A stretch of DNA of 64,000 bases from Bacillota bacterium (GTDB lineage Bacteria > Bacillota > Sulfobacillia > JAJZIM01), in assembly GCA_021810565.1 (NCBI GenBank), contig JAJZIM010000002.1, positions 18,429 through 82,428 of the forward strand, read 5' to 3'. A model generated the notes under the pieces. That model had not been told where the DNA came from. It was given only the letters and a program-made list of their open reading frames with translations, and ran no database searches. Position 1 is the first letter of the stretch. Each line of letters opens with the position of its first letter. Below, in pieces: positions 1 through 64,000 of the stretch. Made by a program: the position numbers and the translations under genes.

Positions 1-713
1 AGATCGGCGCTCGGCGCGCCGCGCCGCAGGGCGGTGAGCGCCGCGGTCTTCAACCCGCTGAAGCTGAAGTCCGCAGAGTCTTGCCCCAACCAGGCCCGGG
101 GCAGGGGCACGGCCGCGGGATCCCCCCCTCGGGCCAGGCGCTCGAGTGCCGCTCCGCCGGGGTATCCCAACCCCATCTCCCGCGCCAGCTTGTCGAACGC
201 CTCCCCCGCGGCGTCGTCCCGGGTGCGTCCGAGCACCGTGAGGCGCTCCGCCGCGTCCAGCACCACCAGGTCCGTGTGGCCGCCGGACACCACCAGGCAT
301 ACCGCCGGCAGGGCCGGCGCCTCCGGCAGGAAATTGGCGTAGATGTGGGCCAGCACGTGGTGCACCCCCACCAGGGGCACGTCCAGCGCCCAGGCCAAGG
401 TCTTGGCGGTGCACACCCCCACCAGCAAGGCCCCCACCAGCCCCGGGCCCTGGGTCACGGCCACGGCGTCCACCGCCTCCAGCCGCACCCCTGAGCGCTC
501 CAGCGCCGCCGTCACGGCGGGCAGCAGCAGCTCCAGGTGGTGTCGGGAGGCGATCTCCGGCACCACTCCGCCGAAGCGGCGAAACAGCTCGGCTTGGCTG
601 GCCACCACGTCGGCCAGCACCCGCTGCCCGTCGGCCACCACCGCCGCCGCCGTCTCGTCGCAGCTGGTCTCGATGCCAAGCGTCAGATGCGCTCCGGTCG
701 GCCCTTCCGGCAT
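1..713 (-). CDS. tsaD: tRNA N6-adenosine threonylcarbamoyltransferase TsaD (Kae1/YgjD), N-terminal ~237 aa; gene continues past window start
   Basis: Manual minus-strand translation from ATG (cat at 711-713): MPEGPTGAHLTLGIETSCDETAAAVVADGQRVLADVV...SRHHLELL...TQGPGLVGALLVGV. The ORF track omits it because it is truncated. Completes the tsaE-tsaB-rimI-tsaD operon. Confidence 0.85.
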   Translation of the reverse strand, partial: MPEGPTGAHLTLGIETSCDETAAAVVADGQRVLADVVASQAELFRRFGGVVPEIASRHHLELLLPAVTAALERSGVRLEAVDAVAVTQGPGLVGALLVGVCTAKTLAWALDVPLVGVHHVLAHIYANFLPEAPALPAVCLVVSGGHTDLVVLDAAERLTVLGRTRDDAAGEAFDKLAREMGLGYPGGAALERLARGGDPAAVPLPRAWLGQDSADFSFSGLKTAALTALRRGAPSAD

Positions 714-732
714 CACCGCCCTCCCTTCCCGG

Positions 733-1158
733 CTACAGCTCCTCCAGCCACATGATGATGGCGTCCTCGTGGGTATCGGTGTAGTATCCCTTGCGCAAGC
801 CGCGGTTGACGAAGCCCAGCTTCCGGTACAGCGACTGGGCCACCAGGTTGGAGCGGCGCACCTCCAGGGTCATCCGCTGGGCCCCCAACTCGGCGGCCAG
901 CAGGATCAGCTCCCGCAGCAGCCGCTCCCCCACCCGCCGTCCGCGCAGCCTGGGCTCCACCGCGATGTTGGTGATATGGGCCTCGTCCAGAACGATCCAC
1001 ATTCCCGCGTAACCCACCGGCCGCTCCTCCGACACCGCCACGATGTAGTGGGCGTAGAGGTTCTCGGTCAGCTCGGCCAAGAAGGCCCGGGAGGACCAGG
1101 GCGTCGGGAAGGACCGCAGTTCGATCTGCTGCACCGCCGGCAGGTCGCCGGGGCGCAT
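733..1158 (-). CDS. rimI: ribosomal-protein-alanine N-acetyltransferase RimI (GNAT)
   Basis: Track ORF 733..1269 trimmed to the internal ATG (M38, cat at 1156-1158): MRPGDLPAVQQIELRSFPTPWSSRAF...VAEYAGMWIVLDEAHITNIAVEPRLRGRRVGERLL. GNAT motif present and it sits in the tsa operon. Confidence 0.85.
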   Translation of the reverse strand: MRPGDLPAVQQIELRSFPTPWSSRAFLAELTENLYAHYIVAVSEERPVGYAGMWIVLDEAHITNIAVEPRLRGRRVGERLLRELILLAAELGAQRMTLEVRRSNLVAQSLYRKLGFVNRGLRKGYYTDTHEDAIIMWLEEL

Positions 1159-1204
1159 CTCCCGCACCTTGAGCCCCCGCGGCCCCACCGCCTCGGGCGA
1201 GACG

Positions 1205-1927
1205 TCATCCCTGGGCGAGCTCTGCCTGCGACGGCTTGAGATAAACGGGAAGGAGAGCCATCGGGTCATCCTGCATCCCCTCCTCCAGGCGGCGCAACCC
1301 CAGCCGGGCCACCTTGGCCCCTTGGGGCAAGCCCGCCGGTCCCGGTCTGAACAATGCCCGCCTCCCCAGCGCGTCCTGCAAGAGAAGGCGGTGCCGCACC
1401 GCCGCGTCCCCCAACAACGCCACCTCCTGCTCCTGCCGCGCCAGCCAGGCGGCCAGGTCCCGCACCGCGCCGATCCCCGGCTCTCCCGTCGCCCGGGGCT
1501 CGCCCGCCGCGCGGTGGTAGACCCGATAGTAGACGTTCTCCCGCCTGGCGTCCAGCATGGCGCAAATCAGCGGCGCCGGCGGCGGCAACTCCCAGGCCAG
1601 GGCATCCAGGCTCGGCACCCCCACCAGGGGTATGCCGCGGGCCCAGGCCAGGGCCTTGGCCGTGGCGACCCCGATGCGCACGCCGGTGAAGGAGCCGGGG
1701 CCCACGCCCACCGCCACGGCGGCGAGCCCTTCCCGGCCCACCCCCGAGCACTCCAGCACCCGGATGGTCAAGGGCAGCAGGACGCTGCCATGAATCTTCT
1801 GCCCTTCCAGACGCTCCTGGGCCAACACTCGGTCGGCGGCGACCACGGCCACGGTGCACACCGCAGTGGAGGTATCCAAGCCCAGGATCGCACCCTCGCG
1901 GATATCACCGCCCCCTTTTTCCCCCAT
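1205..1927 (-). CDS. tsaB: tRNA threonylcarbamoyladenosine biosynthesis protein TsaB (YeaZ)
   Basis: ORF 1205..2092 trimmed to M56 (MGEKGGGDIREGAILGLDTSTAVCTVAVV...). ATG overlaps the tsaE stop by 1 nt (TAATG-type coupling). Confidence 0.8.
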   Translation of the reverse strand: MGEKGGGDIREGAILGLDTSTAVCTVAVVAADRVLAQERLEGQKIHGSVLLPLTIRVLECSGVGREGLAAVAVGVGPGSFTGVRIGVATAKALAWARGIPLVGVPSLDALAWELPPPAPLICAMLDARRENVYYRVYHRAAGEPRATGEPGIGAVRDLAAWLARQEQEVALLGDAAVRHRLLLQDALGRRALFRPGPAGLPQGAKVARLGLRRLEEGMQDDPMALLPVYLKPSQAELAQG

Positions 1928-2406
1928 TATAACCCCGCGGGCTCCCCTTGGGTAGCCGCCAGGGCCGCCACCACCGCGGCGAGCGCAGTCCCGTGGGCGG
2001 TGAGGCGGATCCGGCGCACCCCGTCCGGGAGCACTTCCAGCCGCACCTCCAGCCGCCGGGGCGGCAACAGCTCCGCACACCGGTCCGCCCACTCCACCAG
2101 GGCCACCCCTTCCCCCCCCAGGTATTCTTCCCAGTCCAACGCCGTCTCGGTCTGCGGCTGCTCCAGCCGGTAGAAGTCCAGGTGGTAGACCGGACCCGGG
2201 TATTCGTGCACCAGGGAGAAGCTGGGGCTGTGCAGGTAACCATGCACCCCCAGCCCCTCCAACACCCCACGGGCGAAGGTGGTCTTGCCGGCTCCCAGCT
2301 CCCCCACCAGGGCCACCGCCGCCCCGGGGAAAAGCAGCCGACCCAGGGCGCGGCCCAGCGCCTCGGTGTCCTGGGCCGCGGGGCAGCGCACGCTCCAGGA
2401 CCTCAT
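1927..2406 (-). CDS. tsaE: tRNA threonylcarbamoyladenosine biosynthesis ATPase TsaE (YjeE)
   Basis: ORF 1927..2871 trimmed to M156 (MRSWSVRCPAAQDTEALGRALG...VALVGELGAGKTTFARG). P-loop present. ATG overlaps the thiL stop (ATGA). Confidence 0.85.
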   Translation of the reverse strand: MRSWSVRCPAAQDTEALGRALGRLLFPGAAVALVGELGAGKTTFARGVLEGLGVHGYLHSPSFSLVHEYPGPVYHLDFYRLEQPQTETALDWEEYLGGEGVALVEWADRCAELLPPRRLEVRLEVLPDGVRRIRLTAHGTALAAVVAALAATQGEPAGL

Positions 2407-3398
2407 CGGAAACTGTCCCATCCCCATCCCTCCAAGGGCCGCTCCCTTCCCGACGCCTCTACCACCCGGATGCCCTCGCCGGCCGGCAACACCTCTCCCA
2501 CCACGGTGAGCGGCGTGCCGGTGGCCCCAACCACCTCCGAAATCAACCGCCCGGCCGCTGGGACCGGGGCGGTGCACAACAGCTCGTAGTCCTCCCCGCC
2601 GAAGAGCGCCGGCTCCCAGGCCGGTCGACCCACCACGGCCGCGGCCCGACGCACGGCGGCCGACAGCGGCAACCGGTCCAAAAAGACCCGGAAGCCCACC
2701 CTCCCGGCCTCGGCCAGCTCCCGCAGCTCCGAGGCCAAGCCGTCGCTGACGTCGTCGGCGGCGGTGGCGCCCCCCGACGCCAGCCTCCTCCCCTCCTCCA
2801 GGCGGGGCAGCGGCCGGCGCTGGGCCTGGAGCAGTTCCTCTCGTGGCGGGCAGCGCCCCTCCATGGCCCACAGGCCGGCCATCCCCTTGCCCAAAGTGCC
2901 CGTGACCAAGAGCCGCTCGCCGGGATGCGCCCCCGCCCGGCGCAGGGCGCGGCCCACCGGCACCTCGCCCAGGACCGTCACGCTCACCGTCACCGCCTGG
3001 GCCCGCACCGTGTCGCCGCCCACCAAGGCCACCTCGTACCGTTCGGCCAATTCATGCAGCCCGGCGTAGAAGCCCTCGACCCAGGCCGCGGACATATCGG
3101 GCGGCAGGGCCAAGGACACCAGGCAGTAGCGGGGCGTCCCCCCCATGGCGGCCACGTCGCTCAGGGAAACCGCCAAGGACTTCCACCCGACGTCCCGGGG
3201 GCCGAAGCCGTCCCGACGAAAATGCACGTTCTCCACCAGGGTGTCGCAGGTGGCCACCTGCCAGCCGCGGGCCGGCTCCAGGAGCGCGGCGTCGTCCCCG
3301 ATGCCCAGGACGACTCCCGAAGGGGCCGGCGGCGCCGCGTCCCGGATGCGCCGCACCAGGGCGGCCTCCCCGATCTCCCGCAGCTCTTCCCTAGACAT
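2403..3398 (-). CDS. thiL: thiamine-monophosphate kinase ThiL
   Basis: ORF 2403..4094 trimmed to the internal ATG (cat at 3396-3398), 331 aa: MSREELREIGEAALVRRIRDA...LGIGDDAALLEP...VENVHF...GGDT. AIR-synthase/ThiL fold motifs. Confidence 0.85.
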   Translation of the reverse strand: MSREELREIGEAALVRRIRDAAPPAPSGVVLGIGDDAALLEPARGWQVATCDTLVENVHFRRDGFGPRDVGWKSLAVSLSDVAAMGGTPRYCLVSLALPPDMSAAWVEGFYAGLHELAERYEVALVGGDTVRAQAVTVSVTVLGEVPVGRALRRAGAHPGERLLVTGTLGKGMAGLWAMEGRCPPREELLQAQRRPLPRLEEGRRLASGGATAADDVSDGLASELRELAEAGRVGFRVFLDRLPLSAAVRRAAAVVGRPAWEPALFGGEDYELLCTAPVPAAGRLISEVVGATGTPLTVVGEVLPAGEGIRVVEASGRERPLEGWGWDSFR

Positions 3399-3993
3399 CG
3401 GCTCCCAGCGCGTCGTAGGCGGCCCGGATCTGCCGGAAGTCCTCCCACACCGGACGCTTCTTGCTCTCGTCCCGCAGCAGCGCCGCCGGGTGGAAGGTGG
3501 GGAAGTAGCGGATGCCGTCCCGCTCCACCACCTGCCCGCGCAGTCTGGTGATCCGCGCCTGCGGGTCCACCAGGGTCTGGGTGGCCAGCGCCCCCAGGCA
3601 GACCACCAGGGCCGGTCGGATGAGGGACAGCTTGAGCTCCAGCCAGGAGCGGCAGGCCGCCACCTCCCGGGGCTCGGGCAGGCGATTGCCCGGGGGGCGG
3701 CACATGACCACGTTGGTGATGTAGACCTCCTCCCGCCGGAAGCCCGCCGCGGCCAGGATGCGGTCCAGGAGCTGCCCCGCCGCCCCCACGAAGGGCCGGC
3801 CAACCTCGTCCTCCCGGGCGCCGGGTCCCTCCCCCACCAACACCAGCGCGGCATGGGGATCCCCCTCTCCGAAAACCACCCCCCGACAACCCTCGCGCAG
3901 GCCGCAGCGCCGGCAGCGCCCGGCCTCGGCGGCCAACTCCGCCAAGGTGCCCCGCTCCACGAAACCCAACCGCTGTTGCTCCGGCATCGCCAT
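3391..3993 (-). CDS. family 4 uracil-DNA glycosylase
   Basis: 200 aa containing CRRCGL...VVFGEGDPHAALVLVGEGPGAREDEVGRPFVGAAGQLLD, the classic family-4 UDG motifs GEGPG and PFVG. Confidence 0.85.
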   Translation of the reverse strand: MAMPEQQRLGFVERGTLAELAAEAGRCRRCGLREGCRGVVFGEGDPHAALVLVGEGPGAREDEVGRPFVGAAGQLLDRILAAAGFRREEVYITNVVMCRPPGNRLPEPREVAACRSWLELKLSLIRPALVVCLGALATQTLVDPQARITRLRGQVVERDGIRYFPTFHPAALLRDESKKRPVWEDFRQIRAAYDALGADV

Positions 3994-4115
3994 CCCTCCC
4001 GAGGAGGAGAATACGACCCGGCCCAGGCAAATCCTGCTCCCCCGGCGGCAGGAACCGTCTCCGCCCCCGTCGAAGAGGGCCTCAAGACGGACAATTACCC
4101 TGAGGCGGTGCCCGG

Positions 4116-5225
4116 TTGCTGCATTATCTTGTGCTGCAGCTTCGCTATATCGTGCTCCCGGACGTGACGGCCACCACGCAGACCATCCTGCTGGAGGCCG
4201 CCTTCTGGCTGGTGTTGACCTTCCTGCTGGGCGGCCTGATCCGCGGCCTGATCCCCCTGAACTGGCTGCGCCGGCGGCTGGGCGGCCGGGGTGCGCGGCC
4301 AGTGGCCTGGGCCACCTTCCTGGGGATGTTGCTGCCCATGTGCAGCTGCGGCGCCATCCCCTTGGGGATCAGCCTGTACTACTTCGGCGCCCGGCTGCCC
4401 ACCGCCCTAGCCTTCATGGGCGCGAACCCCATCATCAACCCGGCGGCAGTCCTGCTCTCCTACGCGCTCTTGGGCCCGCGCTGGACCGCGGCCTACCTGG
4501 CGGCGGGTTTCCTGGTGCCCGTGCTCATGGGCGTGGTCGCCAGCCGCTTCGGGGGGCTGGAGCTGGAGGCCGCCAAGCGCACCGGGGCGCCGCTTTTGAG
4601 CTGGGGGGACGCCGCCGGCCTGAGCCTGCCCCGCCGGGTATTCCACGGCCTGCGCTGGGGCTTCCTCGAGTTGGGTCCTTTAGTGAGCCTGTACGTGCTC
4701 CTGGGCGCCGTGCTCACCGGCGTGGTCACCGCCATCTACCCCCGGGGGATGTCCCTGGACGCGGCGTCGCTGCCCTCCCTGCTGCCCGTGGCCGCCGTGG
4801 CGGGCCTGATGTATGTGTGCGCCGTGGCCTTCATCCCCGCCGTGGCCTATGCCGTGGTGGCCCTGGGGCTGTCCCCCGGCGGCGCCATGGTCTTCCTGAT
4901 CGTGGGGGCCGCCACCAACCTGCCGGAGCTCTTGAGCATCTGGCGCCTCATCGGCCGACGGGCGGTGCTGATTTACGGCCTGGTCTTGATCGGCCTGGCG
5001 CTGGTAGCCGGATGGCTGGTCAACCGCTGGCTGGGGCCGTCCTTCTTTCCGGCGGTGGCGGCGCCGGCCGCCCATGCGGCCCGCCATGCCGCCGCCTTCC
5101 TCTACCCGACGGCGCCCCTGCCCCTGGACCAGGCGGCCATGGGGCTGGTCATCCTGCTGGGCCTATGGGGCCTGGCCGGACGGGTGGCCCGCCGGCTGCG
5201 CCCGAGCGCCCCTCAGCCCAGGTAG
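4116..5225 (+). CDS. DUF318/YraQ-family predicted permease
   Basis: 369 aa with multiple TM segments and the conserved CSCGAIP motif typical of COG0701 permeases. The exact start is uncertain. Confidence 0.65.
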   Translation: MLHYLVLQLRYIVLPDVTATTQTILLEAAFWLVLTFLLGGLIRGLIPLNWLRRRLGGRGARPVAWATFLGMLLPMCSCGAIPLGISLYYFGARLPTALAFMGANPIINPAAVLLSYALLGPRWTAAYLAAGFLVPVLMGVVASRFGGLELEAAKRTGAPLLSWGDAAGLSLPRRVFHGLRWGFLELGPLVSLYVLLGAVLTGVVTAIYPRGMSLDAASLPSLLPVAAVAGLMYVCAVAFIPAVAYAVVALGLSPGGAMVFLIVGAATNLPELLSIWRLIGRRAVLIYGLVLIGLALVAGWLVNRWLGPSFFPAVAAPAAHAARHAAAFLYPTAPLPLDQAAMGLVILLGLWGLAGRVARRLRPSAPQPR

Positions 5226-6220
5226 ACGGCCAGGTGGCGGGCCGCCGCCGCCTCCCAAGTGTGCCGCTCGCAGTAGGCCCGAGCCGCCTGGATGAGGGCC
5301 GCCTGCGCGGCCGGATCCCCCAACAGCTGGGCCACCCCGGCGGCGATGGTGTCGGCGTCCCCCGCCGGCAGCTTGCGCACCTCGGGTCCCAGGTCGGAGA
5401 AGAAGGAGGTGTCCGTGACCAGGACGGGCCGGGCGGCGGCCAAAGCCACGCGCACCGCGGCGGAGGTGCCCACGGCCCGGTGCTCGCGGTAGGGCAGGAC
5501 CACCAGGTCCAAGGCGGACAAGCGCCGCACCGCCTCCTCCTCCGGCAGGTAGCCCTCCCACATCGTCACCCCTCCCAGCCGGCGCTCCCGGAGGTGATCC
5601 AGGAAATGGGCCAGGCTACGCCGCGAGGTGTCGTTAGGCGCCGCGCTGGTCAGGAAAAAGGCGCCGAGCTCCGGGCGGCTCTCCTGCAGCTTCGCCACCG
5701 CGTCCAGGAGCGGGATCATCGCCTTGTGCGGGTAGGCGAAGCCGAAGAACCCCACGGCGGGGCCGTCTCCCACCCCGAGCTCCCGGCGCAGCCCCTCCCG
5801 GGGCACTACGGCGGGGCGCGGCGTCGGCATAGCGATCAACTCGATGCGCCCGGGGTCCGCCCCCGCCGCGATCAGCCCTCGGCGCACCAACTCGGAATGC
5901 ACGATGATCCGGGAGCAGGCGCAGATCAGGGCGTTGTGGTCGGCAAGCTCGGGCGCGAAGGAGTGCGCCGTCACCACCGCGCCCCGGCCGCGCCGGTGCA
6001 GCCGGCGCAACAGCTCCCGCAGCGCGGTCGGGTCGTGCAGGCTGTACTCGTATTGCAGATGGACCCGTCTGCCCCGTGCGCGCTGCTCCAAGCCGTCCAC
6101 GCTGCCGACCACCTCCACCGGGTGGCCCAGCCCCTCCAGGGCCGCCGTCAGGGACCGGGCATACTCCGCCACCCCGCAGGGCCTGCCCCAACTGGGCACC
6201 ACCATCACCGTCCCGTTCAT
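5213..6220 (-). CDS. glycosyltransferase, GT-B fold (GT4-like)
   Basis: ORF 5213..6322 trimmed to M35 (MNGTVMVVPSWGRPCGVAEYARSL...). It is the last gene of the 22-gene co-directional glycosylation locus. Confidence 0.7.
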   Translation of the reverse strand: MNGTVMVVPSWGRPCGVAEYARSLTAALEGLGHPVEVVGSVDGLEQRARGRRVHLQYEYSLHDPTALRELLRRLHRRGRGAVVTAHSFAPELADHNALICACSRIIVHSELVRRGLIAAGADPGRIELIAMPTPRPAVVPREGLRRELGVGDGPAVGFFGFAYPHKAMIPLLDAVAKLQESRPELGAFFLTSAAPNDTSRRSLAHFLDHLRERRLGGVTMWEGYLPEEEAVRRLSALDLVVLPYREHRAVGTSAAVRVALAAARPVLVTDTSFFSDLGPEVRKLPAGDADTIAAGVAQLLGDPAAQAALIQAARAYCERHTWEAAAARHLAVYLG

Positions 6221-6314
6221 GGGACAAACCTGCGGCCCCGCCCGGGGCGCCACGCGCTCATAGGTGATGGTGCCCCAATGCAGCCCCTTCTCGGCCCTGA
6301 CCACGCGCACCTCG

Positions 6315-7433
6315 TCAGGCATCGCCCGCCACCACCTTCAGCCGCCCGACCATCCGAGGGGCCACCTTCCGCCAGTCCAGGCGGGCCATGTCGGCCGCCG
6401 CTCGGCGTCCCGTCTCCCTGACCTGAGCCGGGTGGGTGAAGACCCAGCGCATGGCCGCCTTGAGCGCCTCCGGATCCGGGCGCGCCCAGCGGCTGCCCGC
6501 GTAGATCTGATCGTTGGGGTGATCGCAGGGCGGTACCCGCTCCAGACCGGCGACGGCCACCGGATAACCGTTGGCCGCGTCGACGAAATCCCCCGGCGCC
6601 GACCAGGCCGGCAGGATGCAGGGACGGGCGCAGGCCATGGCCTCCGCCGCCGGCAGGTTCCATCCCTCGCCGCGGCTGGCGCTGACGTAGCAGTCCACAG
6701 CGGTGTAGACGGACCCGATCCGCGCCACGCTCACCATTCCCGGCAACAGGACCACCCGCGGTGGCCGGGGAAAGGGCTCGAGCAGCCGCTCCATCTCCCG
6801 CCGGATCTTTTCGCCCCGGGGATCGAAATCAGGCCCGTTGGAGTAGGCCTTGATGAACAGGCAGACGTCCTCCTCCCGCCGGAACTCCCCGGCATAGGCC
6901 GCCAGCAGCAGGTCATACCCCTTGCGGGGCACCCACTCGAAGCTGGACAGAAAGTTGAAGGAGGCCCGCCCCGGCAGCGGCACCGGCGCCAAGCCGGGGT
7001 GGAAACGGCGGGTGTCCACCCCCACCGGCATGAGCTGCAGCCGCTCGGGAGCCACCCCGCTGGCCCGGAAGGTACCCAGGTTGAAGCTGGACGGCACCCA
7101 TACCTCGTCCAGGTCGTTGCAGCGCTCCACCCACAAGGGCGGGATGCGGTCCACCTCCAGCATGGTGTAGCCGATGCACGGCCTGCCCGGCACCCGCTCG
7201 AAGAAGTTGGCCACACTCACGTAGATCACCGGACCCCGCGGGTCCTCCGGGCGCCCTCCCATGCACTCCAACCGGCGCCGCAGCGGTGGATCCAGCTCCA
7301 CCCCGGCATAGCCCCAGGGCAGCGCCCGCAGCGCCACCTCCACCCCCTGCTCCTCCAGATGCACCGCCACCTGGCGCGTCAGTTCCGCGTATCCCGATGC
7401 GTCATATACCGGTCCCTTGACCGTCACCCGCAT
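6315..7433 (-). CDS. glycosyltransferase, GT-B fold (GT4 / 'group 1')
   Basis: ORF 6315..7625 trimmed to M65 (cat at 7431-7433): MRVTVKGPVYDASGYAELTRQ...RGEGWNLPAAEAMACARPCI. EX7E-like C-terminal GT4 motif. Confidence 0.75.
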   Translation of the reverse strand: MRVTVKGPVYDASGYAELTRQVAVHLEEQGVEVALRALPWGYAGVELDPPLRRRLECMGGRPEDPRGPVIYVSVANFFERVPGRPCIGYTMLEVDRIPPLWVERCNDLDEVWVPSSFNLGTFRASGVAPERLQLMPVGVDTRRFHPGLAPVPLPGRASFNFLSSFEWVPRKGYDLLLAAYAGEFRREEDVCLFIKAYSNGPDFDPRGEKIRREMERLLEPFPRPPRVVLLPGMVSVARIGSVYTAVDCYVSASRGEGWNLPAAEAMACARPCILPAWSAPGDFVDAANGYPVAVAGLERVPPCDHPNDQIYAGSRWARPDPEALKAAMRWVFTHPAQVRETGRRAAADMARLDWRKVAPRMVGRLKVVAGDA

Positions 7434-7446
7434 GCGTGCTCCTCCT

Positions 7447-8136
7447 CTAGACCCGGGGGCCCGGCCCCCAGCGGCGGAAGTAGCGGTCCATGTTGAGCCC
7501 GGGCGCCTCCCCCTGCCCGATCCGGCCGCGGGTGCCCATCCCCTGGTGCCAAACCGCTCCGGCGCGACTGACCTCGACCGCGAAGCCCGCCTCCAGCACC
7601 CGATTGTTGTAGTCCCAGTCCTCATAGCCGCCGCAAGCCAGGTAGCCCTCGTCGAAACCCCCCACCCGCCGCACCACCCTGACCGGCATCACCCAGGGAC
7701 AGCCGTTGCCCGGCTCCCGCTCATCCCGATGCTCCCGCATGAAGGCCGAGGCCCGCTCGTCGTTCCACTCTTCCCGCCGCCCCGGCAGGTTCCAGGCCGC
7801 CACCTTCCCTATCTGCGGCTGCCTTTCCAGGACCCCCGCCAATCCCTCCAGCCAGCCCGGGAAAAAGACCATGTCGTTGTGGACCCAGGCCACGTAGGGC
7901 AGCTTCTCCGCCAGCAGCGTGCGCAGTCCCTGGTTCAAGGCCTGGGCCAGGGAGATGCCCTCCGGATTGGCCAACACCTCGATTCCCCGGCGGCCCAGCA
8001 GCTCCACCGTCGCGTCCGCCGAGCCCCCGTCCACCACCAAGAGCCGCGGCTGCCCACCGGCGCGCTCCAGGCTGTCCAAGGCCTCCCGCGTCATCTCCCA
8101 GAAGCCGCAGGTGGTCAGGATGATCCCGATCCGCAT
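7447..8136 (-). CDS. small GT2-family glycosyltransferase, paralog family A (copy 1 of 4)
   Basis: Trimmed to M51: MRIGIILTTCGFWEMTREALDSL...LLVVDGGSADAT...WVHNDMVFFPGWLEGL...YEDWDYNNRVLEAG. The same signature recurs at 21759, 23482 and 27108. Confidence 0.75.
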   Translation of the reverse strand: MRIGIILTTCGFWEMTREALDSLERAGGQPRLLVVDGGSADATVELLGRRGIEVLANPEGISLAQALNQGLRTLLAEKLPYVAWVHNDMVFFPGWLEGLAGVLERQPQIGKVAAWNLPGRREEWNDERASAFMREHRDEREPGNGCPWVMPVRVVRRVGGFDEGYLACGGYEDWDYNNRVLEAGFAVEVSRAGAVWHQGMGTRGRIGQGEAPGLNMDRYFRRWGPGPRV

Positions 8137-8834
8137 GAGGCGTCCTCCTTGCGCCGCACAAACTCCCGGATCGCCTCGGGATGCTCCCGGGTGAAGGGCC
8201 GCACCGGCCGGTCGTCCAGGATGGTGTCCGGGTTCACCCCGGCATAGCGATCCGGATCGCCCTCCAGCCGGGCATACTTCTCCCACCGCCGGAAGATGGC
8301 CCGGGGCGGCTTCACGTAGCCGTAGTGCACGAAAAAGATGCCCGCGTCCCGCACCCGCGGTCCCACCCCCACCGGATGTTCATGCACCGCCCCTTCCCAG
8401 TGCAAGGCGGCCGTGCGTCGGATCAGGACCAGGCGCCGGTACTGCTCATCGTGGTCGGCGGCGTTCTGCACGTGGCCGAAGTCCCGCATCAGATGGAAGA
8501 AATAGCTGTAGTAGGCGTCGGCGTCGGAGGCGACCAGCTGCGGGATCCGCCGGGCGGCGTCGGCATAGAACACCATGTCGGCGTCCATGGGCATGACCCA
8601 CCGACCCACGCTGGCCGCCAGGGCCAGGTTCCGCAGCGCCGCGTAGTTCTCGACCCGGGAGCGCAAGAGGCGCACCTTGGGAAAGGCCCGGGCGACGGCA
8701 TCGGTGCCGTCCGAGGAGTAGCCGTCCACCACCACCACCTCGTCCGCCGCCTCGTGCACCGACCGGAGGGAGTACGGCAGGTACTCCGCCTCGTCTTTCA
8801 CGATGTACAAGACACTCAAAGCCCGCTCGCGCAC
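8115..8834 (-). CDS. GT2-family glycosyltransferase
   Basis: 239 aa: MRERALSVLYIVKDEAEYLPYSLRSVHEAADEVVVVDGYSSDGTDAV. GT-A N-terminal DxD-region architecture. Confidence 0.7.
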   Translation of the reverse strand: MRERALSVLYIVKDEAEYLPYSLRSVHEAADEVVVVDGYSSDGTDAVARAFPKVRLLRSRVENYAALRNLALAASVGRWVMPMDADMVFYADAARRIPQLVASDADAYYSYFFHLMRDFGHVQNAADHDEQYRRLVLIRRTAALHWEGAVHEHPVGVGPRVRDAGIFFVHYGYVKPPRAIFRRWEKYARLEGDPDRYAGVNPDTILDDRPVRPFTREHPEAIREFVRRKEDASCGSGSS

Positions 8835-9865
8835 CTTGGACCTCCTCGTCTCGACAGATCTGCCGGTCCCACCCGCCGTCCCGCAGGGATCCGTACGTCG
8901 GGCGGCACCCGCGTGTTCGGCTCCACCGTGCTTCCCGCCCCCAGGGTCACCCGAGCACCCAGCATCGCCCGGGCGCCCACCCGGGCACCCTCACCCACCA
9001 CGCAGCCGTCGGCCAGCACGCAGCGCTCCAGCACCGCTCCCGCCTCCACCTGCACCCCGTCCCACAGCACGCATCCCTCCAGCCGGGCGCCGCGCTCCAC
9101 GCGGCAGCCCCGACCCAGCACCACCGGCGGCTGCAGTTGCGCCGTCGCCTCCACCCGGCTGTCCGCGCCCAGCAGGAGTCCGGGGCCAGGGGTCAGCATG
9201 TCCCCCTGGACCGCCAGATAATCCCGGACCTCCCCCACGTCCCGCCAGGCGCCCCGCAAGAGACACCCGCGGACGGACCCGGCCTCGCAAAGCCGCGGCA
9301 GGACTTCCCGCCCGAAATCCCGCCGCTGCCCCGGCGGCAGCCAGGACAGGGCCGCCGGCTCCAAAACGTAGATCCCCGCGCTGGCCAGGAAACCGGGGGC
9401 CACCCTGCCCGGCTTCTCCACGAACCGCTCCACCGTGGCGCCGCGGCAGCGGGCATACCCCAGCCGACCCGGATCCCGCCGGCGCAGCAGGGCCAGCGTG
9501 ACCAAGCCGCCCGCCTCCCGGTGGTGCCGCACCAGCCGCCGCAGGTCGAGCCGCAACCAAAGGTCCCCCATCAGCACCAACAGCGGCCGGCGGCTCCCCT
9601 CGACCACGGCCCGCACCGCCCCAGCGGTGCCCAGCTCCCGAGCCTCCCGCCGCACCGTCAGGCGCATCCCCGGGGGGAAGGCCTCCCTGAAGCCGTCCCG
9701 GGCCCCGGCAAGCAGCTCCACCCGGGGGAAGCCCTGCGCGCGCAACTGCTCCAGCAGGTGGGCCAAAAGCGGTCGATCCCCCACCGGCAGCATGGGTTTG
9801 GGCCGGGAGAGGGTCAGCGGCCACAGGCGCCGGCCCCGCCCCCCCGCCAAGATCAGCACGCGCAA
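8816..9865 (-). CDS. NDP-sugar pyrophosphorylase (nucleotidyltransferase domain plus C-terminal left-handed beta-helix; mannose-1-P guanylyltransferase / G1P-thymidylyltransferase-like)
   Basis: TTG start: MRVLILAGGRGRRLWPLTLSRPKPMLPVGDRPLL (the GXGXR NTP-transferase motif). The C-terminus is rich in hexapeptide-like repeats (VGEGARVGARAMLGARVTLGAGSTV). Confidence 0.8.
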   Translation of the reverse strand: MRVLILAGGRGRRLWPLTLSRPKPMLPVGDRPLLAHLLEQLRAQGFPRVELLAGARDGFREAFPPGMRLTVRREARELGTAGAVRAVVEGSRRPLLVLMGDLWLRLDLRRLVRHHREAGGLVTLALLRRRDPGRLGYARCRGATVERFVEKPGRVAPGFLASAGIYVLEPAALSWLPPGQRRDFGREVLPRLCEAGSVRGCLLRGAWRDVGEVRDYLAVQGDMLTPGPGLLLGADSRVEATAQLQPPVVLGRGCRVERGARLEGCVLWDGVQVEAGAVLERCVLADGCVVGEGARVGARAMLGARVTLGAGSTVEPNTRVPPDVRIPAGRRVGPADLSRRGGPRCASGL

Positions 9866-9993
9866 GCGTCAGCCCCCCTTGCCGTCTCCGGCGCTCGCAG
9901 GTTATGTATCATCCTCGGGGAAGGTGCCGTTCGTCGGGCCGCGGCGCAAGGAACCATCCGTTCCGTCCGCGGATATTATGTAACCGGGGTCCG

Positions 9994-11013
9994 TCAGTCC
10001 AAAGCGGCCCGGTACACGGCGCAGGTCTCCCGAGCCGTGCGCTCCCAGCTGAAGTCCCGGGCGCGGGCGCGGCCCCGCTCGGCCAACTCGCTGCGCCACC
10101 GGGGATCCTCCAGCGCCCGGACCATGGCCGCCGCCAACTGGACCGGGTCCGCCGGATCCACCGCCGCGACGGCATCCCCCCCCACCTCCCGCAGCACCTG
10201 GATCCGCGAGGCGATGACCGGCGTGCCCAAGCTCATGGCCTCCAGCACCGGCAGGCCGAACCCCTCCCCCCGGCTGGGATACAGCAGGGCGACGGCCTGG
10301 TCCATCAGGGCCGCCAGGGTCGCGGAAGTCAGATAGCCCGTGAGCACCAGCCGGGGATCACCGGCGAGGCCCGCCGCCTGAACTTGCTGCACCACCCGCC
10401 GCCGCGCGTCCCGCGGGCAGCACATCAATAGCCGGCAGGGCAGGGAGGGCGGCAACCGGCGCCACGCCTCCAGCACCCCGGAGAGGTTCTTGCGGGGAAA
10501 GGCGCCCGCCAGGTGCAGGAAGAAGGAGCCGTAAAGAGCGTACCTTGCGCGGACCTGATCCCGCTGGGCCGGATCGGGAGGCCGCAAGGTCGGCGCCAAG
10601 GGCACCACCGCTATGCGTTCGGCCGCCACCCCCGCTCGCTGCCGCAGCTCGTGAGCCGTGACCTGGGAAGGTGCCAGCACCCGTCGCGCCTGAGCCACGG
10701 CCCGACGCAGCGACTCTTTCAGCAGCCGCCGCACCCGAGGTGGATACTCCTCCGGAAGCTCCTCAAAGAGCAGGTCGTGGACGCTCACCACCAGGGGATG
10801 CGCCAGCCCCACCCGGGGCGAGAAGAAAAGCGGATGGTGCACCAGATCCACCCTCGTCGGCGGCCCGGCCAATTCGGAGCCCTTCCAAAGCACCACCCCG
10901 ACCCCCGTCGCCCGGTCCAAGGCTTCGGCCAAGCGCCGGGGGTATAACTGCAGGCCGGTGGCCTCCCCGCCCAGGGCCGCCAGGTCCAGCGCCACCCGCA
11001 GCGGCCTAGTCAT
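9994..11013 (-). CDS. glycosyltransferase GT4
   Basis: 339 aa: ...SRGEGFGLPVLEAMSLGTPVIASR... (GT4 EX7E region). Its start overlaps the stop of the upstream 654-aa ORF by 8 nt. Confidence 0.8.
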   Translation of the reverse strand: MTRPLRVALDLAALGGEATGLQLYPRRLAEALDRATGVGVVLWKGSELAGPPTRVDLVHHPLFFSPRVGLAHPLVVSVHDLLFEELPEEYPPRVRRLLKESLRRAVAQARRVLAPSQVTAHELRQRAGVAAERIAVVPLAPTLRPPDPAQRDQVRARYALYGSFFLHLAGAFPRKNLSGVLEAWRRLPPSLPCRLLMCCPRDARRRVVQQVQAAGLAGDPRLVLTGYLTSATLAALMDQAVALLYPSRGEGFGLPVLEAMSLGTPVIASRIQVLREVGGDAVAAVDPADPVQLAAAMVRALEDPRWRSELAERGRARARDFSWERTARETCAVYRAALD

Positions 11014-12967
11014 CCGGTCGGATGACCAGGTCCCACAGGCGATATTCCACCGCGAGGAGGCACTCCCAGCCCTCCGCAGCGGGACCGGTCTTTGCGGCCC
11101 GGGTCCGCAGGCAAACCCGCATACCCGGTCTGGCGGTCTCCACGGGCAGCCGAAGGTTGAAGGGCGCCTCGCGCCACCAGTGCAGCGCCTCCCAACGCAG
11201 CCGGCCCTGGACGAGGACGAAGCCGCGCCCAGCCGTGCCCCTGATCTCGCGCACCCTTGCCGTCAAGCCACCCTCCGCCGCCGGCGGCTGCCAACGCACC
11301 GGCACCGACAGCTCCCCCCGCTCCCGCAATCGCGCCGCCGTCCGCAGCCGGGTGGGCGCACCGGTTCCCTTGCTGCGAAGCCTAAGCGGCGTCTCCCGCA
11401 GGAGCAGCGCCTGGGCCTCCACCACCAGCCAGCCGCGTACTCCCCCCGGCACCGCCTCCCAGCGTTCCCCCACCAACCGCACTCGGCCCAGCGCCACCCC
11501 TCCCGGTCCCGGTGCCGGGCCAGGCAGGTGCACCTCCACTCGCCGCCTCGTCTCCCAGCGGCTCGCACGCCCCAGAGGGTCCGCCGCCGCGAGCTCCACC
11601 CGCAACCAGCCGCCTACCAGCACCCCGCCCGCCGTGACCCAGGCCCCGCGGGAGCGCAAAGTGCCCGAGGCGTTCAACCCCGTGGCGGCCGACACGGGTC
11701 GGCGCACGAATATCCGGCGCACCGTGCGCCGCCGGAGTCTGGCGATCAGGCGCGGCAGCAGGCAGCTGACGCCCGACCCCTGGGCTTCCTCGACCAATAG
11801 CGGCAGCAGCCGGGAGCGGCTGACCTCCAGCTGCACGGATACCACCAGCCGCACCGTGCTCCGAGGGACGCCCATGCCTTCGAGTTGCAAGCGGGGCCGG
11901 GCACGCATGCCCCTCTTGGCCTCGGGCACGCCCAGCACGGTTTCCCATCGCCGCGCCACGCTAAGCCGGCGCAAGACACCGTCGCCCTCCGCCAGCAACT
12001 GTCCGCCCACCCTGGCCTCCACCAGCACCCTGCCGGAAAGGACCCGTGCCAGGGCAGGCCCCGCCTCGGGGATGAAGCGCAACGCCCGCCACCCCGGCGG
12101 CAGCTCCAGAGGCAGTTCCAGGAGGGTGCTGGAGCTTTTCCGAGTGACCAACTGCTCCGCCGCCACCAGCGCCCGGGGCAGCCCGGAGCCGCGCCGCGTA
12201 CAGGCCACCTCCCGCCACCCGACGCTAAGCCGGCGCACCCGCACCGTCAGGGGGATCGCCAGCAACATCCACCAGCCGCCGGCGGCCAACCGCGCTTCGG
12301 GTTCCCCCGGCCGCGCTTCCCAGCGCACCTCGTCCCCCGGCACGCATCCCGCCAGGGGCAGGAAAACGTCCCAGGAGGTGCGCCCCTCGAACCGGTGCAT
12401 GGTGCCGTCGAAGGCCGTACAGGCCACCCGCAGCGCCAGAGTGCCCGCAAGGCGTATGCCACCGACCAGCGCCTCGCCCCGCACCGCCTCCGACCGGGCC
12501 CGCACCGTGTTCAGATCCCGGGCCCGGGCTTGCAGCAGCCGGCCCACGCTCACCAAGAGTTCGGTTCCGGTCTGCCCCGCCGGACAGGGCAGCCGGATGG
12601 TGACCCAACGCACCGCATCCCGCGGCTCGGAGGGAACGGACTCCAGCTCCAAGCGGGTGTGCAGGGTGACCCATGCGGGATCCGTATCCTCCAGCACGTA
12701 GGCCACGGCCCCGGAGCGCACCGTCAGCTCCCAGCCCTCCTCCGACAGGAAGGGACAGGGGATGCCGAACCGCATCTCCCCCGCGCAGCGTTCCACCGAA
12801 CCGTCGGTGGCCAGGTAGCGCATGGCCCAGCTCCACACGCCCTCCACCACCCCTGCCGCCTCGCCGTCGTGCCACCACCGCTCCACCCTGCCCAGCACCT
12901 CGCTCACGCCGGCCGCCGGCTTCGCCAACGCCACCCGGCACAGCAGCGGAAAACCGCGCCCCGGCAT
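11006..12967 (-). CDS. hypothetical protein, 654 aa, no family recognised by me
   Basis: ORF 11006..13705 trimmed to M247 (cat at 12965-12967), because the first 246 codons overlap the clearly real GT4 at 12979..13962 in another frame. Composition is protein-like (W/F/Y/C/D/E present, alternating hydrophobics). The opposite-strand ORF 11022..12701 is an S/T/R/P low-complexity artefact. Tightly coupled to both neighbours. Confidence 0.55.
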   Translation of the reverse strand: MPGRGFPLLCRVALAKPAAGVSEVLGRVERWWHDGEAAGVVEGVWSWAMRYLATDGSVERCAGEMRFGIPCPFLSEEGWELTVRSGAVAYVLEDTDPAWVTLHTRLELESVPSEPRDAVRWVTIRLPCPAGQTGTELLVSVGRLLQARARDLNTVRARSEAVRGEALVGGIRLAGTLALRVACTAFDGTMHRFEGRTSWDVFLPLAGCVPGDEVRWEARPGEPEARLAAGGWWMLLAIPLTVRVRRLSVGWREVACTRRGSGLPRALVAAEQLVTRKSSSTLLELPLELPPGWRALRFIPEAGPALARVLSGRVLVEARVGGQLLAEGDGVLRRLSVARRWETVLGVPEAKRGMRARPRLQLEGMGVPRSTVRLVVSVQLEVSRSRLLPLLVEEAQGSGVSCLLPRLIARLRRRTVRRIFVRRPVSAATGLNASGTLRSRGAWVTAGGVLVGGWLRVELAAADPLGRASRWETRRRVEVHLPGPAPGPGGVALGRVRLVGERWEAVPGGVRGWLVVEAQALLLRETPLRLRSKGTGAPTRLRTAARLRERGELSVPVRWQPPAAEGGLTARVREIRGTAGRGFVLVQGRLRWEALHWWREAPFNLRLPVETARPGMRVCLRTRAAKTGPAAEGWECLLAVEYRLWDLVIRPDD

Positions 12968-12978
12968 GCCCGGCTTCC

Positions 12979-13962
12979 TCAGCGCTCCAGGCACGAGCGA
13001 TACACCTCCAGGGTGCGCCGGGCGGTGAGGGACCACGAGAACCGCCGCAGGCGCCGCCCGGCCCGCCCGGTACGCGGCTCCCGCCAGGCCGCCAGCACCG
13101 CTTCCCGGATGGTCTCGGGCCGCCCCGGATCGCAGTAGCGGGCGTGAGGCCCCAGGTAGGCGGCGGCGGTCCCCCGATCGGTGCTCACCACGTTGCACCC
13201 GGCCACCGCCGCCTCCAGGCTGGCCAGGCCGGGCAGCTCGTACCAACTGGCCAGCGCATGCACCCGTGCTCCGACGAAGGCCGCCCCCAGCGCCGTCCCC
13301 CGGGCCGGGCCGCAAAAGCGCACCTGTTCCCCCGCGGCCGCCCGGCACCGCCGGAGGTACCAAGGATCGTTGACCGGCCCCAGGATCACCAGCGGCAGCC
13401 CGAGCGGCCGCAGCGCCTCGATGAGCGCCAGTTGATTTTTCTGGGGGGTGATGCGGCCCACGCACAGCACGTAGGCGCCCTCTCCCGACGCCGAGGCAGG
13501 CCGGCCCTCCTGGTCGCAGGCCAGGGGCACCACCGTGCTGGGTACCCCCTCGGAGCGCAATAGCGCCGCCTCCGCCTCCCCCGTGGTCAGCACGGCCCGG
13601 GCGTGGGACAGCACCTTGCGCCGCCAGGGCAGGTCCCGCCGCCAGCGCAGCACCTCCTCGCCCTCCGCCTGGGGGCAGCGGCACATATATTCCTCCAGGT
13701 CCCAATACATGGGGGTTAGCACGTAGGGGACGCCGTGCTCCGAGGCGTGCTGAGCCATCAGTCCGAGCTCATGGATGCGGGACAGGTTGAACAGGTGCAC
13801 CAAGTCGCAGCCCCTCAGGTCCGGCCGCAGCTCGGTGGACACCTGTGCCGCGACCCCCCGCTCCCGCAAGGCCGCCACGGTGCGGCGCACCAGGAGGGTG
13901 TCCCCGGCCGGCAGCGCCCACAGGTCGGGTCTCCCCTGCAGCAGCACACGCAAGGGCCTCAC
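12979..13962 (-). CDS. glycosyltransferase GT4
   Basis: 327 aa: MRPLRVLLQGRPDLW...ITPQKNQLALIEAL...WYELPGLASLEAAVAGCNVVSTDRG. Confidence 0.8.
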   Translation of the reverse strand: MRPLRVLLQGRPDLWALPAGDTLLVRRTVAALRERGVAAQVSTELRPDLRGCDLVHLFNLSRIHELGLMAQHASEHGVPYVLTPMYWDLEEYMCRCPQAEGEEVLRWRRDLPWRRKVLSHARAVLTTGEAEAALLRSEGVPSTVVPLACDQEGRPASASGEGAYVLCVGRITPQKNQLALIEALRPLGLPLVILGPVNDPWYLRRCRAAAGEQVRFCGPARGTALGAAFVGARVHALASWYELPGLASLEAAVAGCNVVSTDRGTAAAYLGPHARYCDPGRPETIREAVLAAWREPRTGRAGRRLRRFSWSLTARRTLEVYRSCLER

Positions 13963-14029
13963 CTCCCAACGAAAAACAGGTATCTGCGGGTGGATACCTG
14001 TTTCCCCTCCCCAGCGCAGGCGCTACGGC

Positions 14030-15637
14030 TCAAGGATCGCACACGTGGAGCTGTTGGAACTCGGTCACCGTGACGTCGCAATGGATGATGACCTTCTGGG
14101 TCAGCGCACCGGTGTCCGGAACGAACTCCCACAGCAGGTTCTCCACGTGGCAATGCTCGTGCTCCTGCATGCCTTCCTGGACCGGCACCTCCGGGTTCAG
14201 GGGGGTGACCTCCACCATCTCGCTGAAGTCCACATCCTCGAACTCGTGGTGCACCAGGCCGTCGGTCTTGCCCACGAAGTAGATCTGCTTGTGCAGCACG
14301 CCCTGGATGATCACCTTGCCCGCCTTGACGATGGAGACTACGTCCCGCAGGGTGGCGGTGATGTCGACGATCTTCAGGCCGGGAATGGTGATGGTACGCT
14401 CGATGAATTTCTGCTTGTGGCCGCGCCCGATCACCACCGGGGTCTTGATGAAATATCCGTAGGGGGACAGGCACACGGGGATCTCGCGGAACTCATCCAC
14501 CGTTACCTGCACCAGGATGATCACCTTCTGGATCAGCTGACCCGTGGCGGGATCGAACTCCCAGATCAGGTTCTCCACCACGGAGTGGTCCTGCTCGTGC
14601 ATCCCCTCCCGCACCGGCACCGCCGGGTCCAGGGGGGCAACCTCCACCATCTCGCTCCAGGGAACGTCCTCGGCCACGTGATGCACGATGCTGTCCGTGC
14701 CCACGTAGTAGATTTGCTTGTGCAAGGTGCCCTGGACGATGACCTTGCCGGTCTTGACGTGAGAGTGCACCCCGGTAAGCTTCGCCTCGATGTCCACGAT
14801 CTTGACCGCATCGGGGAGCAGGGTCTCGTGGCGCAGGAACTTCTGCTTCTGACCATGCCCGACCACCAGCTTGGCTTCGATGTACGGACCGAAGGGATCC
14901 TCCAGCACGCTGATCTCTTGGGTCTGGGTGACCTTGATGCACAGGTTCAGAATGACCTTCTGGATCAATTGCGCGGTGGCGGGATCATACTCCCAGATCA
15001 GGTTCTCCACGTAGGAGTGGTCCTGCTGGTTCATCCCCGGCTGCACCGGCACGGCGGGATCCACCGGGGGTATCTCCACCAACTCGCTCCACTCGATGTC
15101 CTCGGCCAGGTGGTGCTCCAGGTTGTCTGGTCCGACATAGTAGATCTGCTTGTGCAGGGTGCCCTGCACGATCACCTTGCCTTCCTTCACTATCGAGCGC
15201 ACGTGCACCAAGCTAGGGACGATGTCGACGATCTTCACCGCTTCCAGGCTGATGATCTCCTCGATGAACTTCTGCCTGCAGTTCTCTCCGACGACCACCT
15301 CGGCCTTGATGAGCACCTTCTCCGGCGTCTCCACGCTATCCATGGCTATCCCCCCTTCGCCTCCCGCTCCCGGAACGACCGCTTCCACCACCACGCTGGC
15401 ACCCCGGATCTCCTCCTCCTGCATCGGTTTGGCCGCCTCTTCCTCCCCCGGCTCCGCCTCCTGGCCAGGAGGCATCGCCGCGTCCGGGCCGATGAGCGAC
15501 CCCTGCACCTCGGGCGGCTCCTCGACTAGCAGGTGCTCCCGCGCCGCTGCCGCCTCCGCCGCCATCGCTCCCGCCAACCGGCCGCCCCCCAGGGCGCTCC
15601 GCGCCCGCGACACCCAATCCCTCAGCAACCTGTGCAC
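14030..15637 (-). CDS. tandem-repeat DUF3794/SPOCS-like protein (spore-coat-assembly-type domain), 3 x ~144-aa modules
   Basis: 535 aa. The motif KIVDI...GKVIVQGTLHKQIYYVG..HH.AEDV.WSEMVEV.PLDP.VPV.EGM...DH.VENLIWEFDP.TG.LIQKVI starts at aa 135, 279 and 422. The acidic N-terminal linker and the true start (several in-frame M) are uncertain. The SPOCS assignment is from memory of Pfam PF12673. Confidence 0.7.
   Translation of the reverse strand: MHRLLRDWVSRARSALGGGRLAGAMAAEAAAAREHLLVEEPPEVQGSLIGPDAAMPPGQEAEPGEEEAAKPMQEEEIRGASVVVEAVVPGAGGEGGIAMDSVETPEKVLIKAEVVVGENCRQKFIEEIISLEAVKIVDIVPSLVHVRSIVKEGKVIVQGTLHKQIYYVGPDNLEHHLAEDIEWSELVEIPPVDPAVPVQPGMNQQDHSYVENLIWEYDPATAQLIQKVILNLCIKVTQTQEISVLEDPFGPYIEAKLVVGHGQKQKFLRHETLLPDAVKIVDIEAKLTGVHSHVKTGKVIVQGTLHKQIYYVGTDSIVHHVAEDVPWSEMVEVAPLDPAVPVREGMHEQDHSVVENLIWEFDPATGQLIQKVIILVQVTVDEFREIPVCLSPYGYFIKTPVVIGRGHKQKFIERTITIPGLKIVDITATLRDVVSIVKAGKVIIQGVLHKQIYFVGKTDGLVHHEFEDVDFSEMVEVTPLNPEVPVQEGMQEHEHCHVENLLWEFVPDTGALTQKVIIHCDVTVTEFQQLHVCDP
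14033..15328 (-). repeat. three ~432-nt tandem direct repeats inside the SPOCS-like CDS
   Basis: Nucleotide-level repeats, e.g. ctgcttgtgcag(c/g)(a/g)(c/t)gccctg(g/c)a(t/c)gat(c/g)accttgcc at ~14283, ~14712 and ~15146 (spacing 429/434). Confidence 0.8.
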
Positions 15638-15805
15638 ACCTCCTGGCCCACACCGCTTCTCGCCCGCCCGCCACGGTTGCCGATACCACGATATGCCGGG
15701 CCACCGCTTATGTTACAGCGGCTGATTTTTCTCTTTCGGGAAACGACTGATCCCGTCATGCGACGGTTGCAGCCGGCCTCTCCCGCAGGCCGGACGCGGA
15801 GTGGG

Positions 15806-16861
15806 TCAGGGGGAGAGCACCACCTCCGTGACCACCTGCAAAGGCATCAGCCGCTCGGTGCCGTCTTCCACCACGTCCACCCACACCGTGCGACGCTCCA
15901 CCCGGACGATCCCCGGCCCCGTGACGTCGGTGGCCACCTCCACCGTCCGGCCGTCCTGACGGATGGCCACCCGGGACACCCGGATCCCCGGCCCGCGCAC
16001 GTCCTGCACCACCTGCACCACCTCGTCGAAAATGATGGCCACCACCTCGATCAGCAGCACCGCCTTCAGACGCAGCAGGCCCCGCACCGGCAGGAGTTCC
16101 GGGATCAAGAACTCCACCTTCACCGCCACCTCCACCGAGGCACCCGGCTGCAAAGCCGGCAGCGGCAGCGCGTGGGTGAAGGCGACATCCTCGACGGCCA
16201 GTCGCACCACGCCTTCTGTCGTCACGTAGTAGAGCTGCTGGTGCAGCACGCCGCTCACCACCACCGACCCGTTGATCTGGCGGTAGGTCACGTCTTGCAC
16301 CTCGGCCGTGACCCCCTTGATCTTGACGGCCACCAGCGGCAGCTCCCGCACCAGGAGGACCTGCGCCCGGGTCTCGAAGACCGCTCCCACCAGGATAGGC
16401 CGCTTCAACACGCAGATGAACTCCCGGATGTGCTCCACCAGCACCTGCCGGCTGGCCTCCCCCACCACGGTCCCGTCCGCGGCGAAGACCCGCGCCTGCA
16501 CCACCAGCACGATCTGCTGCAAGAGCCGCGCATGGTCCGTGCTGAGGCGCCAGATCAGGTATTCCACCTCGGCCCTGGCCACCACTCCCATGCCGGGGGC
16601 CGTCCCGGGCACCTCCAACGCGCAGCTGAAGGGCACCTCCTCCGCCTCGTGGCGGACGATGTTGTCGACCCCCACATAGAAGACCTGCTTTTGCACCATC
16701 CCCTGAATGATGACTTGGTTGGTGACCGGCTGCGCGGCGAGGTTTTGGACCTGAGCGGTCACCTCCTTGATCTTGCGGACCGGACAGGTGCCGGCCTGAG
16801 CGCGCTCCCCCGCCAGTTGCCCCGCCGTGCCGTTCAATCCCCCCTCCTCCCTTCCCTCCAT
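15806..16861 (-). CDS. DUF3794/SPOCS-like protein (2 modules), paralogous to 14030..15637
   Basis: 351 aa containing VIIQGMVQKQVFYVGVDNIVRHEAEEVPFS and VVVSGVLHQQLYYVTTEGVVRLAVEDVAF, the same module signature as the neighbouring gene. Confidence 0.65.
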   Translation of the reverse strand: MEGREEGGLNGTAGQLAGERAQAGTCPVRKIKEVTAQVQNLAAQPVTNQVIIQGMVQKQVFYVGVDNIVRHEAEEVPFSCALEVPGTAPGMGVVARAEVEYLIWRLSTDHARLLQQIVLVVQARVFAADGTVVGEASRQVLVEHIREFICVLKRPILVGAVFETRAQVLLVRELPLVAVKIKGVTAEVQDVTYRQINGSVVVSGVLHQQLYYVTTEGVVRLAVEDVAFTHALPLPALQPGASVEVAVKVEFLIPELLPVRGLLRLKAVLLIEVVAIIFDEVVQVVQDVRGPGIRVSRVAIRQDGRTVEVATDVTGPGIVRVERRTVWVDVVEDGTERLMPLQVVTEVVLSP

Positions 16862-16943
16862 GGTTATGTAAAAAGCGTCCCGATTGCCCCCGACAAAAAA
16901 AGGGCCGCCCCGGGGGGGGGGCGACCCTTTGGATCCGGTCTGG

Positions 16944-18521
16944 TCAGTTGCCGGAGGCCTGGCTCAACAGCAGCGCCTGCTCGTCGCCGATGTTCTTGAC
17001 CTCCTCGGTGGTTATACCGCTGGCGATGCCGGCGTAGAAGGCGATGAGGCTGCCCACCGCCACCACCACCATGTCCCAGGGATACGGCAGGAGCTTGATT
17101 CCGCCGAAGCTGCCCAGATAGGAGACCACGATCATGAAGATCAGGAAGGCGATCAGCCAAATCCCGGCCTTGGCGTGGGAAACCTCCAGTTTGTTCTTGA
17201 CGTGGAAGTAGTAGTACAAGGGCAGGCCCACGGCCATGGCGATGAGCACGTCGCCGGTGATGGGCCAGCCTGCCCAGTAGATGATCAGGCTGGCGATTAC
17301 GAAGGCCACCGGAGCGATGATGGACATTCCGGCCAGGTGCAGGGGGCGGCGGGCCTGGGGCGCGGTGCGCCGCAGGACCAGGGCGGCCACCGGCCCCACG
17401 ATGTAGGTGAAGACGACGGCGGTGGATACGATGCCCACCAGCTTGCTCCAGCCCGGGAAGGGCAAAAGGAGCAAGAGGCCGATGACGGTGCTGGTGATCA
17501 GGCCGACGTAGGGCACGCCGCGGGCGTTGAGGATGGCGAAAGAGGACGGCCAGTAGCCGTTCTTGGTCAAGGCCAGGGACACCCGCGGCGTGGAGGCGGT
17601 GTATACGATGCCGGTGCCGCCCGGGGACAGCACGGCGTCGGCCAAAAGCAGCGAGGCCAGCCAGCCCAGGCCCAAGGCGCCCGCCACATCGGCGAAGGGA
17701 GCGCTGAAGGACAGCTTGGCCCAGCCGTGGGCCAGCGCCGCAGGCTGCACCGCGCCTATGAAGGCCACCTGCAGCAACACGTACAGCACGATGCCGATGA
17801 TGATGGCGATGATCACCGCCCGGGGCACGTCTCGTTGCGGGTTCTTGGCCTCCCCGGCCATGTCTACCGCCTGGCGAAAGCCCAGGTAGGCGAAGACCAC
17901 CCCACCGGTGGCGATGGCGGTGAGGACGCCGGACGATCCGCTGGGAGCGAACCCGTGGCTGGAGAAGTTGCTGGCGTGGATCCCCACCGCGAACAGCACG
18001 ATCAGGGTCAAGGATGGCACCAGGAACTTCAGGATGGTGATCTTGGTGTTCACCGTGGCGAACAGTCGCACGCCGTAGAAATTGACGAGAAAGAAGACGA
18101 CCATCAACAGCGCCGACACCAGGATGCCGGTGGGCGTCAGGCTGCCCTTGGCGAACAAGCCGTGGAGCCAGTGGTTGGCGTACTGGGTCACCGCCTCGGC
18201 CTCGATGGGCGGCACGGTGCAGTAGCCGATCCAGGCGGCCCAGCCCATGAGGAAGCTGACCAGCGTGCCGTGGGAGTACTGGGGATAGCGCACCACGCCG
18301 CCGGCCTGGGGCAGCATGCCCCCCAACTCCGCATAGACCAAGCCGATGAGCATCACGGCGATGCCGCCGATGATCCACGAATAGATGGCGGCGGGTCCGG
18401 CCAGGTTGGCGGCCACCAGTGCCCCGAACAGCCAGCCGGAACCGATGATGGCGCCCAGAGAGGACATGGTCAAATCCAATAGGCCAAGCTCGCGTTTCAG
18501 ACCGCCCGATCCTGAGGTCAT
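16944..18521 (-). CDS. APC-family amino-acid/polyamine permease
   Basis: 525 aa, 12-TM pattern, SLGAIIGSGWLFG N-terminal consensus of APC transporters. Confidence 0.85.
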   Translation of the reverse strand: MTSGSGGLKRELGLLDLTMSSLGAIIGSGWLFGALVAANLAGPAAIYSWIIGGIAVMLIGLVYAELGGMLPQAGGVVRYPQYSHGTLVSFLMGWAAWIGYCTVPPIEAEAVTQYANHWLHGLFAKGSLTPTGILVSALLMVVFFLVNFYGVRLFATVNTKITILKFLVPSLTLIVLFAVGIHASNFSSHGFAPSGSSGVLTAIATGGVVFAYLGFRQAVDMAGEAKNPQRDVPRAVIIAIIIGIVLYVLLQVAFIGAVQPAALAHGWAKLSFSAPFADVAGALGLGWLASLLLADAVLSPGGTGIVYTASTPRVSLALTKNGYWPSSFAILNARGVPYVGLITSTVIGLLLLLPFPGWSKLVGIVSTAVVFTYIVGPVAALVLRRTAPQARRPLHLAGMSIIAPVAFVIASLIIYWAGWPITGDVLIAMAVGLPLYYYFHVKNKLEVSHAKAGIWLIAFLIFMIVVSYLGSFGGIKLLPYPWDMVVVAVGSLIAFYAGIASGITTEEVKNIGDEQALLLSQASGN

Positions 18522-18642
18522 ATGTATCCCTCCCGCAGATTATTGGCACCCCCCCCTCGTGCTTTCTGTCGGCCTCACCCCCTCTGCGCAAATTATGCTC
18601 GCTTGCGTTAAGATTTCTACGCCTCGCTCTATTCTCCTTTTT

Positions 18643-19014
18643 TCAGTCCGTTGTCGATCCGTCCCGCGGCGCGATGTCCGGCCGGTGCGGATCGTATTCC
18701 CTGGACAGGAGCACCGCCAGGACGCTGGCCTGCAGCGCCCACACCCGGTGCTCCTCCCCCGGGCGAACGATGAAATACCAGCCGGCCGCGATCTCCTCCC
18801 GGGCCAGCCGGCCGGTACGCCCGTCCCGCACCTCCAGGCGCACCCGACCGGACACCACGTAGAAAAGTTCCTCGGTGCGGGCATGGAGATGCCCGCCGCG
18901 GCAGGCGCCCGCCCTCAGGCGCAGGACGTTCAGCTGCCGCCAGCGGCCCTGGGCCACCTGCACCAGTTCCCCGCGCTCGTCCGCCCGCCGCTGCTGCGGC
19001 CGCCGCCTTCTCAT
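18643..19014 (-). CDS. small cupin-domain protein (possibly sugar ketoisomerase/epimerase-like given context)
   Basis: ORF trimmed to M28 (ATGA overlap with upstream epimerase stop). Cupin motif 1 is GGHLHARTEELFYVVSG (G-x-H-x-H-x3-E-x6-G). Confidence 0.6.
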   Translation of the reverse strand: MRRRRPQQRRADERGELVQVAQGRWRQLNVLRLRAGACRGGHLHARTEELFYVVSGRVRLEVRDGRTGRLAREEIAAGWYFIVRPGEEHRVWALQASVLAVLLSREYDPHRPDIAPRDGSTTD

Positions 19015-19973
19015 CGCAACTGCGCCGCCGGTCGGGTCCGCCAATGCTCCAGCACGTCGGCCAGGCTGCGCTCCCAGGGGATGGCCGGCACCCATCCCGT
19101 GGCTTCCCGCAGTTTCCCGGCGTCACCCCGGATGTCGGGCAGGTCCACCGCCCGCACCCGCCGCGCCTCCTGCTCCACCCGCACCGGAACCCGCGCCAGA
19201 CGGCGCAGGGACTCCAGCACCTCGGCCACCGATCGGCTGTGTCCCGTGGCCAAGTTGTATACCTCGCCCACCCGGCCACCGGTGGCCGCCAGGAGGTAGC
19301 CGCGCACCACGTCCCGCACGTCGCCGAGGTCGCGCCGCGGCGCGAGATTCCCCACCCGCAGCACCGGCGGGCCCAGGCCCCGCTCCGCCGCCGCCACCTG
19401 CCGGGCCAGGTCGGGTACCAGGTGGCGGCGGTCCTGGCCGGGGCCGGTGTAGCTGAAGCTGCGCACCACCACCACCCCCAAGCCCCAACGGCGGGCGTAG
19501 CTAAGCCCCAGCAGGCTCTGGCACAGCTTGCTGATCCCGTAGGGGGTGCACGGCCGCAGCCGGCTGTCCTCGGTGAGCGGCAGCTCCGCCCGGGGCGCGG
19601 GGCCATACTCCTCGCAGGACCCTATCAGGAGGACCCGGGCCTCGGGTGCCTGGCGCCGCACCGCTTCCAGCAGCCGGGCGGCACCGGTCGCGTTGGTCCG
19701 GAGGGTGGCCAGGGGGTCTTCCCAAGAGGCCGGCACCGAGGTCCTCCCCGCCAGATGGAAAACCACCCGCGGCGTCGCCTCGGCCACGATCTCCTCCCAT
19801 CCCTTGGCCGTGAGATCCGCCCGCCGCATTCTAACGCGGTCCCGAAAGGGAGTCACCCGGTCCAGGCTGCCGGCCGAGCGGGCCGTGCCCCACACCTCCC
19901 ATCCCTCACCCAGCAGCAACCGGGCCAGATGGCTGCCGGCGAATCCGTTGATGCCGGTGATCAGCGCCCGCAT
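19011..19973 (-). CDS. NAD-dependent epimerase/dehydratase family protein (GDP-4-keto-6-deoxy-D-mannose reductase Rmd-like), copy E1
   Basis: ORF 19011..20732 trimmed to M254 (cat at 19971-19973): MRALITGINGFAGSHLARLLLGEGWEVWG...YGISKL (Rossmann GxxGxxG plus catalytic YxxxK). Paralog of 25243..26214. Confidence 0.8.
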   Translation of the reverse strand: MRALITGINGFAGSHLARLLLGEGWEVWGTARSAGSLDRVTPFRDRVRMRRADLTAKGWEEIVAEATPRVVFHLAGRTSVPASWEDPLATLRTNATGAARLLEAVRRQAPEARVLLIGSCEEYGPAPRAELPLTEDSRLRPCTPYGISKLCQSLLGLSYARRWGLGVVVVRSFSYTGPGQDRRHLVPDLARQVAAAERGLGPPVLRVGNLAPRRDLGDVRDVVRGYLLAATGGRVGEVYNLATGHSRSVAEVLESLRRLARVPVRVEQEARRVRAVDLPDIRGDAGKLREATGWVPAIPWERSLADVLEHWRTRPAAQLR

Positions 19974-20692
19974 CCGCGCGTCCCCCGATTGCACTCGAAC
20001 AACTCGCCCTTGCGATCGTCCCAGCGCTCCCGCAGCAGCCGGTCGTGGTCCGCCATCAGCCGCTCCACGTTCTCCACGTAGCGGGCGCTGGTGGCGTGCG
20101 CATGGTGGCACACCGCCGCTTGATGCACCTCCAGCCGTAAGCCTTGGGCCTTGAGGCGCAGGCAGAAATCTGCCTCCTCGTTCCAGAAAGGACCAAAGGC
20201 CCAATCGTAGCCGCCGATCTCGGCGACCAGGTTGCGGAAGAGGAAGCAGTAGCCCACCAGCACGTCCACCCGCAGGCCCTCCCGCCGATCGGGAGACAGC
20301 TGCCAACTCTGCACGGCGTGCGCCCAGGCATTGTCGAAGCACACGCCCTCCACCCCCGTGCCCCCCACCCCGGGCTCGGCCAGGGGGGCCAGGAGCGCTT
20401 CCAGCCAGCCTTCCCCCACCTCGGTGTCGTTGTCCAAGGTGCAGATGAACTCCCCCCGGGCCTGGGCGAACCCGAAGTTGCGGGCGCACACCCCATAGTT
20501 GCGCTCCCGCGCCACCGCGTGCACCCGCGGGTCCCGCCTGGCCAGGCTTTGGAAATAGGCGGCGGTGCCGTCGGTGGAGCCGTTGTCCACCAGGATCAAC
20601 TCGTAGGCGGGTCGGGTGTGGGCGAGCACGCTCGCCACGCAGCGCCGACTGACCTCCCGGTTGTTGTGGGCCAAGACCACGATGGATACCAC
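19961..20692 (-). CDS. GT2-family glycosyltransferase (type B, copy 1)
   Basis: MVSIVVLAHNNREVSRRCVASVL...LILVDNGSTDGT...LDNDTEVGEGWLEALL. Paralog of 26290..27114. Confidence 0.8.
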   Translation of the reverse strand: MVSIVVLAHNNREVSRRCVASVLAHTRPAYELILVDNGSTDGTAAYFQSLARRDPRVHAVARERNYGVCARNFGFAQARGEFICTLDNDTEVGEGWLEALLAPLAEPGVGGTGVEGVCFDNAWAHAVQSWQLSPDRREGLRVDVLVGYCFLFRNLVAEIGGYDWAFGPFWNEEADFCLRLKAQGLRLEVHQAAVCHHAHATSARYVENVERLMADHDRLLRERWDDRKGELFECNRGTRGCGR

Positions 20693-20695
20693 CGT

Positions 20696-21742
20696 TCACG
20701 CCCCTCCCGCCGCGGCGATGCGGGCCAGCCAACGCCGCGCTGTCCGATGATAGGAGAAACCGCGGGCCCGGCGCCGCGCCTGCCGCGACAGCCGCGCCAG
20801 CCGTGGCGGGTCTGCCAGGAGGTCGGCGACCGCTCCAGCCATCCGCAAGGTGAAGTCACCCTCCCCCGGCCATCCGGGAAGCAGGATGCCGGTGGCCCCG
20901 TCGGCCACCGTGGTGGTGAGCGCCCCCAGGCGAGTGGCCACCGTGGGCGCCCCGGCCGCCTGGCACTCCAAGGCAGCCAGACAGAACAGCTCCGGCACGG
21001 TGCATGGATACAGGTGCATGGCGGCGGTCATCTGCTCCCGCACCAACCGGGAGCGGGAGACCTTGCCCAGATACTCCACTCCCGGCAGTCCGGCCAGCCG
21101 CCGCCGGTGCTCCTCGTCCCCCGGAGGGCGGCCCCACAGGGAGAAATCGCTGGTGACCACCAGGTGCGCCGCGGCGCAGCGCCGCTGGATCTCCTCCAGG
21201 ATCGGCCCCAGGTGCTCGGCCCCCCGGCCCGGCACCGAGCAGTAGAGCAGCTTCGCCGGATCCCGCCGCGGCCCGGCGCGGTAATCGGAGAGGTTCACCC
21301 CCAGGGGGATCTCCCACAAGAGCGCCGGGGACAACCCCGAGCGGCGCGCCAACTGGGCCGTGTGGTAGGGGCTCAGGGTGACCACCGCCCGCAGGTGGGG
21401 CAGCAGGTGCTCCCAGTCCCCCACCAACACGGCATCTTCCTCACAGGACCAAAACAGCTTGACCCGCGAGCGCACCCCGGGCAGGCACTCCACCGGGCCC
21501 CGCATCCCCACGAAGGCATCCCACCCCTCCCCCTTTCCGAGGCTGCCCCGGGGCCGGTAGCACACCCCCCGATGCACCTCGGGCCGGCCCACGCCGCAAA
21601 ACACCGTCACCGCCGCGTGCCGGGCCAGGTGCCGCACCAGCAAGATCAGGGCCGTCTCCGTGCCGCCCAATCCCCGGCCCTCCAGATCGGCGCCACGCCA
21701 GCCCCAATCCCCGGGGGCGTCATAGTAGAAGGCGATGCGCAC
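20696..21742 (-). CDS. glycosyltransferase GT4 (type G, copy 1)
   Basis: MRIAFYYDAPGDWGWRGADLEGRGLGGTETALILLVRHLA...ELFCLAALECQAAGAPTVATRLGALTTTVADGATGILL. Paralog of 24197..25246. Confidence 0.8.
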   Translation of the reverse strand: MRIAFYYDAPGDWGWRGADLEGRGLGGTETALILLVRHLARHAAVTVFCGVGRPEVHRGVCYRPRGSLGKGEGWDAFVGMRGPVECLPGVRSRVKLFWSCEEDAVLVGDWEHLLPHLRAVVTLSPYHTAQLARRSGLSPALLWEIPLGVNLSDYRAGPRRDPAKLLYCSVPGRGAEHLGPILEEIQRRCAAAHLVVTSDFSLWGRPPGDEEHRRRLAGLPGVEYLGKVSRSRLVREQMTAAMHLYPCTVPELFCLAALECQAAGAPTVATRLGALTTTVADGATGILLPGWPGEGDFTLRMAGAVADLLADPPRLARLSRQARRRARGFSYHRTARRWLARIAAAGGA

Positions 21743-21758
21743 CCCCGCACCCTCCTTT

Positions 21759-22457
21759 TCAGTACAGATTGGTTACCCGTGGCGCGTCCGACCCCCACCG
21801 CGCCACGTAGCGGCGGCGGTTGGCCGCCTCGCCGTCCAGACGCACCGCATAGCGGGTGGCGGCGGCACGGTGCCACACCACGCTGCCCTTGGTCACCAGC
21901 ACGGCGTAGCCGGCCGCCAGGAGGCGGTTGTTGTAGTCCCAATCCTCGTACTCGGCGTGGTTGACATAGCCCTCGTCGTGGGGACCCACCGCCTCGGCCG
22001 CCGCCCGGGGGATCACCCACGGGTTGCCGTTGCCGGCTTCCAGAAAAGCGCCCTGGGTCCGGACGAATTCCGCCACCTCCGCCTCGGTGTATTCCCGGTC
22101 CAACAGGTTCCAGGAGGACACCTTGCCCGCCCCGGGCCGGCGCTCCAGGACCGCCAGCAATCCCGACAGCCAACCCGGGTAGAAGACCATGTCGTTGTGG
22201 ATCCAACAAAGGCAATCCACGACCGGATCGGTCAGCAGATGGGAGCGCGCCCGGTTCTGAACCCAGGGCAGCGATCGGGGAGCACGGCCCGTCAGCACCT
22301 CCACCCCCTCTCGGCGCAAAAACTCCGGCGTCCCGTCCCGGGATCCGTTGTCCACCGCGATCAGGCGGTGCGGCGCGTCCACGGTACGTCGAAAGCTCTC
22401 CAGGCAGCGCCGGGTGAGCGGCAGGAAGTCGAAACAGGTGAGGAAGACGCCCACCAT
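21759..22457 (-). CDS. small GT2-family glycosyltransferase, paralog family A (copy 2)
   Basis: MVGVFLTCFDFLPLTRRCLESF...LIAVDNGSRDGT...WIHNDMVFYPGWLSGL...YEDWDYNNRLLAAG. Confidence 0.75.
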   Translation of the reverse strand: MVGVFLTCFDFLPLTRRCLESFRRTVDAPHRLIAVDNGSRDGTPEFLRREGVEVLTGRAPRSLPWVQNRARSHLLTDPVVDCLCWIHNDMVFYPGWLSGLLAVLERRPGAGKVSSWNLLDREYTEAEVAEFVRTQGAFLEAGNGNPWVIPRAAAEAVGPHDEGYVNHAEYEDWDYNNRLLAAGYAVLVTKGSVVWHRAAATRYAVRLDGEAANRRRYVARWGSDAPRVTNLY

Positions 22458-22460
22458 GGC

Positions 22461-23468
22461 TCACGCCACCAGCTCCAGATAGCGGCGGGCCACCTGGTCC
22501 CAGCAGTTGGCATCGATGAAGGCCTGCTGGCGGCGCTCCCGCTCGGGGTCCACCAAGCCGTGCTGCAGCCAGACGGCCAGCTCCCCGGGATCACGCAGCT
22601 TGACGAACACATCTGCCGGCAGGTCTTGGAACCAGGGTACCCCGTTGTTCACCAGCACCAGGCGGTGCGCGGCCACGGCCAGTTGCGCCGCGCTCGAGAC
22701 CACCTGGGCGTCCACCGGCGGATACCACAACACGGTGGCGTGGGCCGCCGCCAGCCGACCCACCAATTCGCGCTGGTCGAACCAATCGCGCAGCAGGATC
22801 AGGTCGGCGGCGTTGGGCAGGGTGCAGGAATACAGGGGATCGAAGGCCAGGGTGGTCCAGCCGATGCTCCGGGCCGCGCCGTAGATCAGCCGGTAATCCA
22901 CCTTTCCCATTCCCAGGGTGGCCACCAGGTCGGCGGGCCAGCCCTCCCGGTGCTGCACCTCCCGCCGGGGCACCTCGGGCAGCCGCTGCACCCCCTGGGG
23001 GATCACCGTAGCCCCCGGCAACCGACGGAGAAGGCTGGCGCCATGCACCACCCGAACGTCCGCCAACTCGGGCAGCCCCGAGGGGATGTACGAGTCGTGG
23101 AAGGTCACCACCCGCCGCAGCCCCCGGGCGGCGCAGCGAGCCAACAGCTCGGTCAGAAAAGCCCCCGGATAGATGGAGGCCTGGTACTCCACCAACAGGG
23201 CCCGGATCTCCCAGCCCATGATCTGGCGCCAGACCAGCTCAAGGTCGTAGCCCGCCCCCCGGGACCACGGCTGCACCTCGAAGCAGGCCACCGCTTCCGG
23301 TTCGGAGCGGGTCAGCCGTCCCCGGTGCTCGGGGCGGATGCGCCCGTCGGTCCAATTGCCGAAGATGGTCACCGCGTGTCCCTGCTCCCGCAGTTTGCCG
23401 GCCAACTCCACCGCGTTCTCGGCCACCGCGCACTTGATGCCGTGGGAGGACAGGATGCCGATGCGCAA
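22461..23468 (-). CDS. glycosyltransferase, GT-B-like (GT1/GT4 superfamily, divergent)
   Basis: 335 aa: MRIGILSSHGIKCAVAENAVELAGKLREQGHAVTIFG... Two Rossmann-like halves; weaker similarity, hence lower confidence. Confidence 0.55.
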   Translation of the reverse strand: MRIGILSSHGIKCAVAENAVELAGKLREQGHAVTIFGNWTDGRIRPEHRGRLTRSEPEAVACFEVQPWSRGAGYDLELVWRQIMGWEIRALLVEYQASIYPGAFLTELLARCAARGLRRVVTFHDSYIPSGLPELADVRVVHGASLLRRLPGATVIPQGVQRLPEVPRREVQHREGWPADLVATLGMGKVDYRLIYGAARSIGWTTLAFDPLYSCTLPNAADLILLRDWFDQRELVGRLAAAHATVLWYPPVDAQVVSSAAQLAVAAHRLVLVNNGVPWFQDLPADVFVKLRDPGELAVWLQHGLVDPERERRQQAFIDANCWDQVARRYLELVA

Positions 23469-23481
23469 GGGGGTCCCTCCT

Positions 23482-24192
23482 TCAAAAGGGTGCGGGCAGG
23501 CGCAGGTGCAGGCTGCCCCATTTCCCGATGTAGCGCGCCTTGTTGCTCTCGTCCCAATCCGGCCGGTGGGTGTGACGTCGGGTGCCGGCCTGCTCGTGCC
23601 GCACCGCGCTGGCCTTGGTGATCATCACCGGGTATCCGGCCAGGAGCAGGCGGTTGTTGTAGTCGTGGTCCTCGTAGATGCAGTCGCCCACGTAGCCCTC
23701 GTCGTGCAGGCCCACCTCCTCCACCACCGCTCGGGGCATGATCCAGGGCACCGCGTTTCCCAGCTTGAGGTAGCCGCCGGACAGGCGCATGAAGCGTCCC
23801 ACCTCCTCCTCGGTGAAGTCTCTGGACTCGGTCAACTCCCACGGGGAAAGCTTGCCGATCCACGGCGCGCGCTGAAACACCTGCCCCAGGTTCGCGAGCC
23901 ACCCCGGGAAGAAGCGCATGTCGTTGTGGATCCAGGCCAGGTGGGTCACCCCCGGATCCGCCAGGAGCCGGCATAACCCCAGGTTGATGGCCGCCGCCTG
24001 GCTGCACGGCGCCGCCACGGCGATCACCTCGTAGCCCCGGGAAAGCAGGTATTCCCGGGTGCCGTCCTCGGACGCGTTGTCCACCACCACCAGGCGGTGG
24101 GGCGTGTGGTCGGACCCGTAGTGGAAGCTGTCCAGGGCCGATCGGGTCTTCTCCAGGAAATTGTAGGTGGTGAGCACCACTCCCGCCAACAT
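23482..24192 (-). CDS. small GT2-family glycosyltransferase, paralog family A (copy 3)
   Basis: MLAGVVLTTYNFLEKTRSALDSF...LVVVDNASEDGT...WIHNDMRFFPGWLANL...YEDHDYNNRLLLAG. Confidence 0.75.
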   Translation of the reverse strand: MLAGVVLTTYNFLEKTRSALDSFHYGSDHTPHRLVVVDNASEDGTREYLLSRGYEVIAVAAPCSQAAAINLGLCRLLADPGVTHLAWIHNDMRFFPGWLANLGQVFQRAPWIGKLSPWELTESRDFTEEEVGRFMRLSGGYLKLGNAVPWIMPRAVVEEVGLHDEGYVGDCIYEDHDYNNRLLLAGYPVMITKASAVRHEQAGTRRHTHRPDWDESNKARYIGKWGSLHLRLPAPF

Positions 24193-24196
24193 CGCA

Positions 24197-25246
24197 TCAT
24201 CTCCCCTCGGACAACGCGGCCAGTTTCGCCGTCCAGTCCCCCGCCACCGCCTCCCAGGAAAAACCGCTCAGGGCCCGGCAATGGGCCGCCTCCCCCATGG
24301 CCTGCAGCCGCTGGGGATCGCGCAGCAGGGCCAACACCGCCTCGGCGAAAGCGCGATGGCCTTCGGGATCGGCGTGGGGGGAACGCTCCAGGAGGATCCC
24401 CGTGACCCCGTCCGCCACCGTGGTGGCCAGGGCTCCGATCCGCGGCGCCACCGTGGGCGCCCCCGCCGCCTGGCACTCCAGGGAGGCCAGGCAGAACAGC
24501 TCCTGCACCAGACACGGGTACAGGTGCACCACGCTCTCACCCTGCAGCCGCACCAGCTCGCGCCGCGGCAACTTTCCCAGATAGCGCACCCCCGGCACCC
24601 CGGCCAAGGTGGCCCGATAAGGGGCGTCCCCCGGATCCGAGCGGCCCCACAGTCGAAAGTCGCCGGTGACCACCAGGGAGGCGGCCGGATATGCTTCCCG
24701 GATCATCCCGAAGATGGGCGCCAGATGCTCCGCCCCGCGGTCGGGCACCGAGCAGTAGATCAGCCGGCCCGGCACCTTGCGCGCCGGCGCGGCATACTCC
24801 GCCGGGGACACCCCCAAGAAGCCGGTGTGCAGCTTCCCGGGGGGAATGGCGAAACGTCGGGACAAAAGCTCGGCATGAAAGGGGCTCAAGGCGAAGACGC
24901 AATCCAGGTGGGGCAGGTAGTCGCGGTAGCTTTTCACCCGCACCTGGTCATCCTCCAAGGACCAGTGCACCTTGACCCGGGCGGGAAGCTCCCGGATGCC
25001 GGGGGTGTAGGACAGGCTGACGAAGGCGTCCCAAGGGCCGCCGCGCTCCAGCAGTCCGACCGGCAGGTAGGTGACGCCGGCGTGCCGGCCCGGGCGGCGC
25101 GTGCCGTTGTACACCGTGACCCGGTGGTGGCGGGCCAGCTCCCGGGCCAGGAAGACCAGGGCGGCCTCCGTGCCGCCCAGGCCCCTTCCCTCCAGATCCT
25201 CTCCCCGCCAGTCCCAGGTGTCCGCCAGGTAAAAGGCGATTTTCAT
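24197..25246 (-). CDS. glycosyltransferase GT4 (type G, copy 2)
   Basis: ORF 24197..26140 trimmed to the internal ATG (cat at 25244-25246), 349 aa: MKIAFYLADTWDWRGEDLEGRGLGGTEAALVFLARELA...ELFCLASLECQAAGAPTVAPRIGALATTVADGVTGILL. The upstream 298 codons of the track ORF are an antisense/alternate-frame artefact over the epimerase gene. Confidence 0.8.
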   Translation of the reverse strand: MKIAFYLADTWDWRGEDLEGRGLGGTEAALVFLARELARHHRVTVYNGTRRPGRHAGVTYLPVGLLERGGPWDAFVSLSYTPGIRELPARVKVHWSLEDDQVRVKSYRDYLPHLDCVFALSPFHAELLSRRFAIPPGKLHTGFLGVSPAEYAAPARKVPGRLIYCSVPDRGAEHLAPIFGMIREAYPAASLVVTGDFRLWGRSDPGDAPYRATLAGVPGVRYLGKLPRRELVRLQGESVVHLYPCLVQELFCLASLECQAAGAPTVAPRIGALATTVADGVTGILLERSPHADPEGHRAFAEAVLALLRDPQRLQAMGEAAHCRALSGFSWEAVAGDWTAKLAALSEGR

Positions 25247-26214
25247 GCCGTCCGCCTGCCGCCCAGCCGTTCCCGCCAATATTCCAGGAGGTCGGCCAGC
25301 GTGCGCTCGAAGGGAAGCTCGGGACCCCAGCCGGTGCGCTCCCGGAACCGGCCCGCGTCCCCCAGCAGCACCGGCACGTCGGAGGGACGCAGCCTGGTCG
25401 GATCCCGGCGCACCTCGATGGGCACCCGCGCCAGGTCCAGGAGGATATCCACCACCTCGCCGATGGAGTGGGCCTGGCCGCTGGCTAGGTTGTAGACCGC
25501 CCCGGGCTCCCCCAGCTCCAGGGCCAGCCGGTAGGCGCGGACCATGTCCCGCACGTCGGTGAAATCGCGGCGGGCGGAAAGGTTCCCCACCCACAGCACC
25601 GGCTCCTTGAGGCCCAGTTCGATCTGAGCCACTTGGCGAGCGAAATCGGAGGTGGCGAACACCTTGCCCCGCCGCGGGCCGGTGTGGTTGAAGGCCCGGG
25701 TGCGCACCACCGCCAGACCGTAGCTGGCGAAATACTGGTATCCTAGGTAGTCTTGGGCCACCTTGCTCACGGCGTAGGGGGAAAGGGGACGCAGGGGATT
25801 CTCCTCCCCGATGGGCAGTTCCTCCTCCCGCACCAGTCCGTACTCCTCCGAGGAGCAGGCCACCAGGATCCGCGGGGCGGGATCGAGCCGGCGGGACGCC
25901 TCCAACAGGTTCAACTCCCCCAGCACATTGGTGGCGAAGGTCTCCTCCGGTTCCCGCCAGGAGGTGGGCACGAAGCTCTGGGCCGCCAAGTGGAAGATCC
26001 CCTCGGGAGCCACCTCCGCCACGGCCCGCCAAGTCGCCCAGGAATCGCGCAGGTCCGCCTCCACCAAGTGCACCCGTCCCGCCAAGTGGCGGATGTTGTC
26101 CAGGGGGCTGCGCCAGCGCACCAGGCCCCATACCTCCCAACCGGACTGCTCCAGGAGATGCTCGGCCAAGTGACTGCCCGCGAAGCCGGTGATACCCGTG
26201 ATCAGCACCCGCAA
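25243..26214 (-). CDS. NAD-dependent epimerase/dehydratase family protein (Rmd-like), copy E2
   Basis: MRVLITGITGFAGSHLAEHLLEQSGWEVWG...YAVSKV. Paralog of 19011..19973. ATGA overlap with the downstream GT4. Confidence 0.8.
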   Translation of the reverse strand: MRVLITGITGFAGSHLAEHLLEQSGWEVWGLVRWRSPLDNIRHLAGRVHLVEADLRDSWATWRAVAEVAPEGIFHLAAQSFVPTSWREPEETFATNVLGELNLLEASRRLDPAPRILVACSSEEYGLVREEELPIGEENPLRPLSPYAVSKVAQDYLGYQYFASYGLAVVRTRAFNHTGPRRGKVFATSDFARQVAQIELGLKEPVLWVGNLSARRDFTDVRDMVRAYRLALELGEPGAVYNLASGQAHSIGEVVDILLDLARVPIEVRRDPTRLRPSDVPVLLGDAGRFRERTGWGPELPFERTLADLLEYWRERLGGRRTA

Positions 26215-26289
26215 GGATATCTCCTCCGTCCCTTCGTTATGTCACCACATGCTATGCACCTGCCCTTCCGCCGGTCACCCTTGGTCGGC

Positions 26290-27114
26290 TCAAAGGTCCG
26301 TGATCACCGCGTTGGACCACAGCGCCGCCGATTCGGCCTGGCCCACCGAACCCCATTTGCGCAGGAAGGCCTTGCGGGCGGCGGCATCGGAACCGGACGG
26401 CAGGTGGCGGTCCGTGGCCCCGCCGAAATGGTGGACGTACACCCCGCCGTAGACGTAGACCCGGGAGCAGCGAGGATGGCGCTGGGTGCGCAGGAAGTAG
26501 TCAATGTCCTCGTACCAGGCCGGGCCGAAGCTCTCGTCGAAGGGACCCAGCTCCTCCACCAACTCGCGGCGCAGCAGCATGCACGCGGCGTTGTGCATCG
26601 CCAGGCGCACTCCGGCGTGCCGCTCGCCGAAGGCTGCGGCGAAGGCGTCGAAGCTGCCGCCGTAGGCCCCGTCCAGGTCGTCCCAGGTGCGACCCGACCC
26701 GATGCGCTCCCGCTCCGGGAACAGATCCGGCCGCAGGCTCAGACGCCAGTTGTCGCAGGCGCACACGATGCCAGCTGTGGGGTGGCCTTCCATCTCCCGC
26801 AGCAGTCCCTCCAGCCATCTCGGCGACAACACCACGTCGTTGTTGCAGATGCACACGTGCCGAGCGCCGGCGGCGGCCAGCCCCTGGTTCCACGCCCGGG
26901 CCACTCCCAGGTTGCCCCGGTTGCGGATGACCCGGGCACCGGCGGCGGCGAACAGCGCCGCGGTGTCGTCGTCGGAGCCGTTGTCCACCCCGATCAACTC
27001 GGTTGCGCCTGGGGTGTGGCGCCGGAAGGAGCCCAGGAACCCCCGGGTGAATTCCCGTTGGTTGTGGGCGGCCACCACCACCGCGCAGGACGCCTCCCCG
27101 CCCGCCCTCACCAC
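26290..27114 (-). CDS. GT2-family glycosyltransferase (type B, copy 2)
   Basis: Track ORF 26290..27399 has an ATG start that would overlap the upstream gene by ~140 nt. I propose a GTG start at ~27111-27114, overlapping the upstream TGA: VVRAGGEASCAVVVAAHNQREFTRGFLGSF...LIGVDNGSDDDT...CNNDVVLSPRWLEGLL. Confidence 0.65.
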   Translation of the reverse strand: MVRAGGEASCAVVVAAHNQREFTRGFLGSFRRHTPGATELIGVDNGSDDDTAALFAAAGARVIRNRGNLGVARAWNQGLAAAGARHVCICNNDVVLSPRWLEGLLREMEGHPTAGIVCACDNWRLSLRPDLFPERERIGSGRTWDDLDGAYGGSFDAFAAAFGERHAGVRLAMHNAACMLLRRELVEELGPFDESFGPAWYEDIDYFLRTQRHPRCSRVYVYGGVYVHHFGGATDRHLPSGSDAAARKAFLRKWGSVGQAESAALWSNAVITDL

Positions 27115-27836
27115 AGGCGGCGCTCCAGGGCCGCCCCCGGGTGGCACCAGCCCCAGTGCAGGTGACCCCACTTGCGGCTGTAATAGGCGCGGTTTTGCTC
27201 CTCCGCCCCGACCGGCTGCAGGGCGCCACGGGTGGTGGCGTTGCATCCGTGCCACACCAGGCTGCGGCGGGTAACCATGACCGGGATCCCCCGCTCCAGC
27301 AGGCGGTTGTTGTAGTCCCAATCCTCGTAGGCCCCCCCGTGGACGAACCCCTCGTCGTGGGGACCGACCTCGGCGACGGCCCACTTGGGCATCAGCCACG
27401 GGATGGCGTTCCCCAGGCGCAGCCAGTTTCGCTCCCGCTCGATGCGCGCCAGGACCTCGCCGTCGTCGGGCACCTCCCCCGTGAGATGCGTGGCCCCCAG
27501 CTTGCCGATCTCGGGGTGTTCCCGCAGCACGGCCACCAGATTGTCCAGCCAGCGGGGCAAAAGGATCATGTCGTTTTCAATCCAGCCGATGTACTCCACC
27601 TCCGGATCGTCCATGAAGGCGGCGGTACCCAGGTTCATGGCCCGGGGCAGGCTCACGCGCTCCGGGCTGATCCACACCTCGTGGCCCATCTCCCGCAGCC
27701 GCTGCGGCGTTCCGTCGTCGGAACAATTGTCCAGGATCAAGAGGCGGCACCGGCCCTCGGTGCAGCGCCGAAAGCTCTCCAGACAGCGTTGGGTCTGTTC
27801 CCAAAGGTTGAAGGTGGTCAGGAATATCCCCACCAA
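27108..27836 (-). CDS. small GT2-family glycosyltransferase, paralog family A (copy 4)
   Basis: Track ORF 27108..27908. By analogy to the other three copies (MVGVF/MRIGII/MLAGVV), the probable start is TTG at ~27836 (or GTG at 27833) with GGAGGG 8 nt upstream: (M)VGIFLTTFNLWEQTQRCLESF...LLILDNCSDDGT...WIENDMILLPRWLDNL...YEDWDYNNRLLERG. Confidence 0.7.
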   Translation of the reverse strand: MVGIFLTTFNLWEQTQRCLESFRRCTEGRCRLLILDNCSDDGTPQRLREMGHEVWISPERVSLPRAMNLGTAAFMDDPEVEYIGWIENDMILLPRWLDNLVAVLREHPEIGKLGATHLTGEVPDDGEVLARIERERNWLRLGNAIPWLMPKWAVAEVGPHDEGFVHGGAYEDWDYNNRLLERGIPVMVTRRSLVWHGCNATTRGALQPVGAEEQNRAYYSRKWGHLHWGWCHPGAALERRLW

Positions 27837-27949
27837 GGTTGAAACCCTCCTTCCCCTCCAGGATATGTTCCGGCCGCAGCAGCGTGACCCCCGGCGACCG
27901 GACAGCAAAAAAAGGCCGCCCCCGAGGGCGACCGGCAGGTCTAGGCCCG

Positions 27950-29074
27950 CTAAAAGCTGATCTTGCGGCGGTGGGCGTACACGTTTAGCAAGAGGCCCAG
28001 GGCCAGGAAGTTTGCCAGCATGGCGGAACCGCCGTAGCTGACGAAGGGCAGCGGCACCCCCACCACCGGCAACAAGGCCACCGCCATGGCCGCGTTGACC
28101 AACACATGGAAGGCAAAGAAGGACACCACGCCCGCCGCCAGCATGCTGCCGTAAAAATCCCGCGCCAGCACGGCCACCCGCAGTCCGCGGATCAGCAGGT
28201 AGAAGTAGAGCAAAAGCAGCAGTCCCGCGCCCAAAAAGCCCAGATCGCGGCCCACCACGGCGAAGATGAAGTCCGTCTGATTGGACGGCAGGAAGCTCAG
28301 CAGCACGCCATGGTAGGCCTGGATGCCCGCCCCCGTCAAGCCTCCTGATCCCAGAGTGATCATGGCCTCCACGATCTGGTACCCCGAGCTTTGATAGTAG
28401 GCATACGGATTGAGGAAGACCAGCAAGCGCTGCAGCTGGTAGTCATGCAGGGGAATGGGCACACCGTAGCGCAGGTGCAGCACGATGTCCAGGATCACCA
28501 GCGCCGCGCCGCCACCGTAGATGCCGAGGAGGGTGGGCAGCGGCGCCCCGGCCATGATCAGCATGCCGAAGAGGATCCCCGCGAACACCATGGCCGTGCC
28601 CAGATCCGGCTGCTTGAAGATGAGCAGCATGGGAACGCCCACGTGGGCGAAGAAGGGCAACAGGTCCCGCGCCCGCTTCAGTTGCCCCTGCTTCAGGGTC
28701 AGATGGTGGGCCAAGGTCAGGATGATCACCACCTTGGCCACCTCCGAAGGCTGCAGTTGGAAGGGCCCCAGGTTGATCCAGCGCTCGCCCCCCAAGACCG
28801 AGGTTCCCTTCACCAGCACCCAAAGCAAAAGAAAGATCATCAGCCCGTAGAGATAGTAGGACAGCCGGGGCAAAGCCTCGTAGTTCATCGAGAGCATGAT
28901 CAGGAAGCCCACCACGCCCACGGCCACCCAAACCGCCTGGTGCACCATGTAGTAGTGCCCGCCGGGTTGCGTGGTGGACATGACCGCCAGTCCCAAGGCA
29001 ACGATCAGCGCCACCGTCACCAGGATCTGGTAGTCCAGGTTGCGCAGCACCCGCTTCAGCGCCAAGGGCCTCAA
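27950..29074 (-). CDS. rodA: rod shape-determining protein RodA (SEDS family, FtsW/RodA/SpoVE)
   Basis: 374 aa, 10-TM protein with FtsW/RodA consensus ...GGERWINLGPFQLQPSE..., ...FIFAVVGRDLGFLG..., ...VGVPLPFVSYGGSAML... It sits downstream of minCDE. Confidence 0.9.
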   Translation of the reverse strand: MRPLALKRVLRNLDYQILVTVALIVALGLAVMSTTQPGGHYYMVHQAVWVAVGVVGFLIMLSMNYEALPRLSYYLYGLMIFLLLWVLVKGTSVLGGERWINLGPFQLQPSEVAKVVIILTLAHHLTLKQGQLKRARDLLPFFAHVGVPMLLIFKQPDLGTAMVFAGILFGMLIMAGAPLPTLLGIYGGGAALVILDIVLHLRYGVPIPLHDYQLQRLLVFLNPYAYYQSSGYQIVEAMITLGSGGLTGAGIQAYHGVLLSFLPSNQTDFIFAVVGRDLGFLGAGLLLLLYFYLLIRGLRVAVLARDFYGSMLAAGVVSFFAFHVLVNAAMAVALLPVVGVPLPFVSYGGSAMLANFLALGLLLNVYAHRRKISF

Positions 29075-29165
29075 CTCCTCGACAGCCGACGGGCGGGCTC
29101 AGCCCGCCTCCTTCCCGATTATAGCACAGGAAGGCCGGGGCGGGCACCGCAAATTTTGCGGCCCC

Positions 29166-29453
29166 TCAGGCGTTGGAGAAGCGCTTCAGCCGCTTGACGG
29201 GGATGTTGGCCACCAAGGCCACCTGGTTCTCGGTGGTGGTCAGGTTCACATCCATATCCCGGTCGTCGATGTCCATGTAGCGGCTGATCACCAGCAGCAG
29301 ATCCTCCCGCAGGCTCTGCAGAAATTGCGGCGACACGCTGGAGCGATCGTGCACCAGCACCAGACGCAGCCGCTCCTTGGCCACCTCCTTACTGGGGGTC
29401 TCGCGCCCGAAAACCCGATTGATCAGGTCCAGCAAGTCCTCCACCCCCTTCAA
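29166..29453 (-). CDS. minE: cell division topological specificity factor MinE
   Basis: Tail of track ORF 29166..30266: (M)KGVEDLLDLINRVFGRETPSKEVAKERLRLVLVHDRSSVSP...NIPVKRLKRF. There is no in-frame ATG. Start is TTG at ~29453 (or GTG at ~29444), overlapping the minD stop. Coordinates here may be off by 1. Confidence 0.75.
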   Translation of the reverse strand: MKGVEDLLDLINRVFGRETPSKEVAKERLRLVLVHDRSSVSPQFLQSLREDLLLVISRYMDIDDRDMDVNLTTTENQVALVANIPVKRLKRFSNA

Positions 29454-30250
29454 TTCTGCCCGAACCCCATGATCTTGCGCAGCCGCTGGAAGATGCCTCC
29501 ATCCAAAGCCAACGGCTGGATGGGCACCACCTCTCCCTGGAGCCGGCGGGTGATGTCCCGGTAGGCCTCGCCCGCCTTGGAGCTGTGGCTGAGCACCGCG
29601 GGCTCGCCCCGGTTGGTGGAAATCACGATCTGCTCGTCCTCGGGCACCACCCCCAAAAGATCCACCGCCAAGATCTCCAGCATGTCCTCGATGTCCATCA
29701 TGTCGCCGCGGCGCACCATGCTGGGGCGCATCCGGTTGATGATGAGATGCGGCGAACGCATGTTGGCCGCCTCGAGCAGCCCGATGATGCGGTCCGCGTC
29801 GCGCACCGCCGCCACCTCGGGCGTGGTGACGATGATCGCCTTGTCCGCCCCGGCCACGGCGTTGCGAAAGCCCTGCTCGATGCCGGCCGGCGAGTCGATC
29901 AGGACGAAGTCGAACTCGCCGCGCAGCTCCTGGCACAGCCCCCGCATCTGGTCCGGGGTCACCGCGGTCTTGTCCTTGGTCTGGGCCGCGGGCAAGAGGT
30001 AGAGGCTCTCCATGCGCTTGTCCTTGATCAGTGCCTGCTTCAGACGGCAGAACCCCTCCACCACGTCCACCAAGTCGTAGACGATGCGGTTCTCCAGCCC
30101 CATGACCACGTCCAGGTTGCGCAGGCCGATGTCCGCGTCCACCAGCGCCACCTTGTTGCCGCTCATGGCCAGGCTGGTGCCCAGATTGGCCGTGGTGGTC
30201 GTCTTGCCCACCCCACCCTTGCCGGAGGTAACCACCAAAACTTCTCCCAT
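29450..30250 (-). CDS. minD: septum site-determining ATPase MinD
   Basis: MGEVLVVTSGKGGVGKTTTTANLG... deviant Walker A, 266 aa. Confidence 0.95.
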   Translation of the reverse strand: MGEVLVVTSGKGGVGKTTTTANLGTSLAMSGNKVALVDADIGLRNLDVVMGLENRIVYDLVDVVEGFCRLKQALIKDKRMESLYLLPAAQTKDKTAVTPDQMRGLCQELRGEFDFVLIDSPAGIEQGFRNAVAGADKAIIVTTPEVAAVRDADRIIGLLEAANMRSPHLIINRMRPSMVRRGDMMDIEDMLEILAVDLLGVVPEDEQIVISTNRGEPAVLSHSSKAGEAYRDITRRLQGEVVPIQPLALDGGIFQRLRKIMGFGQN

Positions 30251-30316
30251 GCGCGCCCGACCCCACCTTGCGGCGGGTCGGCCCTCACCTCCTCCTACAA
30301 GCTCCTCCCGTGCGCC

Positions 30317-30898
30317 TTATCCGGAGCCGTCCGCGCCGTGCCGCTCGCCGCGGGGCAGGTAGCCCTCGATCACCACCTTGCCGCTGCGCACCCGCGCCAC
30401 CTCCGGCAATCCCGGCGGGCTCTCCCCCTCGGGCGGCCGGCTGATGAGCCGACCAATGCGCAGTTGCATGGGCTGCAGGCGAAAGGCCGCCACGATGGCC
30501 CGGCTGTTTCCCATGGCTCCAGCGTGGGCCACGCCCCGCAGGGTTCCCAGCACCAGGATGTCGCCCCGCGCCACCACCTCCGCCCCGGGGTTGACGTCCC
30601 CCAGGACCACCACGTTGCCGCGGCAGCTTATCCGCTGCCCGGAGCGCAACGTGCGCCGCCACAGGAGGGTGCTGCGCTCCTCCGGGCAGCCGGCGTACTC
30701 CCTGGCCCGCCCCGGCGCGCTGCGCTCCCCCGCGGCACTCAGCACCTGATCCAGTCCCAGGCCCGCCTGACGCAGATACCGTTCGGTCGCCGCCAACTTG
30801 CTCTGCATGCGTTCCTTCAGCTCCGGGGCATCCTGCTCCTGCATGAAGAGCGCCAGCAGTCCCTCCTCCCCCTCGATGGTCGACTCTTCCTTGCCCAC
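30317..30898 (-). CDS. minC: septum site-determining protein MinC
   Basis: Track ORF 30317..31438 trimmed to a GTG start (V181; RBS GAGAGGATGGGGGGG upstream): (M)GKEESTIEGEEGLLALF... (compare B. subtilis MKTKKQQYVTIKGTKNGLTLHL). C-terminal beta-helix domain ...NVVVLGDVNPGAEVVARGDILVLGTLRG... Confidence 0.7.
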   Translation of the reverse strand: MGKEESTIEGEEGLLALFMQEQDAPELKERMQSKLAATERYLRQAGLGLDQVLSAAGERSAPGRAREYAGCPEERSTLLWRRTLRSGQRISCRGNVVVLGDVNPGAEVVARGDILVLGTLRGVAHAGAMGNSRAIVAAFRLQPMQLRIGRLISRPPEGESPPGLPEVARVRSGKVVIEGYLPRGERHGADGSG

Positions 30899-31005
30899 CG
30901 TCGACCCCCCCCATCCTCTCTCTTGTTTCCACGCGGGAGGGCCAAGTCCTTCCGGGGAAACCGCAAAAGAGTGCGACAAATATGGACGGCCTTTTTCGCC
31001 GAGGA

Positions 31006-31509
31006 TCAGCCTCTCATGCCCAGCCGCACCGGTCGGCGGCGACACCGGAAAACGCCATGCACCGGGATGGCCAGGAACATGTCGTAGACGGCCACCAACC
31101 CTGCCGTGTGCAGGAGCACGTCCACCGGCAGCCGTCCCCGAAAGACCGCCTCGTACACCAGGCCCAGGATCCCCTCCTCCAGCGCTCCGGCCAGGAAGAC
31201 CGCCAACATGACCACCAGCAGGTTTTCCCGCACCATCCGGCGGCCCAGCGCCCCGCTCAAAAGGCCCGCCGCCCCCAGGGCCAGGGCATGGAGGCCCAGG
31301 AGCCGGCCGGTCAGCAGGTCCTCCAGCAGGCCCGCCCCCAGGCCCAGGGCCACGCCGGCGCCCTCGCTCCCCAGGCCGTAGATGGCCACCACCACCAGCA
31401 CCAGATCCGGCCGGATTCCGAAAATGGTAAGCTGCCACACCACCGTGGTCTGCAACAGCACCGCCCCCAGGACCACCAGGCCGGGCACCGCCCGTCGCAA
31501 GGCCGCCAC
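31006..31509 (-). CDS. mreD: rod shape-determining protein MreD
   Basis: 167-aa hydrophobic tail of track ORF 31006..32322 (...LTIFGIRPDLVLVVVAIYGLGSEGAGVALGLGAGLLEDLL...). Start is GTG at 31509 overlapping the mreC TAG (or TTG 4 codons in). Start confidence is low. Confidence 0.65.
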   Translation of the reverse strand: MAALRRAVPGLVVLGAVLLQTTVVWQLTIFGIRPDLVLVVVAIYGLGSEGAGVALGLGAGLLEDLLTGRLLGLHALALGAAGLLSGALGRRMVRENLLVVMLAVFLAGALEEGILGLVYEAVFRGRLPVDVLLHTAGLVAVYDMFLAIPVHGVFRCRRRPVRLGMRG

Positions 31510-32315
31510 TATCCTTCCTGCACCAGGACGTACTCCAAGCGGTTGAAGGACACGGCCGGCCGCAACACGGCGTAGCGCACCAGGCCGTACTCCTGGTAGC
31601 CCGTCTTGACCACCCGCCCGATGAGCAGCCCGGCCGGATAGATGGTGCTGATGCCGGAGGTTACCACCGTGTCCCCCACCTTGACCTTGGCCTGGCGCCC
31701 GAAAAACTTCATCTGAAGCTCGGCCTTGCCCGGCACCCCCTCCACCACGCCCGTCTCTCCGGTCTGCGCCACCGTCGCCCCGGCGCCGGAGTCGTCGCTG
31801 GTGAGCAAGAGCACCGTGGCGGTATGCGCCGTCACCGAGATCACCCTCCCGACCACGCCGGCGGCGGTGACCACCGGCTGGTTGCGGGCCACCCCCGAGG
31901 CGGCTCCCCGATCCAGGGTCAGGGTGTCGAACCATTGGCTGGGGTTGCGTCCGATCACCCGGGCGGCCAGGTAGCGGCGACGGGGATGCGCTCGCACCAA
32001 GCCCAGGAGTGTCTCCAAGGACCGTTTCTGGCTGCGCAGGGTCTGCACCTGCGCCTGCAGCGACCCCACCCCGGCAAGCTGCCGCCGGAGGGCCTGGTTC
32101 TGGCGCTCGGTGGTCCCCAAGCCGGCCACGAATCCGACGGCGTGGTAGACGGCGCCAGACACCGTCTGGATGCCGCCCTGCAGGGGAGCCAGCGCCTCCT
32201 GCGCCGCCGTGCTCAGGGGGCCGGGGGTCTTCTCCCGGGCCGTCAGGCTGAGCAGCACGATCAGGGCCAGGGCCGCCGCTCCGATGAGCAGCAGTCGGCC
32301 ATGTTTGAATTCCAC
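31509..32315 (-). CDS. mreC: rod shape-determining protein MreC
   Basis: 268 aa. N-terminal TM segment and coiled coil, then ...VVTAAGVVGRVISVTAHTATVLLLTSDDSGAGATV...GISTIYPAGLLIGRVV... Confidence 0.9.
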   Translation of the reverse strand: MEFKHGRLLLIGAAALALIVLLSLTAREKTPGPLSTAAQEALAPLQGGIQTVSGAVYHAVGFVAGLGTTERQNQALRRQLAGVGSLQAQVQTLRSQKRSLETLLGLVRAHPRRRYLAARVIGRNPSQWFDTLTLDRGAASGVARNQPVVTAAGVVGRVISVTAHTATVLLLTSDDSGAGATVAQTGETGVVEGVPGKAELQMKFFGRQAKVKVGDTVVTSGISTIYPAGLLIGRVVKTGYQEYGLVRYAVLRPAVSFNRLEYVLVQEG

Positions 32316-32340
32316 GCTTCACCGCCCTTCCACAGCTGCG

Positions 32341-33369
32341 CTAGCGGCGGTTTCTCCGGCGCAGGAATTGCAACAGGTTGGAATATTCCAGGCACTTGCC
32401 CGTCCCTCGCACCACGCACAGGAGGGGTTCCTCCGAGAGGTTCACCGGCATCCCCGTCTCCCGCGTCACCAGCCGGTCGAAATTGCGCAGCAGGGAGCCG
32501 CCGCCGGTCATGACGATCCCCCGGTCCATGATGTCCGCCGCCAGCTCCGGAGGGGTCTTCTCCAGGGTGACCTTGATGGCCTCCACGATCTGCCCCACCG
32601 GTTCCTCCATCGCCCTTTGAATCTCCGTGGCCTTGACCTGCAGGGTCTTGGGCAGCCCCGTGACCAGGTCGCGGCCACGCACGTCCATGGAGCCCTCCCC
32701 CGGGTCGCAGGCGGCGCCGATGCGGATCTTGACCTCCTCCGCCGTGCGCTCCCCGATCATCATGTTGTAGGTGCGCTTGATGTAGTTGATGATCGCCTCG
32801 TCCATCTCGTCCCCGGCCACCCGGATGGACCGGGCGGTGACGATGCCTCCCAGGGAGATGATGGCCACCTCGGTGGTGCCGCCGCCGATGTCCACCACCA
32901 TGTTGCCCATGGGCTCCTCCACCGGCAGCCCCGCCCCGATGGCCGCCGCCATGGGCTCCTCGATCACGTAGGCCTCCCGGGCGCCCGCCTGCTCCGCCGC
33001 CTCCTTGACCGCCCGCTCCTCCACTCCCGTGACCCCCGAGGGGACGCAGATCACCACCCGCGGGTGGATGATGTTGTTCTTGCTCTGGGCCTTGCGGATG
33101 AAATATTTCAGCATGCTCTGGGTCACGTCGAAGTCGGCGATGACCCCGTCCTTCATGGGGCGGATGGCCACGATGTTGCCCGGCGTGCGGCCGATCATCT
33201 GTTTGGCCCCCTCCCCCACGGCCAGCACCGCCCCGTTGCTGCGGTCGATGGCCACCACCGAGGGCTCCTGGAGCACGATGCCCCGGCCCTTAAGATACAC
33301 CAGGGAGTTGGCCGTCCCCAGGTCTATGCCCATGTCCCGCGACAGATGCCGGTAGATGAATTCGAACAC
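32341..33369 (-). CDS. mreB: rod shape-determining actin homolog MreB
   Basis: [41 protein letters not shown]...[16 protein letters not shown]... The start may be M1 or M13. Confidence 0.95.
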
Positions 33370-33388
33370 CCTTATCCCCTTTCCCCGC

Positions 33389-34069
33389 TTAGAATCCCCA
33401 CTCCAACCCTTGCTCCCGCAGGCTCACGTACCGGTTCTCCCCGATCACCAGGTGGTCCAACACCTCGATCCCCAACAATCGCCCGGCCCTGCCCAGCCGA
33501 CGGGTCAGGTCCTTGTCCTCGGTACTGGGCGTGGGATCCCCGCTGGGGTGGTTGTGGGCCAGGATCACCGCCGCCGCGTTGCGCCGGATGGGTCCCTTGA
33601 AGATGTCCCGGGGATGCACCGGCACGGCGGCCAGACTCCCCACGCAGACCGTCTCCACCGCCAGCACCCGGTGCCGGGTGTCCAAGGCGATGGTCTGGAA
33701 ATGCTCCTGCTCCAGGTAGCGCATCCGCTCCATCAGCAGCCTGGCCGCATCGCCGGCGCCCCGGATCAGGGTGCGCTCCTCCCGCCACGCGGCTAGCCGA
33801 CGCCCCAGCTCCAAGGCCGCCAGCAGGCGCGCCACTTTGGCCGGTCCGAGCCCGCTCACCCGCAACAGTTCCGGCCCGGACAGGCTCGCCACGGCGCGGA
33901 GGCTGCCCCCGGACAAGAGGCGCTGGCCCAGTTCCACCGCCGTCGCCGTGCGGGTGCCGCTGCCGATCAGGATGCCCAACAGCTCGGCGTCGGAAAGCAC
34001 CCCCGCCCCCCCGGCCAGCAGCCGTTCCCGCGGTCGCTCGGCCGCCGGCAGGTCCTTCAGCTTGAGGTG
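33389..34069 (-). CDS. radC: RadC-like JAB-domain protein
   Basis: 226-aa tail of track ORF 33389..34579: (H)[17 protein letters not shown]...[14 protein letters not shown]...[28 protein letters not shown] (JAMM HNHPSG). There is no canonical ATG/GTG/TTG where homologs start (M..IKDLP). The nearest ATG is ~80 codons upstream inside maf. Start is uncertain. Confidence 0.7.
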
Positions 34070-34665
34070 GGCGCTGCGGTGGGCAGCACTTCCAGCCCTG
34101 CCGCGCGCAAAAGCCCCGCCAGCCGGAACAGCGGCAGCCCCACCACGTTGAAGAAGCAGCCCTCGATCCGCTCGACGAAGATGGACCCCAGCCCCTGGAC
34201 GGCGTAGGCCCCTGCCTTGTCCAGGGGTTCGCCGCTGTCCACATAGGCCGCGATCTCCCACGGCTCCATCGGGCGCATGTACACCCTCGTGACCTCGCTG
34301 GCCGTCAGGCATCTCCCCGTCTCCACCTCCTTCAGCGCTATACCCGTGTGCACCATATGGGAGCGTCCGGACAAGAGGGTGAGCATCCCTCGGGCCGCCG
34401 CGGCGTCCACCGGCTTGCCCAGAATGCGCCCCCCGACCGCCACCACGGTGTCCGCCCCCAGCACCACACCACCGGTGCGTCCGGCGGCCACCGCCTCCGC
34501 CTTGGCCCGGGCCAGCCGGCACACCGCCTGCTCCGCCGGCAACCCGGGCGGCACCTCCTCCGGCACCCCGCTTCGGCACACCTCGAAGGTCAGCCCCAGT
34601 TGGCGCAAGAGCTGAGCGCGCCGCGGCGAGGCCGAGGCCAGCACCAAGGCGACGGGCCTAGGCAC
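34057..34665 (-). CDS. maf: Maf-like nucleoside-triphosphate pyrophosphatase (septum formation protein Maf)
   Basis: MPRPVALVLASASPRRAQLLRQLGLTFEV...ADTVV...GKP...AGAYAVQG. Confidence 0.9.
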   Translation of the reverse strand: MPRPVALVLASASPRRAQLLRQLGLTFEVCRSGVPEEVPPGLPAEQAVCRLARAKAEAVAAGRTGGVVLGADTVVAVGGRILGKPVDAAAARGMLTLLSGRSHMVHTGIALKEVETGRCLTASEVTRVYMRPMEPWEIAAYVDSGEPLDKAGAYAVQGLGSIFVERIEGCFFNVVGLPLFRLAGLLRAAGLEVLPTAAPTSS

Positions 34666-34987
34666 GCCGCACCAGCAGCCACAAAGCCACCACCGCGGCG
34701 GCTATCCCGGCCAGGTTGACGTGCAGCCAGATGGACAGCCCCAGGATGTACAGGTTGAGCCCCGTCAGAGAGAAGCCGTAGGGCTTGGCCAGGAAGGGGG
34801 CATAGGGGGCCGCAAGGCTACCGATCACCGATCCGGCCAGGAGCGCCACGAACAGACTCAGGACGAACAGCCACCCGTTGATCGACCTTCCGCGCACCGC
34901 TTCGCCTCCCACACCCGGGCAATGCCTAGGGGAATTCGTCCCGAGCGGGTCAAAATCCTGTCTACCTGCCTCTGACGCGCTCCCCAC
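34658..34987 (-). CDS. small hydrophobic membrane protein (possibly DUF4321-like; start uncertain)
   Basis: 2-3 TM segments (...WLFVLSLFVALLAGSVIGSLAAPY...LNLYILGLSIWLHVNLAGIAAAVVALWLLV). The track ORF start overlaps the tnpB 3' end by 130 nt. An internal GTG (~34849) would give a 63-aa protein. Confidence 0.4.
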   Translation of the reverse strand: MGSASEAGRQDFDPLGTNSPRHCPGVGGEAVRGRSINGWLFVLSLFVALLAGSVIGSLAAPYAPFLAKPYGFSLTGLNLYILGLSIWLHVNLAGIAAAVVALWLLVRRA

Positions 34988-36672
34988 GGCTGAAGCCGGG
35001 GGGTTCTACCGGAGGACCCCATTACGCCTTTTCCGGGCTCTCCTGGCCCCGTGGTCCCATGCCTCAGGCCGGCAAGGCCAGGGGCACGGACCTCAGCATC
35101 ATGGCTTCCACGATTTCCGACCGTGGCTCCGGCTTTCGTCGCGACGGGCTCAGACCCGAAGCCCAGGAGTCGAGCCTCCTTGAGCCCCAGGGAGGCAGGA
35201 GTCCAGTTCCCGCCGACTCGCCCGTTGGTTTCGGCCTGCAGCCGCTCGAACGCCGCACGCAGGAGGTCGTCCCCACCCGGCCAGGCCTCTTGTGCTCGGC
35301 CCGCGTTCAGCAGCCATATCTGCCGGTCGCATGACAGCGCCATGGGTTCCACGAAGGACGCCAGGTAGGCGCTGTACAGGTCGCGCTGGGCCACCGCGCC
35401 GCAGGCCGGGCAGCGGTGCCAGCGAAGGGACCGGGGCTTTTTCTCCCGGTGTCCGCAGTGGCAAACCTGGGACAGGGCGGTGGTCCGCGTGGGGAAGGCT
35501 CGCACGGCTCCGCCGGCACTCTCAGCCTTGCGGGAAAGCCGGGCGAAGAACATCCCCGGAGCGCGGAAGCCCACCGATTTGCCGAAACGCTTCTGCCAGC
35601 CCCTAATCGACACGTCCTCGTGGAGGAAGACATCCCCGAGGGCGAGCACCCGGTTAACCAGACGCCCCTGCAATGATTTGCGGTGTGCCGCCAGGGTGCG
35701 ATGGGCATCTCCCAAAGCCGCCTGCGTCTTCTTCATCCCCAGGGACGTGCGCCATTTCTTCGGTCCCTTGCGGATGGTGCCGTTGGGGTGGTAGTTCCCG
35801 GGGTTGTTGGCCCGGCGCTGCCGGTCCAGCTTGCGGGAGAGCCGCCGGATCTCCAGGTGCTTCGGCATCAGTTCCCCGCAGAAGGGAGTGACGAGCACAT
35901 GGTCCTCTCCCACGGCGGCCAGGGCGGGGGGCCCCGCGTCCAGGCCCACGGTCCCCTTCCCCAGGGGATATTTGACCGAGCCGTCCGGGTTCAGCTTACG
36001 GTACGGCTCGCCCTCTAGGACCAGTTGGGCAGAAAAACGGTTGCGCATCCCCATCTTCCGGCGCACGATACGCACGTACTTCACCCGGCAGGACAGCCCA
36101 TGATTGACCACGGGATCATTCCGATCGATGACGGCGTCAAGCGCCAACCCCCTCCACTCCACGGCGCCGTCGCGCCAACGGATGCCGGCGTCGTTGCTCT
36201 TGCCCTCCACGGTGTCCATTTGATTCTTCCCCTTGAACCTGACGCGCCGGGCCAGGCCGAGGGTTACCCGCTGCTGGGCACCGAAGGCCCGGGTGGCCAG
36301 CTTCTGGGCGACGTGGACGTCCAGGTGTTCTCCCAGCCAACTGCGGCGTACCTGCACGGCGTATCTCTGCAGGCCGTAGTCGGAAAAGCCGTGGGCCTTT
36401 TTCGCCCGGGAAAATGCCTTGGCCCTTTCCTTTCGTTCCTCGTCGGTGCTGTGCGGCATGGCCGTAGCGGCCCGGTAGGCTTTGGACTGACGAACCAGTT
36501 CCCAGCGACGGCAGGCCTCGCCCAGGCAGGCATTGTACAACTGCCGCGCCGCCTCCAGGCCGGCGTTGAGCACCCGCTCGTCCACCGGGCTGGTCCGGAG
36601 CGGGACCTCGCACACGAAGGATGGAGTTTCAGGCCGACTTTTGGTCTTCAACGTACTGCTTGATGAAGGCAA
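34858..36672 (-). CDS. tnpB: TnpB-like RuvC nuclease (IS200/IS605 OrfB, IS1341-type; solo, no tnpA seen)
   Basis: TTG start. N-terminus ...FVCEVPLRTSPVDERVLNAGLEAARQLYNACLGEA... is the typical OrfB N-terminal region. The zinc ribbon plus RuvC-III is ...CHCGHREKKPRSLRWHRCPACGAVAQRDLYSAYLA... 604 aa, i.e. ~170 aa longer than usual at the C-terminus (Gly/Arg-rich). Confidence 0.75.
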   Translation of the reverse strand: MPSSSSTLKTKSRPETPSFVCEVPLRTSPVDERVLNAGLEAARQLYNACLGEACRRWELVRQSKAYRAATAMPHSTDEERKERAKAFSRAKKAHGFSDYGLQRYAVQVRRSWLGEHLDVHVAQKLATRAFGAQQRVTLGLARRVRFKGKNQMDTVEGKSNDAGIRWRDGAVEWRGLALDAVIDRNDPVVNHGLSCRVKYVRIVRRKMGMRNRFSAQLVLEGEPYRKLNPDGSVKYPLGKGTVGLDAGPPALAAVGEDHVLVTPFCGELMPKHLEIRRLSRKLDRQRRANNPGNYHPNGTIRKGPKKWRTSLGMKKTQAALGDAHRTLAAHRKSLQGRLVNRVLALGDVFLHEDVSIRGWQKRFGKSVGFRAPGMFFARLSRKAESAGGAVRAFPTRTTALSQVCHCGHREKKPRSLRWHRCPACGAVAQRDLYSAYLASFVEPMALSCDRQIWLLNAGRAQEAWPGGDDLLRAAFERLQAETNGRVGGNWTPASLGLKEARLLGFGSEPVATKAGATVGNRGSHDAEVRAPGLAGLRHGTTGPGEPGKGVMGSSGRTPRLQPWGARQRQVDRILTRSGRIPLGIARVWEAKRCAEGRSTGGCSS

Positions 36673-36947
36673 GCGGCGCCCCCCCCACTAAAGACGTTGC
36701 CGTTGGGCTTGAATCGGCGAACCATGGACAAAGCATACCACGCACCCCCGTATGATAGCAACCCGCAGGTGGCTGTTCCCCAAGGCTGAAGCCCGGGGCT
36801 TGCGCCGCCCTGCTCTTTGGTCATATAGTGCCGCGGATGAATTTTTCCTGCCAGCGTCCCCGGGCCGTCCAGCTTCCGGCAACGCGCCGGCCGGCTCCGG
36901 GAGCTTTCCCGAACCGGCCGGATAGGGGTCAGGAAAACCGTTCCACT

Positions 36948-39524
36948 TTAGGCCGCCTGCAGCACGATCTCCCCGCCCTGGGCGTCCACCCGCACCTTCT
37001 GTCCCTCCTGGAACTCCCCCTTCAGCAGGGCCATGGCCAGCCGGTCCTGGATCTCCCGCTGGATGATCCGCTTCAAAGGCCGCGCCCCGAAAGCCTGATC
37101 GTAGCCGTGCTCCGCCAGCCAGTCCTTGGCCTGATCCGTAAGCTCCAGGGCGATCCCCCGCTCTCCCAGGCGTCGCTCCAGCAGGGCCGCTTGGATGTCG
37201 ATGATCTGCCGCAGGTCGTCTTGGGTGAGGGCCCTAAAGATCACGATCTCGTCGATGCGGTTCAGGAACTCCGGACGGAAGTGGCCGTGCAGCACTTCCA
37301 GCACCCGCTGACGGGTCACCTCGGCGGTGCCGGCACCGAAAAGCTCGCTGCCCAGGTTGGAGGTCATGATCACCACGGTGTTGCGGAAATCCACCGTGCG
37401 CCCCTGCCCGTCGGTCAGGCGTCCGTCGTCCAAGAGCTGCAGCAGGACGTTGAAGACCTCCGGATGGGCCTTCTCGATCTCGTCCAGGAGCACCACCGAG
37501 TAGGGATGGCGGCGCACCGCCTCGGTTAGCTGGCCGCCCTCCTCGTAGCCGACATATCCGGGAGGCGCTCCGATTAGGCGGGCCACCGCGTGGCGCTCCA
37601 TGTACTCGCTCATGTCCAGGCGCACCATGGCCCGCTCGTCGTCGAAGAGAAATTCCGCCAGGGCCCGGGCCAGTTCCGTCTTGCCCACCCCGGTGGGTCC
37701 CAGGAAGATGAAGGACCCGATGGGCCGGTTGGGATCGGAAAGCCCGGTACGGGCCCGCCGCACCGCGTTGGCCACGGCCTCCACGGCCTGGTCCTGGCCC
37801 ACCACCCGCCGGTGCAGCCGTTCCTCCATCCGCACCAGCTTGTCCATCTCTCCCTCCATCAGGCGCGCCACGGGGATGCCGGTCCACTTGGCCACCACCT
37901 GGGCGATGTCCTCGTCGTCCACCTCCTCCTTGATCATGCGCCCCTTGGCCTGCCGCTCCTCCAAGCGCGCCTGCTCCGCGGCCAGCTCCTTGGTCAGGGC
38001 GGGCAGCTCGCCGTAGCGCAGCTGCGCAGCCCGCTCCAAGTCGCCCTGGCGCTCGACCCGCTGCTCCTCGTTGCGGATGTCCTCGATGCGCGCCTTCAAG
38101 GTTTGCAGCCTGACGACCACCGCCTTCTCCGCCTCCCAGCGGGACTTGAGGCCGGCCGCGCGCTCCCGCAGTTCGGACAGTTCCCGCTCCAGCTTGGCCA
38201 GCCGCTCCCGGGCCGCCCCCTCCGACTCCTTGGACAGGGCCTGCCGCTCTATCTCCAGCTGCCGGATGCGCCGCTCCACCTCGTCCACCTCCGCCGGCAC
38301 GGAGTCGATCTCGATCCGCAGCCGGGACGCCGCCTCGTCCACCAGGTCGATGGCCTTGTCCGGCAGGAAGCGGTCGGCGATGTAGCGGTGGGAGAGGACG
38401 GCGGCCGCCACCAGGGCCGAGTCCTTGATGCGCACCCCGTGGTGCACCTCGTATCGCTCTTTTAGTCCCCGCAGGATGGCGATGGTGTCCTCCACGTTGG
38501 GCTCGCCCACGAAGATGGGCTGGAAGCGCCGCTCCAAGGCTGCGTCCTTCTCCACATGCTTGCGGTACTCGTCCAGGGTGGTGGCCCCGATGGCCCGCAA
38601 CTCGCCCCGGGCCAGGGCCGGCTTCATCAGGTTGGCCGCATCCACGGCACCCTCGGCGGCTCCGGCTCCCACCAGGGTGTGCAGTTCGTCGATGAACAGG
38701 ACGATCTTGCCCTCCGCCGCCTGGATCTCCTTCAGCACGGCCTTCAGCCGGTCCTCGAACTCCCCCCGGTACTTGGACCCCGCGATGAGCGCCCCCACGT
38801 CCAGGGCCACCACCCGCTTGTCCTTCAGGCCCTCCGGCACATCCCCGGACACGATGCGCTGGGCCAGCCCTTCGGCGATGGCCGTCTTGCCCACCCCGGG
38901 CTCGCCGATGAGCACCGGGTTGTTCTTGGTGCGCCGGGACAGCACCTGGATCACCCGCCGGATCTCCTCGTCCCGACCGATGACCGGGTCCAGCTTGCCG
39001 CGCTTGGCCTGCGCCGTCAGGTCGCGGCTGTAACGCTCCAAGGCTTGGTACTTGTCCTCGGGGTTCTCGTCGGTCACCCGGTGGCTGCCCCGCACTTCCG
39101 CCAAGGCGCGATAGATGTTCTCGTGGTCCACCCCCGCCTCGCGCAGGATGCGCCGCACCTCCCCGCCGTCCTCGGAGGCCAGGGCCAAGAGCAGGTGCTC
39201 CGTGCTGATGTACTCGTCCCGCAGGGCCTCCGCCTCCCGGCCAGCCCGCTCCAGGACCTTGGCCAGGCGCGGCGAGAGGTACTGGCTCGCCCCGGCCCCC
39301 TGGACCCGCGGCAATCTGCCCACCGCCGCTTCGGCCTGCTCCCGCAACCGTTGCGGCTTGGCCTCCAGCCGCTCCAGCACGGGGGCGACCACCCCCTCCG
39401 GCTGCTCGATCAGGCTCAGCAGCAGGTGCTCCGGCGTGATCTCCTGTTGGCCGTGCTCCGCCGCCCGGCGCTGGGCGTCTTGAAGCGCCTCTTGGGACTT
39501 CACGGTCAAGCGATCCGTGCTCAC
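36948..39524 (-). CDS. clpB: ATP-dependent chaperone ClpB
   Basis: 858 aa: [38 protein letters not shown]..., two AAA+ modules (GEPGVGKT..., GPTGVGKT...). 4-nt overlap with the upstream J-protein gene. Confidence 0.95.
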
Positions 39525-40405
39525 GACCCGCCACCTCCCGACCGCAATTGGGCCAGCTCCCGGTACAGATCCCGCTCCCGCTCGCTAAGATTGCGGGGCA
39601 CGCTGATGCGCACCCGGACCAGTTGGTCCCCCGATCCGCCCGCCAGGCGCGGCATCCCCAGCCCCCGCAACCGGAACACCCTGCCGTCCTGGGTCTCCGC
39701 CGGCACCTTCATGGCCACGTTGCCCTGCATGCTGGGCACCTGTATCTCGCCGCCCAGCACCGCCGTGGTCACCGGCACCTGGATCTCCGTCTCCAGGTCA
39801 TCCCCCCTCCGGTGGAACCGGTGGTGCGGCTGGATGTGGACGCGCAGCAATAGGTCCCCCATGTGGCCGCCCAGGCCCCGCTGCCCCTGGCCGGCCAGGC
39901 GCAGCTTGGTGCCGTCCCGCACGCCGGGTGGCACCTTCACGTCCACCAGGCGGCTGCGATCACCCTCCTCCAGCCGAAACTGGCGCGTGGTGCCGCGGTA
40001 AGCGTCCTCCAGGCTGATCTCCAGGGTGGCCTCCACGTCGCGGCCGGCCCCGCCCCAGGCCGCAGCCCCCGTCCGGCCCTCAAACCCGGCGCCCTGGCCG
40101 CCGAAAAAGGCCCGAAAGAAGTCCGAGAAGCCGTCGTCCGCCCCGCCCCAGGTGAAATGTGCCTGGCCGAAGCCCGGCTCGCGGCTCTTCTGATCCCAAT
40201 CGCGGCCCAGAAGGTCGTACTTCTGGCGCTTCTCCGGATCCCGCAGCACCTCGTAGGCTTCGTTGATCTCCTTGAACTTCTCCTCGCTGCCGCGGTGGGT
40301 GTCCGGATGGTGCTCCCGCGCCAAGCGGCGAAAGGCCCGCTTGATGTCTTCCTGGGAGGCGTCGCGTGCCACCCCCAGGAGCTTGTAGTAGTCCTTGAAT
40401 TCCAT
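39521..40405 (-). CDS. DnaJ-class J-domain co-chaperone lacking the CxxCxGxG zinc-finger (CbpA-like)
   Basis: [37 protein letters not shown]... (J domain, HPD), 294 aa, with C-terminal client-binding domains but no Cys-rich repeats. Confidence 0.85.
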
Positions 40406-40493
40406 CGTCTTAGCGCGGCCGTTGGCGCTGGGCCGCCTTCCCTCCTCTCCCCCGGGCCGCCGGCCCCCACTGTTCCCTTGACGAGGAAAGGTC

Positions 40494-41021
40494 CTACGCC
40501 GTCCCGATCGGCGGCGCCGGGCGCACCACCCGCACCCGCGCCGGGCGCAAGAGCTCCCCCTCGTAGGTGTAGCCCTTCTGCAGCTCCTCGCTCACCCGCT
40601 CCGCGTCGGCGTCCAGGCTCTCCCACACCTCCACCGCCTCGTGGCGCGCCGGGTCGAACTCCTGCCCCACGGTCTCCAAGGAGGCCACCCCTTCCGCGGC
40701 CAAAAGCTCCTTCAGCTGCCGGAAGATGATCTCCACTCCCGTCCGCAGAGTCTGAACGTCGCCCCCGGCATTAAGCGCCCGCTCGAAGTTGTCCACAACG
40801 CCCAGGATGCCCAGCAACAGGCGCCGCTTGCCGCGGCGGATGTTTTGCGCCAGATCGCGCTCCACCCGCCGGCGGTAGTTCTCAAAGTCCGCCTGCACCA
40901 GCAGGCTCTGAGCACGGTACTCCTCCGCCTGGCGCCGCCAGCCGTCCGCCTCCTCGCGGAGGGCCTCCAGCCGCTGTTCCTCCCGCTCCTCGGGCAACTC
41001 CCCGTCACCTTTCTCGCTCAC
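40494..41021 (-). CDS. grpE: nucleotide exchange factor GrpE
   Basis: Track ORF 40494..41120 trimmed to a GTG start (V34) with RBS GGGAGGAGG 6 nt upstream: (M)SEKGDGELPEEREEQRLEALREEADGWRRQAEEYRAQSLLVQADFENYRRR... The untrimmed start would overlap hsp20. Confidence 0.85.
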   Translation of the reverse strand: MSEKGDGELPEEREEQRLEALREEADGWRRQAEEYRAQSLLVQADFENYRRRVERDLAQNIRRGKRRLLLGILGVVDNFERALNAGGDVQTLRTGVEIIFRQLKELLAAEGVASLETVGQEFDPARHEAVEVWESLDADAERVSEELQKGYTYEGELLRPARVRVVRPAPPIGTA

Positions 41022-41109
41022 CTTGAACCTCCTCCCGCTCTCAAGATCTAAAGCCGGGGCGAGAGCCCCGCCCCCGCCCCGGCACCCGCTGGGAAAGTGT
41101 TCACGAGCT

Positions 41110-41556
41110 TCAGCTGGCACTTACCTGGATCTTCTTGGGGCGGACCTCCTCGGCCTTGGGCAACTCCAAGTGCAGCACGCCGTCCTTGTAGGTGGCCTTG
41201 ACCGCATCCGCCTTGACCGGGTTGGAGAGGGTGAAGGCTCGGCAGAAGCTGCCCTGCCGGATCTCCCGGCGCAGGTAGTTCTCGCCCTTCTCCTCCTTCT
41301 CCTCCTTGCGCTGTGCCTTGATCACCAACTGGTCGCCCACCAGCTGCACCTCGATGTCCTCCTGCCTCATGCCCGGCAACTCGGCATCGATCACCATGGT
41401 GTCTTCCGTCTCCTGGACGTTCACCGGGAACTCCCAGTCCCCCGCCAGCAGCTCGTCGTCGTGCCAGCGGCGCGGCAGCACCTGTCCGAAAATGCGTCCT
41501 ACGGACCGTTGAAAGTCCTCCATCTCCCGGAAGGGATCCCACCTAACCAGCGCCAT
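41110..41556 (-). CDS. Hsp20/alpha-crystallin family small heat-shock protein
   Basis: MALVRWDPFREMEDF...ELPGMRQEDIEVQLVGDQLVIKAQRK...GSFCRAFTLSNPV... RBS GAAGGAGGTG upstream. Confidence 0.9.
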   Translation of the reverse strand: MALVRWDPFREMEDFQRSVGRIFGQVLPRRWHDDELLAGDWEFPVNVQETEDTMVIDAELPGMRQEDIEVQLVGDQLVIKAQRKEEKEEKGENYLRREIRQGSFCRAFTLSNPVKADAVKATYKDGVLHLELPKAEEVRPKKIQVSAS

Positions 41557-41614
41557 CCCGGGGCACCTCCTTCATCGATCGATCATATCCGGCTATTTCC
41601 CAGCGGGAAACCCC

Positions 41615-43513
41615 TTACTTCTCGTCGGTGGTCTTGAACTCCGCGTCCACCACCGGCTCCTCCCCCGGCGGGGGCGTTGCGGCCTCGGGACCGCCCGCGC
41701 CCTCGGCCCCCTTCTGCTTGTACAGCTCCTCGGCCAGGTGGTGGGAGGCCTGCTGCAACTCCTCGGTCGCCGCCTTGATCGAGTCCGTGTCGCCGCCGGA
41801 GAGCGCCTCCTTCAGCTTGCCCAAGGCGGCCTCCACCTTGGCCCGCTCCTCGGCCGGGAAGCGGTCTCCCACCTCCCGCAGGTTCTTCTCGGTGTTGTAT
41901 GCCAGGCTGTCCGCCTGGTTGCGCGCCTCGACCTCCTCCCGCTTGCGGGCGTCCTCGGCGGCGTGTCCCTCGGCCTCCCTCACCAGCCGCTCCACGTCGT
42001 CGCGGCTCATCTGGGTGGAGGCGGTGATGGTGATCCGCTGCTCCCGCCCCGTGCCGCGGTCCTTCGCCGAGACGTTGACGATGCCGTTGGCATCGATGTC
42101 GAAGGTGACCTCTATCTGGGGCACCCCCCGGGGAGCCGAGGGTATGCCCTCCAAATGGAAGCGCCCCAGCGTGCGGTTGTCCGTCGCCATCTGCCGCTCC
42201 CCCTGGAGCACGTGGATCTCCACGCTGGTCTGGCCGTCGCCGGCGGTGGTGAACACCTCGCTCTTGCGGGTGGGGATGGTGGTGTTGCGGTCGATCAGGC
42301 GGGTCAGCACGCCGCCCAGGGTCTCGATGCCCAGGGAGAGCGGGGTGACATCCAGGAGCACCACGTCCTTGAGCTCTCCCGCCAGCACGCCGCCCTGGAT
42401 GCCCGCACCCACGGCCACCACCTCGTCGGGGTTCACGCCCCGATGGGGCTCCTTGCCCGTGAGCTTGCGCACCAGCTCCTGGATCACGGGCATCCGGGTG
42501 GAGCCGCCCACCAGGATCACCTCGTCGATATCCTTCTCGCTAAGTTTGGCGTCGGCCAGGGCCTGCTTGAAGGGGCCCACGGTGCGCTCGGTTAGGTCCG
42601 CCGTCAGCTCCTCAAACTTGGCGCGGGTCAGCTTGGACTCCAGGTGCTTGGGGCCGGCCTGGTCGGCGGTGATGAAGGGCAGGCTGATGGTGGTCTCCGG
42701 CACCGTGGAAAGTTCCGTCTTGGCCTTCTCCGCAGCTTCGATCAGCCGCTGCAGCGCCTGCCGGTCCTTGCGCAGATCGATGCCCTGCTCCCTCAGGAAC
42801 TCATCGGCCAGGTAGTTGACCACCCGCTGATCGTAGTCGTCGCCCCCCAGGTGGGTATCCCCCGAGGTGGCCTTGACCTCGAAGACCCCCTCGCCCACGT
42901 CCAGAACGGACACGTCGAAGGTGCCGCCGCCCAGGTCCCAGACCAGGATGGTCTCGTTCTTCTTCTTGTCCAGCCCGTAGGCCAGGGAGGCCGCCGTGGG
43001 CTCGTTGATGATCCGCAGCACCTCCAGGCCGGCGATCTTGCCCGCGTCCTTGGTGGCCTGGCGCTGAGCGTCGTTGAAATAGGCCGGGACGGTGATGACC
43101 GCCTGGGTCACCGGCTCGCCCAGATACTTCTCCGCATCCTCCTTCAGCTTGCGCAACACCATGGCCGAGATCTCCTCCGGGGTGAGGGCCTTGCCTCCCG
43201 CCGGCAGGTTGATCCGCACGCCCCCGCCGGGACCCTCCCGCACCTCGTAGGGAACCAGCTTGCGCTCTTGGCTAACCTCCTCGAAGCGCCGTCCGATGAA
43301 GCGCTTCGCCGAGTACACCGTGTTCTCGGGGTTGAGCACCGCCTGCCGGCGGGCCAACTGCCCCACCAGACGCTCCCCGTCCTTACGGAAACCCACCACC
43401 GAGGGGGTCAGCCGACTGCCCTCGGCGTTGACGATCACCGTCGGCTTGCCGCCCTCCAGGACGGCGATGACCGAGTTGGTGGTCCCCAGATCGATCCCCA
43501 CTACCTTGCCCAC
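41615..43513 (-). CDS. dnaK: molecular chaperone DnaK (Hsp70)
   Basis: Track ORF trimmed to a GTG start (V33; RBS AGGAGGG + 6 nt): (M)[31 protein letters not shown]... (compare [14 protein letters not shown]). Confidence 0.95.
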
Positions 43514-43524
43514 ATCGATCCCTC

Positions 43525-43791
43525 CTACTCGCTGCCCTGTTCGCGCTCCAGGGTCAGGATGATCTTTATCCCCGCCAGGTTCACCTTTTGGTCTTTCAGC
43601 AACACGCAAATCCGGTGCAAGATGATGAGCTCGTTCTGAGAGTAAAGGCGCGTGTTGCTCGACGTCCGGGCGGGGTAGACCAAGCCCTCCCGCTCCAAGG
43701 AGCGCAAGAGTTGGGCCGACACCCCGAGGATCCGCGCGGCCACGCCGATGGTGTAGACCGGCTCGTCTTCCCCATGCATTGCTCCTCTCAT
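43525..43791 (-). CDS. hspR: MerR-family heat-shock repressor HspR
   Basis: ...[70 protein letters not shown]... (HTH_MerR). Start is M12 or M16 of track ORF 43525..43824, since M1 sits on the -10. It is the first gene of the dnaK operon. Confidence 0.8.
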
Positions 43792-43819
43792 CTTTCCTCC
43801 CACCTCGACTCCCTTGCAG

Positions 43820-43885
43820 GTCATATGCTAGAACATTTGCGGTGTGCTTGTCAAGTGCCTTGATGCGATTCCTTCAAGGTATTTA
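43820..43885 (-). promoter_or_regulatory. putative sigmaA promoter of the hspR-dnaK operon plus HAIR-like inverted repeat
   Basis: Minus strand: TTGACA (plus 43849-43854) - 18 nt - TAGCAT (plus 43825-43830). IR CCTTGA-N10-TCAAGG at 43858-43879 (compare HAIR CTTGAGT-N7-ACTCAAG = CTTGA-N11-TCAAG). A palindrome CTTGTCAAG overlaps the -35. Confidence 0.45.
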
Positions 43886-43951
43886 CTCAGGAAGACGCGG
43901 GCTTAGTTTTACCGCCGGCAGGGCAGGGATATTCCCGCGGCGCGGTCCGCG

Positions 43952-43980
43952 TTGACATCCCCGTCCCGGCGCGCTATACT
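43952..43980 (+). promoter_or_regulatory. sigmaA-type promoter for tRNA-Ser
   Basis: TTGACA (43952-43957) - 17 nt - TATACT (43975-43980), 12 nt before the tRNA 5' end. Confidence 0.6.
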
Positions 43981-43992
43981 CGAGAGTGCTTC

Positions 43993-44085
43993 GGAGGGGT
44001 ACCCAAGCGGCCGAAGGGGCGGGTTTGCTAAACCTGTAGTAGGGTTTTGGCTCTAGCGAGGGTTCGAATCCCTCCCCCTCCGCCA
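43993..44085 (+). tRNA. tRNA-Ser (anticodon GCT), class II with long variable arm, encoded CCA
   Basis: GGAGGGGTACCCAAGCGGCCGAAGGGGCGGGTTTGCTAAACC...GGGTTCGAATCCCTCCCCCTCCGCCA. Acceptor stem GGAGGGG/CCCCTCC, anticodon loop TTGCTAA, T-arm GGTTCGAATCC. Confidence 0.9.
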
Positions 44086-44102
44086 TCCAAATCTGCGGAA
44101 GC

Positions 44103-44130
44103 CGACCAGCCGGTCGGTTTCTTTCATTGA
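44103..44130 (+). terminator. rho-independent terminator after tRNA-Ser
   Basis: CCGACCAGCCGGTCGG hairpin followed by TTTCTTTC. Confidence 0.6.
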
Positions 44131-44388
44131 GGATACGGTCCTCCTCGCCGCGCTCCCCGCGGCAGGGCTCGCCCAAAGCCCGCCAGCCGAGTCGTCGTTG
44201 TCCCTCTCGCGGGTGCTCGGCGGAAAGCTTCCCCGCCCGCAGGTTCCGCGGCCGTCAGCCGGCACCCGCCGGTGGACGGGAGGAGCGCCCCCTCGGCCTT
44301 TGAGCCGCCGCCGCAACCGCTCCCGGATTCCCGCCGGGCGCCCACCTCGGAGCATAAGCAGTCCCCCCGGTGATGCCGAGGGGAGCCG

Positions 44389-44880
44389 TCATCGCTCCGT
44401 TTGCGCCAGGGCCTCGTCCAGGAAGCGCCCAAAATCCGCCAACTCGGTTCGTACCAACGTCATCGTGTCATTCACCGTCAGCACCAGTCGTTCCATGTGC
44501 TCCCAGTTCAGGGGGCGTCGGTATATCCTGTACACCACGTGGCGGAAACTGCGCAACTCGTCAAGTTTGTCGTAGGTGGCCTCGGAGATGACCGCTGGCC
44601 GTTCCGGAGTCTTGGACGCGGCCAGCCGGAGCAAGCCCGTGTGCCAACTGGGACCCTGGGGCTTATACTCATCGAACACGCTCACGATGTGCTCCAACAC
44701 GTCCTCTACCGCCGTGTAGAAGCGCGCTATGTTGAGAGCCACCGCCAAGACCAGTTCTATCTGTGGATCGGCCGAAGCCACCCGTGCGCTCATCTCTTCG
44801 ATGGCCTGGTGCAGTTCCCCGGCAACTCTCAGGATGAAGTCCATTTCGGCTAGGAGTTCACGCAACTGTCCCTTGCTCAA
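44389..44880 (-). CDS. HEPN-type (HepT/NTase-substrate-binding-like) putative toxin, partner of the upstream MNT
   Basis: Track ORF 44389..45237 trimmed to a TTG start whose TTG overlaps the MNT TGA (cTTTGAgc). 163 aa, all-helical: (M)SKGQLRELLAEMDFILRVAGELHQAIEEM...DELRSFRHVVYRIY... The RxxxH motif is not a perfect Rx4-6H. Confidence 0.5.
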   Translation of the reverse strand: MSKGQLRELLAEMDFILRVAGELHQAIEEMSARVASADPQIELVLAVALNIARFYTAVEDVLEHIVSVFDEYKPQGPSWHTGLLRLAASKTPERPAVISEATYDKLDELRSFRHVVYRIYRRPLNWEHMERLVLTVNDTMTLVRTELADFGRFLDEALAQTER

Positions 44881-45278
44881 AGCAGCCGCACCCCCTGCCT
44901 TAGGAACCGTTGCAGCAACCGATCGTCCAACTCCTCCCAAGGGATGAGGTCCACGGCGAACTCGCCCTCGGTTAGGCGTTCCGCCACCGCTCCGGCGCGA
45001 TAATACGCGTCCGGGGACAACCCATGCACCAACAGGTCTATGTCCGTAGACGGATACACGGGGCTGTCCGGCCGCGCCAGGGAGCCCACCAGAAGCACTT
45101 GATCCACCGAGAAATCCGCCGCCAGGGAGGCGGCGATGGACCCGGCCACAGCTACGCCCCGCTCCCGCCGGGCCCGCATCCACCGCTCCCATTGCTTGAT
45201 CCGACGCGCGGCGTTTTCCACTTGCTCTTGGGTCCACATCGCGGCATCACCTGGCTTCATTATACCAGAGCGCGGCAT
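44877..45278 (-). CDS. minimal nucleotidyltransferase (MNT/MntA-like) putative antitoxin
   Basis: ...VAGSIAASLAADFSVDQVLLVGSLARPDSPVYPSTDIDLLVHGLSPDAY... (GS...D.D NTase fold motif), 133 aa. Confidence 0.65.
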   Translation of the reverse strand: MPRSGIMKPGDAAMWTQEQVENAARRIKQWERWMRARRERGVAVAGSIAASLAADFSVDQVLLVGSLARPDSPVYPSTDIDLLVHGLSPDAYYRAGAVAERLTEGEFAVDLIPWEELDDRLLQRFLRQGVRLL

Positions 45279-45304
45279 CGAGAGCCAGTTGGTCCCATGC
45301 TTTG

Positions 45305-45665
45305 GTCACCTCGCACCGCCGCAAGTCCCCGGTAGGGCAGACCGCTCCAAATCAGCCTCTAAGCGGCGAACGTCCGGATAGCCCGCCAAACCCCGGCGGG
45401 CCTGCTCCAACCTGACGGGCGAGGCATCGACGAAGTCCCCAAAAGCCGCTGGATACAGACGCAGCAACACCTCCCCCGTTACCCCGTCCCCGCAACCCGG
45501 ACCCAGGATCCGCTGCGGCGGACGCCCGAGTCGGAGCGCAGTTCCCGCACCACCTCCAGCCGCTCGCCGACGAGCGGCATGCCGCCGCGGAGGCGCTGAA
45601 AGGCCCGAACCGTCTCGGAGTTCCTCCAGCCGCTATGCGTCCGATCCGCCCCTCCAGGTTCCACG
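45305..45665 (-). pseudogene. frameshifted and truncated fragment of a class I SAM-dependent methyltransferase
   Basis: Frame 1 (track ORF 45479..45664): MPLVGERLEVVRELRSDSGVR. After a frameshift, frame 3 gives RILGPGCGDGVTGEVLLRLYPAAFGDFVDASPVRLEQARRGLAGYPDVRRLEADLERSALP*. Only ~120 aa remain. It resembles the N-terminus of the intact MTase at 61874..62533. Confidence 0.5.
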
Positions 45666-46058
45666 CCGGCGCACCGTGGCCGCGAACATCAGGTTCAGGA
45701 TGGCCATGAGCAGGTTCAAGGCCAAGTCGTGCGGCTCTTTGAACCCCAAGGTCAGGAGAAAGATCAGGTTCAGCGCAAATAAAAGCAGCGCGGCCGGCCG
45801 TAGGAGCCACCCCGCCGCGAGGGCCAACCCGCCCGATAGCTCCAGGGCCGCCAACACCCAGCCGAAGAGGACGGCGTGGGGCAGGATGAAATGTCTGATC
45901 ACCGGCGCCAGAGGGGTGGTGGGCAGGGCGGGCACCACGCGGGGAAAAAGCCAGACCGCGGGACCGTTCAGGACCTTGAACAGCCCGCGCCAGACGAAAT
46001 AGCCGCCGTCCACCACCCGCAGCAGTTGCAGCCACCCGTCAGGAGGTCGCGCGTTCAT
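45633..46058 (-). CDS. DoxX-family membrane protein
   Basis: Track ORF trimmed to M92: MNARPPDGWLQLLRVVDGGYFVWRGLFKVLNG...FGWVLAALELSGGLALAAGWLLRPAALLL..., 141 aa, 4 TM segments. Confidence 0.65.
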   Translation of the reverse strand: MNARPPDGWLQLLRVVDGGYFVWRGLFKVLNGPAVWLFPRVVPALPTTPLAPVIRHFILPHAVLFGWVLAALELSGGLALAAGWLLRPAALLLFALNLIFLLTLGFKEPHDLALNLLMAILNLMFAATVRRRGTWRGGSDA

Positions 46059-46062
46059 CCCC

Positions 46063-47358
46063 TCATGCCTCCCCGCCGTACCGGACCGCCGCAGCGCGCA
46101 GGGCTCCCACCAGGTACAAGGAGCCCGCCGCCACCACCAGTTCCTCCGGATCCGCCTCGGCCAGGGCGCGCTCCAGGGCGGCGGCAGGCTCGGGCTCCAC
46201 CACCGTGACGAAGCCGCGGGCGCGGGCCAGGGCGGCCAATTCCTCGGGCGGCAGCGTGCGCGGATTGGGCACCCGGGTGCACACCAGCTGCGGTCCCGCC
46301 TCGGCCAGGGCGTCCAGGATCCCCGGGGCATCCTTGTCCGCCAAGACCCCCAGCACCAAGCGCACCCGCCGACCGGGGAAGTGCTCCCGCAGGGCCGCCG
46401 CCATGGCCGCCGCCCCCGCCGGGTTGTGGGCCCCGTCCAAGATCAGTTCCGGCCGTCCCGGAAAGAGCTCCAGGCGCCCCGGCCAGCGAACCGCCGCCAG
46501 GCCCCGCCGCACCGCGTCCTCCCCCACCGGCAGGCCCTCCTCCATCGCCAGCTCCGCCGCCCCCACGGCAAGCATGGCGTTCTCCAGTTGGTGGCGTCCC
46601 AGGAGCGGCAACGTGACCCCCCGGTAGATGCCCCGCCGCCCCTGCAGGGTCCCCTGCCAGCCCCGGTCGGTGGGCCGGGCCTCCCGCCAGGCCAACTCCT
46701 GGGCCGCGAAATGCAGGGGAGCTCCGGCCGAGTGCGCCGCCGCCTCCAGCACCCGGCGCACTTCCGGACCTGCGGGAGCCGAGAGCACCGGCCGTCCCGG
46801 CTTGATAATCCCCGCCTTCTCCCCGGCGATGGCGGCCAAGGTGTCGCCCAGCCGGTCCTGGTGATCCAGCCCGATGCTGCAGATGACCGACACCAGGGGC
46901 GACTCCACCACGTTGGTGGCGTCGTGGCGCCCCCCCAGCCCCACCTCCAGCACCACCGGATCCGCCTCGGCCCAGGCGTAGTAGGCGAAGGCCAGGGCGG
47001 TGACCGCCTCGAACTCGGTGGGAGACTCCGCCAAGCCGGCGGCGGCCTCCCGCACCCGCTCTGCCCAGCGCCCCACCTGGGACGGCGGGATCTCTTCCCC
47101 CGCCAAGCGGATCCGCTCGGTGAAGCGCTCCAAATAGGGCGAGGTGTAAAGCCCGGGCCGGTACCCGGCCGTGCGCAGGATGGAGTCCAGCATGGCGCAG
47201 GTGGAGCCCTTGCCGTTGGTGCCGGCGACATGCAGCACCCGCAAGCGCCGCTGCGGGTCGCCCATCCGGGACAGCATCGCCCGGACGCGCTCCAGCCCCA
47301 GCCGGATGCCGAAGCGGTTCAGACCCTCCAACCAATCCAAGGCTTGCTCGTATTGCAT
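46063..47358 (-). CDS. folC: bifunctional folylpolyglutamate synthase/dihydrofolate synthase FolC
   Basis: Trimmed to M72 (cat at 47356-47358): MQYEQALDWLEGLNRFGIRLGLERVRAML...VAGTNGKGST... Sits 13 nt after the valS stop. Confidence 0.9.
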   Translation of the reverse strand: MQYEQALDWLEGLNRFGIRLGLERVRAMLSRMGDPQRRLRVLHVAGTNGKGSTCAMLDSILRTAGYRPGLYTSPYLERFTERIRLAGEEIPPSQVGRWAERVREAAAGLAESPTEFEAVTALAFAYYAWAEADPVVLEVGLGGRHDATNVVESPLVSVICSIGLDHQDRLGDTLAAIAGEKAGIIKPGRPVLSAPAGPEVRRVLEAAAHSAGAPLHFAAQELAWREARPTDRGWQGTLQGRRGIYRGVTLPLLGRHQLENAMLAVGAAELAMEEGLPVGEDAVRRGLAAVRWPGRLELFPGRPELILDGAHNPAGAAAMAAALREHFPGRRVRLVLGVLADKDAPGILDALAEAGPQLVCTRVPNPRTLPPEELAALARARGFVTVVEPEPAAALERALAEADPEELVVAAGSLYLVGALRAAAVRYGGEA

Positions 47359-47371
47359 GTCTGCCTCTCCT

Positions 47372-49990
47372 TCAGCGCAAGGCCAGCAGGGTTTCCTCCA
47401 GCTTGCGCAACCGCTCCCCCAGGTCCTGGCGTCGGGCGCGCTCCTTCTCCACCACCTGGGCGGGCGCCTTGGCCACGAAGGCCGGGTTCTCCAGCTTCGC
47501 CGTGACGCGCTCCAGCTCCCGGCGTGCCGCCGCGGCCTCCCGCTCCAGCCGGGCCGTCTCCCGGACCACATCGATCAGTCCCTCCACCGGCAGCAACAGC
47601 TCCAGGCCCCGGGCCCGCCCCGACACCGAGCGCAGCGGCGGTGCCTCGGCGGCGATAAACCGCGTCACGGACAAGTCCGCCAGTTGCCGCACGTAGGGCA
47701 GGCCCGGACGCAGGAACTCCTCCACCTCCGGGGAATCCGCCCGCAGGTACAGCTGGGCCGGACGGCCCGGCGGCACGCCCACCACCTGGCGCAGATTCCG
47801 CGCCGTCCGGGTGACCTCCTGGACCAATTCCATCCGCTCCAAGGCGTCCGGGTAGCTCTCCGCCCCGCCCTCAGGCCAGGCGGCCACCGTCAGGCTCTCT
47901 CCGGTGCCCGGCAGACGGTGCCAGATCTCCTCGGTCACGAAGGGCACGAAGGGATGCAATAGGCGCAAGGTCCCCTCCAGCACCCGGTACAGCGTGGCCT
48001 GGGCCGCCGCGCGTCCCGGGGCGCGGCCCGCCAGCCGCTCCTTGACCAACTCGATGTACCAGTCGCACAGCTCCCCCCAGAAGAACTCCTGCAGCACCCG
48101 CCCCGCCTCGCCCAGCTCGTAGGACTCCAGCAGTTCGGTGGCCTGGGCGGCCACCCGGTGGTGGCGGGAGAGGATCCAGCGGTCGGCCAGCTCCAGCTCC
48201 TCCGACCGCGCTCCCGGGTCGAAGTCTCGCAGGTTCAGCCAGGCGAAGCGGGCGGCGTTCCAGATCTTGTTGGTGAAATTGCGGCCGGCCTCCACCCGCT
48301 CCCAGGAGAAGCGCAGGTCGTTGCCGGGCGAGTTGCCGGTGATCAGGGCGAAGCGCAGCGCGTCCGCGCCGTACCGGTCGATAACCTCTGCAGGATCGAT
48401 GCCGTTGCCCAAGGATTTGGACATCTTGCGCCCCAACTCGTCACGGACGATGCCGTGGATCAGCACGTCCCGGAAAGGCACCTGCCCCGTGAGCTTTAGA
48501 GCCTGGAAGATCATCCGCGCCACCCAAAAGAAGATGATGTCGTAGCCGGTGACCAGCACCGCGGTGGGGTAGAAGAAGCGCAGTTCCGGCGTGTCCTCCG
48601 GCCATCCCAGGGTGGAGAAAGGCCACAGGGCGGAGCTGAACCAGGTATCCAAGACATCGGGATCCTGTACCAGCTGCGTGCCCCCGCACTTGGGGCACCG
48701 AGTCGGCTCCTCCTCGGCCACCACCGTCTCCCCGCAAGGACAGTACCAGGCGGGAATGCGATGCCCCCACCAAAGCTGACGGGAGATGCACCAGTCCTCC
48801 ACCCGCTCCAGCCAGTTGAGGTAGACCCGGGTGAAGCGCTCCGGCACGAAGCGCACCTGCCCGGTCAGCGCCGCCCGGGCCGCCGGCTGCGCCAGGGGGC
48901 CCATCCGCACGAACCACTGGTCCGAGACCAAGGGCTCCACCACCGTACCACAGCGGGAGCAATGCCCCACGGCGTGGGTGTGCTCACGCACTTCCTCCAG
49001 CAGGCCTTGGCGCTCCAACTCAGCCACCACCGCCCGACGCGCCTCGTAGCGGTCCAGGTCCCGGAAGGGACCGGCCTCGGGGGTCATGCGGGCATCCAGA
49101 CCGATGACCACGATCCTGGGCAAGCCGTGGCGCTCTCCGATCTGGAAGTCCGTCGGGTCGTGGGCCGGCGTCACCTTCACCGCCCCGGTCCCGAACTCCC
49201 GCTCCACCGCCTCGTCCGCCACCACCGGGATCTGCCGACCCAGAAGGGGCAGGCGCAGGCTTCTCCCCACCAGGGAAGCGTAGCGGGGATCCTCCGGGTG
49301 CACGGCCACCGCCGTATCGCCCAGCATGGTCTCCGGTCGGGTCGTCGCCACCGTGACTTCCCCGGAGCCGTCGGCCGCGGGATACCTTATGTGCCATAGG
49401 TGGCCGGGCAGCTCCCGGTGCTCCACCTCGATGTCCGACAGCGCGGTGCCGCAGCGGGGGCACCAGTTGATGATGCGCTGACCCCGGTAGATCAGCCCCT
49501 GACGGTACAGGCGCACGAAAGTGGTCCGCACCGCCCGGGACAGGCCGGGGTCCAGGGTGAAACGCTCCCGCGACCAGTCGCAGGAGGCGCCCAGGCGTTG
49601 CAGTTGGCGGGGGATGATTCCGCCGTAGCGCTCCTTCCAGGCCCACACCCGCTCCAGGAAGGCCTCCCGCCCCAGCTCCTGGCGCGTCAGGCCCTCGCGC
49701 CGCAACTCCTCCTCCACCTTGGTCTGGGTGGCGATGCCGGCGTGGTCGGTGCCGGGCAGCCACAAGACCGCGTACCCCTGCATCCGCCGCCAGCGCGCCA
49801 GGATGTCCTGGAGGGTGCTGTCCAAAGCGTGCCCCAGGTGCAGGATGCCGGTGACGTTGGGCGGCGGGATGACGATGCAAAAAGGCGTCCGGTCCGGATC
49901 CACCTCGGCCCGGAAGTAAGCGCCCTCCAGCCAGCGGTGGTACCAACCCTCCTCCACCGCCTGCGGGTCATATGCCTTGGGAAACTCCAA
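47372..49990 (-). CDS. valS: valine--tRNA ligase ValS
   Basis: 883-aa track ORF. The annotated ATG lies inside the T-box terminator U-tract. The likely true start is TTG at 49990 (RBS GAGGAGGG + 7 nt): (M)[19 protein letters not shown]... Class I motifs: HLGH, KMSKS, plus a C-terminal coiled coil. Confidence 0.9.
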
Positions 49991-50010
49991 ACCGGCGCCC
50001 TCCTCATCAA

Positions 50011-50232
50011 CACTAAAAATCAATCCCTCTCACCGTCAAGGGCGAAAGGGATGCTTCCGCGGTACCACCTTGTTTTCCGCCGCAGCGGGCGCTGTGTGGG
50101 CTTTAACGGGCCCGCCGCTCGGCTCGGGGGCGACCTTCGAGCTGCCCGAAACCTGGGGAGCCTTCCACCCGCGGACTCCCCTCGCTGCAGGGCGGCAGCC
50201 CTACTCCTCCCCCTCCTGGCCGTTATCCCTAT
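50011..50232 (-). promoter_or_regulatory. T-box riboswitch leader of valS
   Basis: Minus-strand T-box consensus AACAAGGUGGUACCGCGG (plus 50057-50072) followed by terminator AUCCCUUUCGCC/GGUGAGAGGGAU (plus 50023-50052) and then UGAUUUUUAG. A GGUC (Val GUC) lies in the upstream leader. Confidence 0.75.
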
Positions 50233-50239
50233 CGTCCCG

Positions 50240-50268
50240 AATATACCGGAAAGCCCGCCCGCTGTCAA
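50240..50268 (-). promoter_or_regulatory. sigmaA promoter driving the valS T-box leader
   Basis: Minus strand TTGACA (plus 50263-50268) - 17 nt - TATATT (plus 50240-50245). Confidence 0.65.
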
Positions 50269-50347
50269 CGCGCCCCGCCGACCGGGTCATGCCCCCCGGC
50301 GCGGGGGCATAGCTTCTGAAAGACCACGGTCCGAAAGGAGCTGAGGG

Positions 50348-51853
50348 ATGCGCGGCAACACCGTCCTGCAGGGCACCCTGATCCTGCTGGCCGCCGGCCT
50401 GTTCACCCGCTTCCTGGGCTTCTTCTACCGGATCCTGCTCTCCCGCCTGGTCGGTCTGGAAGCCATGGGCCTCATCCAGATGGTCTTCCCCGTGCTCCTG
50501 TTTGCCACCACCCTGGCCACCGCCGGACTTCCGGTGGCCATCGCCAAGCTGGTGGCCGAGAAGAGCGCCCGGGGCGACACCCGCGGCATCGCCGCCGTGC
50601 TGCGCGCCTCTACCCTGCTGGTGCTGGCGACCTCCGGCACCTTCTCCCTGGCCATCCTCTTGAGCGCCCGCTTCCTGTCCACCCACCTCCTCTCGGATCC
50701 GCGCTCCTACTACCCGCTGCTGGCCCTGGGGCCCGGCATCGTGATCATCTCCCTGGGTTCCATCCTGCGCGGCTACTTCCAGGGACTGCAGAGCATGACG
50801 CCCGCCGCCGCGGCCCAAGTGGTGGAACAGGTCACCCGCATCGCCGGCGCCCTGATCCTGCTGGGCTTTTTCCTGCCGCTGGGCCCGGGCTATGCCGCCG
50901 CCGGGGCGGTCCTGGGCATGATGCTGGGAGAGGTGGGCGGAGTGCTGACCCTGCTGCTGTTTTTCCGGGCTCGCCCCCGTCTCCTCCCCGGCGGTGCCGT
51001 GCCCGGCCTGGGTTCGCTGCGAGAGGTGCTCTCCCTCTCGCTGCCCGTGACCCTCACCCGCTTGGTCAACTCCGGCACGGAGGTCCTGGACGCCACGGTG
51101 ATCCCCCGTCGCCTGGAGGCCAGCGGCATGCCCCGGGACGCCGCCACCGCCTTCTTCGGAGCCCTCACCGGGATGGCGGTGCCGCTCTTGTTCTTCCCCG
51201 CCGTCATCACCTCCTCCCTCTCCACCGCCCTGGTGCCGGCCATCTCCGAAGCCACCGTCGCCCGGGATCTGCGCCTGGCCCGCCGCCGCGCCGAGCAGGC
51301 CATCTTCGCCACCATCCTGGTGGCCCTGCCTTCCGGCGCCGCGTTCCTGGTCCTGGGCCATCCCCTGGGGCAGCTGTTCTACGGCCACCGGGAGGTGGGA
51401 GACCTGATGGTCCCCTTGGCCGTGGCCGCCCCTTTCCTGTACTTGGAGCAAACCCTGTCCGCGGTTTTCCGAGGTCTGGGGCGCCCCACCGTCCCCATGG
51501 GCAACGGGATCGTCGGCTCCACCCTGCGCCTGGGCATCATCTATTTCTTGGCCGCCGTCCCCGCCTTGGGAGTGCGAGCGGTGCTGTGGGGCATCGTGGC
51601 CGACCTGGCCCTGTGCTTCTCCCTGAACTTCGCCGCTTTGGGCCGAGTGCTCTCCCTGGGCGTGGACCTCAAGAACTGGCTGGGCAAGCCCCTTTTGGCC
51701 ACCGGGGTGATGCTGGTCGCCACCTGGTGGGGCTACACCACCCTGGCTCAGCGGGGCGAGCTTACCGCCGTGGGCGGTGCCCTGGTCCTCGGCGGGGCGG
51801 GCTACCTGCTCTGCCTCCTGGGCACCCGAGGCCTGCGCCCGTTGCGCTCGTGA
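50348..51853 (+). CDS. spoVB: stage V sporulation protein B-like MOP-superfamily (MurJ/Wzx-like) polysaccharide transporter
   Basis: MRGNTVLQGTLILLAAGLFTRFLGFFYRILLSRLVGLEAMGLIQMVFPVLLF... (compare B. subtilis SpoVB MSKQTFLKGTLILIAAGMVTRMLGFVNRVVIAR), 501 aa, ~14 TM. Confidence 0.75.
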   Translation: MRGNTVLQGTLILLAAGLFTRFLGFFYRILLSRLVGLEAMGLIQMVFPVLLFATTLATAGLPVAIAKLVAEKSARGDTRGIAAVLRASTLLVLATSGTFSLAILLSARFLSTHLLSDPRSYYPLLALGPGIVIISLGSILRGYFQGLQSMTPAAAAQVVEQVTRIAGALILLGFFLPLGPGYAAAGAVLGMMLGEVGGVLTLLLFFRARPRLLPGGAVPGLGSLREVLSLSLPVTLTRLVNSGTEVLDATVIPRRLEASGMPRDAATAFFGALTGMAVPLLFFPAVITSSLSTALVPAISEATVARDLRLARRRAEQAIFATILVALPSGAAFLVLGHPLGQLFYGHREVGDLMVPLAVAAPFLYLEQTLSAVFRGLGRPTVPMGNGIVGSTLRLGIIYFLAAVPALGVRAVLWGIVADLALCFSLNFAALGRVLSLGVDLKNWLGKPLLATGVMLVATWWGYTTLAQRGELTAVGGALVLGGAGYLLCLLGTRGLRPLRS

Positions 51854-51885
51854 GGCGGCCTGGCCGCCCGCCCCGGGCCGGCGCC

Positions 51886-52407
51886 CTACGGGCCCAGCTT
51901 CAGGGAGTTCCCGACCGCCGAAGGCGCCCGCAGCCGCTGAAGCCCCTCCGGGCGGCGCAGGCTCATCAGGAGCAGCGGACGTTCCACCCGGCCCCCGCCG
52001 CGCAGGAGGCCCTCCTTGACGAAGCCGCACTTCAGGTAGCAGCGCACGGCCGGCCGATTGTCGGCGTGCACCCGCAGGTAGACCCGCTCCAGGCCCAGGA
52101 CCTCGAAGGCGTAGCGTACCGCGGTGCGCACGGCGTCCGTGCCGTAGCCCCGGCTCCGCTGGGATTCCTCCCCGATATGGACCCAAAGCTCCGCGGTGCG
52201 CTGCCGCCAGGCGATGTGCTCCAGGGCGATCTGCCCGATGAATTCCCCGCCGCGGGTGTCGATGGCCAACACCCGCCGATCGGAGCGCCGGCCGAAGCCC
52301 GCCTGGGCCACGCCGGCGTTCCCCTGGGCCGCCTCCCGCCACTGCCGCAGCCGCGGCCCGTCACCGGCACCGACGGGTCGCAGCCTGATATGCTCACCTT
52401 CCAGCAA
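51886..52407 (-). CDS. GNAT-family N-acetyltransferase
   Basis: 173 aa: ...IGQIALEHIAWRQRTAELWVHIGEESQRSRGYGTDAVRTAVRYAFEVLGLERVYLRVHADNRPAVRCYLKCGF... Confidence 0.8.
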   Translation of the reverse strand: MLEGEHIRLRPVGAGDGPRLRQWREAAQGNAGVAQAGFGRRSDRRVLAIDTRGGEFIGQIALEHIAWRQRTAELWVHIGEESQRSRGYGTDAVRTAVRYAFEVLGLERVYLRVHADNRPAVRCYLKCGFVKEGLLRGGGRVERPLLLMSLRRPEGLQRLRAPSAVGNSLKLGP

Positions 52408-52496
52408 GATCCGCCACCCTTTCCTCCGGTTGATCGACCCTGAATTCGCCGGAGTGGCGGCCCCCTCCTCCAGAAACTGTTTGCCAATTCATTCCG

Positions 52497-53054
52497 TCAC
52501 GACGCCGAGTTGCCTTCCACTGCCCCCACGGCGTAGTCCGCCAGATCCACCTCCCGGAAGTTCCCGGGCTTTAGCGCCTTCAGCAGCACTCCCGGCGCCT
52601 CCCGGTCCGACTCGAGGGTTAGGATCTCCAGATCGGCGAAGATCCGGACGCAGTCCGCCAACTCGAACCGCCAGCAGTCTTCGGGAAAGTCGTGGCGGGG
52701 AAAGCCCCGGGAACGGGTGGTGAGCAGCAGCACCCCGCCCGACCGCAGCACCCCCTTCAGGTTATGCACCGCCTCCCGCCAGCGTCGGGCGTGCTCCAGC
52801 ATCTCCGTGCACAGGACGAGGTCGAAGGAGGCCTCTCCGAAGCGGGCCAAGAGGTCGCAGGCGTCGCAGATCTCGTCCACGCCCGGACCCGGCTGCAGAT
52901 CCACCCCCAGATAGCGGCGCGGCTGCATGGCCTGCACCACCCCCCGCAGGCTGCCGTTAACATCCAGGGCACCCACCTCCAACACCTCCCGCCCGTCCAC
53001 CTCCGCTGGCGTCAACTGGCGGGCCCCGAAATCCAGGCAGGCGGCATGGCACAC
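52497..53054 (-). CDS. class I SAM-dependent methyltransferase
   Basis: Track ORF 52497..53276 trimmed to a GTG start (V75; RBS GGAAGGAGGAG + 5 nt): (M)CHAACLDFGARQLTPAEVDGREVLEVGALDVNGSL... 22 nt downstream of the GT2 stop. Confidence 0.7.
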   Translation of the reverse strand: MCHAACLDFGARQLTPAEVDGREVLEVGALDVNGSLRGVVQAMQPRRYLGVDLQPGPGVDEICDACDLLARFGEASFDLVLCTEMLEHARRWREAVHNLKGVLRSGGVLLLTTRSRGFPRHDFPEDCWRFELADCVRIFADLEILTLESDREAPGVLLKALKPGNFREVDLADYAVGAVEGNSAS

Positions 53055-53076
53055 CGTCGCTCCTCCTTCCGTTCGA

Positions 53077-53874
53077 TCAGGGCAGCTCGTGCCGCAGGGT
53101 GAAGTCCTCCTCCGCGTACACCGGCATGAACCAGCTCCATTTCTCCTGCAGGTAGGCGAAGTTGCGATCGAACTCCGCCCGGTCCCCCTCCTCTCCCCCG
53201 AGACGCTCGTCGATCCAACGCCGATAGGCGGGGGAGCAACTGGTGGTGCCGCCCGGGTGGTGGCAGGAAACGCCAACCACCGCGTTGCGGTAGCCCGCCG
53301 CCAAGGAGGCCAGGGACGCGTCGCAGTCGTAGAAATGGTGGTAGCGAAAGTGGGGATCGAAGCCGCCGGTGCGCTCCAGGCACTCCCGCCGGAAGATCAG
53401 GCAGCAGCCGTCCAACAGAACCACGGGCAGGTACGCCCGCTGGAGGCGTGCCCCGTGGTTCTCGGCGTTCACCAGGTTGGAGCAGGGCTCCACCCGGCTG
53501 CCGCCGTTGGAGGTGCCCCGGGAACCGTGAAAGCCGGCCATCCCCAGGAAGGGTAAGCGCGCGAACAGGTCCAGTACCCGCTGATCCCAGCCGCGCTCGT
53601 AGATGTGCAGGTCGTTGTGGAGACAGGCGACGATCTCCCCGTCTGCCGCCGCGCAGCCCTGGCGCAGGGCCGCCACCACCCCCACGTTCTCCGCATTGCG
53701 CAAGACCCGCAGCTCGGCCACTGCCGGACGCACCTGGCGTTCCAGGTAGGAGGGGGTGTCGTCGGTGGAGCCGTTGTCCACCACCACCAACTGGAACGGG
53801 GCGGTCGAGTTGCGCCGCAAAAGCTCCCAAGTGGCGGCGGTGGTCTCCAGTTGGTTCAGCACCGGGATCACCAC
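53077..53874 (-). CDS. GT2-family glycosyltransferase
   Basis: [23 protein letters not shown]...[12 protein letters not shown]...[14 protein letters not shown]... (GT-A), 265 aa. Confidence 0.75.
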
Positions 53875-53942
53875 GGACAGCCGCAGCGGACCTCCCCCCT
53901 TCCGCCGAGATTGCTACATAATATGCGGAGGGGATCCGGGGG

Positions 53943-53971
53943 TTGACTTTGGCCGTCCGGGAATTTATAAT
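53943..53971 (+). promoter_or_regulatory. sigmaA promoter for padR-MFS operon
   Basis: TTGACT (53943-53948) - 17 nt - TATAAT (53966-53971). RBS AAGGGGGAA precedes the ATG at 54021. Confidence 0.65.
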
Positions 53972-54020
53972 GCACGTAACACTGTAAATAGCAGTATTAC
54001 CGGCCAAGGGGGAACTCACC

Positions 54021-54380
54021 ATGGCCCGACGGCCCGCCGGCAAACAATACCGGCATCTGCCCGCCTTCCTGCTGCTGCTCTTGGCCGAGGAGTCCGAGGC
54101 CTACGGCGGCCGGTTGCTGGAGCTTTTGCGCTTTCTGGTCCCCCCCCAGCTGCCGCTGGACAGCGGTGCCGTCTACCGCTGCCTGCACGATCTGGAGGCG
54201 CGGGGGGCGGTCGCCTCTCAGCCGGCGCCGGGGGAGCGGGGCATGCCGCGGCGCATGTACCGAATCACCGCCGCCGGACGAAGGGAACTGGCCGATTGGC
54301 GGGAGGACCTCCGGTTGCGCCGCGACCTTTTGAACCGCTTCCTGGACCGCTACGCCGCTTTGCCCAAGGGGGAGGTCTGA
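54021..54380 (+). CDS. PadR-family transcriptional regulator
   Basis: 119 aa: ...[13 protein letters not shown]...[22 protein letters not shown]...[14 protein letters not shown]... (winged HTH, PadR). Confidence 0.8.
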
Positions 54381-54383
54381 TCG

Positions 54384-55529
54384 ATGCGCCTCATAGTGGT
54401 GTTCCTGATCCACATCATCAACGACGGCTACATGAACTTCCTGCCGCCGCTATTGCCCTTCCTGCTGCCGGCCCGCCATCTGACCATCGTGGAGGGGGCT
54501 TTGCTCATCTCCGCGTTCAACCTGATCTCGGCCGTTTCCCAGCCGCTGATGGGCTACCTGGTGGACAACCGCGGCCAGCGCTGGCCGATCTTCGTGGGCA
54601 CGGCCTGGATGGGCACCCTGCTGGGGATCACCGGCCTGGTCCCGTCCTATGCCCTCCTGCTGCCCCTGGTGGCGCTGGCCGCTTTCGGCACCGCCGCCTT
54701 CCACCCCCAGGCGACCTCCCTGGTGGCCCGGCTGTCCTCGGTGGCCCGCCGCGGTCTGGTCATGTCGCTGTTCATCGCCATGGGCAACATCGGCTGGTCC
54801 CTGAGCCCCCTGCTGGAGACCCCGTGGCTGAAGGACCACGGCCTTCCCGGCACCACGATCTTCGTGATCCCCGCCCTGATCGCCGGCGTCCTGCTGCTGG
54901 TCTGGGGCCCGCGGCGCCCGGACACCCGGCCGACCACGGTGCCCTTCAGGGATCTTTGGCGGGCCGTGCGCCGGAAGACGGGACCTTTGAGCGCCCTGAT
55001 CTCCGTGGTGGCGGTGCGCTCCTGGACCTATTTCGGCTTCGTGGCCCTCTTGCCCCTGTACCTGGAGGGGCGCGGCCTGCCGGCGGTGGCCGCCGGCCAG
55101 TCCCTGTCGCTGATGCTGTTCGCCGGCGCCTTCGGCGGCTTCGCGGGCGGGTATCTCTCGGACCTGCACGGCCGGCGGGTGGTCATCGCCACCTCCCTGA
55201 TCCTGACGGTACCCTGCTTCTACCTCTTCCTGCACAGCACCGGCCTCATGTCCATGGTCTTCCTGGCGCTGGCCGGCGCCACGCTCCTGGCTTCCTTCTC
55301 CGTGACCGTGGTCAGCGCCCAGGAGATCCTGCCCAAGAACGCCGCCCTGGCCGGCGGGCTGGTGCTGGGACTCTCCGGCGGCCTGGGCGCCCTGGGCTTG
55401 GCCGCCATCGGCTACCTGGCCCAGGTCCTGGGCCTGCCGACAGCATTGGAGTACGTGACCTTCCTGCCCCTGGCCGCGGCGGCGCTGTCCTTCCTGCTGC
55501 CCGGCAAGCCCAAGGCCACAGCGGCCTAA
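54384..55529 (+). CDS. MFS transporter
   Basis: 381 aa, 12-TM pattern. 3-nt gap after padR. Confidence 0.8.
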
Positions 55530-55774
55530 GCGCCGCCAAGCCCGCGCCGCAGGAGGGCCGCCGCCAGGAAGCCGCTGCCGGCGACCGCCGCCAGCCGCAA
55601 GGCCGTCCCCGGCACGGAGCCCGGGTCGTGGCCGAAGAGCAGCACCGCCGTGGTGATGGCCGTCAGGCAGCCCGCCGCCAGGTCGTCCGGCAGCCCCGCG
55701 TATCCCTCTTGTCGGATGTCCCAGGCGACCACGCCGCCCGCCGCCGCCAGGAGCAGGAGGAAAAGAACGATCAT
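55526..55774 (-). CDS. hypothetical small membrane protein
   Basis: 82 aa with two hydrophobic stretches. It lies between the convergent MFS and lon genes. Coding status is doubtful. Confidence 0.3.
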
Positions 55775-55969
55775 CGACGGCCCTCCTTTATGCAGAATAT
55801 TCTGGTTTTTTCTTTGACAGGACCCCGCCCCCCGCTTCCCCCTCCCCCGGTCGACAAAATGGCCCCCGACCTCCTAAGGCCAGGAGTCATCAACTTTGCC
55901 GTCCTGGTTTCTAAGAAAATTCTAACCGAAGGGCGCCACCCCTGTCAAGATGGTCGCCCAAGTCGAAGA

Positions 55970-55985
55970 GGGCCCGGCCGGGCCC
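55970..55985. terminator. perfect 16-nt GC palindrome (GGGCCCGGCCGGGCCC), candidate bidirectional terminator between lon and MFS
   Basis: ~20 nt 3' of the lon stop. Followed on the minus strand by UCUUCGACUU, a weak U-tract. Confidence 0.4.
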
Positions 55986-56004
55986 CCTCCTTCCTCGCCG
56001 CCGC

Positions 56005-58380
56005 TCAGTGGCTGATGGGCAGCGGACCCTCCAGGCGCTCCTCGGCGGCCGCCGGGATGGCCATGGTCAGCTCGGGCACCAGGGCTCCCCCCAGCACCTG
56101 GTCCATATGCTCCACCAGCACGAAGTGCATCCGCCGGCGCACGTTGGGCGGGATCTCCTCCAGGTCCTTTCGGTTGTCCGCCGGAATGATCATGGTGGTG
56201 ATGCCCGCCCGGTGGGCCGCCAGCACCTTCTCCTTCAACCCGCCGATGGGGAGCACCCGGCCCCGCAGGGTGATCTCCCCGGTCATGGCCACGTCGTGGC
56301 GTACCGGTCGTCCCGACAGGGCCGACACCAGGGCCGTGGCCATGGTGATGCCGGCCGAGGGGCCCTCCTTGGGCGTCGCCCCTTCGGGCACGTGCACGTG
56401 GATGTCGTAATGCTCGTGAAAGTCCTCGGGGATGCCCAGGGTCGCCGCCCGGGACCGGATGTAGCTGAAGCCGGCCTGAGCCGATTCCCGCATGACCTCC
56501 CCCAGCTTGCCGGTCAGGAGCAGGTTCCCCTTGCCCTTCATCACGGAGACCTCGATGGGCATCACGTCGCCCCCCATCTCCGTCCAGTACACCGCCGTGG
56601 CCACACCCACCTCGCTGGCCGTCTCGGCGTAGCCGGTGCGGTAGCGCGGCGCCCCCAGGTAGCGGTGCAGGTTCTGACGGGTGATGCGCACGGGGGGCTT
56701 CTCCCCCTGAACGATGGCCCGGGCCGCCTTGCGGCAAAGGGCCGCCAGCTCCCGCTCCAGGTTGCGCACCCCCGCCTCCCGGGTGTACTCCCCGATCAGG
56801 GTGCGGATGGTGTTGTCGGACACCTCCAGGTCGTGCTCCCCCAGACCGTGCTGGCCCTTCTCCTTGGGCAGGAGGTAGCGCCGGGCGATGCCGATCTTCT
56901 CCTCCTCGGTGTAGCCGGAGATGTTGATGACCTCCATGCGGTCCAGGAGGGGGCGCGGGATGTTGTAGGCGGAGTTGGCGGTGGTGATGAACATGACCTT
57001 GGACAGGTCGTAGGGCAGCTCGATGTAGTGGTCGCTGAAGTTCTGGTTCTGCTCGGGATCCAGGACCTCCAGCAGCGCCGACGAGGGGTCGCCGCGGAAA
57101 TCGGAGGAGAGCTTGTCGACCTCATCCAGCAGGAACACCGGGTTGCGGGAGGCGGCCTGCCGCATGCCCTGGATGATCCGTCCCGGCAGGGCCCCCACGT
57201 AGGTGCGCCGGTGCCCGCGGATCTCCGCCTCGTCCCGCACGCCGCCCAGGGAGATGCGCGCAAAGTGGCGCCCCAGGGCGCGGGCGATGGAGCGGCCCAG
57301 GGAGGTCTTGCCGACCCCCGGCGGCCCCACCAGGCACAGGATGGGACCCTTCATGTTCTTGACCAGCTTGCGGATGGCCAGATACTCCAGGATCCGCTCC
57401 TTGACTTTGGACAGGCCGTAATGGTCCTCCTCCAGAATGCGTTCCGCCTGCGTCAGATCCAACTGGTCCTGAGTCTCCACCTCCCAGGGCAGGGCCAGGA
57501 TCCAATCCAGGTAATTGCGCACCACCACCGCCTCGGCGCTCATGGGCGGCATCTTCTCCAACCGCTCCAGCTCCCGCACGGCCTTCTCCCGGGCTTCCTG
57601 CGGCAGGGCCAGGGACTCGATGCGCGAGCGCAACTCCTCGGTCTCGCTGCCCTTCTCGTCGCGCTCCCCCAGTTCCCGCTGGATGGCCTTGATCTGCTCC
57701 CGCAGGTAGTACTCCCGCTGGGTGCGCTCCATCTGCTTGCGCACCCGCACGTTGATGCGCCGTTCCATCTCCTGCAGTTCCACCTGCCGGTTCAGGATCT
57801 CCTGGACCTTGTCCAGCCGCTCGCGCACCGAGAAGGCCTCCAGCACCGCCTGCTTCTCCTCCGTCCGCACGTCCAGCTGGCTGGTGATGGTGTCCGCCAG
57901 CCGGCCGGGAGACTCCACGCTGAAGTTGGCCAGACCCTCCTGAGCCATCTTCTTGGATGCCTTCATGTACTGCTCGTAGTTGTGCACCAGGCTTCTGGCC
58001 GAGGCCTCCGTCTCCTTGGAGTGGTCCCGCTCCTCCCGCACCTCCCGAATGCGCACGCTGAAATGGGGCTCGGTCTCCAGGTACTCCAGGATCTCCACCC
58101 GGCTGACGCCCTCCACCACCACCTTGAAGGTGCCGCCGGGCAGCTTCACCATCTGCTTGATCTCCGCCAGGGTGCCCACGTCGTAGATATCCTCGGGTCG
58201 AGGGGTGTCGGTGTGCACCTCCCGCTGACTGGCGAACACCAGCAGCCGGTCCCGATCCGCCACCGACTCCAAGGCGCTGATGGACCGCTGCCGGCCCACT
58301 TCCAGGGGCACCACCAGATGGGGAAACGCGAACACCCCGCGCAGGGGTAGCAAAGGATACACGTCCCGCCTGCCGCTCAT
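56005..58380 (-). CDS. lon: ATP-dependent protease Lon (LonA)
   Basis: 791 aa. LON N-domain, AAA+ (GPPGVGKTS), S16 protease (...[19 protein letters not shown]...). Confidence 0.95.
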
Positions 58381-58420
58381 TGCAGATCACCTCGCTAGTT
58401 CCAACGCTCTCACCTCCTCC

Positions 58421-58429
58421 ATTTTAACA
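58421..58429 (-). promoter_or_regulatory. extended -10 (TGTTAAAAT) candidate promoter for lon
   Basis: Minus strand ...tatgTGtTAAAATggaggaggtg... ~40 nt upstream of the lon ATG. The -35 is weak. Confidence 0.4.
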
Positions 58430-58506
58430 TAGACGGGCCGGAAAAGCTCCTGGCAACCATCCCTCGTTCGATGGCAAAAGCTGCCCCCGGGGGCGAAGCT
58501 ATGGCC

Positions 58507-60183
58507 TCAATGGAAACTCACCGGGGCCGCACTGGCCGGCAGCGGCGCGTTAGCGCCCGGCACCGCCGCCGGACGCAGCAAGGCCGCCTCCAGCACCTCC
58601 TGGAAGGTGCCCACCGGGATCACCTGCATCCCGTCGCCGCGCGACGACTCCGGCCTGTTTTCTCGGGGGATCAGCACCCGCTGGGCCCCGGCCCGCCGCG
58701 CCGCCTCCAACTTGGCCGGGATCCCCCCTACCGCCTTCACCAGGCCCTGCACCGACAGCTCCCCCGTGAGGGCCACCCGGTTGTCGACCGCCTGGCCGAC
58801 GACGGCCGAGTAGACCCCCAGCGCCATGGCGACCCCGGCCGACGGACCGTCCACCGGCGTGCCGCCGGGGAAGTTGATGTGTATGTGGTAATCCGTGGGA
58901 TCCCGCGGCAGGTAGCGGCGCAGCACCGTGAGCACGTTCTCCACGGCGGTTCTGGCCGTGCCGCGCCGCTTCAGCCGGCGGCCCGGCGCACCGGTCTCCT
59001 CCTCGTCCACCACCCCCGTCACGGCCAAGGTACCGCACCCCGGCGTCGCCTCCCCGGCGACCACCTCCAGCTCCAGCAGCGCCCCCAAGTTCGGCCCGTA
59101 CACCGCCAGGGCATTCACCCGCCCCACCTGAGGGCGCTCCGGCACCCGCCGCTCCGGCCGCGGCTGGTACTGGCCGTGGTTGACCACCCACTCCAGCGCC
59201 GCCGCTCCCACCCGTCCCCGAGCGGCGGTCTCCTCCAGGCCCGCCGCCAACTGCACGATGTTCACGGCCTCCCGCCCGTTTACGGCATAGCGCCGCACCA
59301 CCTCCAGGGCCGCCGGCTCCAGGGGGCAGGCCACCTTCCGCCCGGCCGCTTCCGCGATGCGGCCCACCTCCTCCGGCGCAAGCTGGCGGAAGAACACCTC
59401 CACGCAGCGGGAGCGCAAGGCGCTCGGCAGCTCGGAGGGCATGCGGGTGGTGGCGCCCACCATGCGAAAATCCGCCGGCAGCCCCCGGTCGAACAGGTCC
59501 TTGATGTGCCCCGGCACGGCGGGATCCTCGGCGTTGTAGTAGGCGCTCTCCAAGAAAACCTTGCGGTCCTCCAGCACCTTCAGGAGCTTGTTCATCTGGA
59601 TGGGATGCAGCTCCCCGATCTCGTCGATGAACAGGACCCCCCCGTGGGCCCGGGTCACGGCCCCCGGCTTGGGCTGGGGCACGCCCGCCATGCCCAGCGG
59701 CCCCGCCCCCTGGTATATGGGGTCGTGCACCGAGCCCAGCAGGGGATCGGCGATGCCCCGCTCGTCGAAGCGCGCCGTGGTGGCGTCGATCTCCACGAAC
59801 CTGGCGGCTTCCTTGAAGGGAGAGCGCGGGTTGCGCTTGGCCTCCTCCAGGATGAGCCGGGCCGCGGCCGTCTTGCCCACCCCCGGCGGGCCATACACCA
59901 GGACGTGCTGCGGATTGGGACCGCAAAGGGCCGCCCGCAGGGCCCGGATCCCCTCCTCCTGCCCCACCACCTCGGCCAGGGAAGCCGGCCGCGTCTTCTC
60001 CGCCAGGGGCTCAGTCAAGGAGATCTCCCGCAGCCGGCGCCATTTCTCCCGCTCCTTGCGCGACTCCCGCTCCACCGCCGTCCGGGTGCCCTGCTGGCCG
60101 CGCAGCAGGTTCCAGAAGTACAGGCCGACCACCACGGCGAAGAACAACTGCACGAAGGTGACCAACTCGCCCGCCCAGTTCAC
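58507..60183 (-). CDS. lonB: sporulation-type membrane-anchored Lon-like protease LonB
   Basis: Track ORF trimmed to a GTG start (V81; [14 protein letters not shown] + 7 nt): (M)NWAGELVTFVQLFFAVVVGLYFWNLL... (compare B. subtilis LonB MSWTGIALFIQLFFGIIIGLYFWNLL). AAA+ [15 protein letters not shown]16 DGPSAGVAMAL. Confidence 0.9.
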   Translation of the reverse strand: MNWAGELVTFVQLFFAVVVGLYFWNLLRGQQGTRTAVERESRKEREKWRRLREISLTEPLAEKTRPASLAEVVGQEEGIRALRAALCGPNPQHVLVYGPPGVGKTAAARLILEEAKRNPRSPFKEAARFVEIDATTARFDERGIADPLLGSVHDPIYQGAGPLGMAGVPQPKPGAVTRAHGGVLFIDEIGELHPIQMNKLLKVLEDRKVFLESAYYNAEDPAVPGHIKDLFDRGLPADFRMVGATTRMPSELPSALRSRCVEVFFRQLAPEEVGRIAEAAGRKVACPLEPAALEVVRRYAVNGREAVNIVQLAAGLEETAARGRVGAAALEWVVNHGQYQPRPERRVPERPQVGRVNALAVYGPNLGALLELEVVAGEATPGCGTLAVTGVVDEEETGAPGRRLKRRGTARTAVENVLTVLRRYLPRDPTDYHIHINFPGGTPVDGPSAGVAMALGVYSAVVGQAVDNRVALTGELSVQGLVKAVGGIPAKLEAARRAGAQRVLIPRENRPESSRGDGMQVIPVGTFQEVLEAALLRPAAVPGANAPLPASAAPVSFH

Positions 60184-60215
60184 GCCAAGCCCTCCCTCCC
60201 GTAATTTGCGCCGTT

Positions 60216-60245
60216 TAGTATGTCCCGGCCCGCAAGGGAAAATGC
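60216..60245 (-). promoter_or_regulatory. candidate forespore (sigmaF/sigmaG-type) promoter of lonB
   Basis: Minus strand GCATT - 18 nt - CATACTA (compare sigmaG GHATR-N18-CATXHTA), ~35 nt upstream of the lonB GTG. Confidence 0.35.
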
Positions 60246-60440
60246 CGCATAGGCCTTGACAGGACGGGCCGGGCAAGGCGATAATGGAGCGTGGGAATAG
60301 GCGGAACCTTGTATCATGCACGAAAAATCTGTCCCGCCTTAGGCGGGCAACCCGTCGCGGCCCGGCCGCGGGAAGGAGGGGCGATGCGTCCCGGCCGAGG
60401 GACCTCGAGCGGGAAAAAAGCAAGTGAGGTGGCTTATTCC

Positions 60441-61112
60441 ATGGGGTGGAGGAGATGGACCCTGGTCCTGTCCGGCTCGATCCTGCTGACCCTGCTCCTG
60501 GGCGGCCTGGTTTTCGCCGCCAAGGCGCCGCCGCAGTTGACGGCGGCCATCGGCGCGGTCGGCGCGGCCAAGGCCGTGGTGCCCCTGATGCTCACCGGTG
60601 CCTTCTTCATCATGGCCAACGCCATGCTGCACCTGAACCCCGAGCGCACCAAAGTCTCGGTGGCCTCCGTGGGCACGGTGGGCATCGTCGCCGGTCTCAT
60701 CTTTCTAGCCAACCTGTTCGTGATGATGCTGACCAACTTCACCGGCGTGGCCTCGCCCTCGAACCTCGGTCCCCTGACCAACTTCGTCGGCGGTCTGGCC
60801 ACCATGTACGGCTTCTTCTTCCTGGTGGTGGGCCTGAACCAGCTGCTGGGCCTCAAGCACAACGTGCTGGGCCCCATCGCCATCCTGATCGCCTTCCTGA
60901 CCCTGGGCTACGCCTGGATGTTCTTCGCCGCCGGTTGGTACTACCACATGACCATAGCCCTGGTGTGGTTCGTGGCCATGCTCTTCGCCGGCCTTTTTCA
61001 GGTGGGCAAGCTCTCCGAGAAGACCCTGGGCTACTGGCTGCTGTTCACCGCGGTGTGGACCTTCGCCATCCCCGGCTTCATCTGGGCCTCGTCCATGCCG
61101 GGCGCGTTCTAG
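60441..61112 (+). CDS. AmiS/UreI-family-like membrane channel protein
   Basis: Track ORF 60291.. trimmed to M51 (RBS GTGAGGTGG upstream): MGWRRWTLVLSGSILL..., 6 TM. Motifs NFVGGLATMY and FAIPGFIWAS resemble UreI NFFVGGLS / AWIPAWLLF. Confidence 0.5.
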   Translation: MGWRRWTLVLSGSILLTLLLGGLVFAAKAPPQLTAAIGAVGAAKAVVPLMLTGAFFIMANAMLHLNPERTKVSVASVGTVGIVAGLIFLANLFVMMLTNFTGVASPSNLGPLTNFVGGLATMYGFFFLVVGLNQLLGLKHNVLGPIAILIAFLTLGYAWMFFAAGWYYHMTIALVWFVAMLFAGLFQVGKLSEKTLGYWLLFTAVWTFAIPGFIWASSMPGAF

Positions 61113-61133
61113 CCTGAGAGGAGGAGAGTAGAT

Positions 61134-61307
61134 ATGTGGGCAGTGCCCTTCCCCGTGAGCATCGGCATGTGGCTGGTGGTCATCGGGTGGTTGGTGGCGA
61201 TGTGGGCCATGTTCGGCCAACTGGGGCGGGAGAATTTCGACGCCAGCAACGAGACCAGCCTGGCCAAACACTCCGCCAGCCAAGGCAAAGGCTTGGGCGC
61301 CTGAGCG
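61134..61307 (+). CDS. unannotated 57-aa small membrane peptide
   Basis: ATG at 61134 preceded by GAGAGGAGGAGAG (5-nt spacer): MWAVPFPVSIGMWLVVIGWLVAMWAMFGQLGRENFDASNETSLAKHSASQGKGLGA*. Missing from the ORF track (<60 aa). The track's overlapping 61136 GTG frame is low-complexity. Confidence 0.5.
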
Positions 61308-61416
61308 CGGAAAGATAGCCCCTGAACCGATCGAGGGCCCCCGGTGTCAACCGGGGGCCCTTCCTGATCTGGTGACCGGGGCACGGGGGCAGGTCTGGGC
61401 AGGGAGGTCGATCCGG

Positions 61417-61896
61417 GTGATCACGCCCGAACTCTTGGAGCGCTGGGGAACCAGCCGCGGGGAACTTTCCTGGTTCGCCGCCCGTTTCGGGACGGCCACC
61501 GCTCTTTTGCCCCTGGCGGAGGCTTTGGCGTCCGAGGGCCGCTTCCATTGGCTGCGTCGGATATACCGGGGGTACCTGGACCAGTTGGAACCCGGACCGG
61601 CGGCGGACCTGGCGGTATTCGCCGCCTCGCTGGTGGTGGAAGACTCCTCCGGCGACCTGGAGCACGTCTCCCCCGCCGATCCCGGATACCACACCGCCGG
61701 CGCGGCCCTTTTCGCCCTGCAGGCCGCGGCTAGAGCCGAGACGGGGCAGGAGGGGCAGGTGGTGACCTGGTCCTTGACCGCCGCCGAGTTCGCCGCCGAC
61801 GCCGTGGCGGCCCAAGCCGACATGCGCGAGGTGGCGGCCTTCTGGCTGATGCTCTTCCGGCGCCTAAGCTTCCTCAGGCCGGCCCTGCCGCCTTGA
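61417..61896 (+). CDS. hypothetical protein
   Basis: Track ORF 61372..61896. Likelier start is GTG at ~61417 (RBS GGGAGG upstream): (M)ITPELLERWGTSRGELSWFAARFG... No family recognised. Confidence 0.4.
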   Translation: MITPELLERWGTSRGELSWFAARFGTATALLPLAEALASEGRFHWLRRIYRGYLDQLEPGPAADLAVFAASLVVEDSSGDLEHVSPADPGYHTAGAALFALQAAARAETGQEGQVVTWSLTAAEFAADAVAAQADMREVAAFWLMLFRRLSFLRPALPP

Positions 61897-62533
61897 CCCC
61901 CGTGACCACCGCCCAGCGGCCCACCGATCGCACCGCCACCTCCTGAAAGCCCGCCGCCGTGGCCTGCTCCCGCAGCTGGGCGGCACCGTACGGACCGGCC
62001 CCGTGGGCACCCCGCAGGGGCGGGGCCAGCCGGGTCAGGGCGTTCGTCTGGAAGTCGCTGACCAAGACCCTGCCGCCCGGGCGCAGCAGCCGGTGGGCCT
62101 CCGCCCACAACCCCCCGGGGTCGGACAGCTCGTGCAGCACATTGTTGGAGTAGACCAGGTCCGCCGCGCCGGAGGGAAGTCCGGTCTTGGTGACTGAGGA
62201 GCGCGTCAGCGTCAGGCGCTCGGCAAGGCCCCGCCGCCTAGCCCGCGCCGCCGCCTGGCGCAGCATCTCGGAAGACAGGTCAACCCCCAGCACCCGGCCC
62301 TGCGGCAAGCGCGCCGCCACCCGCAGGGCAAAGTATCCCGAACCCACCCCCAAGTCCACCGCCGTGACCGCCCCCGGACAGGCGGCCACCTCCCGCTCCA
62401 GGCAGGGCCAGGGATCCCCCAGGAGCCAGCGCTCCAAGCCGCGACGCAGGGGGCCCGCCAGGAACCGCCCCCCCAGCTTACCTTTCAAGCCCTCCCAGGT
62501 GGAACGCTCCACGCCCATCCCTCCCCAGGGCAA
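61874..62533 (-). CDS. class I SAM-dependent methyltransferase
   Basis: ...VTAVDLGVGSGYFALRVAARLPQGRVLGVDLSSEMLRQA...LVYSNNVLHELSDP...GGRVLVSD (motifs I, post-I, II, III). Confidence 0.8.
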   Translation of the reverse strand: MPWGGMGVERSTWEGLKGKLGGRFLAGPLRRGLERWLLGDPWPCLEREVAACPGAVTAVDLGVGSGYFALRVAARLPQGRVLGVDLSSEMLRQAAARARRRGLAERLTLTRSSVTKTGLPSGAADLVYSNNVLHELSDPGGLWAEAHRLLRPGGRVLVSDFQTNALTRLAPPLRGAHGAGPYGAAQLREQATAAGFQEVAVRSVGRWAVVTGVKAAGPA

Positions 62534-62563
62534 GGCCCCGGGGCTGCCCCCGGGGCCGACCGG

Positions 62564-63835
62564 TCAGGCCGTCTCCTCGTGGTGCTTCTTGCGCGGCACC
62601 TTGCGGTCCACCGTCACCAGCAGGGGCTCTTCCCGCTTGGTGACCACCTCGCGGGTGACGATGCACTTGGACACGTCGTCGCGGGAGGGCACATCGTACA
62701 TCACGTCCAGCATGATGTCCTCGATGATGGCCCTAAGGCCCCGCGCCCCGGTGTTGCGGCTCATGGCCTCCCGGGCGATGTTGCGGATGGCGTCCTCCTT
62801 GAACTCCAGGTCCAGCCCGTCCAGCTCGAATAGCTTCTGGTACTGCTTCACCAGCGCGTTGCGCGGCTCCAGCAGGATGCGCACCAGATCGCTCTCGTCC
62901 AAGGCATCCAGGGTCACGATGATGGGCAGGCGTCCCACGAACTCCGGGATCAGCCCGAATTTCAGGAGGTCCTCGGGCAGCACATGGCGCAGGATCTCCC
63001 CGATCTTCTTGTCACCCTTGCTGCGCACGTCGGCCCCGAAGCCCAGGCCCTTCTTGCCCACGCGGTTCTGGATGATCTTGTCCACCCCGTCGAAGGCCCC
63101 GCCGCAGACGAACAGGATGTTGGTGGTGTCGATCTGGATAAACTCTTGGTGCGGGTGCTTGCGGCCACCCTGGGGCGGCACGCTGGCCACCGTCCCCTCC
63201 AGGATCTTCAGCAGCGCCTGCTGCACTCCCTCCCCCGACACGTCCCGGGTGATGGAGGGGTTCTCGGACTTGCGGGCGATCTTATCCACCTCGTCGATGT
63301 AGACGATGCCCTTCTCGGCCTTCTCGATGTCGTAGTCGGCGGCCTGGATCAGTTTTAGGAGGATGTTCTCCACGTCCTCCCCCACGTAGCCCGCCTCGGT
63401 CAGGGAGGTGGCGTCGGCCATAGCGAAGGGAACGTTCAGGATCCGCGCCAGGGTCTGAGCCAGGAGCGTCTTGCCGCAGCCGGTGGGACCCAGCATGACG
63501 ATGTTGGACTTCTGCAGCTCCACGTCGTCCACCTTGCTGCCGGTGTTGATCCGCTTGTAGTGGTTGTAGACCGCCACCGCCAGCGTGCGCTTGGCCCGCT
63601 CCTGGCCGATGACGTACTGGTCCAGGACATCCTTGATCTCCCGCGGCTTGGGCACGTCCTTCAACTCGAAGTCCATGTCCTCGTTCAGCTCTTCGTCGAT
63701 GATCTCGCTGCAAAGCTCGATGCACTCGTCGCAGATGTACACGCCCGGGCCGGCGATCAGCCGCTTCACCTGGTCCTGATACTTTCCGCAAAAGGAGCAT
63801 TTGAGCTGCCCTTTGTCGTCGGTGAACTTGAACAC
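62564..63835 (-). CDS. clpX: ATP-dependent Clp protease ATP-binding subunit ClpX
   Basis: [42 protein letters not shown] (C4 zinc finger) ...[17 protein letters not shown]... Confidence 0.95.
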
Positions 63836-63880
63836 TTCTACGCCCCCCTTAATGGCGTGTCCGGGACCCGTGCCTCATGC

Positions 63881-64000
63881 CTACTGTGCAGCCGCCTTCG
63901 TCCTGATCTGGGACATCATGACCTCGTCGATCAGCCCGTATTCCTTGGCCTCCTCCACGGACATGAACTTGTCCCGCTCGGTGTCTTCGACGATCTGCTC
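63881..64000 (-). CDS. clpP: ATP-dependent Clp protease proteolytic subunit ClpP, C-terminal 39 aa (5' part beyond window)
   Basis: Manual translation: EQIVEDTERDKFMSVEEAKEYGLIDEVMMSQIRTKAAAQ*. clpP-clpX order. Confidence 0.8.
   Translation of the reverse strand, partial: EQIVEDTERDKFMSVEEAKEYGLIDEVMMSQIRTKAAAQ

Follow-up and report, generated by a model that had tools for sequence, protein, structure and literature searches.

A candidate mother-cell spore-surface glycosylation locus with interleaved SPOCS and glycosyltransferase genes

A block of 22 consecutive co-directional genes (5213–27908, minus strand), located in the 64-kb stretch of DNA that was analysed here (the window), is well supported as a candidate system by which the mother cell would glycosylate the spore surface, and we regard this reading of the sequence as probable. 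About 14 soluble glycosyltransferases (GTs) are interleaved with three SPOCS proteins and associated with predicted promoters of the late-sporulation type, and thus the locus most likely provides a sugar coat for the spore surface. The original prediction had proposed assembly in the mother-cell cytoplasm instead of a Wzy-dependent or ABC-exported polymer. This is supported by sigmaK-like boxes, the three SPOCS proteins, a conserved gene adjacency and the lack of export genes in the window. Both the timing of expression and the glycan are what we infer from these features.

Organisation and gene content of the locus

The 22-gene block was borne out by GC3 and frame analysis and by gene calls made independently on four public contigs of near-identical sequence. 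It is flanked by rodA on one side and by a convergent ArsP permease on the other (Table 1). All genes from rodA to the permease at 4116 had been expected on the minus strand, which is correct for the 22 genes but not for the ArsP permease. Of the 21 junctions, as computed from the coordinates, 15 show either an overlap of 4–22 nt or a gap of 3–16 nt, in line with the tight packing from which translational coupling had been deduced. However, an intrinsic terminator is located behind each of three genes (rodA, the APC permease gene g12 and the second SPOCS gene g14), so that the locus comprises several transcription units (at least six) and not one translationally coupled operon. Non-coding DNA accounts for about 5.7 kb of the window. 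The reading frame of the first GT gene, g01, extends to 27908, but the TTG there falls inside the T-tract of the rodA terminator, and therefore g01 begins further downstream. The adjacency to mre, min and rodA had been put forward as a functional clue and was rejected, as it carries no weight. Likewise, the APC permease had been counted in favour of a spore function; it is an unrelated insertion outside the system with its own sigma70-like promoter (18619–18592) and lends no support.

Table 1. Coordinates of genes, terminators and promoter-like boxes in the window.
Feature	Position	Strand	Description
rodA terminator	27914..27933	-	intrinsic; GGTCGCCC-TCGG-GGGCGGCC, then T7; parts rodA from the locus
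P1	27859..27885	-	sigmaK-like box tcACG-N16-CATATCCTG; 5' of g01
g01	27108..27839	-	small GT2 of a four-paralog family (g01, g05, g07, g20); true start uncertain
g02	26290..27114	-	GT2
P2	26248..26275	-	sigmaK-like box gtgACC-N17-GCATAGCATG
g03	25243..26214	-	Rmd/GMD-family SDR; top PDB match RMD 2PK3; S-S-E and YxxxK catalytic motifs kept
g04	24197..25246	-	GT4; 53% identity to g08
g05	23482..24192	-	small GT2, four-paralog family
g06	22461..23468	-	conserved 335-aa protein; marginal GT-B N-terminal match only; tentative GT
g07	21759..22457	-	small GT2, four-paralog family
g08	20696..21742	-	GT4; 53% identity to g04
g09	19961..20692	-	GT2
g10	19011..19973	-	Rmd-like SDR; top PDB match 2PK3
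g11	18643..19014	-	small sugar-nucleotide-type cupin; start overlaps g10 stop by 4 nt
g12	16944..18521	-	APC amino-acid permease; passenger gene
g12 terminator	16899..16930	-	intrinsic, strong; 3' of g12
g13	15806..16861	-	two SPOCS/DUF3794 domains; PF12673, E = 2.5e-20
P3	15687..15713	-	sigmaK-like box taACA-N16-GCATATCGTG; 5' of g14
g14	14030..15637	-	three tandem SPOCS domains, acidic N-terminal tail; PF12673, E = 1.2e-23
g14 terminator	13971..14006	-	intrinsic; 14-bp stem, then T5; -29 kcal/mol; z = -3.1
g15	12979..13962	-	GT4
g16	11006..12967	-	653-aa Arg-rich orphan; highly diverged multi-SPOCS protein
g17	9994..11013	-	GT4; ortholog 3' of multi-SPOCS gene in contig L051
P4	9898..9925	-	sigmaK-like box gcACC-N17-CATAACCTG; 5' of g18
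g18	8816..9865	-	sugar-1-P nucleotidylyltransferase (NTP-transferase); top NCBIfam match mannose-1-P guanylyltransferase
g19	8115..8834	-	GT2
g20	7447..8136	-	small GT2, four-paralog family
g21	6315..7433	-	GT4
g22	5213..6322	-	GT4-like; last gene of the locus; 3' end overlaps ArsP permease by 13 nt
ArsP permease	4116..5225	+	convergent with the locus
Satellite operon	51886..53943	-	outside the locus; sigmaK-like box 53943–53917; convergent with spoVB
Satellite GT2	53077..53874	-
Satellite SAM methyltransferase	52497..~53060	-
Satellite GNAT	51886..52407	-

Searches with Pfam matched about 14 of the 22 genes to GT families, as many as had been predicted, namely seven GT2 proteins (PF00535; g01, g02, g05, g07, g09, g19 and g20) and seven GT-B/GT4-like proteins (g04, g06, g08, g15, g17, g21 and g22), with an eighth GT2 at 53077 outside the locus. 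The g06 match is marginal, just below the gathering score (28.0 versus 28.5 bits), and no relative of g06 was found in the PDB, while g22 lies scarcely above the threshold (28.9 versus 28.5). None of the GTs contains a 19-residue hydrophobic window of the transmembrane-helix type (the highest, marginal value was 1.63 in g05), which agrees with the expected lack of membrane anchors. The AF2 model of g07 adopts a GT-A fold (pLDDT 94.9), and the small GT2 proteins have generic GT-A enzymes as their structural neighbours. For no GT of the locus was orthology to a characterised spore GT detectable, and SpsA is absent from the PDB matches.

All known occurrences of the SPOCS/DUF3794 family are in spore envelopes, and its members include SpoVID, CotE, SipL, CsxA and CsxC. 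Two coat-type members had been reported in the locus and both were recovered (g13 and g14); the count, however, rises to three with g16. This gene had been listed as "unknown", an assignment that was rejected because, among 1.8 billion representatives, its only remote homolog is P0059 (E = 3.3e-8; 2e-14 in the pairwise comparison), a protein with four SPOCS domains that scores 142 bits on PF12673, and because a SPOCS-unit HMM detects three to four repeats in g16 itself. Translation of g13 probably begins at the TTG at 16837, which yields the 343 aa of the NCBI call, and g14 has few cysteines and a weak match to the CsxC family. No signal peptides were found on g13, g14 or g16.

The sugar-nucleotide enzymes are those expected, that is, one NDP-sugar pyrophosphorylase (g18), two Rmd-like reductases (g03 and g10, with 50% identity to each other) and a small cupin (g11), which matches PF07883, PF14667 and FdtA. 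The SDR g03 is a candidate GDP-hexose 4,6-dehydratase or 4-reductase, and g11 a candidate epimerase or isomerase. A GMD dehydratase had been noted as absent, and both SDRs stay below the GMD equivalog cutoff (176 bits for the better one versus 415). Thus, either the sugar pathway drawn below is incomplete or an Rmd paralog serves as the dehydratase.

The lack of a flippase, polymerase, priming enzyme and exporter was likewise confirmed, with no Bac_transf/WecA-type priming transferase, Wzx, Wzy, Wzz or ABC exporter detected by Pfam and NCBIfam among essentially all open reading frames of the 64 kb, the operons of the locus included. The sole MOP-family protein in the window is the SpoVB equivalog (394.9 bits versus a cutoff of 372.3), in accordance with the spoVB gene that had been named nearby. 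A priming or export system could lie elsewhere in the genome. The locus might then make a vegetative envelope glycan (an S-layer glycoprotein glycan, a secondary cell-wall polymer or EPS), with priming transferase, flippase or ABC exporter, and ligase encoded at other sites and the SPOCS genes inside by chance. Surface-glycan loci are commonly GT-rich with such a composition, and both SDRs are closest, among solved structures, to RMD 2PK3 of Aneurinibacillus thermoaerophilus, an enzyme that serves D-rhamnose synthesis for an S-layer glycan. We consider a vegetative role unlikely, however, as no membrane component is linked to the locus in the 64 kb or in any of seven related loci.

SigmaK-like boxes and a proposed pathway

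The window contains six occurrences of the pattern AC-N16/17-CATANNNT[AG], where 0.80 +/- 0.87 would be expected and 200 simulations gave no more than 4. The final form of the pattern (T then A or G) was picked after the sites had been seen; a stricter form from the literature gave only four matches against 1.1 expected, three of them at glyco-gene promoters. All six boxes are on the gene strand and five lie directly 5' of glyco-gene starts (25–110 nt), four of these inside the locus. The pattern agrees with the published consensus sequences KCACM/GCATANNNTA (PMC3416734) and MWCM-16-CATANNNTD (PMC9562818), with the consensus taken from Bacillus and the host belonging to a distant lineage. A search for sigmaE/sigmaK promoters had been suggested upstream of 27908, 16861, 15637 and 13962, and boxes of this pattern were found for g01 (P1, between 27908 and the gene) and g14 but not for g13 and g15. 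No match to the sigmaK pattern precedes g13 or the g15–g17 unit, which lies directly behind a terminator. A ACATAACCAT box is present near the g13 start (16869–16860), as is a second box, ACATAATATC, near g18 (9981–9972). Sigma70-like promoters are absent from the gaps with sigmaK-like boxes, and one precedes the passenger permease. Operon heads with sigmaK-type instead of sigma70-type elements also argue against a vegetative glycan.

It seems highly improbable that another sporulation sigma factor (sigmaE or the forespore factors sigmaG/F) or a regulator acts at the CATA boxes; timing and compartment would then depart from the sigmaK model, as with early mother-cell expression. CATA-like -10 elements are indeed common to all sporulation sigma factors (consensus table in PMC3416734), the CATA boxes of g13 and spoVB lack the AC -35 element, and the B. 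subtilis sps operon is partly driven by sigmaE (PMC517825). The -35 element k-c-A-C-m at a distance of 16–17 nt, however, is specific to the sigmaK consensus and was found at five sites in the window and six in related loci.

In the proposed spore-surface pathway, the module would be expressed late in sporulation in the mother cell and would make a portion of the outer envelope of the spore, along with its decorating glycan. The host is a thermophilic Thermaerobacter with a genome assembled from a metagenome, and species of this genus form endospores. After engulfment, the units would be transcribed by mother-cell sigmaK RNA polymerase. GDP-hexose, probably GDP-mannose, would be supplied by g18. 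From it, the SDR pair g03 and g10 and the cupin g11 would produce a GDP-6-deoxyhexose, for instance that of D-rhamnose or of an epimer. Soluble glycosyltransferases of both types, GT2 and GT4, would then assemble oligo- or polysaccharide chains straight onto protein acceptors of the spore surface, for which the SPOCS proteins encoded in the locus, or layers organised by them, are the most plausible candidates. As assembly would occur in the mother-cell cytoplasm, membrane translocation would be unnecessary. The B. subtilis sps/cge genes are a locus of like kind; the 11-gene sps spore-polysaccharide operon is sigmaK-driven (PMC517825). Spore polysaccharides are covalently attached to coat and crust proteins (PMC11708026).

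Related loci in other contigs

The suggested synteny comparison revealed that SPOCS–GT or SPOCS–Rmd adjacency recurs in three independent contigs (L049, L051 and L052), which further speaks against SPOCS genes lying by chance in a vegetative glycan locus. In L051, 8 nt separate a gene with four SPOCS domains from the g17-like GT4 gene behind it. In L052 (65% GC), orthologs of g19, g21, g06, g22, g18, g04, g09 and g20 come after a SPOCS gene of 731 aa. In L049 (66% GC), the g03 ortholog (66% identity) overlaps the g13 ortholog, and the g14 ortholog comes next. The small GT2 family and the g19–g22 module, on the other hand, also occur in loci without a SPOCS gene within 10 kb (L043, L044, L046–L048 and L050). 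Linkage of the GT module to SPOCS is therefore not strict, and its occurrence in several other genomes with no SPOCS genes beside it would suit a vegetative glycan.

Since L049 has its g03, g13 and g14 orthologs side by side, the g04–g12 block looks like an insertion or expansion. This arrangement would fit a mosaic without common function, in which a permease and a GT island, hypervariable and acquired horizontally, came to lie beside ordinary SPOCS coat genes and the GTs serve other cytoplasmic glycosylation (flagellin, general protein O-glycosylation or small molecules). The clear insertion of g12, the many recent paralogs (four small GT2 copies, g04/g08 and g03/g10) and the generic neighbours of the small GT2 proteins point the same way. 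We nevertheless regard a mosaic as quite improbable, as the inserted GT units have the same promoter type as g14, g03 at the head of the GT block is translationally coupled to SPOCS in L049, the same GT set lies behind a SPOCS gene in another organism (L052), and flagellin or natural-product genes are absent nearby.

The promoter-like boxes of the spore-surface candidate recur as well and head orthologous operons in two other organisms. Four are present in L052 against 0.28 expected, all intergenic and on the sense strand, a number reached in none of 200 simulations. The Rmd-SPOCS-SPOCS block of L049 lies behind GTGACA-N17-GCATAGCATG, so that the -35 and -10 elements of P2 are kept 5' of the orthologous gene while the spacer is not conserved. 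The single sigmaK-like box in the L048 locus heads the GT operon.

Gene order, units and boundaries

The best-supported reading of the locus is a late mother-cell (sigmaK-type) module for SPOCS envelope proteins and a spore-surface glycan, in which all steps would take place in the cytoplasm. Because random open reading frames are plentiful at the G+C content of the window (about 70%), genes were defined in two ways, by codon-position G+C and by gene predictions made independently on four public contigs that are nearly identical to the window. Taken together, the two gave 22 consecutive minus-strand genes, here called g01 to g22 from the rodA side, which are flanked by rodA and a convergent ArsP permease. 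The upstream neighbours are mreBCD, minCDE and rodA, and udg, thiL and tsaE follow downstream. The original prediction had placed every gene from rodA to the permease at 4116 on the minus strand; the co-directional run was found as described, with the permease itself on the plus strand. The 3' ends of g22 (minus) and the permease (plus) share 13 nt (5213-5225), and no terminator was detected between the two genes.

From the coordinates, genes at most junctions overlap by 4-22 nt or stand 3-16 nt apart, as had been proposed in favour of translational coupling. The locus is nevertheless not a single coupled operon: three intrinsic terminators lie in the region, and gaps of 67-177 nt set apart at least six units. 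The TTG at 27908 proposed as the start of g01 lies within the T-tract of the rodA terminator, and the start must therefore be located further downstream. The only Rfam match in the window is a tRNA at 43993; riboswitches and other RNA elements were not detected in the locus.

Coordinates of the locus boundaries, selected genes, terminators and promoter-like boxes in the window
Feature	Position	Strand	Remark
rodA	27950-29074		upstream boundary of the locus
Intrinsic terminator	27933-27914		after rodA
SigmaK-like box	27859	minus	upstream of g01
SigmaK-like box	26248	minus	upstream of g03
g03	25243-26214	minus	Rmd-like SDR
g10	19011-19973	minus	Rmd-like SDR
g11	18643-19014	minus	small cupin
g12	16944-18642	minus	APC amino-acid permease, positions including promoter; own promoter and terminator
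Intrinsic terminator	16930-16899		after APC permease
g13	15806-16861	minus	SPOCS-type
SigmaK-like box	15687	minus	upstream of g14
g14	14030-15637	minus	SPOCS-type
Intrinsic terminator	14006-13971		after g14
g16	11006-12967	minus	diverged SPOCS-type
SigmaK-like box	9898	minus	upstream of g18
g18	8816-9865	minus	guanylyltransferase-like
ArsP permease	4116-5225	plus	convergent with the locus
SpoVB equivalog	50348-51853	plus	convergent with the satellite operon
Satellite operon	51886-53943	minus	behind sigmaK-like box 53943-53917
Satellite GT2	53077-53874	minus	
Satellite SAM methyltransferase	52497 to about 53060	minus	
Satellite GNAT	51886-52407	minus	

The APC permease g12 had been taken as support for a role in the spore, a use that it does not bear, as it appears to be a passenger that was inserted into the locus. 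It is preceded by a sigma70-like promoter (TAGAAA-16-CATAAT, 18619-18592), the only such one in the locus gaps, and its terminator is strong. A scan of genome contigs found relatives, at most 55% identical, at 38 loci in unrelated genomes, none of which has glycosyltransferase (GT) or SPOCS neighbours; g12 was dropped as a synteny anchor for this reason.

Soluble enzymes and a predicted nucleotide-sugar route

Pfam assigned seven genes to GT2 (PF00535; g01, g02, g05, g07, g09, g19 and g20) and seven to GT4-like GT-B enzymes (PF00534/PF13692/PF13439; g04, g06, g08, g15, g17, g21 and g22), which bears out the predicted richness in GTs. Thirteen of these exceed the Pfam gathering score. The remaining one, g06 (22461-23468), is marginal: at 28.0 bits it stays just under the gathering score (28.5), and no relative in the PDB was found for it, but it is still kept as the partner of the small GT2 in other genomes. 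A transmembrane-type hydrophobic segment was found in no GT by a hydropathy scan, again as anticipated. The small GT2 family (about 230 aa) has four paralogs in the locus, which are 41-50% identical, and comprises about 35 sequence clusters. Its AF2 model (pLDDT 94.9) shows a GT-A fold, which Foldseek placed nearest, within the PDB, to polypeptide GalNAc-transferases (their catalytic domains), WrtF and AvpGT, with identities of 15-18%. These neighbours are compatible with protein O-glycosylation and are not diagnostic of it. SpsA, for which a structure is solved and which was covered by the comparison, was not among the PDB sequence matches of the locus GT2s, and an SpsA-like identity is not supported.

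The genes g04-g09 (19961-25246, minus) follow a strict GT4-GT2-GT4-GT2-GT4-GT2 alternation and are bracketed by the Rmd-like SDRs g03 and g10. The identities between g04 and g08 (53%) and between g05 and g07 (50%) point to a GT4+GT2 cassette that was duplicated in tandem.

The two SDRs are paralogs with 50% identity, and the best solved relative of both is RMD (2PK3), a GDP-6-deoxy-lyxo-4-hexulose reductase (E = 3.9e-84 for g03 and 4.4e-63 for g10). An assignment of g03 as GMD was considered for its strong PF16363 match and given up after NCBIfam and PDB searches, which pointed to an Rmd-like enzyme and not to an equivalog GMD. Both genes stay below the cutoff of the GMD equivalog TIGR01472 (415 bits; g03 176, g10 88), in agreement with the earlier assignment of two Rmd-like reductases without a GMD. 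Nevertheless, one of the paralogs might act as a dehydratase: g03 keeps Ser-Ser-Glu and YxxxK motifs, which also occur in dehydratases, and its second-best PDB match is a GDP-heptose 4,6-dehydratase. The cupin g11 passes both the FdtA model and PF14667 (CapF-C-terminal-like); its start and the g10 stop overlap. The closest match of g18 is a mannose-1-phosphate guanylyltransferase. In its RMD-related SDRs and the Man-1-P guanylyltransferase-like gene the locus resembles the GDP-D-rhamnose pathway (GMD and RMD, e.g. in Aneurinibacillus thermoaerophilus), from which it differs by the lack of an equivalog GMD, the two Rmd paralogs and the separate cupin. Because of the latter two features a different 6-deoxyhexose end product is possible, and the product may be a 6-deoxyhexose other than D-rhamnose.

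With Pfam and NCBIfam models run over essentially all open reading frames of the 64 kb, neither a phosphoglycosyltransferase nor Wzx, Wzy, Wzz or an ABC exporter was detected, which agrees with the original prediction that flippase, polymerase, priming enzyme and exporter are missing. The sole MOP-family protein in the window is the SpoVB equivalog, 22 kb from the locus. A phosphoglycosyltransferase together with an exporter in or beside the locus, as in Wzx/Wzy- or ABC-dependent capsule, O-antigen or EPS systems, was not found. A surface glycan of vegetative cells, with machinery that lies in another part of the genome, would also leave the locus without these genes and is considered less likely; export functions are likewise missing beside related gene sets in other genomes, and SPOCS genes and sigmaK-like boxes lie among the locus genes.

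SPOCS-type proteins and related loci

Both g13 (MDA8065607.1, annotated as "DUF3794 domain-containing protein") and g14 clearly pass the SPOCS model PF12673 (72.9 and 83.5 bits; gathering score 23.6). Two SPOCS units are present in g13; in g14 an acidic tail is followed by three tandem units of very regular build, and g14 also shows a weak CsxC-family match. The two proteins are cysteine-poor and have neither a LysM domain nor a signal peptide. A hydrophobic stretch in g13 (residues 259-286) was considered as a membrane anchor and rejected, as it is a V/L/I-rich beta region within the second SPOCS unit.

The Arg-rich g16 (MDA8065604.1, 653 aa), flanked by two GT4 genes, had no Pfam match even at E <= 10 and no NCBIfam match. 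Word-based homolog searches returned only g16 itself and, for g13, one 40% relative, and both proteins are very poorly sampled in this respect. A HMMER (phmmer) search of 1.8 billion representatives gave one relative of g16 (E = 3.3e-8), P0059, which carries four PF12673 domains (142 bits) and is encoded in the related locus L051. The pairwise alignment (E = 2e-14) spans the PF12673 domains of P0059, and a custom SPOCS-unit HMM detected three to four repeats in g16 (29 bits). An AF2 model of g16 made without an alignment was unusable (pLDDT 35). From the homology and the repeats, g16 is a highly diverged SPOCS-type protein missed by Pfam, so that the locus encodes three such proteins and not only the two originally proposed.

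A 2026 preprint describes SPOCS (SpoVID-CotE-SipL) as a family of scaffold proteins of the spore envelope and counts CsxA and CsxC among its members; SipL was reported there to have three tandem DUF3794 domains. The three tandem SPOCS units predicted for SipL correspond to those in g14. In contrast to g13 and g14, SipL and SpoVID carry LysM, and CsxA and CsxC of Clostridium sporogenes are not cysteine-poor. A report of SPOCS proteins genomically paired with GT arrays was not found in the literature consulted.

SPOCS-GT and SPOCS-Rmd neighbourhoods are conserved in other contigs. In L049 (66% GC), the ortholog of g03 (66% identity) runs into the start of a gene orthologous to g13 (40% identity), and the first 53 residues of the third gene are 70% identical to g14. 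Since g03, g13 and g14 are contiguous there, g04-g12 have been added between these genes in the window, either by insertion or by expansion, on the stretch from g03 to g13. L052 (65% GC), from the same sample as L049, contains a SPOCS gene of 731 aa followed by orthologs of g19, g21, g06, g22, g18, g04, g09 and g20, and in L051 (72% GC) the P0059 gene is followed 8 nt on by a g17-like GT4. A functionally unrelated mosaic, for which the passenger permease is an example of a gene with no such partners, is less likely beside these recurring neighbourhoods than a joint SPOCS and glycan module.

Seven further contexts (L043-L048 and L050) hold the small GT2 family in loci of soluble GTs and deoxysugar genes, which often share the Rmd-like SDR, cupin and ManC with the window. 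None of the seven contains a flippase, polymerase or exporter, nor a SPOCS gene within 10 kb. Orthologs of g19, g20, g21 and g22 recur as a soluble module on Firmicutes contigs of 35-65% GC (L044, L048, L050 and L052), most of which also carry the Rmd-like SDR, cupin and Man-1-P guanylyltransferase, and no membrane component lies beside the module in these four. Together with the small GT2, Rmd-like SDR and cupin, this module may mark spore or cytoplasmic glycosylation more widely. A 765-aa protein of L050 is a fusion of the orthologs of g21 and g22.

Promoter-like boxes and comparison with known spore-glycan systems

The hexamer ACATAA occurs seven times in the window against 2.5 expected, five of these in locus gaps. 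As a shared motif it was replaced by a two-block sigmaK pattern, which explains most of its sites. The sigmaK consensus has been published as KCACM / GCATANNNTA (PMC3416734) and as MWCM-16-CATANNNTD (PMC9562818); according to the latter source, exosporium genes are preceded by promoters of the sigmaK type. With both strands searched, AC-N16/17-CATANNNT[AG] was found six times in the window against 0.80 +/- 0.87 expected from 200 first-order Markov simulations (simulated maximum 4), the final letter class having been set after the sites were seen. All of them belong to the minus strand: one box each is found immediately upstream of g01, g03, g14 and g18, another at the head of the satellite operon beside spoVB and the last within a gene, in a window of which only about 9% is non-coding. 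A stricter literature sigmaK pattern gave 4 matches against 1.1 expected, 3 of them at promoters of the glycosylation units.

The boxes are also conserved. GTGACA-N17-GCATAGCATG in L049 corresponds to GTGACC-N17-GCATAGCATG in the window with an unconserved spacer, the footprint that would be expected of a promoter. L052 has four sigmaK-like boxes, all intergenic and on the sense strand (0.28 expected; none of 200 simulations reached four), and the sole sigmaK-like box of L048 heads a GT operon.

Of the starts at which a search for sigmaE or sigmaK promoters had been suggested, g01 (27908) and g14 (15637) have a sigmaK-like box, g13 (16861) has a CATA box only and the g15-g17 unit (13962) has none. 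On inspection, sigmaE and sigmaA models gave no convincing match to the g13 promoter. The plus-strand SpoVB equivalog has a -10-like box, GCATAGCTT, about 35 nt before its ATG (50300-50347) but lacks an AC -35 element. The spoVB gene of B. subtilis depends on sigmaE, and this box is possibly a sigmaE-type promoter that provides an internal contrast to the sigmaK-like ones. Control of the locus by another sporulation sigma factor would leave room for the units that lack a full sigmaK-like box; given the AC -35 element at the other units it is less likely than sigmaK-type control. Upstream of g18 (minus) two CATA-type boxes stand in tandem, ACATAATATC at 9972-9981 with AC at N16 and a second at 9925-9898, possibly dual promoters. 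The satellite operon may serve to modify this spore glycan or a different one.

Taken as a late mother-cell module, the glycosylation units would depend on sigmaK RNA polymerase, GDP-mannose would be converted to a GDP-6-deoxyhexose, and the glycan would be transferred to protein acceptors, possibly the SPOCS proteins themselves, and be located on the spore. Exact sequence matches assign the window to metagenome-assembled genomes that carry the label Thermaerobacter sp., and endospores are formed by Thermaerobacter species. Among known systems, the one nearest to the locus in its logic is sps/cge of B. subtilis, which is driven by sigmaK; spsA-L, cgeAB/CDE, yfnHGFED and ytcABC likewise comprise soluble GTs and nucleotide-sugar enzymes without flippase, polymerase or priming enzyme. 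There, a sigmaK promoter drives sps in the mother cell (PMC517825), and the spore polysaccharides are linked to proteins of the coat and crust (PMC11708026, PMC7439481, PMC13577073). Soluble enzymes without lipid-carrier priming or export were found here by Pfam/NCBIfam and hydropathy scans of the window, and five boxes, kept in L049, L048 and L052, point by their sequence to sigmaK/sigmaE promoters at operon heads. The locus differs in lineage (Thermaerobacter, about 70% GC), in a GDP-hexose/Rmd-like sugar route instead of dTDP-rhamnose or legionaminic acid, in about 14 GTs, far above sps/cge, and in SPOCS structural genes interleaved with the enzymes. Orthology to sps/cge enzymes was not detected in the comparison, which covered SpsA.

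In the exosporium of the Bacillus cereus group and Clostridioides difficile (BclA-type), soluble mother-cell GTs glycosylate spore-surface proteins with deoxyhexoses. This cytoplasmic protein glycosylation is similar to what the genes of the locus predict, with the difference that no BclA collagen-like gene was found here and the candidate acceptors are SPOCS proteins. Spore-surface glycans govern adhesion, hydrophilicity and dispersal and, to our knowledge, have been characterised only in a few Bacilli and C. difficile. The locus is a compact and testable spore-glycan candidate in a distant thermophilic lineage and a first genomic link between SPOCS spore-envelope scaffolds and dedicated glycosylation machinery. 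The sigmaK promoter consensus appears recognisable far beyond Bacillus, so that mother-cell regulons of uncultured Firmicutes might be predictable from sequence.

SPOCS genes are arranged as GT4-g16-GT4 in the window, 4xSPOCS-GT4 in L051, SPOCS followed by eight GTs in L052 and Rmd-SPOCS-SPOCS in L049. A more speculative and rather unlikely proposal is that SPOCS proteins are glycosylated outer-layer blocks, encoded with dedicated soluble GTs in co-evolving cassettes behind sigmaK-type promoters. If true, this would be a previously unrecognised glycoprotein architecture of the spore surface in deep-branching, high-GC Firmicutes, and the roles of SPOCS would widen from morphogenetic or crystalline scaffold to glycan carrier.

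Other features were observed elsewhere in the window. Between maf and clpB there is a 604-aa open reading frame (34858-36672, minus) that encodes a Cas12f1-like TNB domain of the TnpB/IS605 type. The tRNA gene (43993-44082, plus) is followed by a weak-coding stretch up to 45600 that holds a HepT-like toxin open reading frame (44389-45237, minus), and the region 43993-45600 could be a toxin-antitoxin or integration remnant.

Follow-up and report, generated by a model that had tools for sequence, protein, structure and literature searches.

Four small GT2 paralogs, here called c1 to c4, are encoded in a glycan locus of a Thermaerobacter genome and represent an uncharacterised subfamily of a known kind of enzyme. 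We consider it probable, at about 60%, that they are mother-cell inverting GT2 transferases of a transporter-free locus, building a sigmaK-driven spore-surface glycan from a GDP-mannose-derived sugar. The locus (5213..27836, minus strand) comprises 22 genes, all on the minus strand, and lies within the 64,000-nucleotide stretch of DNA that was analysed, referred to below as the window. The four copies are as follows:

7447..8136, minus strand: c1, small GT2 paralog of 229 aa with an ATG start, a member of the main family clade
21759..22457, minus strand: c2, small GT2 paralog of 232 aa with an ATG start, the copy used for the structure model
23482..24192, minus strand: c3, small GT2 paralog of 236 aa with an ATG start, in which the motif reads YEDHDYNNR
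27108..27836, minus strand: c4, small GT2 paralog of 242 aa with a TTG start, heading the upstream operon and carrying the DxD variant E-N-D

Translation confirmed that the four paralogs of the original prediction are real, each being a complete minus-strand ORF at these coordinates. Their pairwise identity of 41-50% (BLASTP, E 1e-50 to 6e-73) is far beyond chance. The first 22 nt of c1 overlap the 3' end of the GT2 gene upstream. For c4, an alternative TTG/GTG start and an over-extended ORF had been proposed, correctly: the mechanical ORF reaches 27908, and the true start is the TTG at 27836, with a GTG directly after it and GGAAGGAGGG 9 nt upstream. The 242-aa product is identical in the public gene call (P0001). 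Four copies in one locus are indeed unusual in this family, as other loci have one and only L017 and L026 have two each. The description of the proteins as unusually small was overstated, given that the three other GT2 genes of the locus encode 239-263 aa and that about 230 aa is simply the bare GT-A core. Also, the motifs reported as common to all copies are more variable than was thought. DNGS.DGT is exact in c2 only (DGGSADAT in c1, DNASEDGT in c3, DNCSDDGT in c4), the counterpart of HNDM.F.PGWL in c4 is ENDMILLPRWL, and the supposedly invariant EDWDYNNRLL appears as EDHDYNNRLL in c3 and EDWDYNNRVL in c1.

The assignment to GT2 is upheld by PF00535, against which c1 to c4 score 50.3, 34.7, 26.1 and 45.4 bits (Pfam cut-off 23.3). 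Judged from the aligned sequences, W(I/V)HNDM and YEDWDYNNR are the family versions of the canonical GT-A DxD and xED motifs, whose definition and roles in GT-A enzymes have been described (PMC7185993). H/E87-N88-D89 would thus form a DxD-type site binding metal and nucleotide, PGNxxPW would correspond to the G-loop region, Y170-E171-D172 to the xED motif with D172, where helix alpha-F begins, as the putative catalytic base, and H196 to the metal-binding C-terminal His. HNDM..PGWL is the DxD region, with LLNSDLELLPGWL and LLNNDTIVTQGWL as its outgroup counterparts. D89 of the H(E)-N-D variant occupies the position that the final Asp of N-(N/S)-D has in GT2 domains of the outgroup; it is invariant in a 61-sequence alignment (A2) and present in 95% of 73 family domains. 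H196 is likewise invariant in A2, and E171 and D172 are conserved in 94% of the family compared with 62-66% of the outgroup.

The C-terminal motif had been put forward as an unfamiliar GT2 element. This claim of a new element does not hold, as the motif equals the xED catalytic-base motif already named for GT-A enzymes. Ordinary GT2 domains share the skeleton D89, E171-D172-x-D174-xxx-R178 and H196, and its E-D-x-D-x3-R part is seen in them, for example, as GGEDIDFCFR (P0066) and NFEDDDFCIR (P0115). The proposal that EDWDYNNR is subfamily-specific therefore stands for W173, Y175, N176 and N177 but not for the skeleton. These four residues are found in 75-95% of family domains, whereas 650 other GT2 domains most often have D/V at 173 (W in 12%), L/F at 175, C at 176 and L/F at 177. 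They probably set acceptor specificity, a reasonable suggestion because they are positioned after the catalytic Asp on the acceptor-facing helix. An AlphaFold2 model of c2 (pLDDT 95.4, pTM 0.92) adopts a GT-A fold and has Y170-E171-D172 at the start of helix 169-181, the expected place of the xED motif, and H196 at the end of strand 185-196. A Foldseek search of the PDB with this model returned 443 matches at E <= 0.001, and the matches listed are all GT-A (TMq 0.62-0.73).

The family is a rare GT2 subfamily without a name. It comprises about 60 clusters at 90% identity and occurs almost only in endospore-forming Bacillota. Its distinctness, as predicted originally, is borne out by NCBIfam, in which no model comes near its cut-off, and by profile and Foldseek searches of the PDB, which found no close solved structure. 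None of the named glycosyltransferase equivalogs (MftF, arsenosugar GT, AglJ, EpsD, HpsE) scored above cut-off; the best score was 38 bits against a cut-off of 280 (MftF), and c2 was without any hit. Among 21 species-representative loci, 17 are from Bacillota, with carriers in Thermaerobacter, Moorella, Brevibacillus, Paenibacillus, Priestia, Effusibacillus, Fictibacillus, Peribacillus and Bacillota/Clostridia MAGs. Another three, all divergent, come from MAGs of Spirochaetes, which are non-sporulating. One alphaproteobacterial locus gave a partial match of 22% identity and is not a family member.

The copies were expected to be mutually closest relatives, and they are not. Three of the four (c4, c2 and c1) are nearer to proteins of other samples than to any in their own genome: c4 shares 70-71% identity with P0004 and P0005, the nearest relative of c2 is P0008 (54%), and those of c1 are P0009 and P0011 (55%, compared with 40-45% to its own paralogs). 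c1 also falls in a different clade from the other copies. The four copies would be the product of old duplications and have presumably diverged in linkage or acceptor.

Around the copies, the locus contains a dense set of glycosyltransferase and nucleotide-sugar genes, the most informative of which are listed here:

8115..8834, minus strand: another small GT2 (239 aa) outside the motif family, with 37-53% identical homologs beside the family in 13 other loci
8816..9865, minus strand: sugar-1-phosphate nucleotidyltransferase (349 aa), heading the operon that holds c1
14030..15628, minus strand: SPOCS (DUF3794) spore-envelope protein of SipL-like architecture, built from three tandem repeats of about 125 aa
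15806..16861, minus strand: second SPOCS-domain protein (351 aa), with a strong terminator ahead of it (16930-16899)
19011..19973, minus strand: second Rmd/Gmd-like SDR (320 aa), 50% identical to the SDR at 25243-26214, Rmd match E 4e-63
20696..21742, minus strand: GT4 glycosyltransferase (348 aa), paralog of the GT4 at 24197-25246
22461..23468, minus strand: GT4-like protein (335 aa) between c3 and c2, whose homologs adjoin the small GT2 gene in several other genomes
24197..25246, minus strand: GT4 glycosyltransferase (349 aa), 53% identical to the GT4 at 20696-21742
25243..26214, minus strand: Rmd/Gmd-like SDR enzyme (323 aa), best solved match Rmd 2pk3 (E 4e-84), with 59-69% identical homologs in five other loci

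Altogether, the locus encodes 15 glycosyltransferases (four small GT2, three other GT2 and eight GT4 or GT4-like, thus about 11 besides the copies), together with NDP-sugar enzymes, a cupin, one amino-acid permease, the two SPOCS proteins and one 653-aa unknown protein. The pathway genes are of the GDP-D-rhamnose type: both SDRs best match Rmd, 2pk3 being the GDP-6-deoxy-D-lyxo-4-hexulose reductase Rmd, and the best NCBIfam model for the nucleotidyltransferase is, below cut-off, mannose-1-phosphate guanylyltransferase (ManB/ManC-type). Searches with Pfam and NCBIfam revealed no flippase, polymerase, priming transferase or Wzx/Wzy/ABC exporter among the 22 genes, and a hydropathy scan found at most one marginal hydrophobic window per protein, the amino-acid permease excepted. 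Similarly, the Bacillota homolog loci inspected in detail combine many soluble glycosyltransferases with NDP-sugar enzymes and are without transporters; no priming phosphoglycosyl transferase, Wzx/Wzy, ABC exporter or O-antigen-ligase-like gene was found in the 20-kb homolog loci inspected. SPOCS proteins are known from the literature as spore-envelope scaffold or morphogenetic proteins. Their homologs were not found beside the family in other loci by tblastn.

Inspection of the intergenic regions revealed the following elements:

27914..27933, minus strand: intrinsic terminator between the rodA/spoVE-like gene (27950-29074) and c4
27860..27885, minus strand: sigmaK-like motif AC-N16-CATATCCT, its -10 box preceding the c4 start by about 31 nt
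26249..26275, minus strand: sigmaK-like motif AC-N17-CATAGCAT upstream of the Rmd/Gmd-like gene
15713-15688, minus strand: sigmaK-like motif near the SPOCS gene 14030-15628
9998-9973 and 9925-9899, minus strand: two sigmaK-like motifs upstream of the nucleotidyltransferase gene of the c1 operon

Given the terminator at 27914-27933, c4 starts a separate transcription unit, and no sigma-70-like site was found upstream of it. The relaxed pattern AC-N16/17-CATAnnnT, picked after inspection of the sequences, occurs seven times in the window (1.7 +/- 1.4 expected), always on the minus strand, and six of the seven occurrences are intergenic and upstream of glycan or SPOCS genes, including both copy-bearing operons. 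The strict sigmaK consensus ending in TA (PMC3789822) has no match within the window, where the motifs end in TG, TC or TT. Of 24 loci from other genomes, 6 have the strict form AC-N16/17-CATAnnnTA in the 120 nt preceding the homologous gene and 9 have the relaxed form, at background rates of 0.029/kb and 0.105/kb, respectively; L007, L008 and L009 are from related genomes. The enrichment P-values take whole loci, which are mostly coding, as their background, and intergenic DNA is more AT-rich. The sps loci of Bacillus subtilis are likewise sigmaK-driven and act in the mother cell (PMC7439481).

Under the reading that we favour, c1 to c4 are soluble, inverting GT-A (GT2) glycosyltransferases predicted to be catalytically intact. 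Their operons would be transcribed in the mother cell late in sporulation from the sigmaK-type promoters suggested by the motifs, and each paralog would add one beta-linked sugar alongside the 11 or so other soluble GT2 and GT4 enzymes. The neighbouring genes point to a donor that is probably GDP-mannose-derived, such as D-rhamnose or mannose. As in the B. subtilis sps/cge system, glycan assembly may take place in the cytoplasm, straight on an acceptor of the spore surface.

The same gene content can be read differently, namely as encoding a vegetative cell-surface glycan (an S-layer glycan, secondary cell-wall polymer or capsule) made on a lipid carrier, with the copies as ordinary chain-elongating transferases and the priming, transport and ligase genes elsewhere. 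The GDP-D-rhamnose pathway is best known from the S-layer glycan of Aneurinibacillus thermoaerophilus and the Pseudomonas common antigen, and the Rmd-type pathway in the locus agrees with such a product, as do the cell-shape genes mreBCD-minCDE-rodA adjoining the locus. A Polysacc_synt/MurJ-like flippase gene is present at 50348-51853, 22 kb away, beside GT2, methyltransferase and GNAT genes, and lipid-linked assembly encoded elsewhere is therefore conceivable. Nevertheless, we regard this alternative as unlikely. The priming, Wzx/Wzy, ABC-exporter and ligase-like genes are absent both from the 22-gene locus and from the homolog loci inspected, two SPOCS spore-envelope genes are situated inside the locus, the motifs preceding the operons here and in other genomes are of the sigmaK rather than the sigma-70 type, and the family is almost confined to spore formers.

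Less probable still is cytoplasmic glycosylation of a target outside the envelope, such as flagellin or pilin, a ribosomal peptide, a natural product or a soluble pool of beta-mannosides or oligosaccharides. It would fit the solubility of all the enzymes and the position of one Spirochaete member, which adjoins a GH130 (beta-mannoside phosphorylase) gene outside any glycosyltransferase cluster. The best structural matches also include GT27 protein O-glycosyltransferases, but these are only 15-19% identical and top the Foldseek list largely because they are abundant among solved GT-A structures. The window contains no flagellar, pilin, precursor-peptide, radical-SAM, PKS or NRPS genes, and about 15 glycosyltransferases argue for a large glycan. 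It is very improbable that the copies are redundant or partly decayed duplicates with one functional member and a motif reflecting recent common ancestry, as might be suspected from their origin in a MAG and from deviations at family-conserved positions (W173H and W195R in c3, H87E in c4), since every catalytic position is retained in all four, the identity of only 41-50% implies old divergence under constraint, H87E is shared by the c4 orthologs P0004, P0005, P0007 and P0010 and is thus a clade marker and not decay, the four-copy locus is present in independent JGI, ENA and NCBI assemblies, and the third-position GC of 80-88% is typical for real genes of the same genome.

The spore-surface reading can be extended, tentatively, to a dedicated sigmaK-controlled sporulation glycosyltransferase family ranging from Bacilli over Clostridia to the deep-branching, high-GC Thermaerobacter, which with recurrent partners would draw on GDP-sugars to form beta-D-rhamnosyl or beta-mannosyl linkages on proteins of the spore envelope. 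The partner set may comprise the 335-aa GT4-like neighbour, the 239-aa GT2, a GT4 and an Rmd/Gmd-type enzyme. If true, spore-surface glycans would have a core module that is widely shared but had gone unrecognised, and the fourfold expansion in Thermaerobacter would serve to surround SPOCS scaffold proteins with a glycan of unusual complexity. Spore-surface glycans govern adhesion, hydrophobicity and dispersal of spores, and to our knowledge detailed knowledge of them is limited to a few Bacillus and Clostridioides species. Owing to its near-confinement to spore formers, its transporter-free loci and the putative sigmaK-type promoters in several lineages, the family would serve as a marker and entry point for spore glycan loci in spore formers that are uncultured or little studied, thermophiles such as Thermaerobacter among them. 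Also, a minimal GT-A domain of about 230 aa with a distinctive aromatic and Asn-rich helix after the base would offer a compact system for studying acceptor specificity.

Outside the family, profile searches identify ordinary WbbL-like or 'GT2_like' domains, including the tandem domains of 1000-4400-aa multi-glycosyltransferase proteins, as the nearest relatives. They have the same GT-A core and the common skeleton (L/I)xN(N/S)D...PGWL, GxFDExF, GxxEDxDxxxRxxxxG, the C-terminal His and a trailing N...KW, but lack W85, H87, M90, the PGNxCPW loop, W173, Y175, N176, N177, W195 and MGTR; they are usually longer or fused and are not limited to spore formers. The GT-A xED motif has a relative in the Gal/GalNAc-T motif of GT7/GT27, which in beta-1,4-galactosyltransferase 1 reads EDDDIFNR. 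Common to both is a run E-D-x-D-(aromatic/aliphatic)-x-N/x-R where helix alpha-F begins, bearing the catalytic base (PMC7185993). Only c1 matches PF02709 (Glyco_transf_7C; residues 145-189), and its 21.0 bits fall short of the cut-off of 23. The GT27 ppGalNAc-transferases, which gave the best Foldseek matches of the c2 model, differ in being retaining enzymes with a lectin domain.

WrtF, a GDP-fucose fucosyltransferase (PDB 9omh-9omn), is a small GT2 using a GDP-6-deoxyhexose and is among the best hits by both profile (E ~0.04) and fold (E ~1e-10), a likeness at the general GT-A level only (16-19% identity). With regard to the GDP-D-rhamnose systems, the locus SDRs match Rmd (A. thermoaerophilus, 2pk3; P. 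aeruginosa, 6x3b), whereas the D-rhamnan systems known so far rely on lipid carriers together with ABC exporters, neither of which is found in the locus. SpsA of B. subtilis was absent from the 19 sequences found by the four-copy profile among all PDB chains at E <= 1, giving no specific similarity, and its DxD-equivalent motif is written differently. It is nonetheless a small (256 aa), soluble GT2 and a spore-coat polysaccharide glycosyltransferase, and its operon for a spore-surface glycan is sigmaK-driven, acts in the mother cell, is free of transporter genes and includes 6-deoxyhexose pathway genes (PMC7439481).

Translation of the window yields four small GT2 paralogs (c1 to c4), each a complete minus-strand protein, exactly where the original prediction had placed them:

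7447-8136, minus strand: c1, 229 aa, complete on translation
21759-22457, minus strand: c2, 232 aa, complete on translation
23482-24192, minus strand: c3, 236 aa, complete on translation
27108-27836, minus strand: c4, 242 aa, complete on translation

Identity among them is 41-50% (E-values 1e-50 to 6e-73), and GC at third positions is 80-88%, as in genuine genes of the same genome (GC of the window, ~70%). The suspicion that the gene track over-extends c4 was justified: the mechanical ORF runs to 27908, and the 242-aa product, also found as a public gene call (P0001), starts at a TTG that is immediately followed by GTG and is preceded, at 9 nt, by the ribosome-binding site GGAAGGAGGG. The proposed signature strings are approximately correct but not invariant (c4 reads ENDMILLPRWL, c3 EDHDYNNRLL and c1 EDWDYNNRVL), and DNGS.DGT, ascribed to all copies, is exact in c2 only. 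Family members mostly end 5-6 residues beyond a conserved KWG, the last residue being hydrophobic, and 28 of 61 end in P-[RKPQ]-[VIAL], typically ...KWGxGPRV. An ending of this type is retained in c1 (which ends at window 7450); the tails of c2, c3 and c4 are longer and divergent, the c4 clade ending in ...HWGWCHP...RLW.

With the Pfam GT2 model PF00535 all four copies score above the 23.3-bit cut-off, at 26-50 bits, which supports their assignment to GT2; their C-terminal halves gave GT2-like and Glyco_transf_7C matches, all sub-threshold in Pfam, and no NCBIfam model fits them. In a profile search of 5.8 billion proteins the signature was carried by ~60 clusters at 90% identity, below which scores fall sharply to ordinary GT2 proteins. 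The copies have no close solved relative by sequence: in the PDB the four-copy profile found only weak N-terminal matches (best E 0.0098, GmaR), and the 65-aa motif segment only chance matches and an alignment to GlfT2 that is not significant (E 0.8). The AlphaFold2 model of c2, built from 61 family sequences, was very confident (pLDDT 95.4, pTM 0.92) and matched GT-A enzymes only, namely GT27 ppGalNAc-transferases, AvpGT, the GDP-fucose GT2 enzyme WrtF and a Leptospira GT2, with TM-scores of 0.62-0.73 and identities of 15-19%. On the best-supported reading, c1 to c4 are predicted to be active, inverting GT-A glycosyltransferases, and the GT2 subfamily to which they belong is rare and associated with sporulation; it is real and distinctive, belonging to a known kind of enzyme but itself uncharacterised.

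The C-terminal motif had been put forward as a possible new GT2 element. We used the family HMM as the frame for an alignment of 73 domains from the family and 650 other GT2 domains (186 proteins) and tallied each position. Common to family and outgroup are D89, W96-L97, G158, F160-D161-E162, G169, Y/F170, E171, D172, D174, R178, G183, H196, N213 and K220-W221. Specific to the family, with the outgroup residue in brackets, are H87 (N), M90 (T), W173 (D/V, with W in 12% of the 650 domains), Y175 (L/F), N176 (C) and N177 (L/F), and further W85, F92, PGN...PW at 141-147, W195, M199-G200-T201-R202 and Y217. EDWDYNNR is accordingly subfamily-specific in part, at W173, Y175, N176 and N177, and shared with ordinary GT2 domains at E171, D172, D174 and R178. 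The ordinary counterpart motifs read LLNSDLELLPGWL ... GGFDEGFVNGGEDIDFCFRARAAGH in the database protein P0066 and LLNNDTIVTQGWL ... GGLDEQFGSGNFEDDDFCIRAFQVGF in P0115. The model of c2, as suggested, locates the motif: Y170-E171-D172 stands at the head of helix 169-181 and H196 at the end of strand 185-196, and these positions coincide exactly with those that the xED catalytic base and the C-terminal His occupy in the GT-A common core (PMC7185993). From this correspondence HNDM..PGWL maps to the DxD region and YEDWDYNNR to the xED motif plus family-specific decoration. The catalytic positions are all retained in c1, c2, c3 and c4. What appeared to be a new element is thus the known xED/DxD pair in a family-specific form. 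A putative acceptor-binding role remains plausible for the aromatic/Asn-rich residues, given their position after the catalytic base, and the family-specific residues may contribute to acceptor specificity.

The expectation that the copies are mutually closest relatives did not hold. A neighbour-joining tree with 61 family members places c2, c3 and c4 in one clade with proteins from other samples and c1 in the main family clade; identities are 70-71% for c4 with P0004 and P0005, 54% for c2 with P0008, and 55% for c1 with P0009 and P0011 versus 40-45% for c1 with its own paralogs. The copies are therefore old duplicates. An exhaustive representative search was headed by giant proteins of 1000-4400 aa (P0115-P0257, each with 3-8 tandem ordinary GT2 domains), whose high scores arise because these domains add up; they lack EDWDYNN and HNDM and were rejected as family members. 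The signature occurs in about 14 of 150 representatives among the matches listed, so the family is rare. A few members (P0064, P0150 and P0184) carry an additional GT2-like domain of ~220 aa at the N-terminus (VVDN.STD...DADE), and in these WxHPDM takes the place of WxHNDM.

Contigs of a Thermaerobacter sp. MAG (e.g., GCA_027447505.1) match the window, and the same locus is present in JGI and ENA assemblies. It consists of 22 minus-strand genes between a rodA/spoVE-like gene (27950-29074) and an opposite-strand permease gene (4116-5225), with the following content:

Locus, minus strand: four small GT2 genes (c1 to c4)
Locus, minus strand: three other small GT2 genes (239, 243 and 263 aa)
Locus, minus strand: eight GT4 or GT4-like genes
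Locus, minus strand: nucleotidyltransferase, best match mannose-1-phosphate guanylyltransferase
Locus, minus strand: two SDR genes, best solved match Rmd, a GDP-D-rhamnose pathway reductase (2pk3), E 4e-84 and 4e-63
Locus, minus strand: cupin
Locus, minus strand: amino-acid permease
Locus, minus strand: two SPOCS/DUF3794 proteins
14030-15628, minus strand: one of these two SPOCS/DUF3794 proteins, 532 aa, three tandem repeats of ~125 aa
11006-12967, minus strand: 653-aa Arg-rich protein without Pfam or NCBIfam match

Paralog pairs inside the locus, namely c2/c3 (50%), the SPOCS proteins (30%) and, within 19011-26214 on the minus strand, GT4_348/GT4_349 (53%; genes named by length), the Rmd-like SDRs (50%) and GT2_243/GT2_263 (32%), indicate growth by duplication of several genes together with the small GT2. 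Simple tandem module duplication was rejected, because the genes of these pairs do not follow one another as a clean tandem repeat. Apart from the permease, locus proteins have at most one marginal hydrophobic window, and the locus lacks genes for a flippase, a polymerase, an ABC exporter or a priming transferase. The 653-aa protein has no TM-like segments and no tblastn homolog in other loci, and neither it nor the SPOCS proteins are Ser/Thr-rich or collagen-like acceptors. The 532-aa SPOCS gene lies in a lower-GC (64%) stretch.

On the same best-supported reading, c1 to c4 would act with about eleven other soluble glycosyltransferases in the cytoplasm of the mother cell, where they would assemble a glycan of the spore envelope; the donors would probably be GDP-mannose-derived sugars, and the product may be destined for the spore surface. 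The chief competing reading, a less likely one, is that the glycan belongs to the vegetative S-layer or cell wall and that its lipid-carrier machinery is encoded elsewhere; it keeps some probability because a Polysacc_synt gene lies 22 kb from the locus, and the SPOCS genes and the late-sporulation promoter motifs considered below count against it. Peptide (SunS-type) or natural-product glycosylation was dismissed, no precursor or tailoring genes being present, as was flagellin glycosylation, the window being without flagellar genes. A second small glycan cluster occupies 50348-53943:

50348-51853, plus strand: Polysacc_synt/MurJ-like flippase-type gene
51886-52407, minus strand: GNAT
52497-53276, minus strand: methyltransferase
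53077-53874, minus strand: GT2, separate from the locus

The flanks (1-4000 and 29166-34579) hold housekeeping genes, with tsaD-rimI-tsaB-tsaE, thiL-like and UDG genes on one side, minE-minD-minC-mreD-mreC-mreB-radC on the other, and clpB, dnaJ-grpE-dnaK, folC, valS, lonA, lonB and clpX farther along. This order recalls the clpX-lon...valS-folC...radC-mreBCD-minCD region of B. subtilis, in which spoVID lies. A 604-aa ORF adjoining radC-mreB (34858-36672, minus strand) has a Cas12f1-like TNB (TnpB-type zinc-ribbon) domain and is probably a TnpB/IS605-family transposon-associated nuclease. At 44389-45237 (minus strand), where the GC content is lower between the dnaK operon and folC/valS, another ORF carries a HepT-like (toxin-type nucleotidyltransferase-partner) domain.

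A search of 185,579 species-representative genomes matched only 21 loci. Seventeen belong to Bacillota (Thermaerobacter, Moorella, Clostridia and Bacillota MAGs, Brevibacillus borstelensis, Paenibacillus cymbidii, Priestia abyssalis, Effusibacillus, Fictibacillus and Peribacillus) and three are divergent Spirochaete MAG loci; the remaining one, a partial alphaproteobacterial match with 22% identity over 58 residues, lies outside the family. Where Bacillota loci were examined, the gene lies in clusters with soluble GT4/GT2 enzymes, NDP-sugar enzymes and sugar methyltransferases, and no export genes were found. Recurrent partners by tblastn are a 335-aa GT4-like protein, often immediately adjoining, the 239-aa GT2 (13 loci), a GT4, and the Rmd-like enzyme (59-69% identity, five loci). 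Four copies in one locus are indeed unusual, because only two other loci (L017 and L026) have as many as two. In a Spirochaetia MAG (L020, 3628-5373) a divergent member of 283 aa (~31% identity, with an insertion) directly follows a GH130 beta-mannoside phosphorylase gene, with no further glycosyltransferases nearby; this neighborhood is compatible with a mannose-type sugar, hints at a use unrelated to spores, and shows that the family is not strictly tied to them.

A strong terminator (27933-27914) separates rodA from c4, and another precedes the first SPOCS gene. No sigma-70-like site was found upstream of c4, and strict B. subtilis-type sigmaK, sigmaE and sigmaF/G patterns had no match within 5-30 kb of the window. 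"CATA" boxes, rare in its GC-rich DNA, sit in intergenic regions of the locus. The pattern AC-N16/17-CATAnnnT, whose last base was relaxed after the data were seen, was counted 7 times in the window, where 1.7 +/- 1.4 occurrences would be expected, always on the minus strand and in 6 of 7 cases upstream of glycan or SPOCS genes:

Minus strand: upstream of c4
Minus strand: upstream of an Rmd-like gene
Minus strand: upstream of the 532-aa SPOCS gene
Minus strand: two sites upstream of the nucleotidyltransferase gene, head of the c1 operon
53943-53918, minus strand: AC-N16-CATATTAT, just upstream of the separate GT2 gene 53077-53874

As a sequence pattern the motif resembles the mother-cell sigmaK promoter (-35 AC, -10 CATAnnnTA; PMC3789822), whose strict form is matched nowhere in the window. 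An independent test took 24 loci of other genomes and scanned 120 nt upstream of the homolog in each; the strict consensus was present in six (L027, L021, L019, L007, L008 and L009) and the relaxed form in nine, the background across those loci being 0.029/kb and 0.105/kb, respectively. Nominal binomial P-values (~6e-11 strict, ~1e-12 relaxed) are overstated, because coding DNA makes up most of the background and three of the loci come from related genomes; the enrichment upstream of homologs is nevertheless clear, and the operons may be sigmaK-dependent. We regard this comparative link of the family to late-sporulation promoters as the most interesting element of the analysis.

SPOCS proteins (such as SipL, CotE, CsxA and CsxC) are scaffold or morphogenetic proteins of the spore envelope, and SipL has three tandem SPOCS domains (bioRxiv 10.64898/2026.09.03.749163). 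The 532-aa protein of the locus, with the repeat pattern KxVVGxxxxQKFIE...KIVDI...GKVIVQGTLHKQIYYVG... and a weak CsxC-family match, matches this "three domains in one chain" architecture. The sps spore-polysaccharide loci of B. subtilis are sigmaK-driven in the mother cell (PMC7439481), a control to which the promoter motifs of the present locus can be likened.

Follow-up and report, generated by a model that had tools for sequence, protein, structure and literature searches.

The gene at 11006..12967 on the minus strand of the window (the whole 64,000-nt stretch analysed here, from a high-GC Thermaerobacter sp.) is a genuine coding sequence, and profile comparisons identify its product as a highly diverged SPOCS protein with five tandem repeats. 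SPOCS stands for SpoVID-CotE-SipL, the domain formerly called DUF3794 (Pfam PF12673). By gene position, the protein is an ortholog of five-repeat (5xSPOCS) proteins that form a small, unnamed family, and its gene sits in a conserved GT4-5xSPOCS-GT4 arrangement, a previously undescribed sugar-adding cassette. We favor, at a probability of about 0.6, a role as a spore-envelope scaffold that would be made by the mother cell and would either be glycosylated by the co-encoded GT4 enzymes or dock them. The original prediction, an orphan protein tightly coupled between two GT4 genes and recalling polysaccharide lyases in size, was accurate in its observations (ORF, placement, coupling); its interpretation is only partly supported, the lyase analogy being rejected.

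The gene and its boundaries

The stop-to-stop ORF that contains the gene spans 11006..13705 on the minus strand. Upstream of about 12967 its GC3 is only 0.52-0.62, and the stretch there is the coding frame of the GT4 gene at 12979..13962, whereas downstream of 12967 GC3 is 0.82-0.94, with a GC2 of about 0.5-0.6 throughout. The N-terminal extension is therefore an artefact, as had been proposed, and the features of the gene itself are the following:

11006..12967, minus strand: target coding sequence, 653 aa, five tandem SPOCS (DUF3794-type) repeats (GC3 frame, family HMM, hhalign, dN/dS)
12974..12980, minus strand: Shine-Dalgarno sequence GAGGAAG, overlapping the TGA stop (12979-12981) of the upstream GT4 gene (read directly from the sequence)

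The length of 654 aa first given fits the ORF but counts the stop codon; the protein has 653 aa, with neither a signal peptide nor a TM segment predicted. ATG 12967 follows the GAGGAAG at 12980-12974 after a 6-nt spacer. The NCBI annotation (product hypothetical) instead starts at GTG 12994, giving 662 aa behind the Shine-Dalgarno sequence GGAGGTG. We prefer, short of proof, ATG 12967, because the N-termini of homologs (M-x4-F) line up with it. At its 3' end the gene closes with ATGACTAG, and its TAG stop (11006-11008) lies inside the downstream GT4 gene (start ATG 11013). Close coupling with the two flanking GT4 genes is thus confirmed, with the predicted 8-nt overlap downstream and, upstream, a gap of 11 nt rather than 12.

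The ORF is more than chance, since its frame is correct and at least four independent Thermaerobacter assemblies (among them L009, L010 and L011) carry all 653 codons intact, with a dN/dS of 0.36 against L011, the most distant strain (Sd 55.5, Nd 51.5). A non-coding artefact is rejected, given the GC3 phase, the intact ORFs and the dN/dS. Of all genes in the locus the target shows the highest dN/dS and evolves fastest, under purifying selection.

SPOCS homology and the five-repeat architecture

Routine searches return no family for the target: none in Pfam (the PF12673 model included) or NCBIfam (CsxC_fam included) at E<=1, and none in PADLOC or PHROGs at E<=0.01, which disposes of an anti-phage defence or phage protein. 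The Pfam result agrees with the earlier failure to recognise a GT or lyase motif. Word-indexed homolog searches, with the target or with a target plus P0002 profile, gave only the self match, and a metagenome-contig scan with the target gave no additional relatives. A phmmer scan of 1.84 billion (1.84e9) representative proteins returned one relative, P0002 (E 3e-8), a clear PF12673 (SipL/SPOCS, DUF3794) protein (PF12673 x4, E 7e-42) that BLASTP aligns to the target at E 2e-14 across two SPOCS repeats. The label 'orphan' is thus apt for the routine tools and fails for phmmer and family profiles, which do find SPOCS relatives.

The assignment is carried by a family HMM built from ten PF12673-type proteins (P0002-P0011, from metagenome assemblies whose MAGs are labelled 'Clostridiales bacterium' and 'Thermaerobacter'), with the target left out. 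It scores the target at 76.4 bits, collinearly over residues 6-401; the best of 1000 shuffles reaches 2.5 bits and non-SPOCS proteins of the window at most 2.1 bits. Profile-profile comparison, a check proposed at the outset, links the target to the family end to end (hhalign probability 97.4%, E 1e-11, 627 collinear columns). Since the PF12673 model itself fails on the target, the sole one of 11 aligned family members that it does not match (it passes in 10/11), the assignment is transitive, and overall identity to P0002-P0011 is only 17-24%. SPOCS1, encoded upstream of the cassette, outscores the target on the family HMM; it was rejected as the true P0002-family ortholog because it has its own 56-64% orthologs upstream of the cassette in three related loci (L002, L005, L007).

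A single-domain SPOCS HMM places five in-register repeats in the target (sum 71.8 bits versus 8.4 for shuffles):

12689..12934, minus strand: SPOCS repeat 1, aa 12-93; 6.1 bits, weak alone; in register and collinear with family repeat 1
12278..12541, minus strand: SPOCS repeat 2, aa 143-230; 32.0 bits, i-E 5e-9
11867..12115, minus strand: SPOCS repeat 3, aa 285-367; 18.4 bits, i-E 9e-5; VPxAxxGM loop retained
11444..11692, minus strand: SPOCS repeat 4, aa 426-508; 7.5 bits, weak, in register; PGxxPG loop retained
11084..11272, minus strand: SPOCS repeat 5, aa 566-628; 11.7 bits; ARPGM loop retained

Repeats 1 and 4 are individually not significant by this HMM. SPOCS is a beta domain some 85 aa long, which in models of SipL, CotE and CsxA folds as a small beta-barrel with two three-stranded sheets; its hallmark sequence features (the V.VEG strand, a 'PF' position that is aromatic, the PGxxPGM loop) are found in repeats 2, 3 and 5 of the target and partly in 1 and 4. 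Five repeats, spaced about 140-150 aa from one to the next, are likewise present in every full-length relative (those of P0002 start at 12, 170, 316, 462 and 618), and the family proteins are about 650-780 aa long. Self-BLAST of the target detects no internal repeats, which become visible only via the family profile. 'RWE' was discarded as a positional repeat motif, its occurrences falling at differing positions within the repeats.

Given the family alignment, AF2 predicts an all-beta protein (pLDDT 74, only about 55-70 in the C-terminal third) with a single 4-residue helix and otherwise strands; a single-sequence AlphaFold model (pLDDT 35) was unusable. A fold search with the AF2 model matched no solved structure and gave no enzyme-like or significant lyase match. 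A glycosyltransferase of GT-A or GT-B type was rejected, there being no GT family match and no alpha/beta Rossmann domains in the all-beta model.

In composition the target departs from its family. The richness in W, F, Y and C originally described is true of Trp (3.8%, 25 residues) and not of Phe (1.5%), Tyr (0.5%) or Cys (1.5%, 10 residues). At equal locus GC, its net charge is +34, whereas the ten relatives all lie between -4 and -38; Trp compares with 0-1.3% in the same proteins, and Arg, at 14.4%, with 2.4-10.2%. The acidic, Trp-poor composition common to the ten 5xSPOCS relatives is absent from the target, whose basic, Trp-rich character hints that its role may have shifted.

The conserved cassette and its surroundings

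The genes and elements around the target are these:

12979..13962, minus strand: upstream GT4 glycosyltransferase, 327 aa, first cassette enzyme (Pfam; orthologs 44-50% identical)
9994..11013, minus strand: downstream GT4 glycosyltransferase, 339 aa (Pfam), overlapping the target stop by 8 nt
8816..9865, minus strand: sugar-1-phosphate nucleotidyltransferase with LbH domain, a recurrent cassette member in related loci
13971..14006, minus strand: terminator-like hairpin, 14-bp stem and U-run (dG -29.3 kcal/mol, z -2.5)
14030..15637, minus strand: SPOCS1, 535 aa, 3 SPOCS domains (PF12673), acidic (net -39); 56-64% orthologs at the same position in L002, L005 and L007
15806..16861, minus strand: SPOCS2, 351 aa, 2 SPOCS domains (PF12673); ortholog at the same position in L007

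Pfam assigns both flanking genes to GT4, in agreement with the original prediction, and their co-occurrence with the target gene, which that prediction had proposed to check, recurs in related loci. The cassette is found in all related loci with readable flanks. Its order is GT4, 5xSPOCS (always second), GT4 or GT2, then a sugar-nucleotidyltransferase and more GTs; GT4-5xSPOCS-GT4 is kept in five loci (L001, L002, L004, L005, L007), while L003 departs from it by an inserted GT2 and the loci L006 and L008 are partial. The GT4s on the flanks are mutual best matches. In L001-L005 and L007 the gene immediately preceding the 5xSPOCS gene encodes an ortholog of the upstream enzyme, and in related loci orthologs of the downstream enzyme (30-44% identical) are encoded downstream of the 5xSPOCS gene; wherever flanks are visible, the junctions between the 5xSPOCS and GT4 genes overlap or nearly abut. 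The SPOCS2-SPOCS1 pair upstream of the cassette is also conserved in L007. Association with further SPOCS proteins is not general, as SPOCS1/2 genes are missing upstream of the cassette in L003 and L004. SPOCS1 resembles the CsxC family weakly (NF045794, E 1e-8, below cutoff).

The hairpin lies between SPOCS1 and the first GT4 gene, with about 12 nt separating its end from the ribosome-binding site of that GT4. GTs and dTDP-sugar enzymes abound in the locus, which adjoins mreBCD-minCDE-rodA cell-envelope genes. A clear TM segment is predicted for 0 of its 15 GT genes (one is borderline); no flippase, polymerase or priming transferase is encoded between 5213 and 27836, and no exporter or oligosaccharyltransferase in the locus. 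A strict search for sigma-K and sigma-E promoter consensus in the locus gave no matches and no clear promoter. An ACATAA motif enriched in its intergenic gaps was set aside as evidence, being inconsistently conserved at equivalent sites in related loci.

Possible roles at the spore surface

SPOCS proteins are lattice-forming or morphogenetic proteins of the spore envelope (10.64898/2026.09.03.749163), and the Thermaerobacter lineage is treated as spore-forming (PMC6878958). SipL of Clostridioides difficile, with three predicted tandem DUF3794 domains in a pseudo-threefold tripod (10.64898/2026.09.03.749163), shares with the target tandem SPOCS/DUF3794 beta-domains on one polypeptide without a signal peptide, in endospore-forming Bacillota. 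The target differs in having five repeats, in lacking the C-terminal LysM by which SipL binds SpoIVA (no LysM by Pfam), in escaping the Pfam model, in its strongly basic character and in its place within a GT operon. CsxA and CsxC, of the exosporium basal layer and parasporal crystal of Clostridium sporogenes, are likewise SPOCS-fold spore-envelope proteins and self-assemble into ordered lattices (10.64898/2026.09.03.749163); they are single-SPOCS, Cys-rich (24 and 14 Cys) and trimerising, whereas the target has five domains per chain, 10 Cys and no CsxC_fam (NF045794) match. CotE and SpoVID of Bacillus subtilis, founding members of the superfamily, act from the mother-cell side to organise the outer layers of the spore (10.64898/2026.09.03.749163); their sequences show no detectable similarity to that of the target, and they combine single SPOCS domains with other C-terminal modules, outside GT operons. 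P0002-P0011 are collinear with the target end to end and have the same five repeats, M-x4-F N-terminus and place between orthologous GT4 genes. They differ in that all ten are acidic and above the Pfam threshold, the target basic, Trp-rich and below it.

Based on these comparisons we can outline how the favored scaffold might work. The target would be made in the mother-cell cytoplasm during sporulation, a site proposed because it has no signal peptide, and would form, by self-assembly through the beta-rich SPOCS repeats, an outer layer of the spore envelope, in which SPOCS1 and SPOCS2, encoded just upstream, could co-assemble. Translationally coupled to the target, the soluble GT4s would then use it as acceptor or docking platform and start a spore-surface glycan there; since assembly of the spore surface takes place within the mother cell, neither a lipid carrier nor an exporter would be necessary. 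Sporulation-specific expression, spore-envelope location, self-assembly and a direct functional link to the GT4s are what we infer here; no sigma-E/sigma-K promoter was found, and the terminator-like hairpin splits SPOCS1 from the GT4-target operon, both of which count against the proposal. Functional analogies exist in cgeAB of B. subtilis, where the crust glycoprotein CgeA is encoded beside its glycosyltransferase CgeB (PMC13577073), and in BclA3/SgtA of C. difficile, where the gene of a spore-surface protein adjoins that of its own GT (PMC7157674). In each, a soluble GT glycosylates a spore-surface protein in the mother cell. The folds are unrelated, CgeA being a small hexamer-former and BclA3 collagen-like, and glycosylation of a SPOCS protein is our proposal.

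The alternative that fares best, although we consider it improbable, keeps the same SPOCS homology and a structural or morphogenetic role in the spore envelope but takes the GT neighborhood as mere co-regulation within a late mother-cell regulon, the target being neither acceptor nor platform. SipL, CotE, SpoVID and CsxA/C are indeed described as scaffolds or organisers, and the literature searched is silent on their glycosylation. However, the same two orthologous GT4 genes enclose the gene in every locus with visible flanks, although the proteins are only 22-40% identical, and translational coupling that persists in this way usually signals a stoichiometric or physical partnership.

Rather doubtful is a neofunctionalised SPOCS protein in which charge inversion and Trp/Arg enrichment would have produced a lectin-like binder, one that holds an acidic glycan or SPOCS1 non-covalently at the spore surface. 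Trp and Arg are typical carbohydrate-binding residues, both are enriched over the ten relatives at equal GC, and the inverted charge, the net -39 of the adjacent SPOCS1 and the top dN/dS in the locus would all fit. Nevertheless, Pfam finds no carbohydrate-binding module signature, the Trp residues occupy non-equivalent positions in the repeats, and several replace a conserved Phe, so that much of this could be due to compositional drift under relaxed constraint.

We give still less credence to a role unrelated to sporulation, as a vegetative S-layer-like envelope glycoprotein or a cytoplasmic scaffold of a cell-wall polysaccharide pathway. The adjoining mreBCD-minCDE-rodA genes, the abundant GTs and dTDP-sugar enzymes and the lack of an identified sporulation promoter would suit it; the target, however, has no signal peptide or TM segment, the locus encodes no exporter, flippase or oligosaccharyltransferase, and the SPOCS domain is reported in the literature examined only from spore-envelope proteins of Bacillota. 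A glycan-acting enzyme (a heparinase II/III-type lyase or hydrolase) or a non-coding artefact is hardly credible: only the size (about 650 aa) and the place in a glycan locus speak for it, and the size analogy drawn originally fails on the absence of a Pfam or NCBIfam lyase match, the all-beta model and the absence of a lyase fold match.

Returning to the scaffold proposal, a bolder version, which we hold only tentatively and think unlikely, is that the cassette is an unrecognised spore-surface glycosylation module with the tandem-SPOCS scaffold as the protein primer or acceptor from which two dedicated cytoplasmic GT4s would initiate a glycan layer, the scaffold being remodelled here, in the course of rapid evolution, by charge inversion and Trp/Arg gain, possibly into a layer that binds a glycan or SPOCS1. 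By analogy, it may resemble GtfA/GtfB acting on serine-rich adhesins or CgeB on CgeA. If true, it would be the first direct tie of the SPOCS assembly fold to spore glycobiology.

SPOCS proteins (SpoVID, CotE, SipL, CsxA/C) are emerging as common building blocks of spore coats and exosporia, in studies so far confined to low-GC Bacilli and Clostridia and never tied to glycosylation. To these our analysis adds a five-repeat SPOCS architecture, a conserved operon joining it to two GT4 enzymes in a deep-branching, high-GC Thermaerobacter-like lineage, and a case of extreme scaffold divergence (charge inversion, loss of Pfam detectability) with architecture and genome position kept. The protein is a candidate for anchoring spore-surface glycan in organisms without Bacillus crust proteins and BclA-type proteins, and a 'hypothetical protein' of several public MAGs is now open to annotation. 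The Thermaerobacter taxon and the adjacent PF12673 genes are consistent with the occurrence of SPOCS in endospore-forming Bacillota.

Reading frame and translational coupling

Because the G+C content of the window is ~70%, long spurious ORFs are common, and with 70 ORFs of at least 80 aa overlapping the region from 5 to 20 kb, ORF length by itself is no proof of coding. The codon-position GC profile from 11000 to ~12960 (GC3 ~0.87, second-position minimum ~0.58) fits the minus-strand frame ending at 11006; above ~12970, GC3 in that frame falls to 0.52-0.62 and the frame of the upstream GT4 gene carries the signal instead. This switch marks the 246-codon N-terminal extension of the ORF as an artefact, as the original prediction had proposed, and leaves a product of 653 aa from ATG 12967:

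12979-13962 (-): upstream GT4 gene
6-nt spacing to ATG 12967 (-): Shine-Dalgarno-like GAGGAAG, overlapping the TGA of the upstream GT4
11006-12967 (-): gene for the 653-aa protein
9994-11013 (-): downstream GT4 gene

At its 3' end, ATGACTAG, the gene overlaps the downstream GT4 by 8 nt. Together with the position of GAGGAAG, this overlap bears out the proposed tight coupling to both neighbours, each of which Pfam also identifies as GT4. In the public annotation (MDA8065604.1) the start is placed nine codons further upstream, at GTG 12994 (662 aa, Shine-Dalgarno GGAGGTG), giving a 16-nt overlap with the upstream GT4. Other members of the same protein cluster are annotated at 653 aa, and homolog N-termini (M-x4-F) align with ATG 12967; from these alignments we favour ATG 12967 as the probable start. 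The gene is real, which confirms the initial observation.

A divergent protein with five SPOCS repeats

The protein had been described as an orphan, which is true for routine tools: Pfam and NCBIfam gave no match even at E ≤ 1, PADLOC and PHROGs gave none, and a word-indexed search of 5.8 billion proteins recovered only the protein itself, annotated as ‘hypothetical protein’ in a Thermaerobacter sp. MAG. It does not hold once 1.84 billion cluster representatives are scanned exhaustively with HMMER: this brought up a single other protein, P0002 (724 aa; E 3e-8). P0002 is an unambiguous SipL/SPOCS protein (SpoVID-CotE-SipL domain, PF12673, formerly DUF3794; E 7e-42 over four stretches), and its pairwise alignment with the 653-aa protein (E 2e-14) spans two of its SPOCS repeats. 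With P0002 as query, nine further relatives were found (P0003-P0011; 592-784 aa), all containing PF12673. The family is rare: in GTDB, only three species-representative genomes hold a detectable member, and a metagenome scan with the 653-aa protein as query yielded no further relatives.

A full-length HMM built from the ten relatives, with the 653-aa protein excluded, matched it at 76.4 bits, collinear over residues 6-401 (best of 1000 composition-matched shuffles, 2.5 bits; non-SPOCS window proteins, at most 2.1 bits). A single-domain SPOCS profile (88 columns, 53 domains), in which the protein was likewise never included, located five repeats:

SPOCS repeats of the 653-aa protein, single-domain profile scores
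Repeat 1: residues 12-93, 6.1 bits
Repeat 2: residues 143-230, 32.0 bits
Repeat 3: residues 285-367, 18.4 bits
Repeat 4: residues 426-508, 7.5 bits
Repeat 5: residues 566-628, 11.7 bits

The scores sum to 71.8 bits (best shuffle, 8.4); repeats 1 and 4 are insignificant individually and are supported by register and collinearity. Every full-length relative likewise has five repeats at a matching period of ~140 aa, and when the protein's own cluster was compared with the family by hhalign, 627 columns aligned collinearly between the N-terminus and the last repeat (probability 97.4%, E 1e-11). The V.VEG strand, the ‘PF’-position aromatic (here often Trp) and the PGxxPGM loop are recognisable in the repeats. 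An AlphaFold model from the single sequence was useless; one from a 13-sequence family alignment was usable and all-beta (mean pLDDT 74; ~85-90 over residues 1-400, 55-70 past residue 400), with 35 strands, including strands of 20-25 residues between the SPOCS cores. Judged by these comparisons, the domain assignment as a very divergent five-repeat SPOCS protein is firm; superfamily membership is transitive, since the Pfam model itself misses the protein. This assignment replaces the earlier analogy, drawn from size, to polysaccharide lyases.

A conserved cassette around a fast-evolving gene

Among related loci with readable flanks, all show the co-occurrence with flanking GT4s. The core order GT4 - 5xSPOCS - GT4 is present in L001, L002, L004, L005 and L007, with junctions that overlap or nearly abut; the first GT4 best matches the window's upstream GT4 (44-50% identity) and the second its downstream GT4 (35-42%). 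Where the contig is long enough, a nucleotidyltransferase of ~350 aa and more GTs come after the second GT4. In L003, a GT2 is inserted into an otherwise identical order, and the partial loci L006 and L008 agree with the cassette. L008 (DYIG01000054.1) is labelled ‘Thermaerobacter marianensis’, a doubtful label given its G+C content of 58%, versus 72-74% in the window and other Thermaerobacter-like loci.

Two further SPOCS genes lie directly upstream of the cassette in the window:

14030-15637 (-): SPOCS1, three PF12673 domains, upstream of the first GT4
15806-16861 (-): SPOCS2, two PF12673 domains

SPOCS1 (net charge -39, weak CsxC-family similarity, G+C 0.63, below its neighbours) is highly conserved, with dN/dS of 0.08-0.10 between strains and orthologs at 56-64% identity in distant loci, namely upstream of the cassette in L002 and L005 and, at 63% and beside a SPOCS2 ortholog (41%), in L007. 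As SPOCS1 has close orthologs of its own, the positional ortholog of the 5xSPOCS proteins must be the 653-aa protein, which has diverged much further than its neighbours (22-27% identity). No paper tying SPOCS/DUF3794 proteins to glycosyltransferase operons was found in the limited literature searched, and the cassette appears to be undescribed so far; the five-repeat architecture, its embedding in a GT4 cassette and an inversion of charge are new.

Seven variants make up the protein's 90%-identity cluster, spread over at least 16 contigs (NCBI, JGI, ENA, Logan), and the ORF is exactly 653 codons everywhere. Three independent assemblies (L009, L010, L011) have the gene order of the window.

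Nei-Gojobori estimates for the 653-aa protein and its neighbours
Window versus L009/L010: dS ~0.03, dN/dS 0.79-0.84; other genes, dN/dS 0.08-0.50
Window versus L011: dS 0.106, dN/dS 0.36 (Sd 55.5, Nd 51.5); upstream GT4 0.18, downstream GT4 0.19

Its dN/dS is the highest of the locus in both comparisons; these values and the constant ORF show that the gene is kept by purifying selection, yet is the fastest-evolving of the cluster. Its net charge is +34, versus -4 to -38 in relatives, and Arg reaches 14.4% (2.4-10.2% in relatives). An excess of W, F, Y and C had been reported, which is right for Trp (3.8%, versus 0-1.3% in relatives) and wrong for the other three, none of which is raised. Several relatives' loci have the same G+C (0.72-0.74) as the window locus, so this composition cannot be put down to GC pressure alone.

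A possible role at the spore surface

The three SPOCS genes lie in a 23-kb minus-strand run (5213-27836) with 15 GT2/GT4 genes, one sugar nucleotidyltransferase, two dehydratase/epimerase genes and an FdtA-like cupin. None of the 15 GTs has a clear transmembrane segment by hydropathy (one GT2 is borderline), and the run contains no flippase, polymerase or priming transferase. One part of it stands out:

18643-27836 (-): alternating GT2/GT4 run with a dTDP-glucose-4,6-dehydratase-like gene, an epimerase and the FdtA-like cupin

Here, unusually for a polysaccharide locus, no gene encodes a membrane protein, flippase or polymerase, as would fit cytoplasmic (mother-cell) assembly. A GT2 gene elsewhere in the run (7447-8136, -) is the most variable gene among near-identical strains (91% aa identity; dS 0.136, versus 0.01-0.09 for its neighbours, window versus L009/L010), which hints at local recombination or replacement.

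In the literature read, SPOCS domains are known only from Bacillota spore-envelope proteins, in which they serve as scaffolds that self-assemble or as organisers of morphogenesis; for SipL, the prediction is a pseudo-threefold tripod of three tandem DUF3794 domains, and CsxA and CsxC build crystalline exosporium and parasporal layers (10.64898/2026.09.03.749163; PMC11513918). Thermaerobacter is regarded as spore-forming (PMC6878958). Assembly of the spore surface takes place within the mother cell, and there soluble GTs glycosylate surface proteins whose genes adjoin their own, as for CgeA/CgeB (PMC13577073) and BclA3/SgtA (PMC7157674). We infer, with a probability of roughly 0.6, that the 653-aa protein would be synthesised in the mother cell as an outer spore-envelope scaffold and would serve both co-translated GT4s as acceptor or docking platform. 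This reasonable hypothesis would account for three features: no signal peptide on the protein, no export machinery encoded in the locus, and a translational coupling that has persisted. The most likely alternative is that the protein is co-regulated with the GTs and has no direct link to them; next comes a neofunctionalised, basic and Trp-rich protein that binds SPOCS1, itself acidic, or an acidic glycan, and third a vegetative envelope role. That it is an enzyme or an artefact is effectively excluded.

Several candidate transcription signals accompany these genes:

13971-14006 (-): terminator-like hairpin, 14-bp stem and U-run, dG -29.3 kcal/mol, z -2.5
16899-16930 (-): strong terminator after an amino-acid permease gene, C10 homopolymer tract, GGGTCGCCCCCCCCCCGGGGCGGCCC and T-run
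9902-9907, 9976-9981, 15708-15713, 16864-16869, 26237-26242 (all -): ACATAA sites

The hairpin, which is absent from the automatic terminator scan, separates the stop codon of SPOCS1 from the first GT4 and ends ~12 nt before the GT4 ribosome-binding site; transcription of the 653-aa protein's gene thus needs read-through or a promoter within the SPOCS1 3' end. The hairpin suggests attenuated read-through, by which the structural protein would be made at high and the enzymes at low levels. Strict sporulation-promoter consensus patterns recognised no promoter. Of the seven ACATAA copies in the window (2.5 expected), five fall in the intergenic DNA of the glycan/SPOCS locus, which totals 746 nt; these five precede genes and read along the coding strand. 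The hexamer recalls the ‘CATA’ element of sigma-E/K promoters and could serve as a -10-like promoter element; its conservation at equivalent sites of related loci is inconsistent. One site directly follows the terminator at 16899-16930 and stands only a few nt from the start codon called for SPOCS2, so this start may be miscalled or the transcript may be leaderless.

The remaining window is typical Firmicute core (valS-folC, maf-radC-mreBCD-minCDE-rodA, dnaK-grpE-dnaJ-clpB), with two other genes of interest:

50348-51853 (+): Polysacc_synt/MATE/MurJ-type flippase, 501 aa, opposite strand, ~23 kb from the glycan locus
34858-36615 (-): 585-aa ORF with a Cas12f1-like/TnpB TNB domain (PF07282), GC3 0.80, below its neighbours

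The former could be a SpoVB-like or Wzx-like transporter, and the latter, situated between maf and clpB, is probably an inserted TnpB element of IS200/IS605 type.
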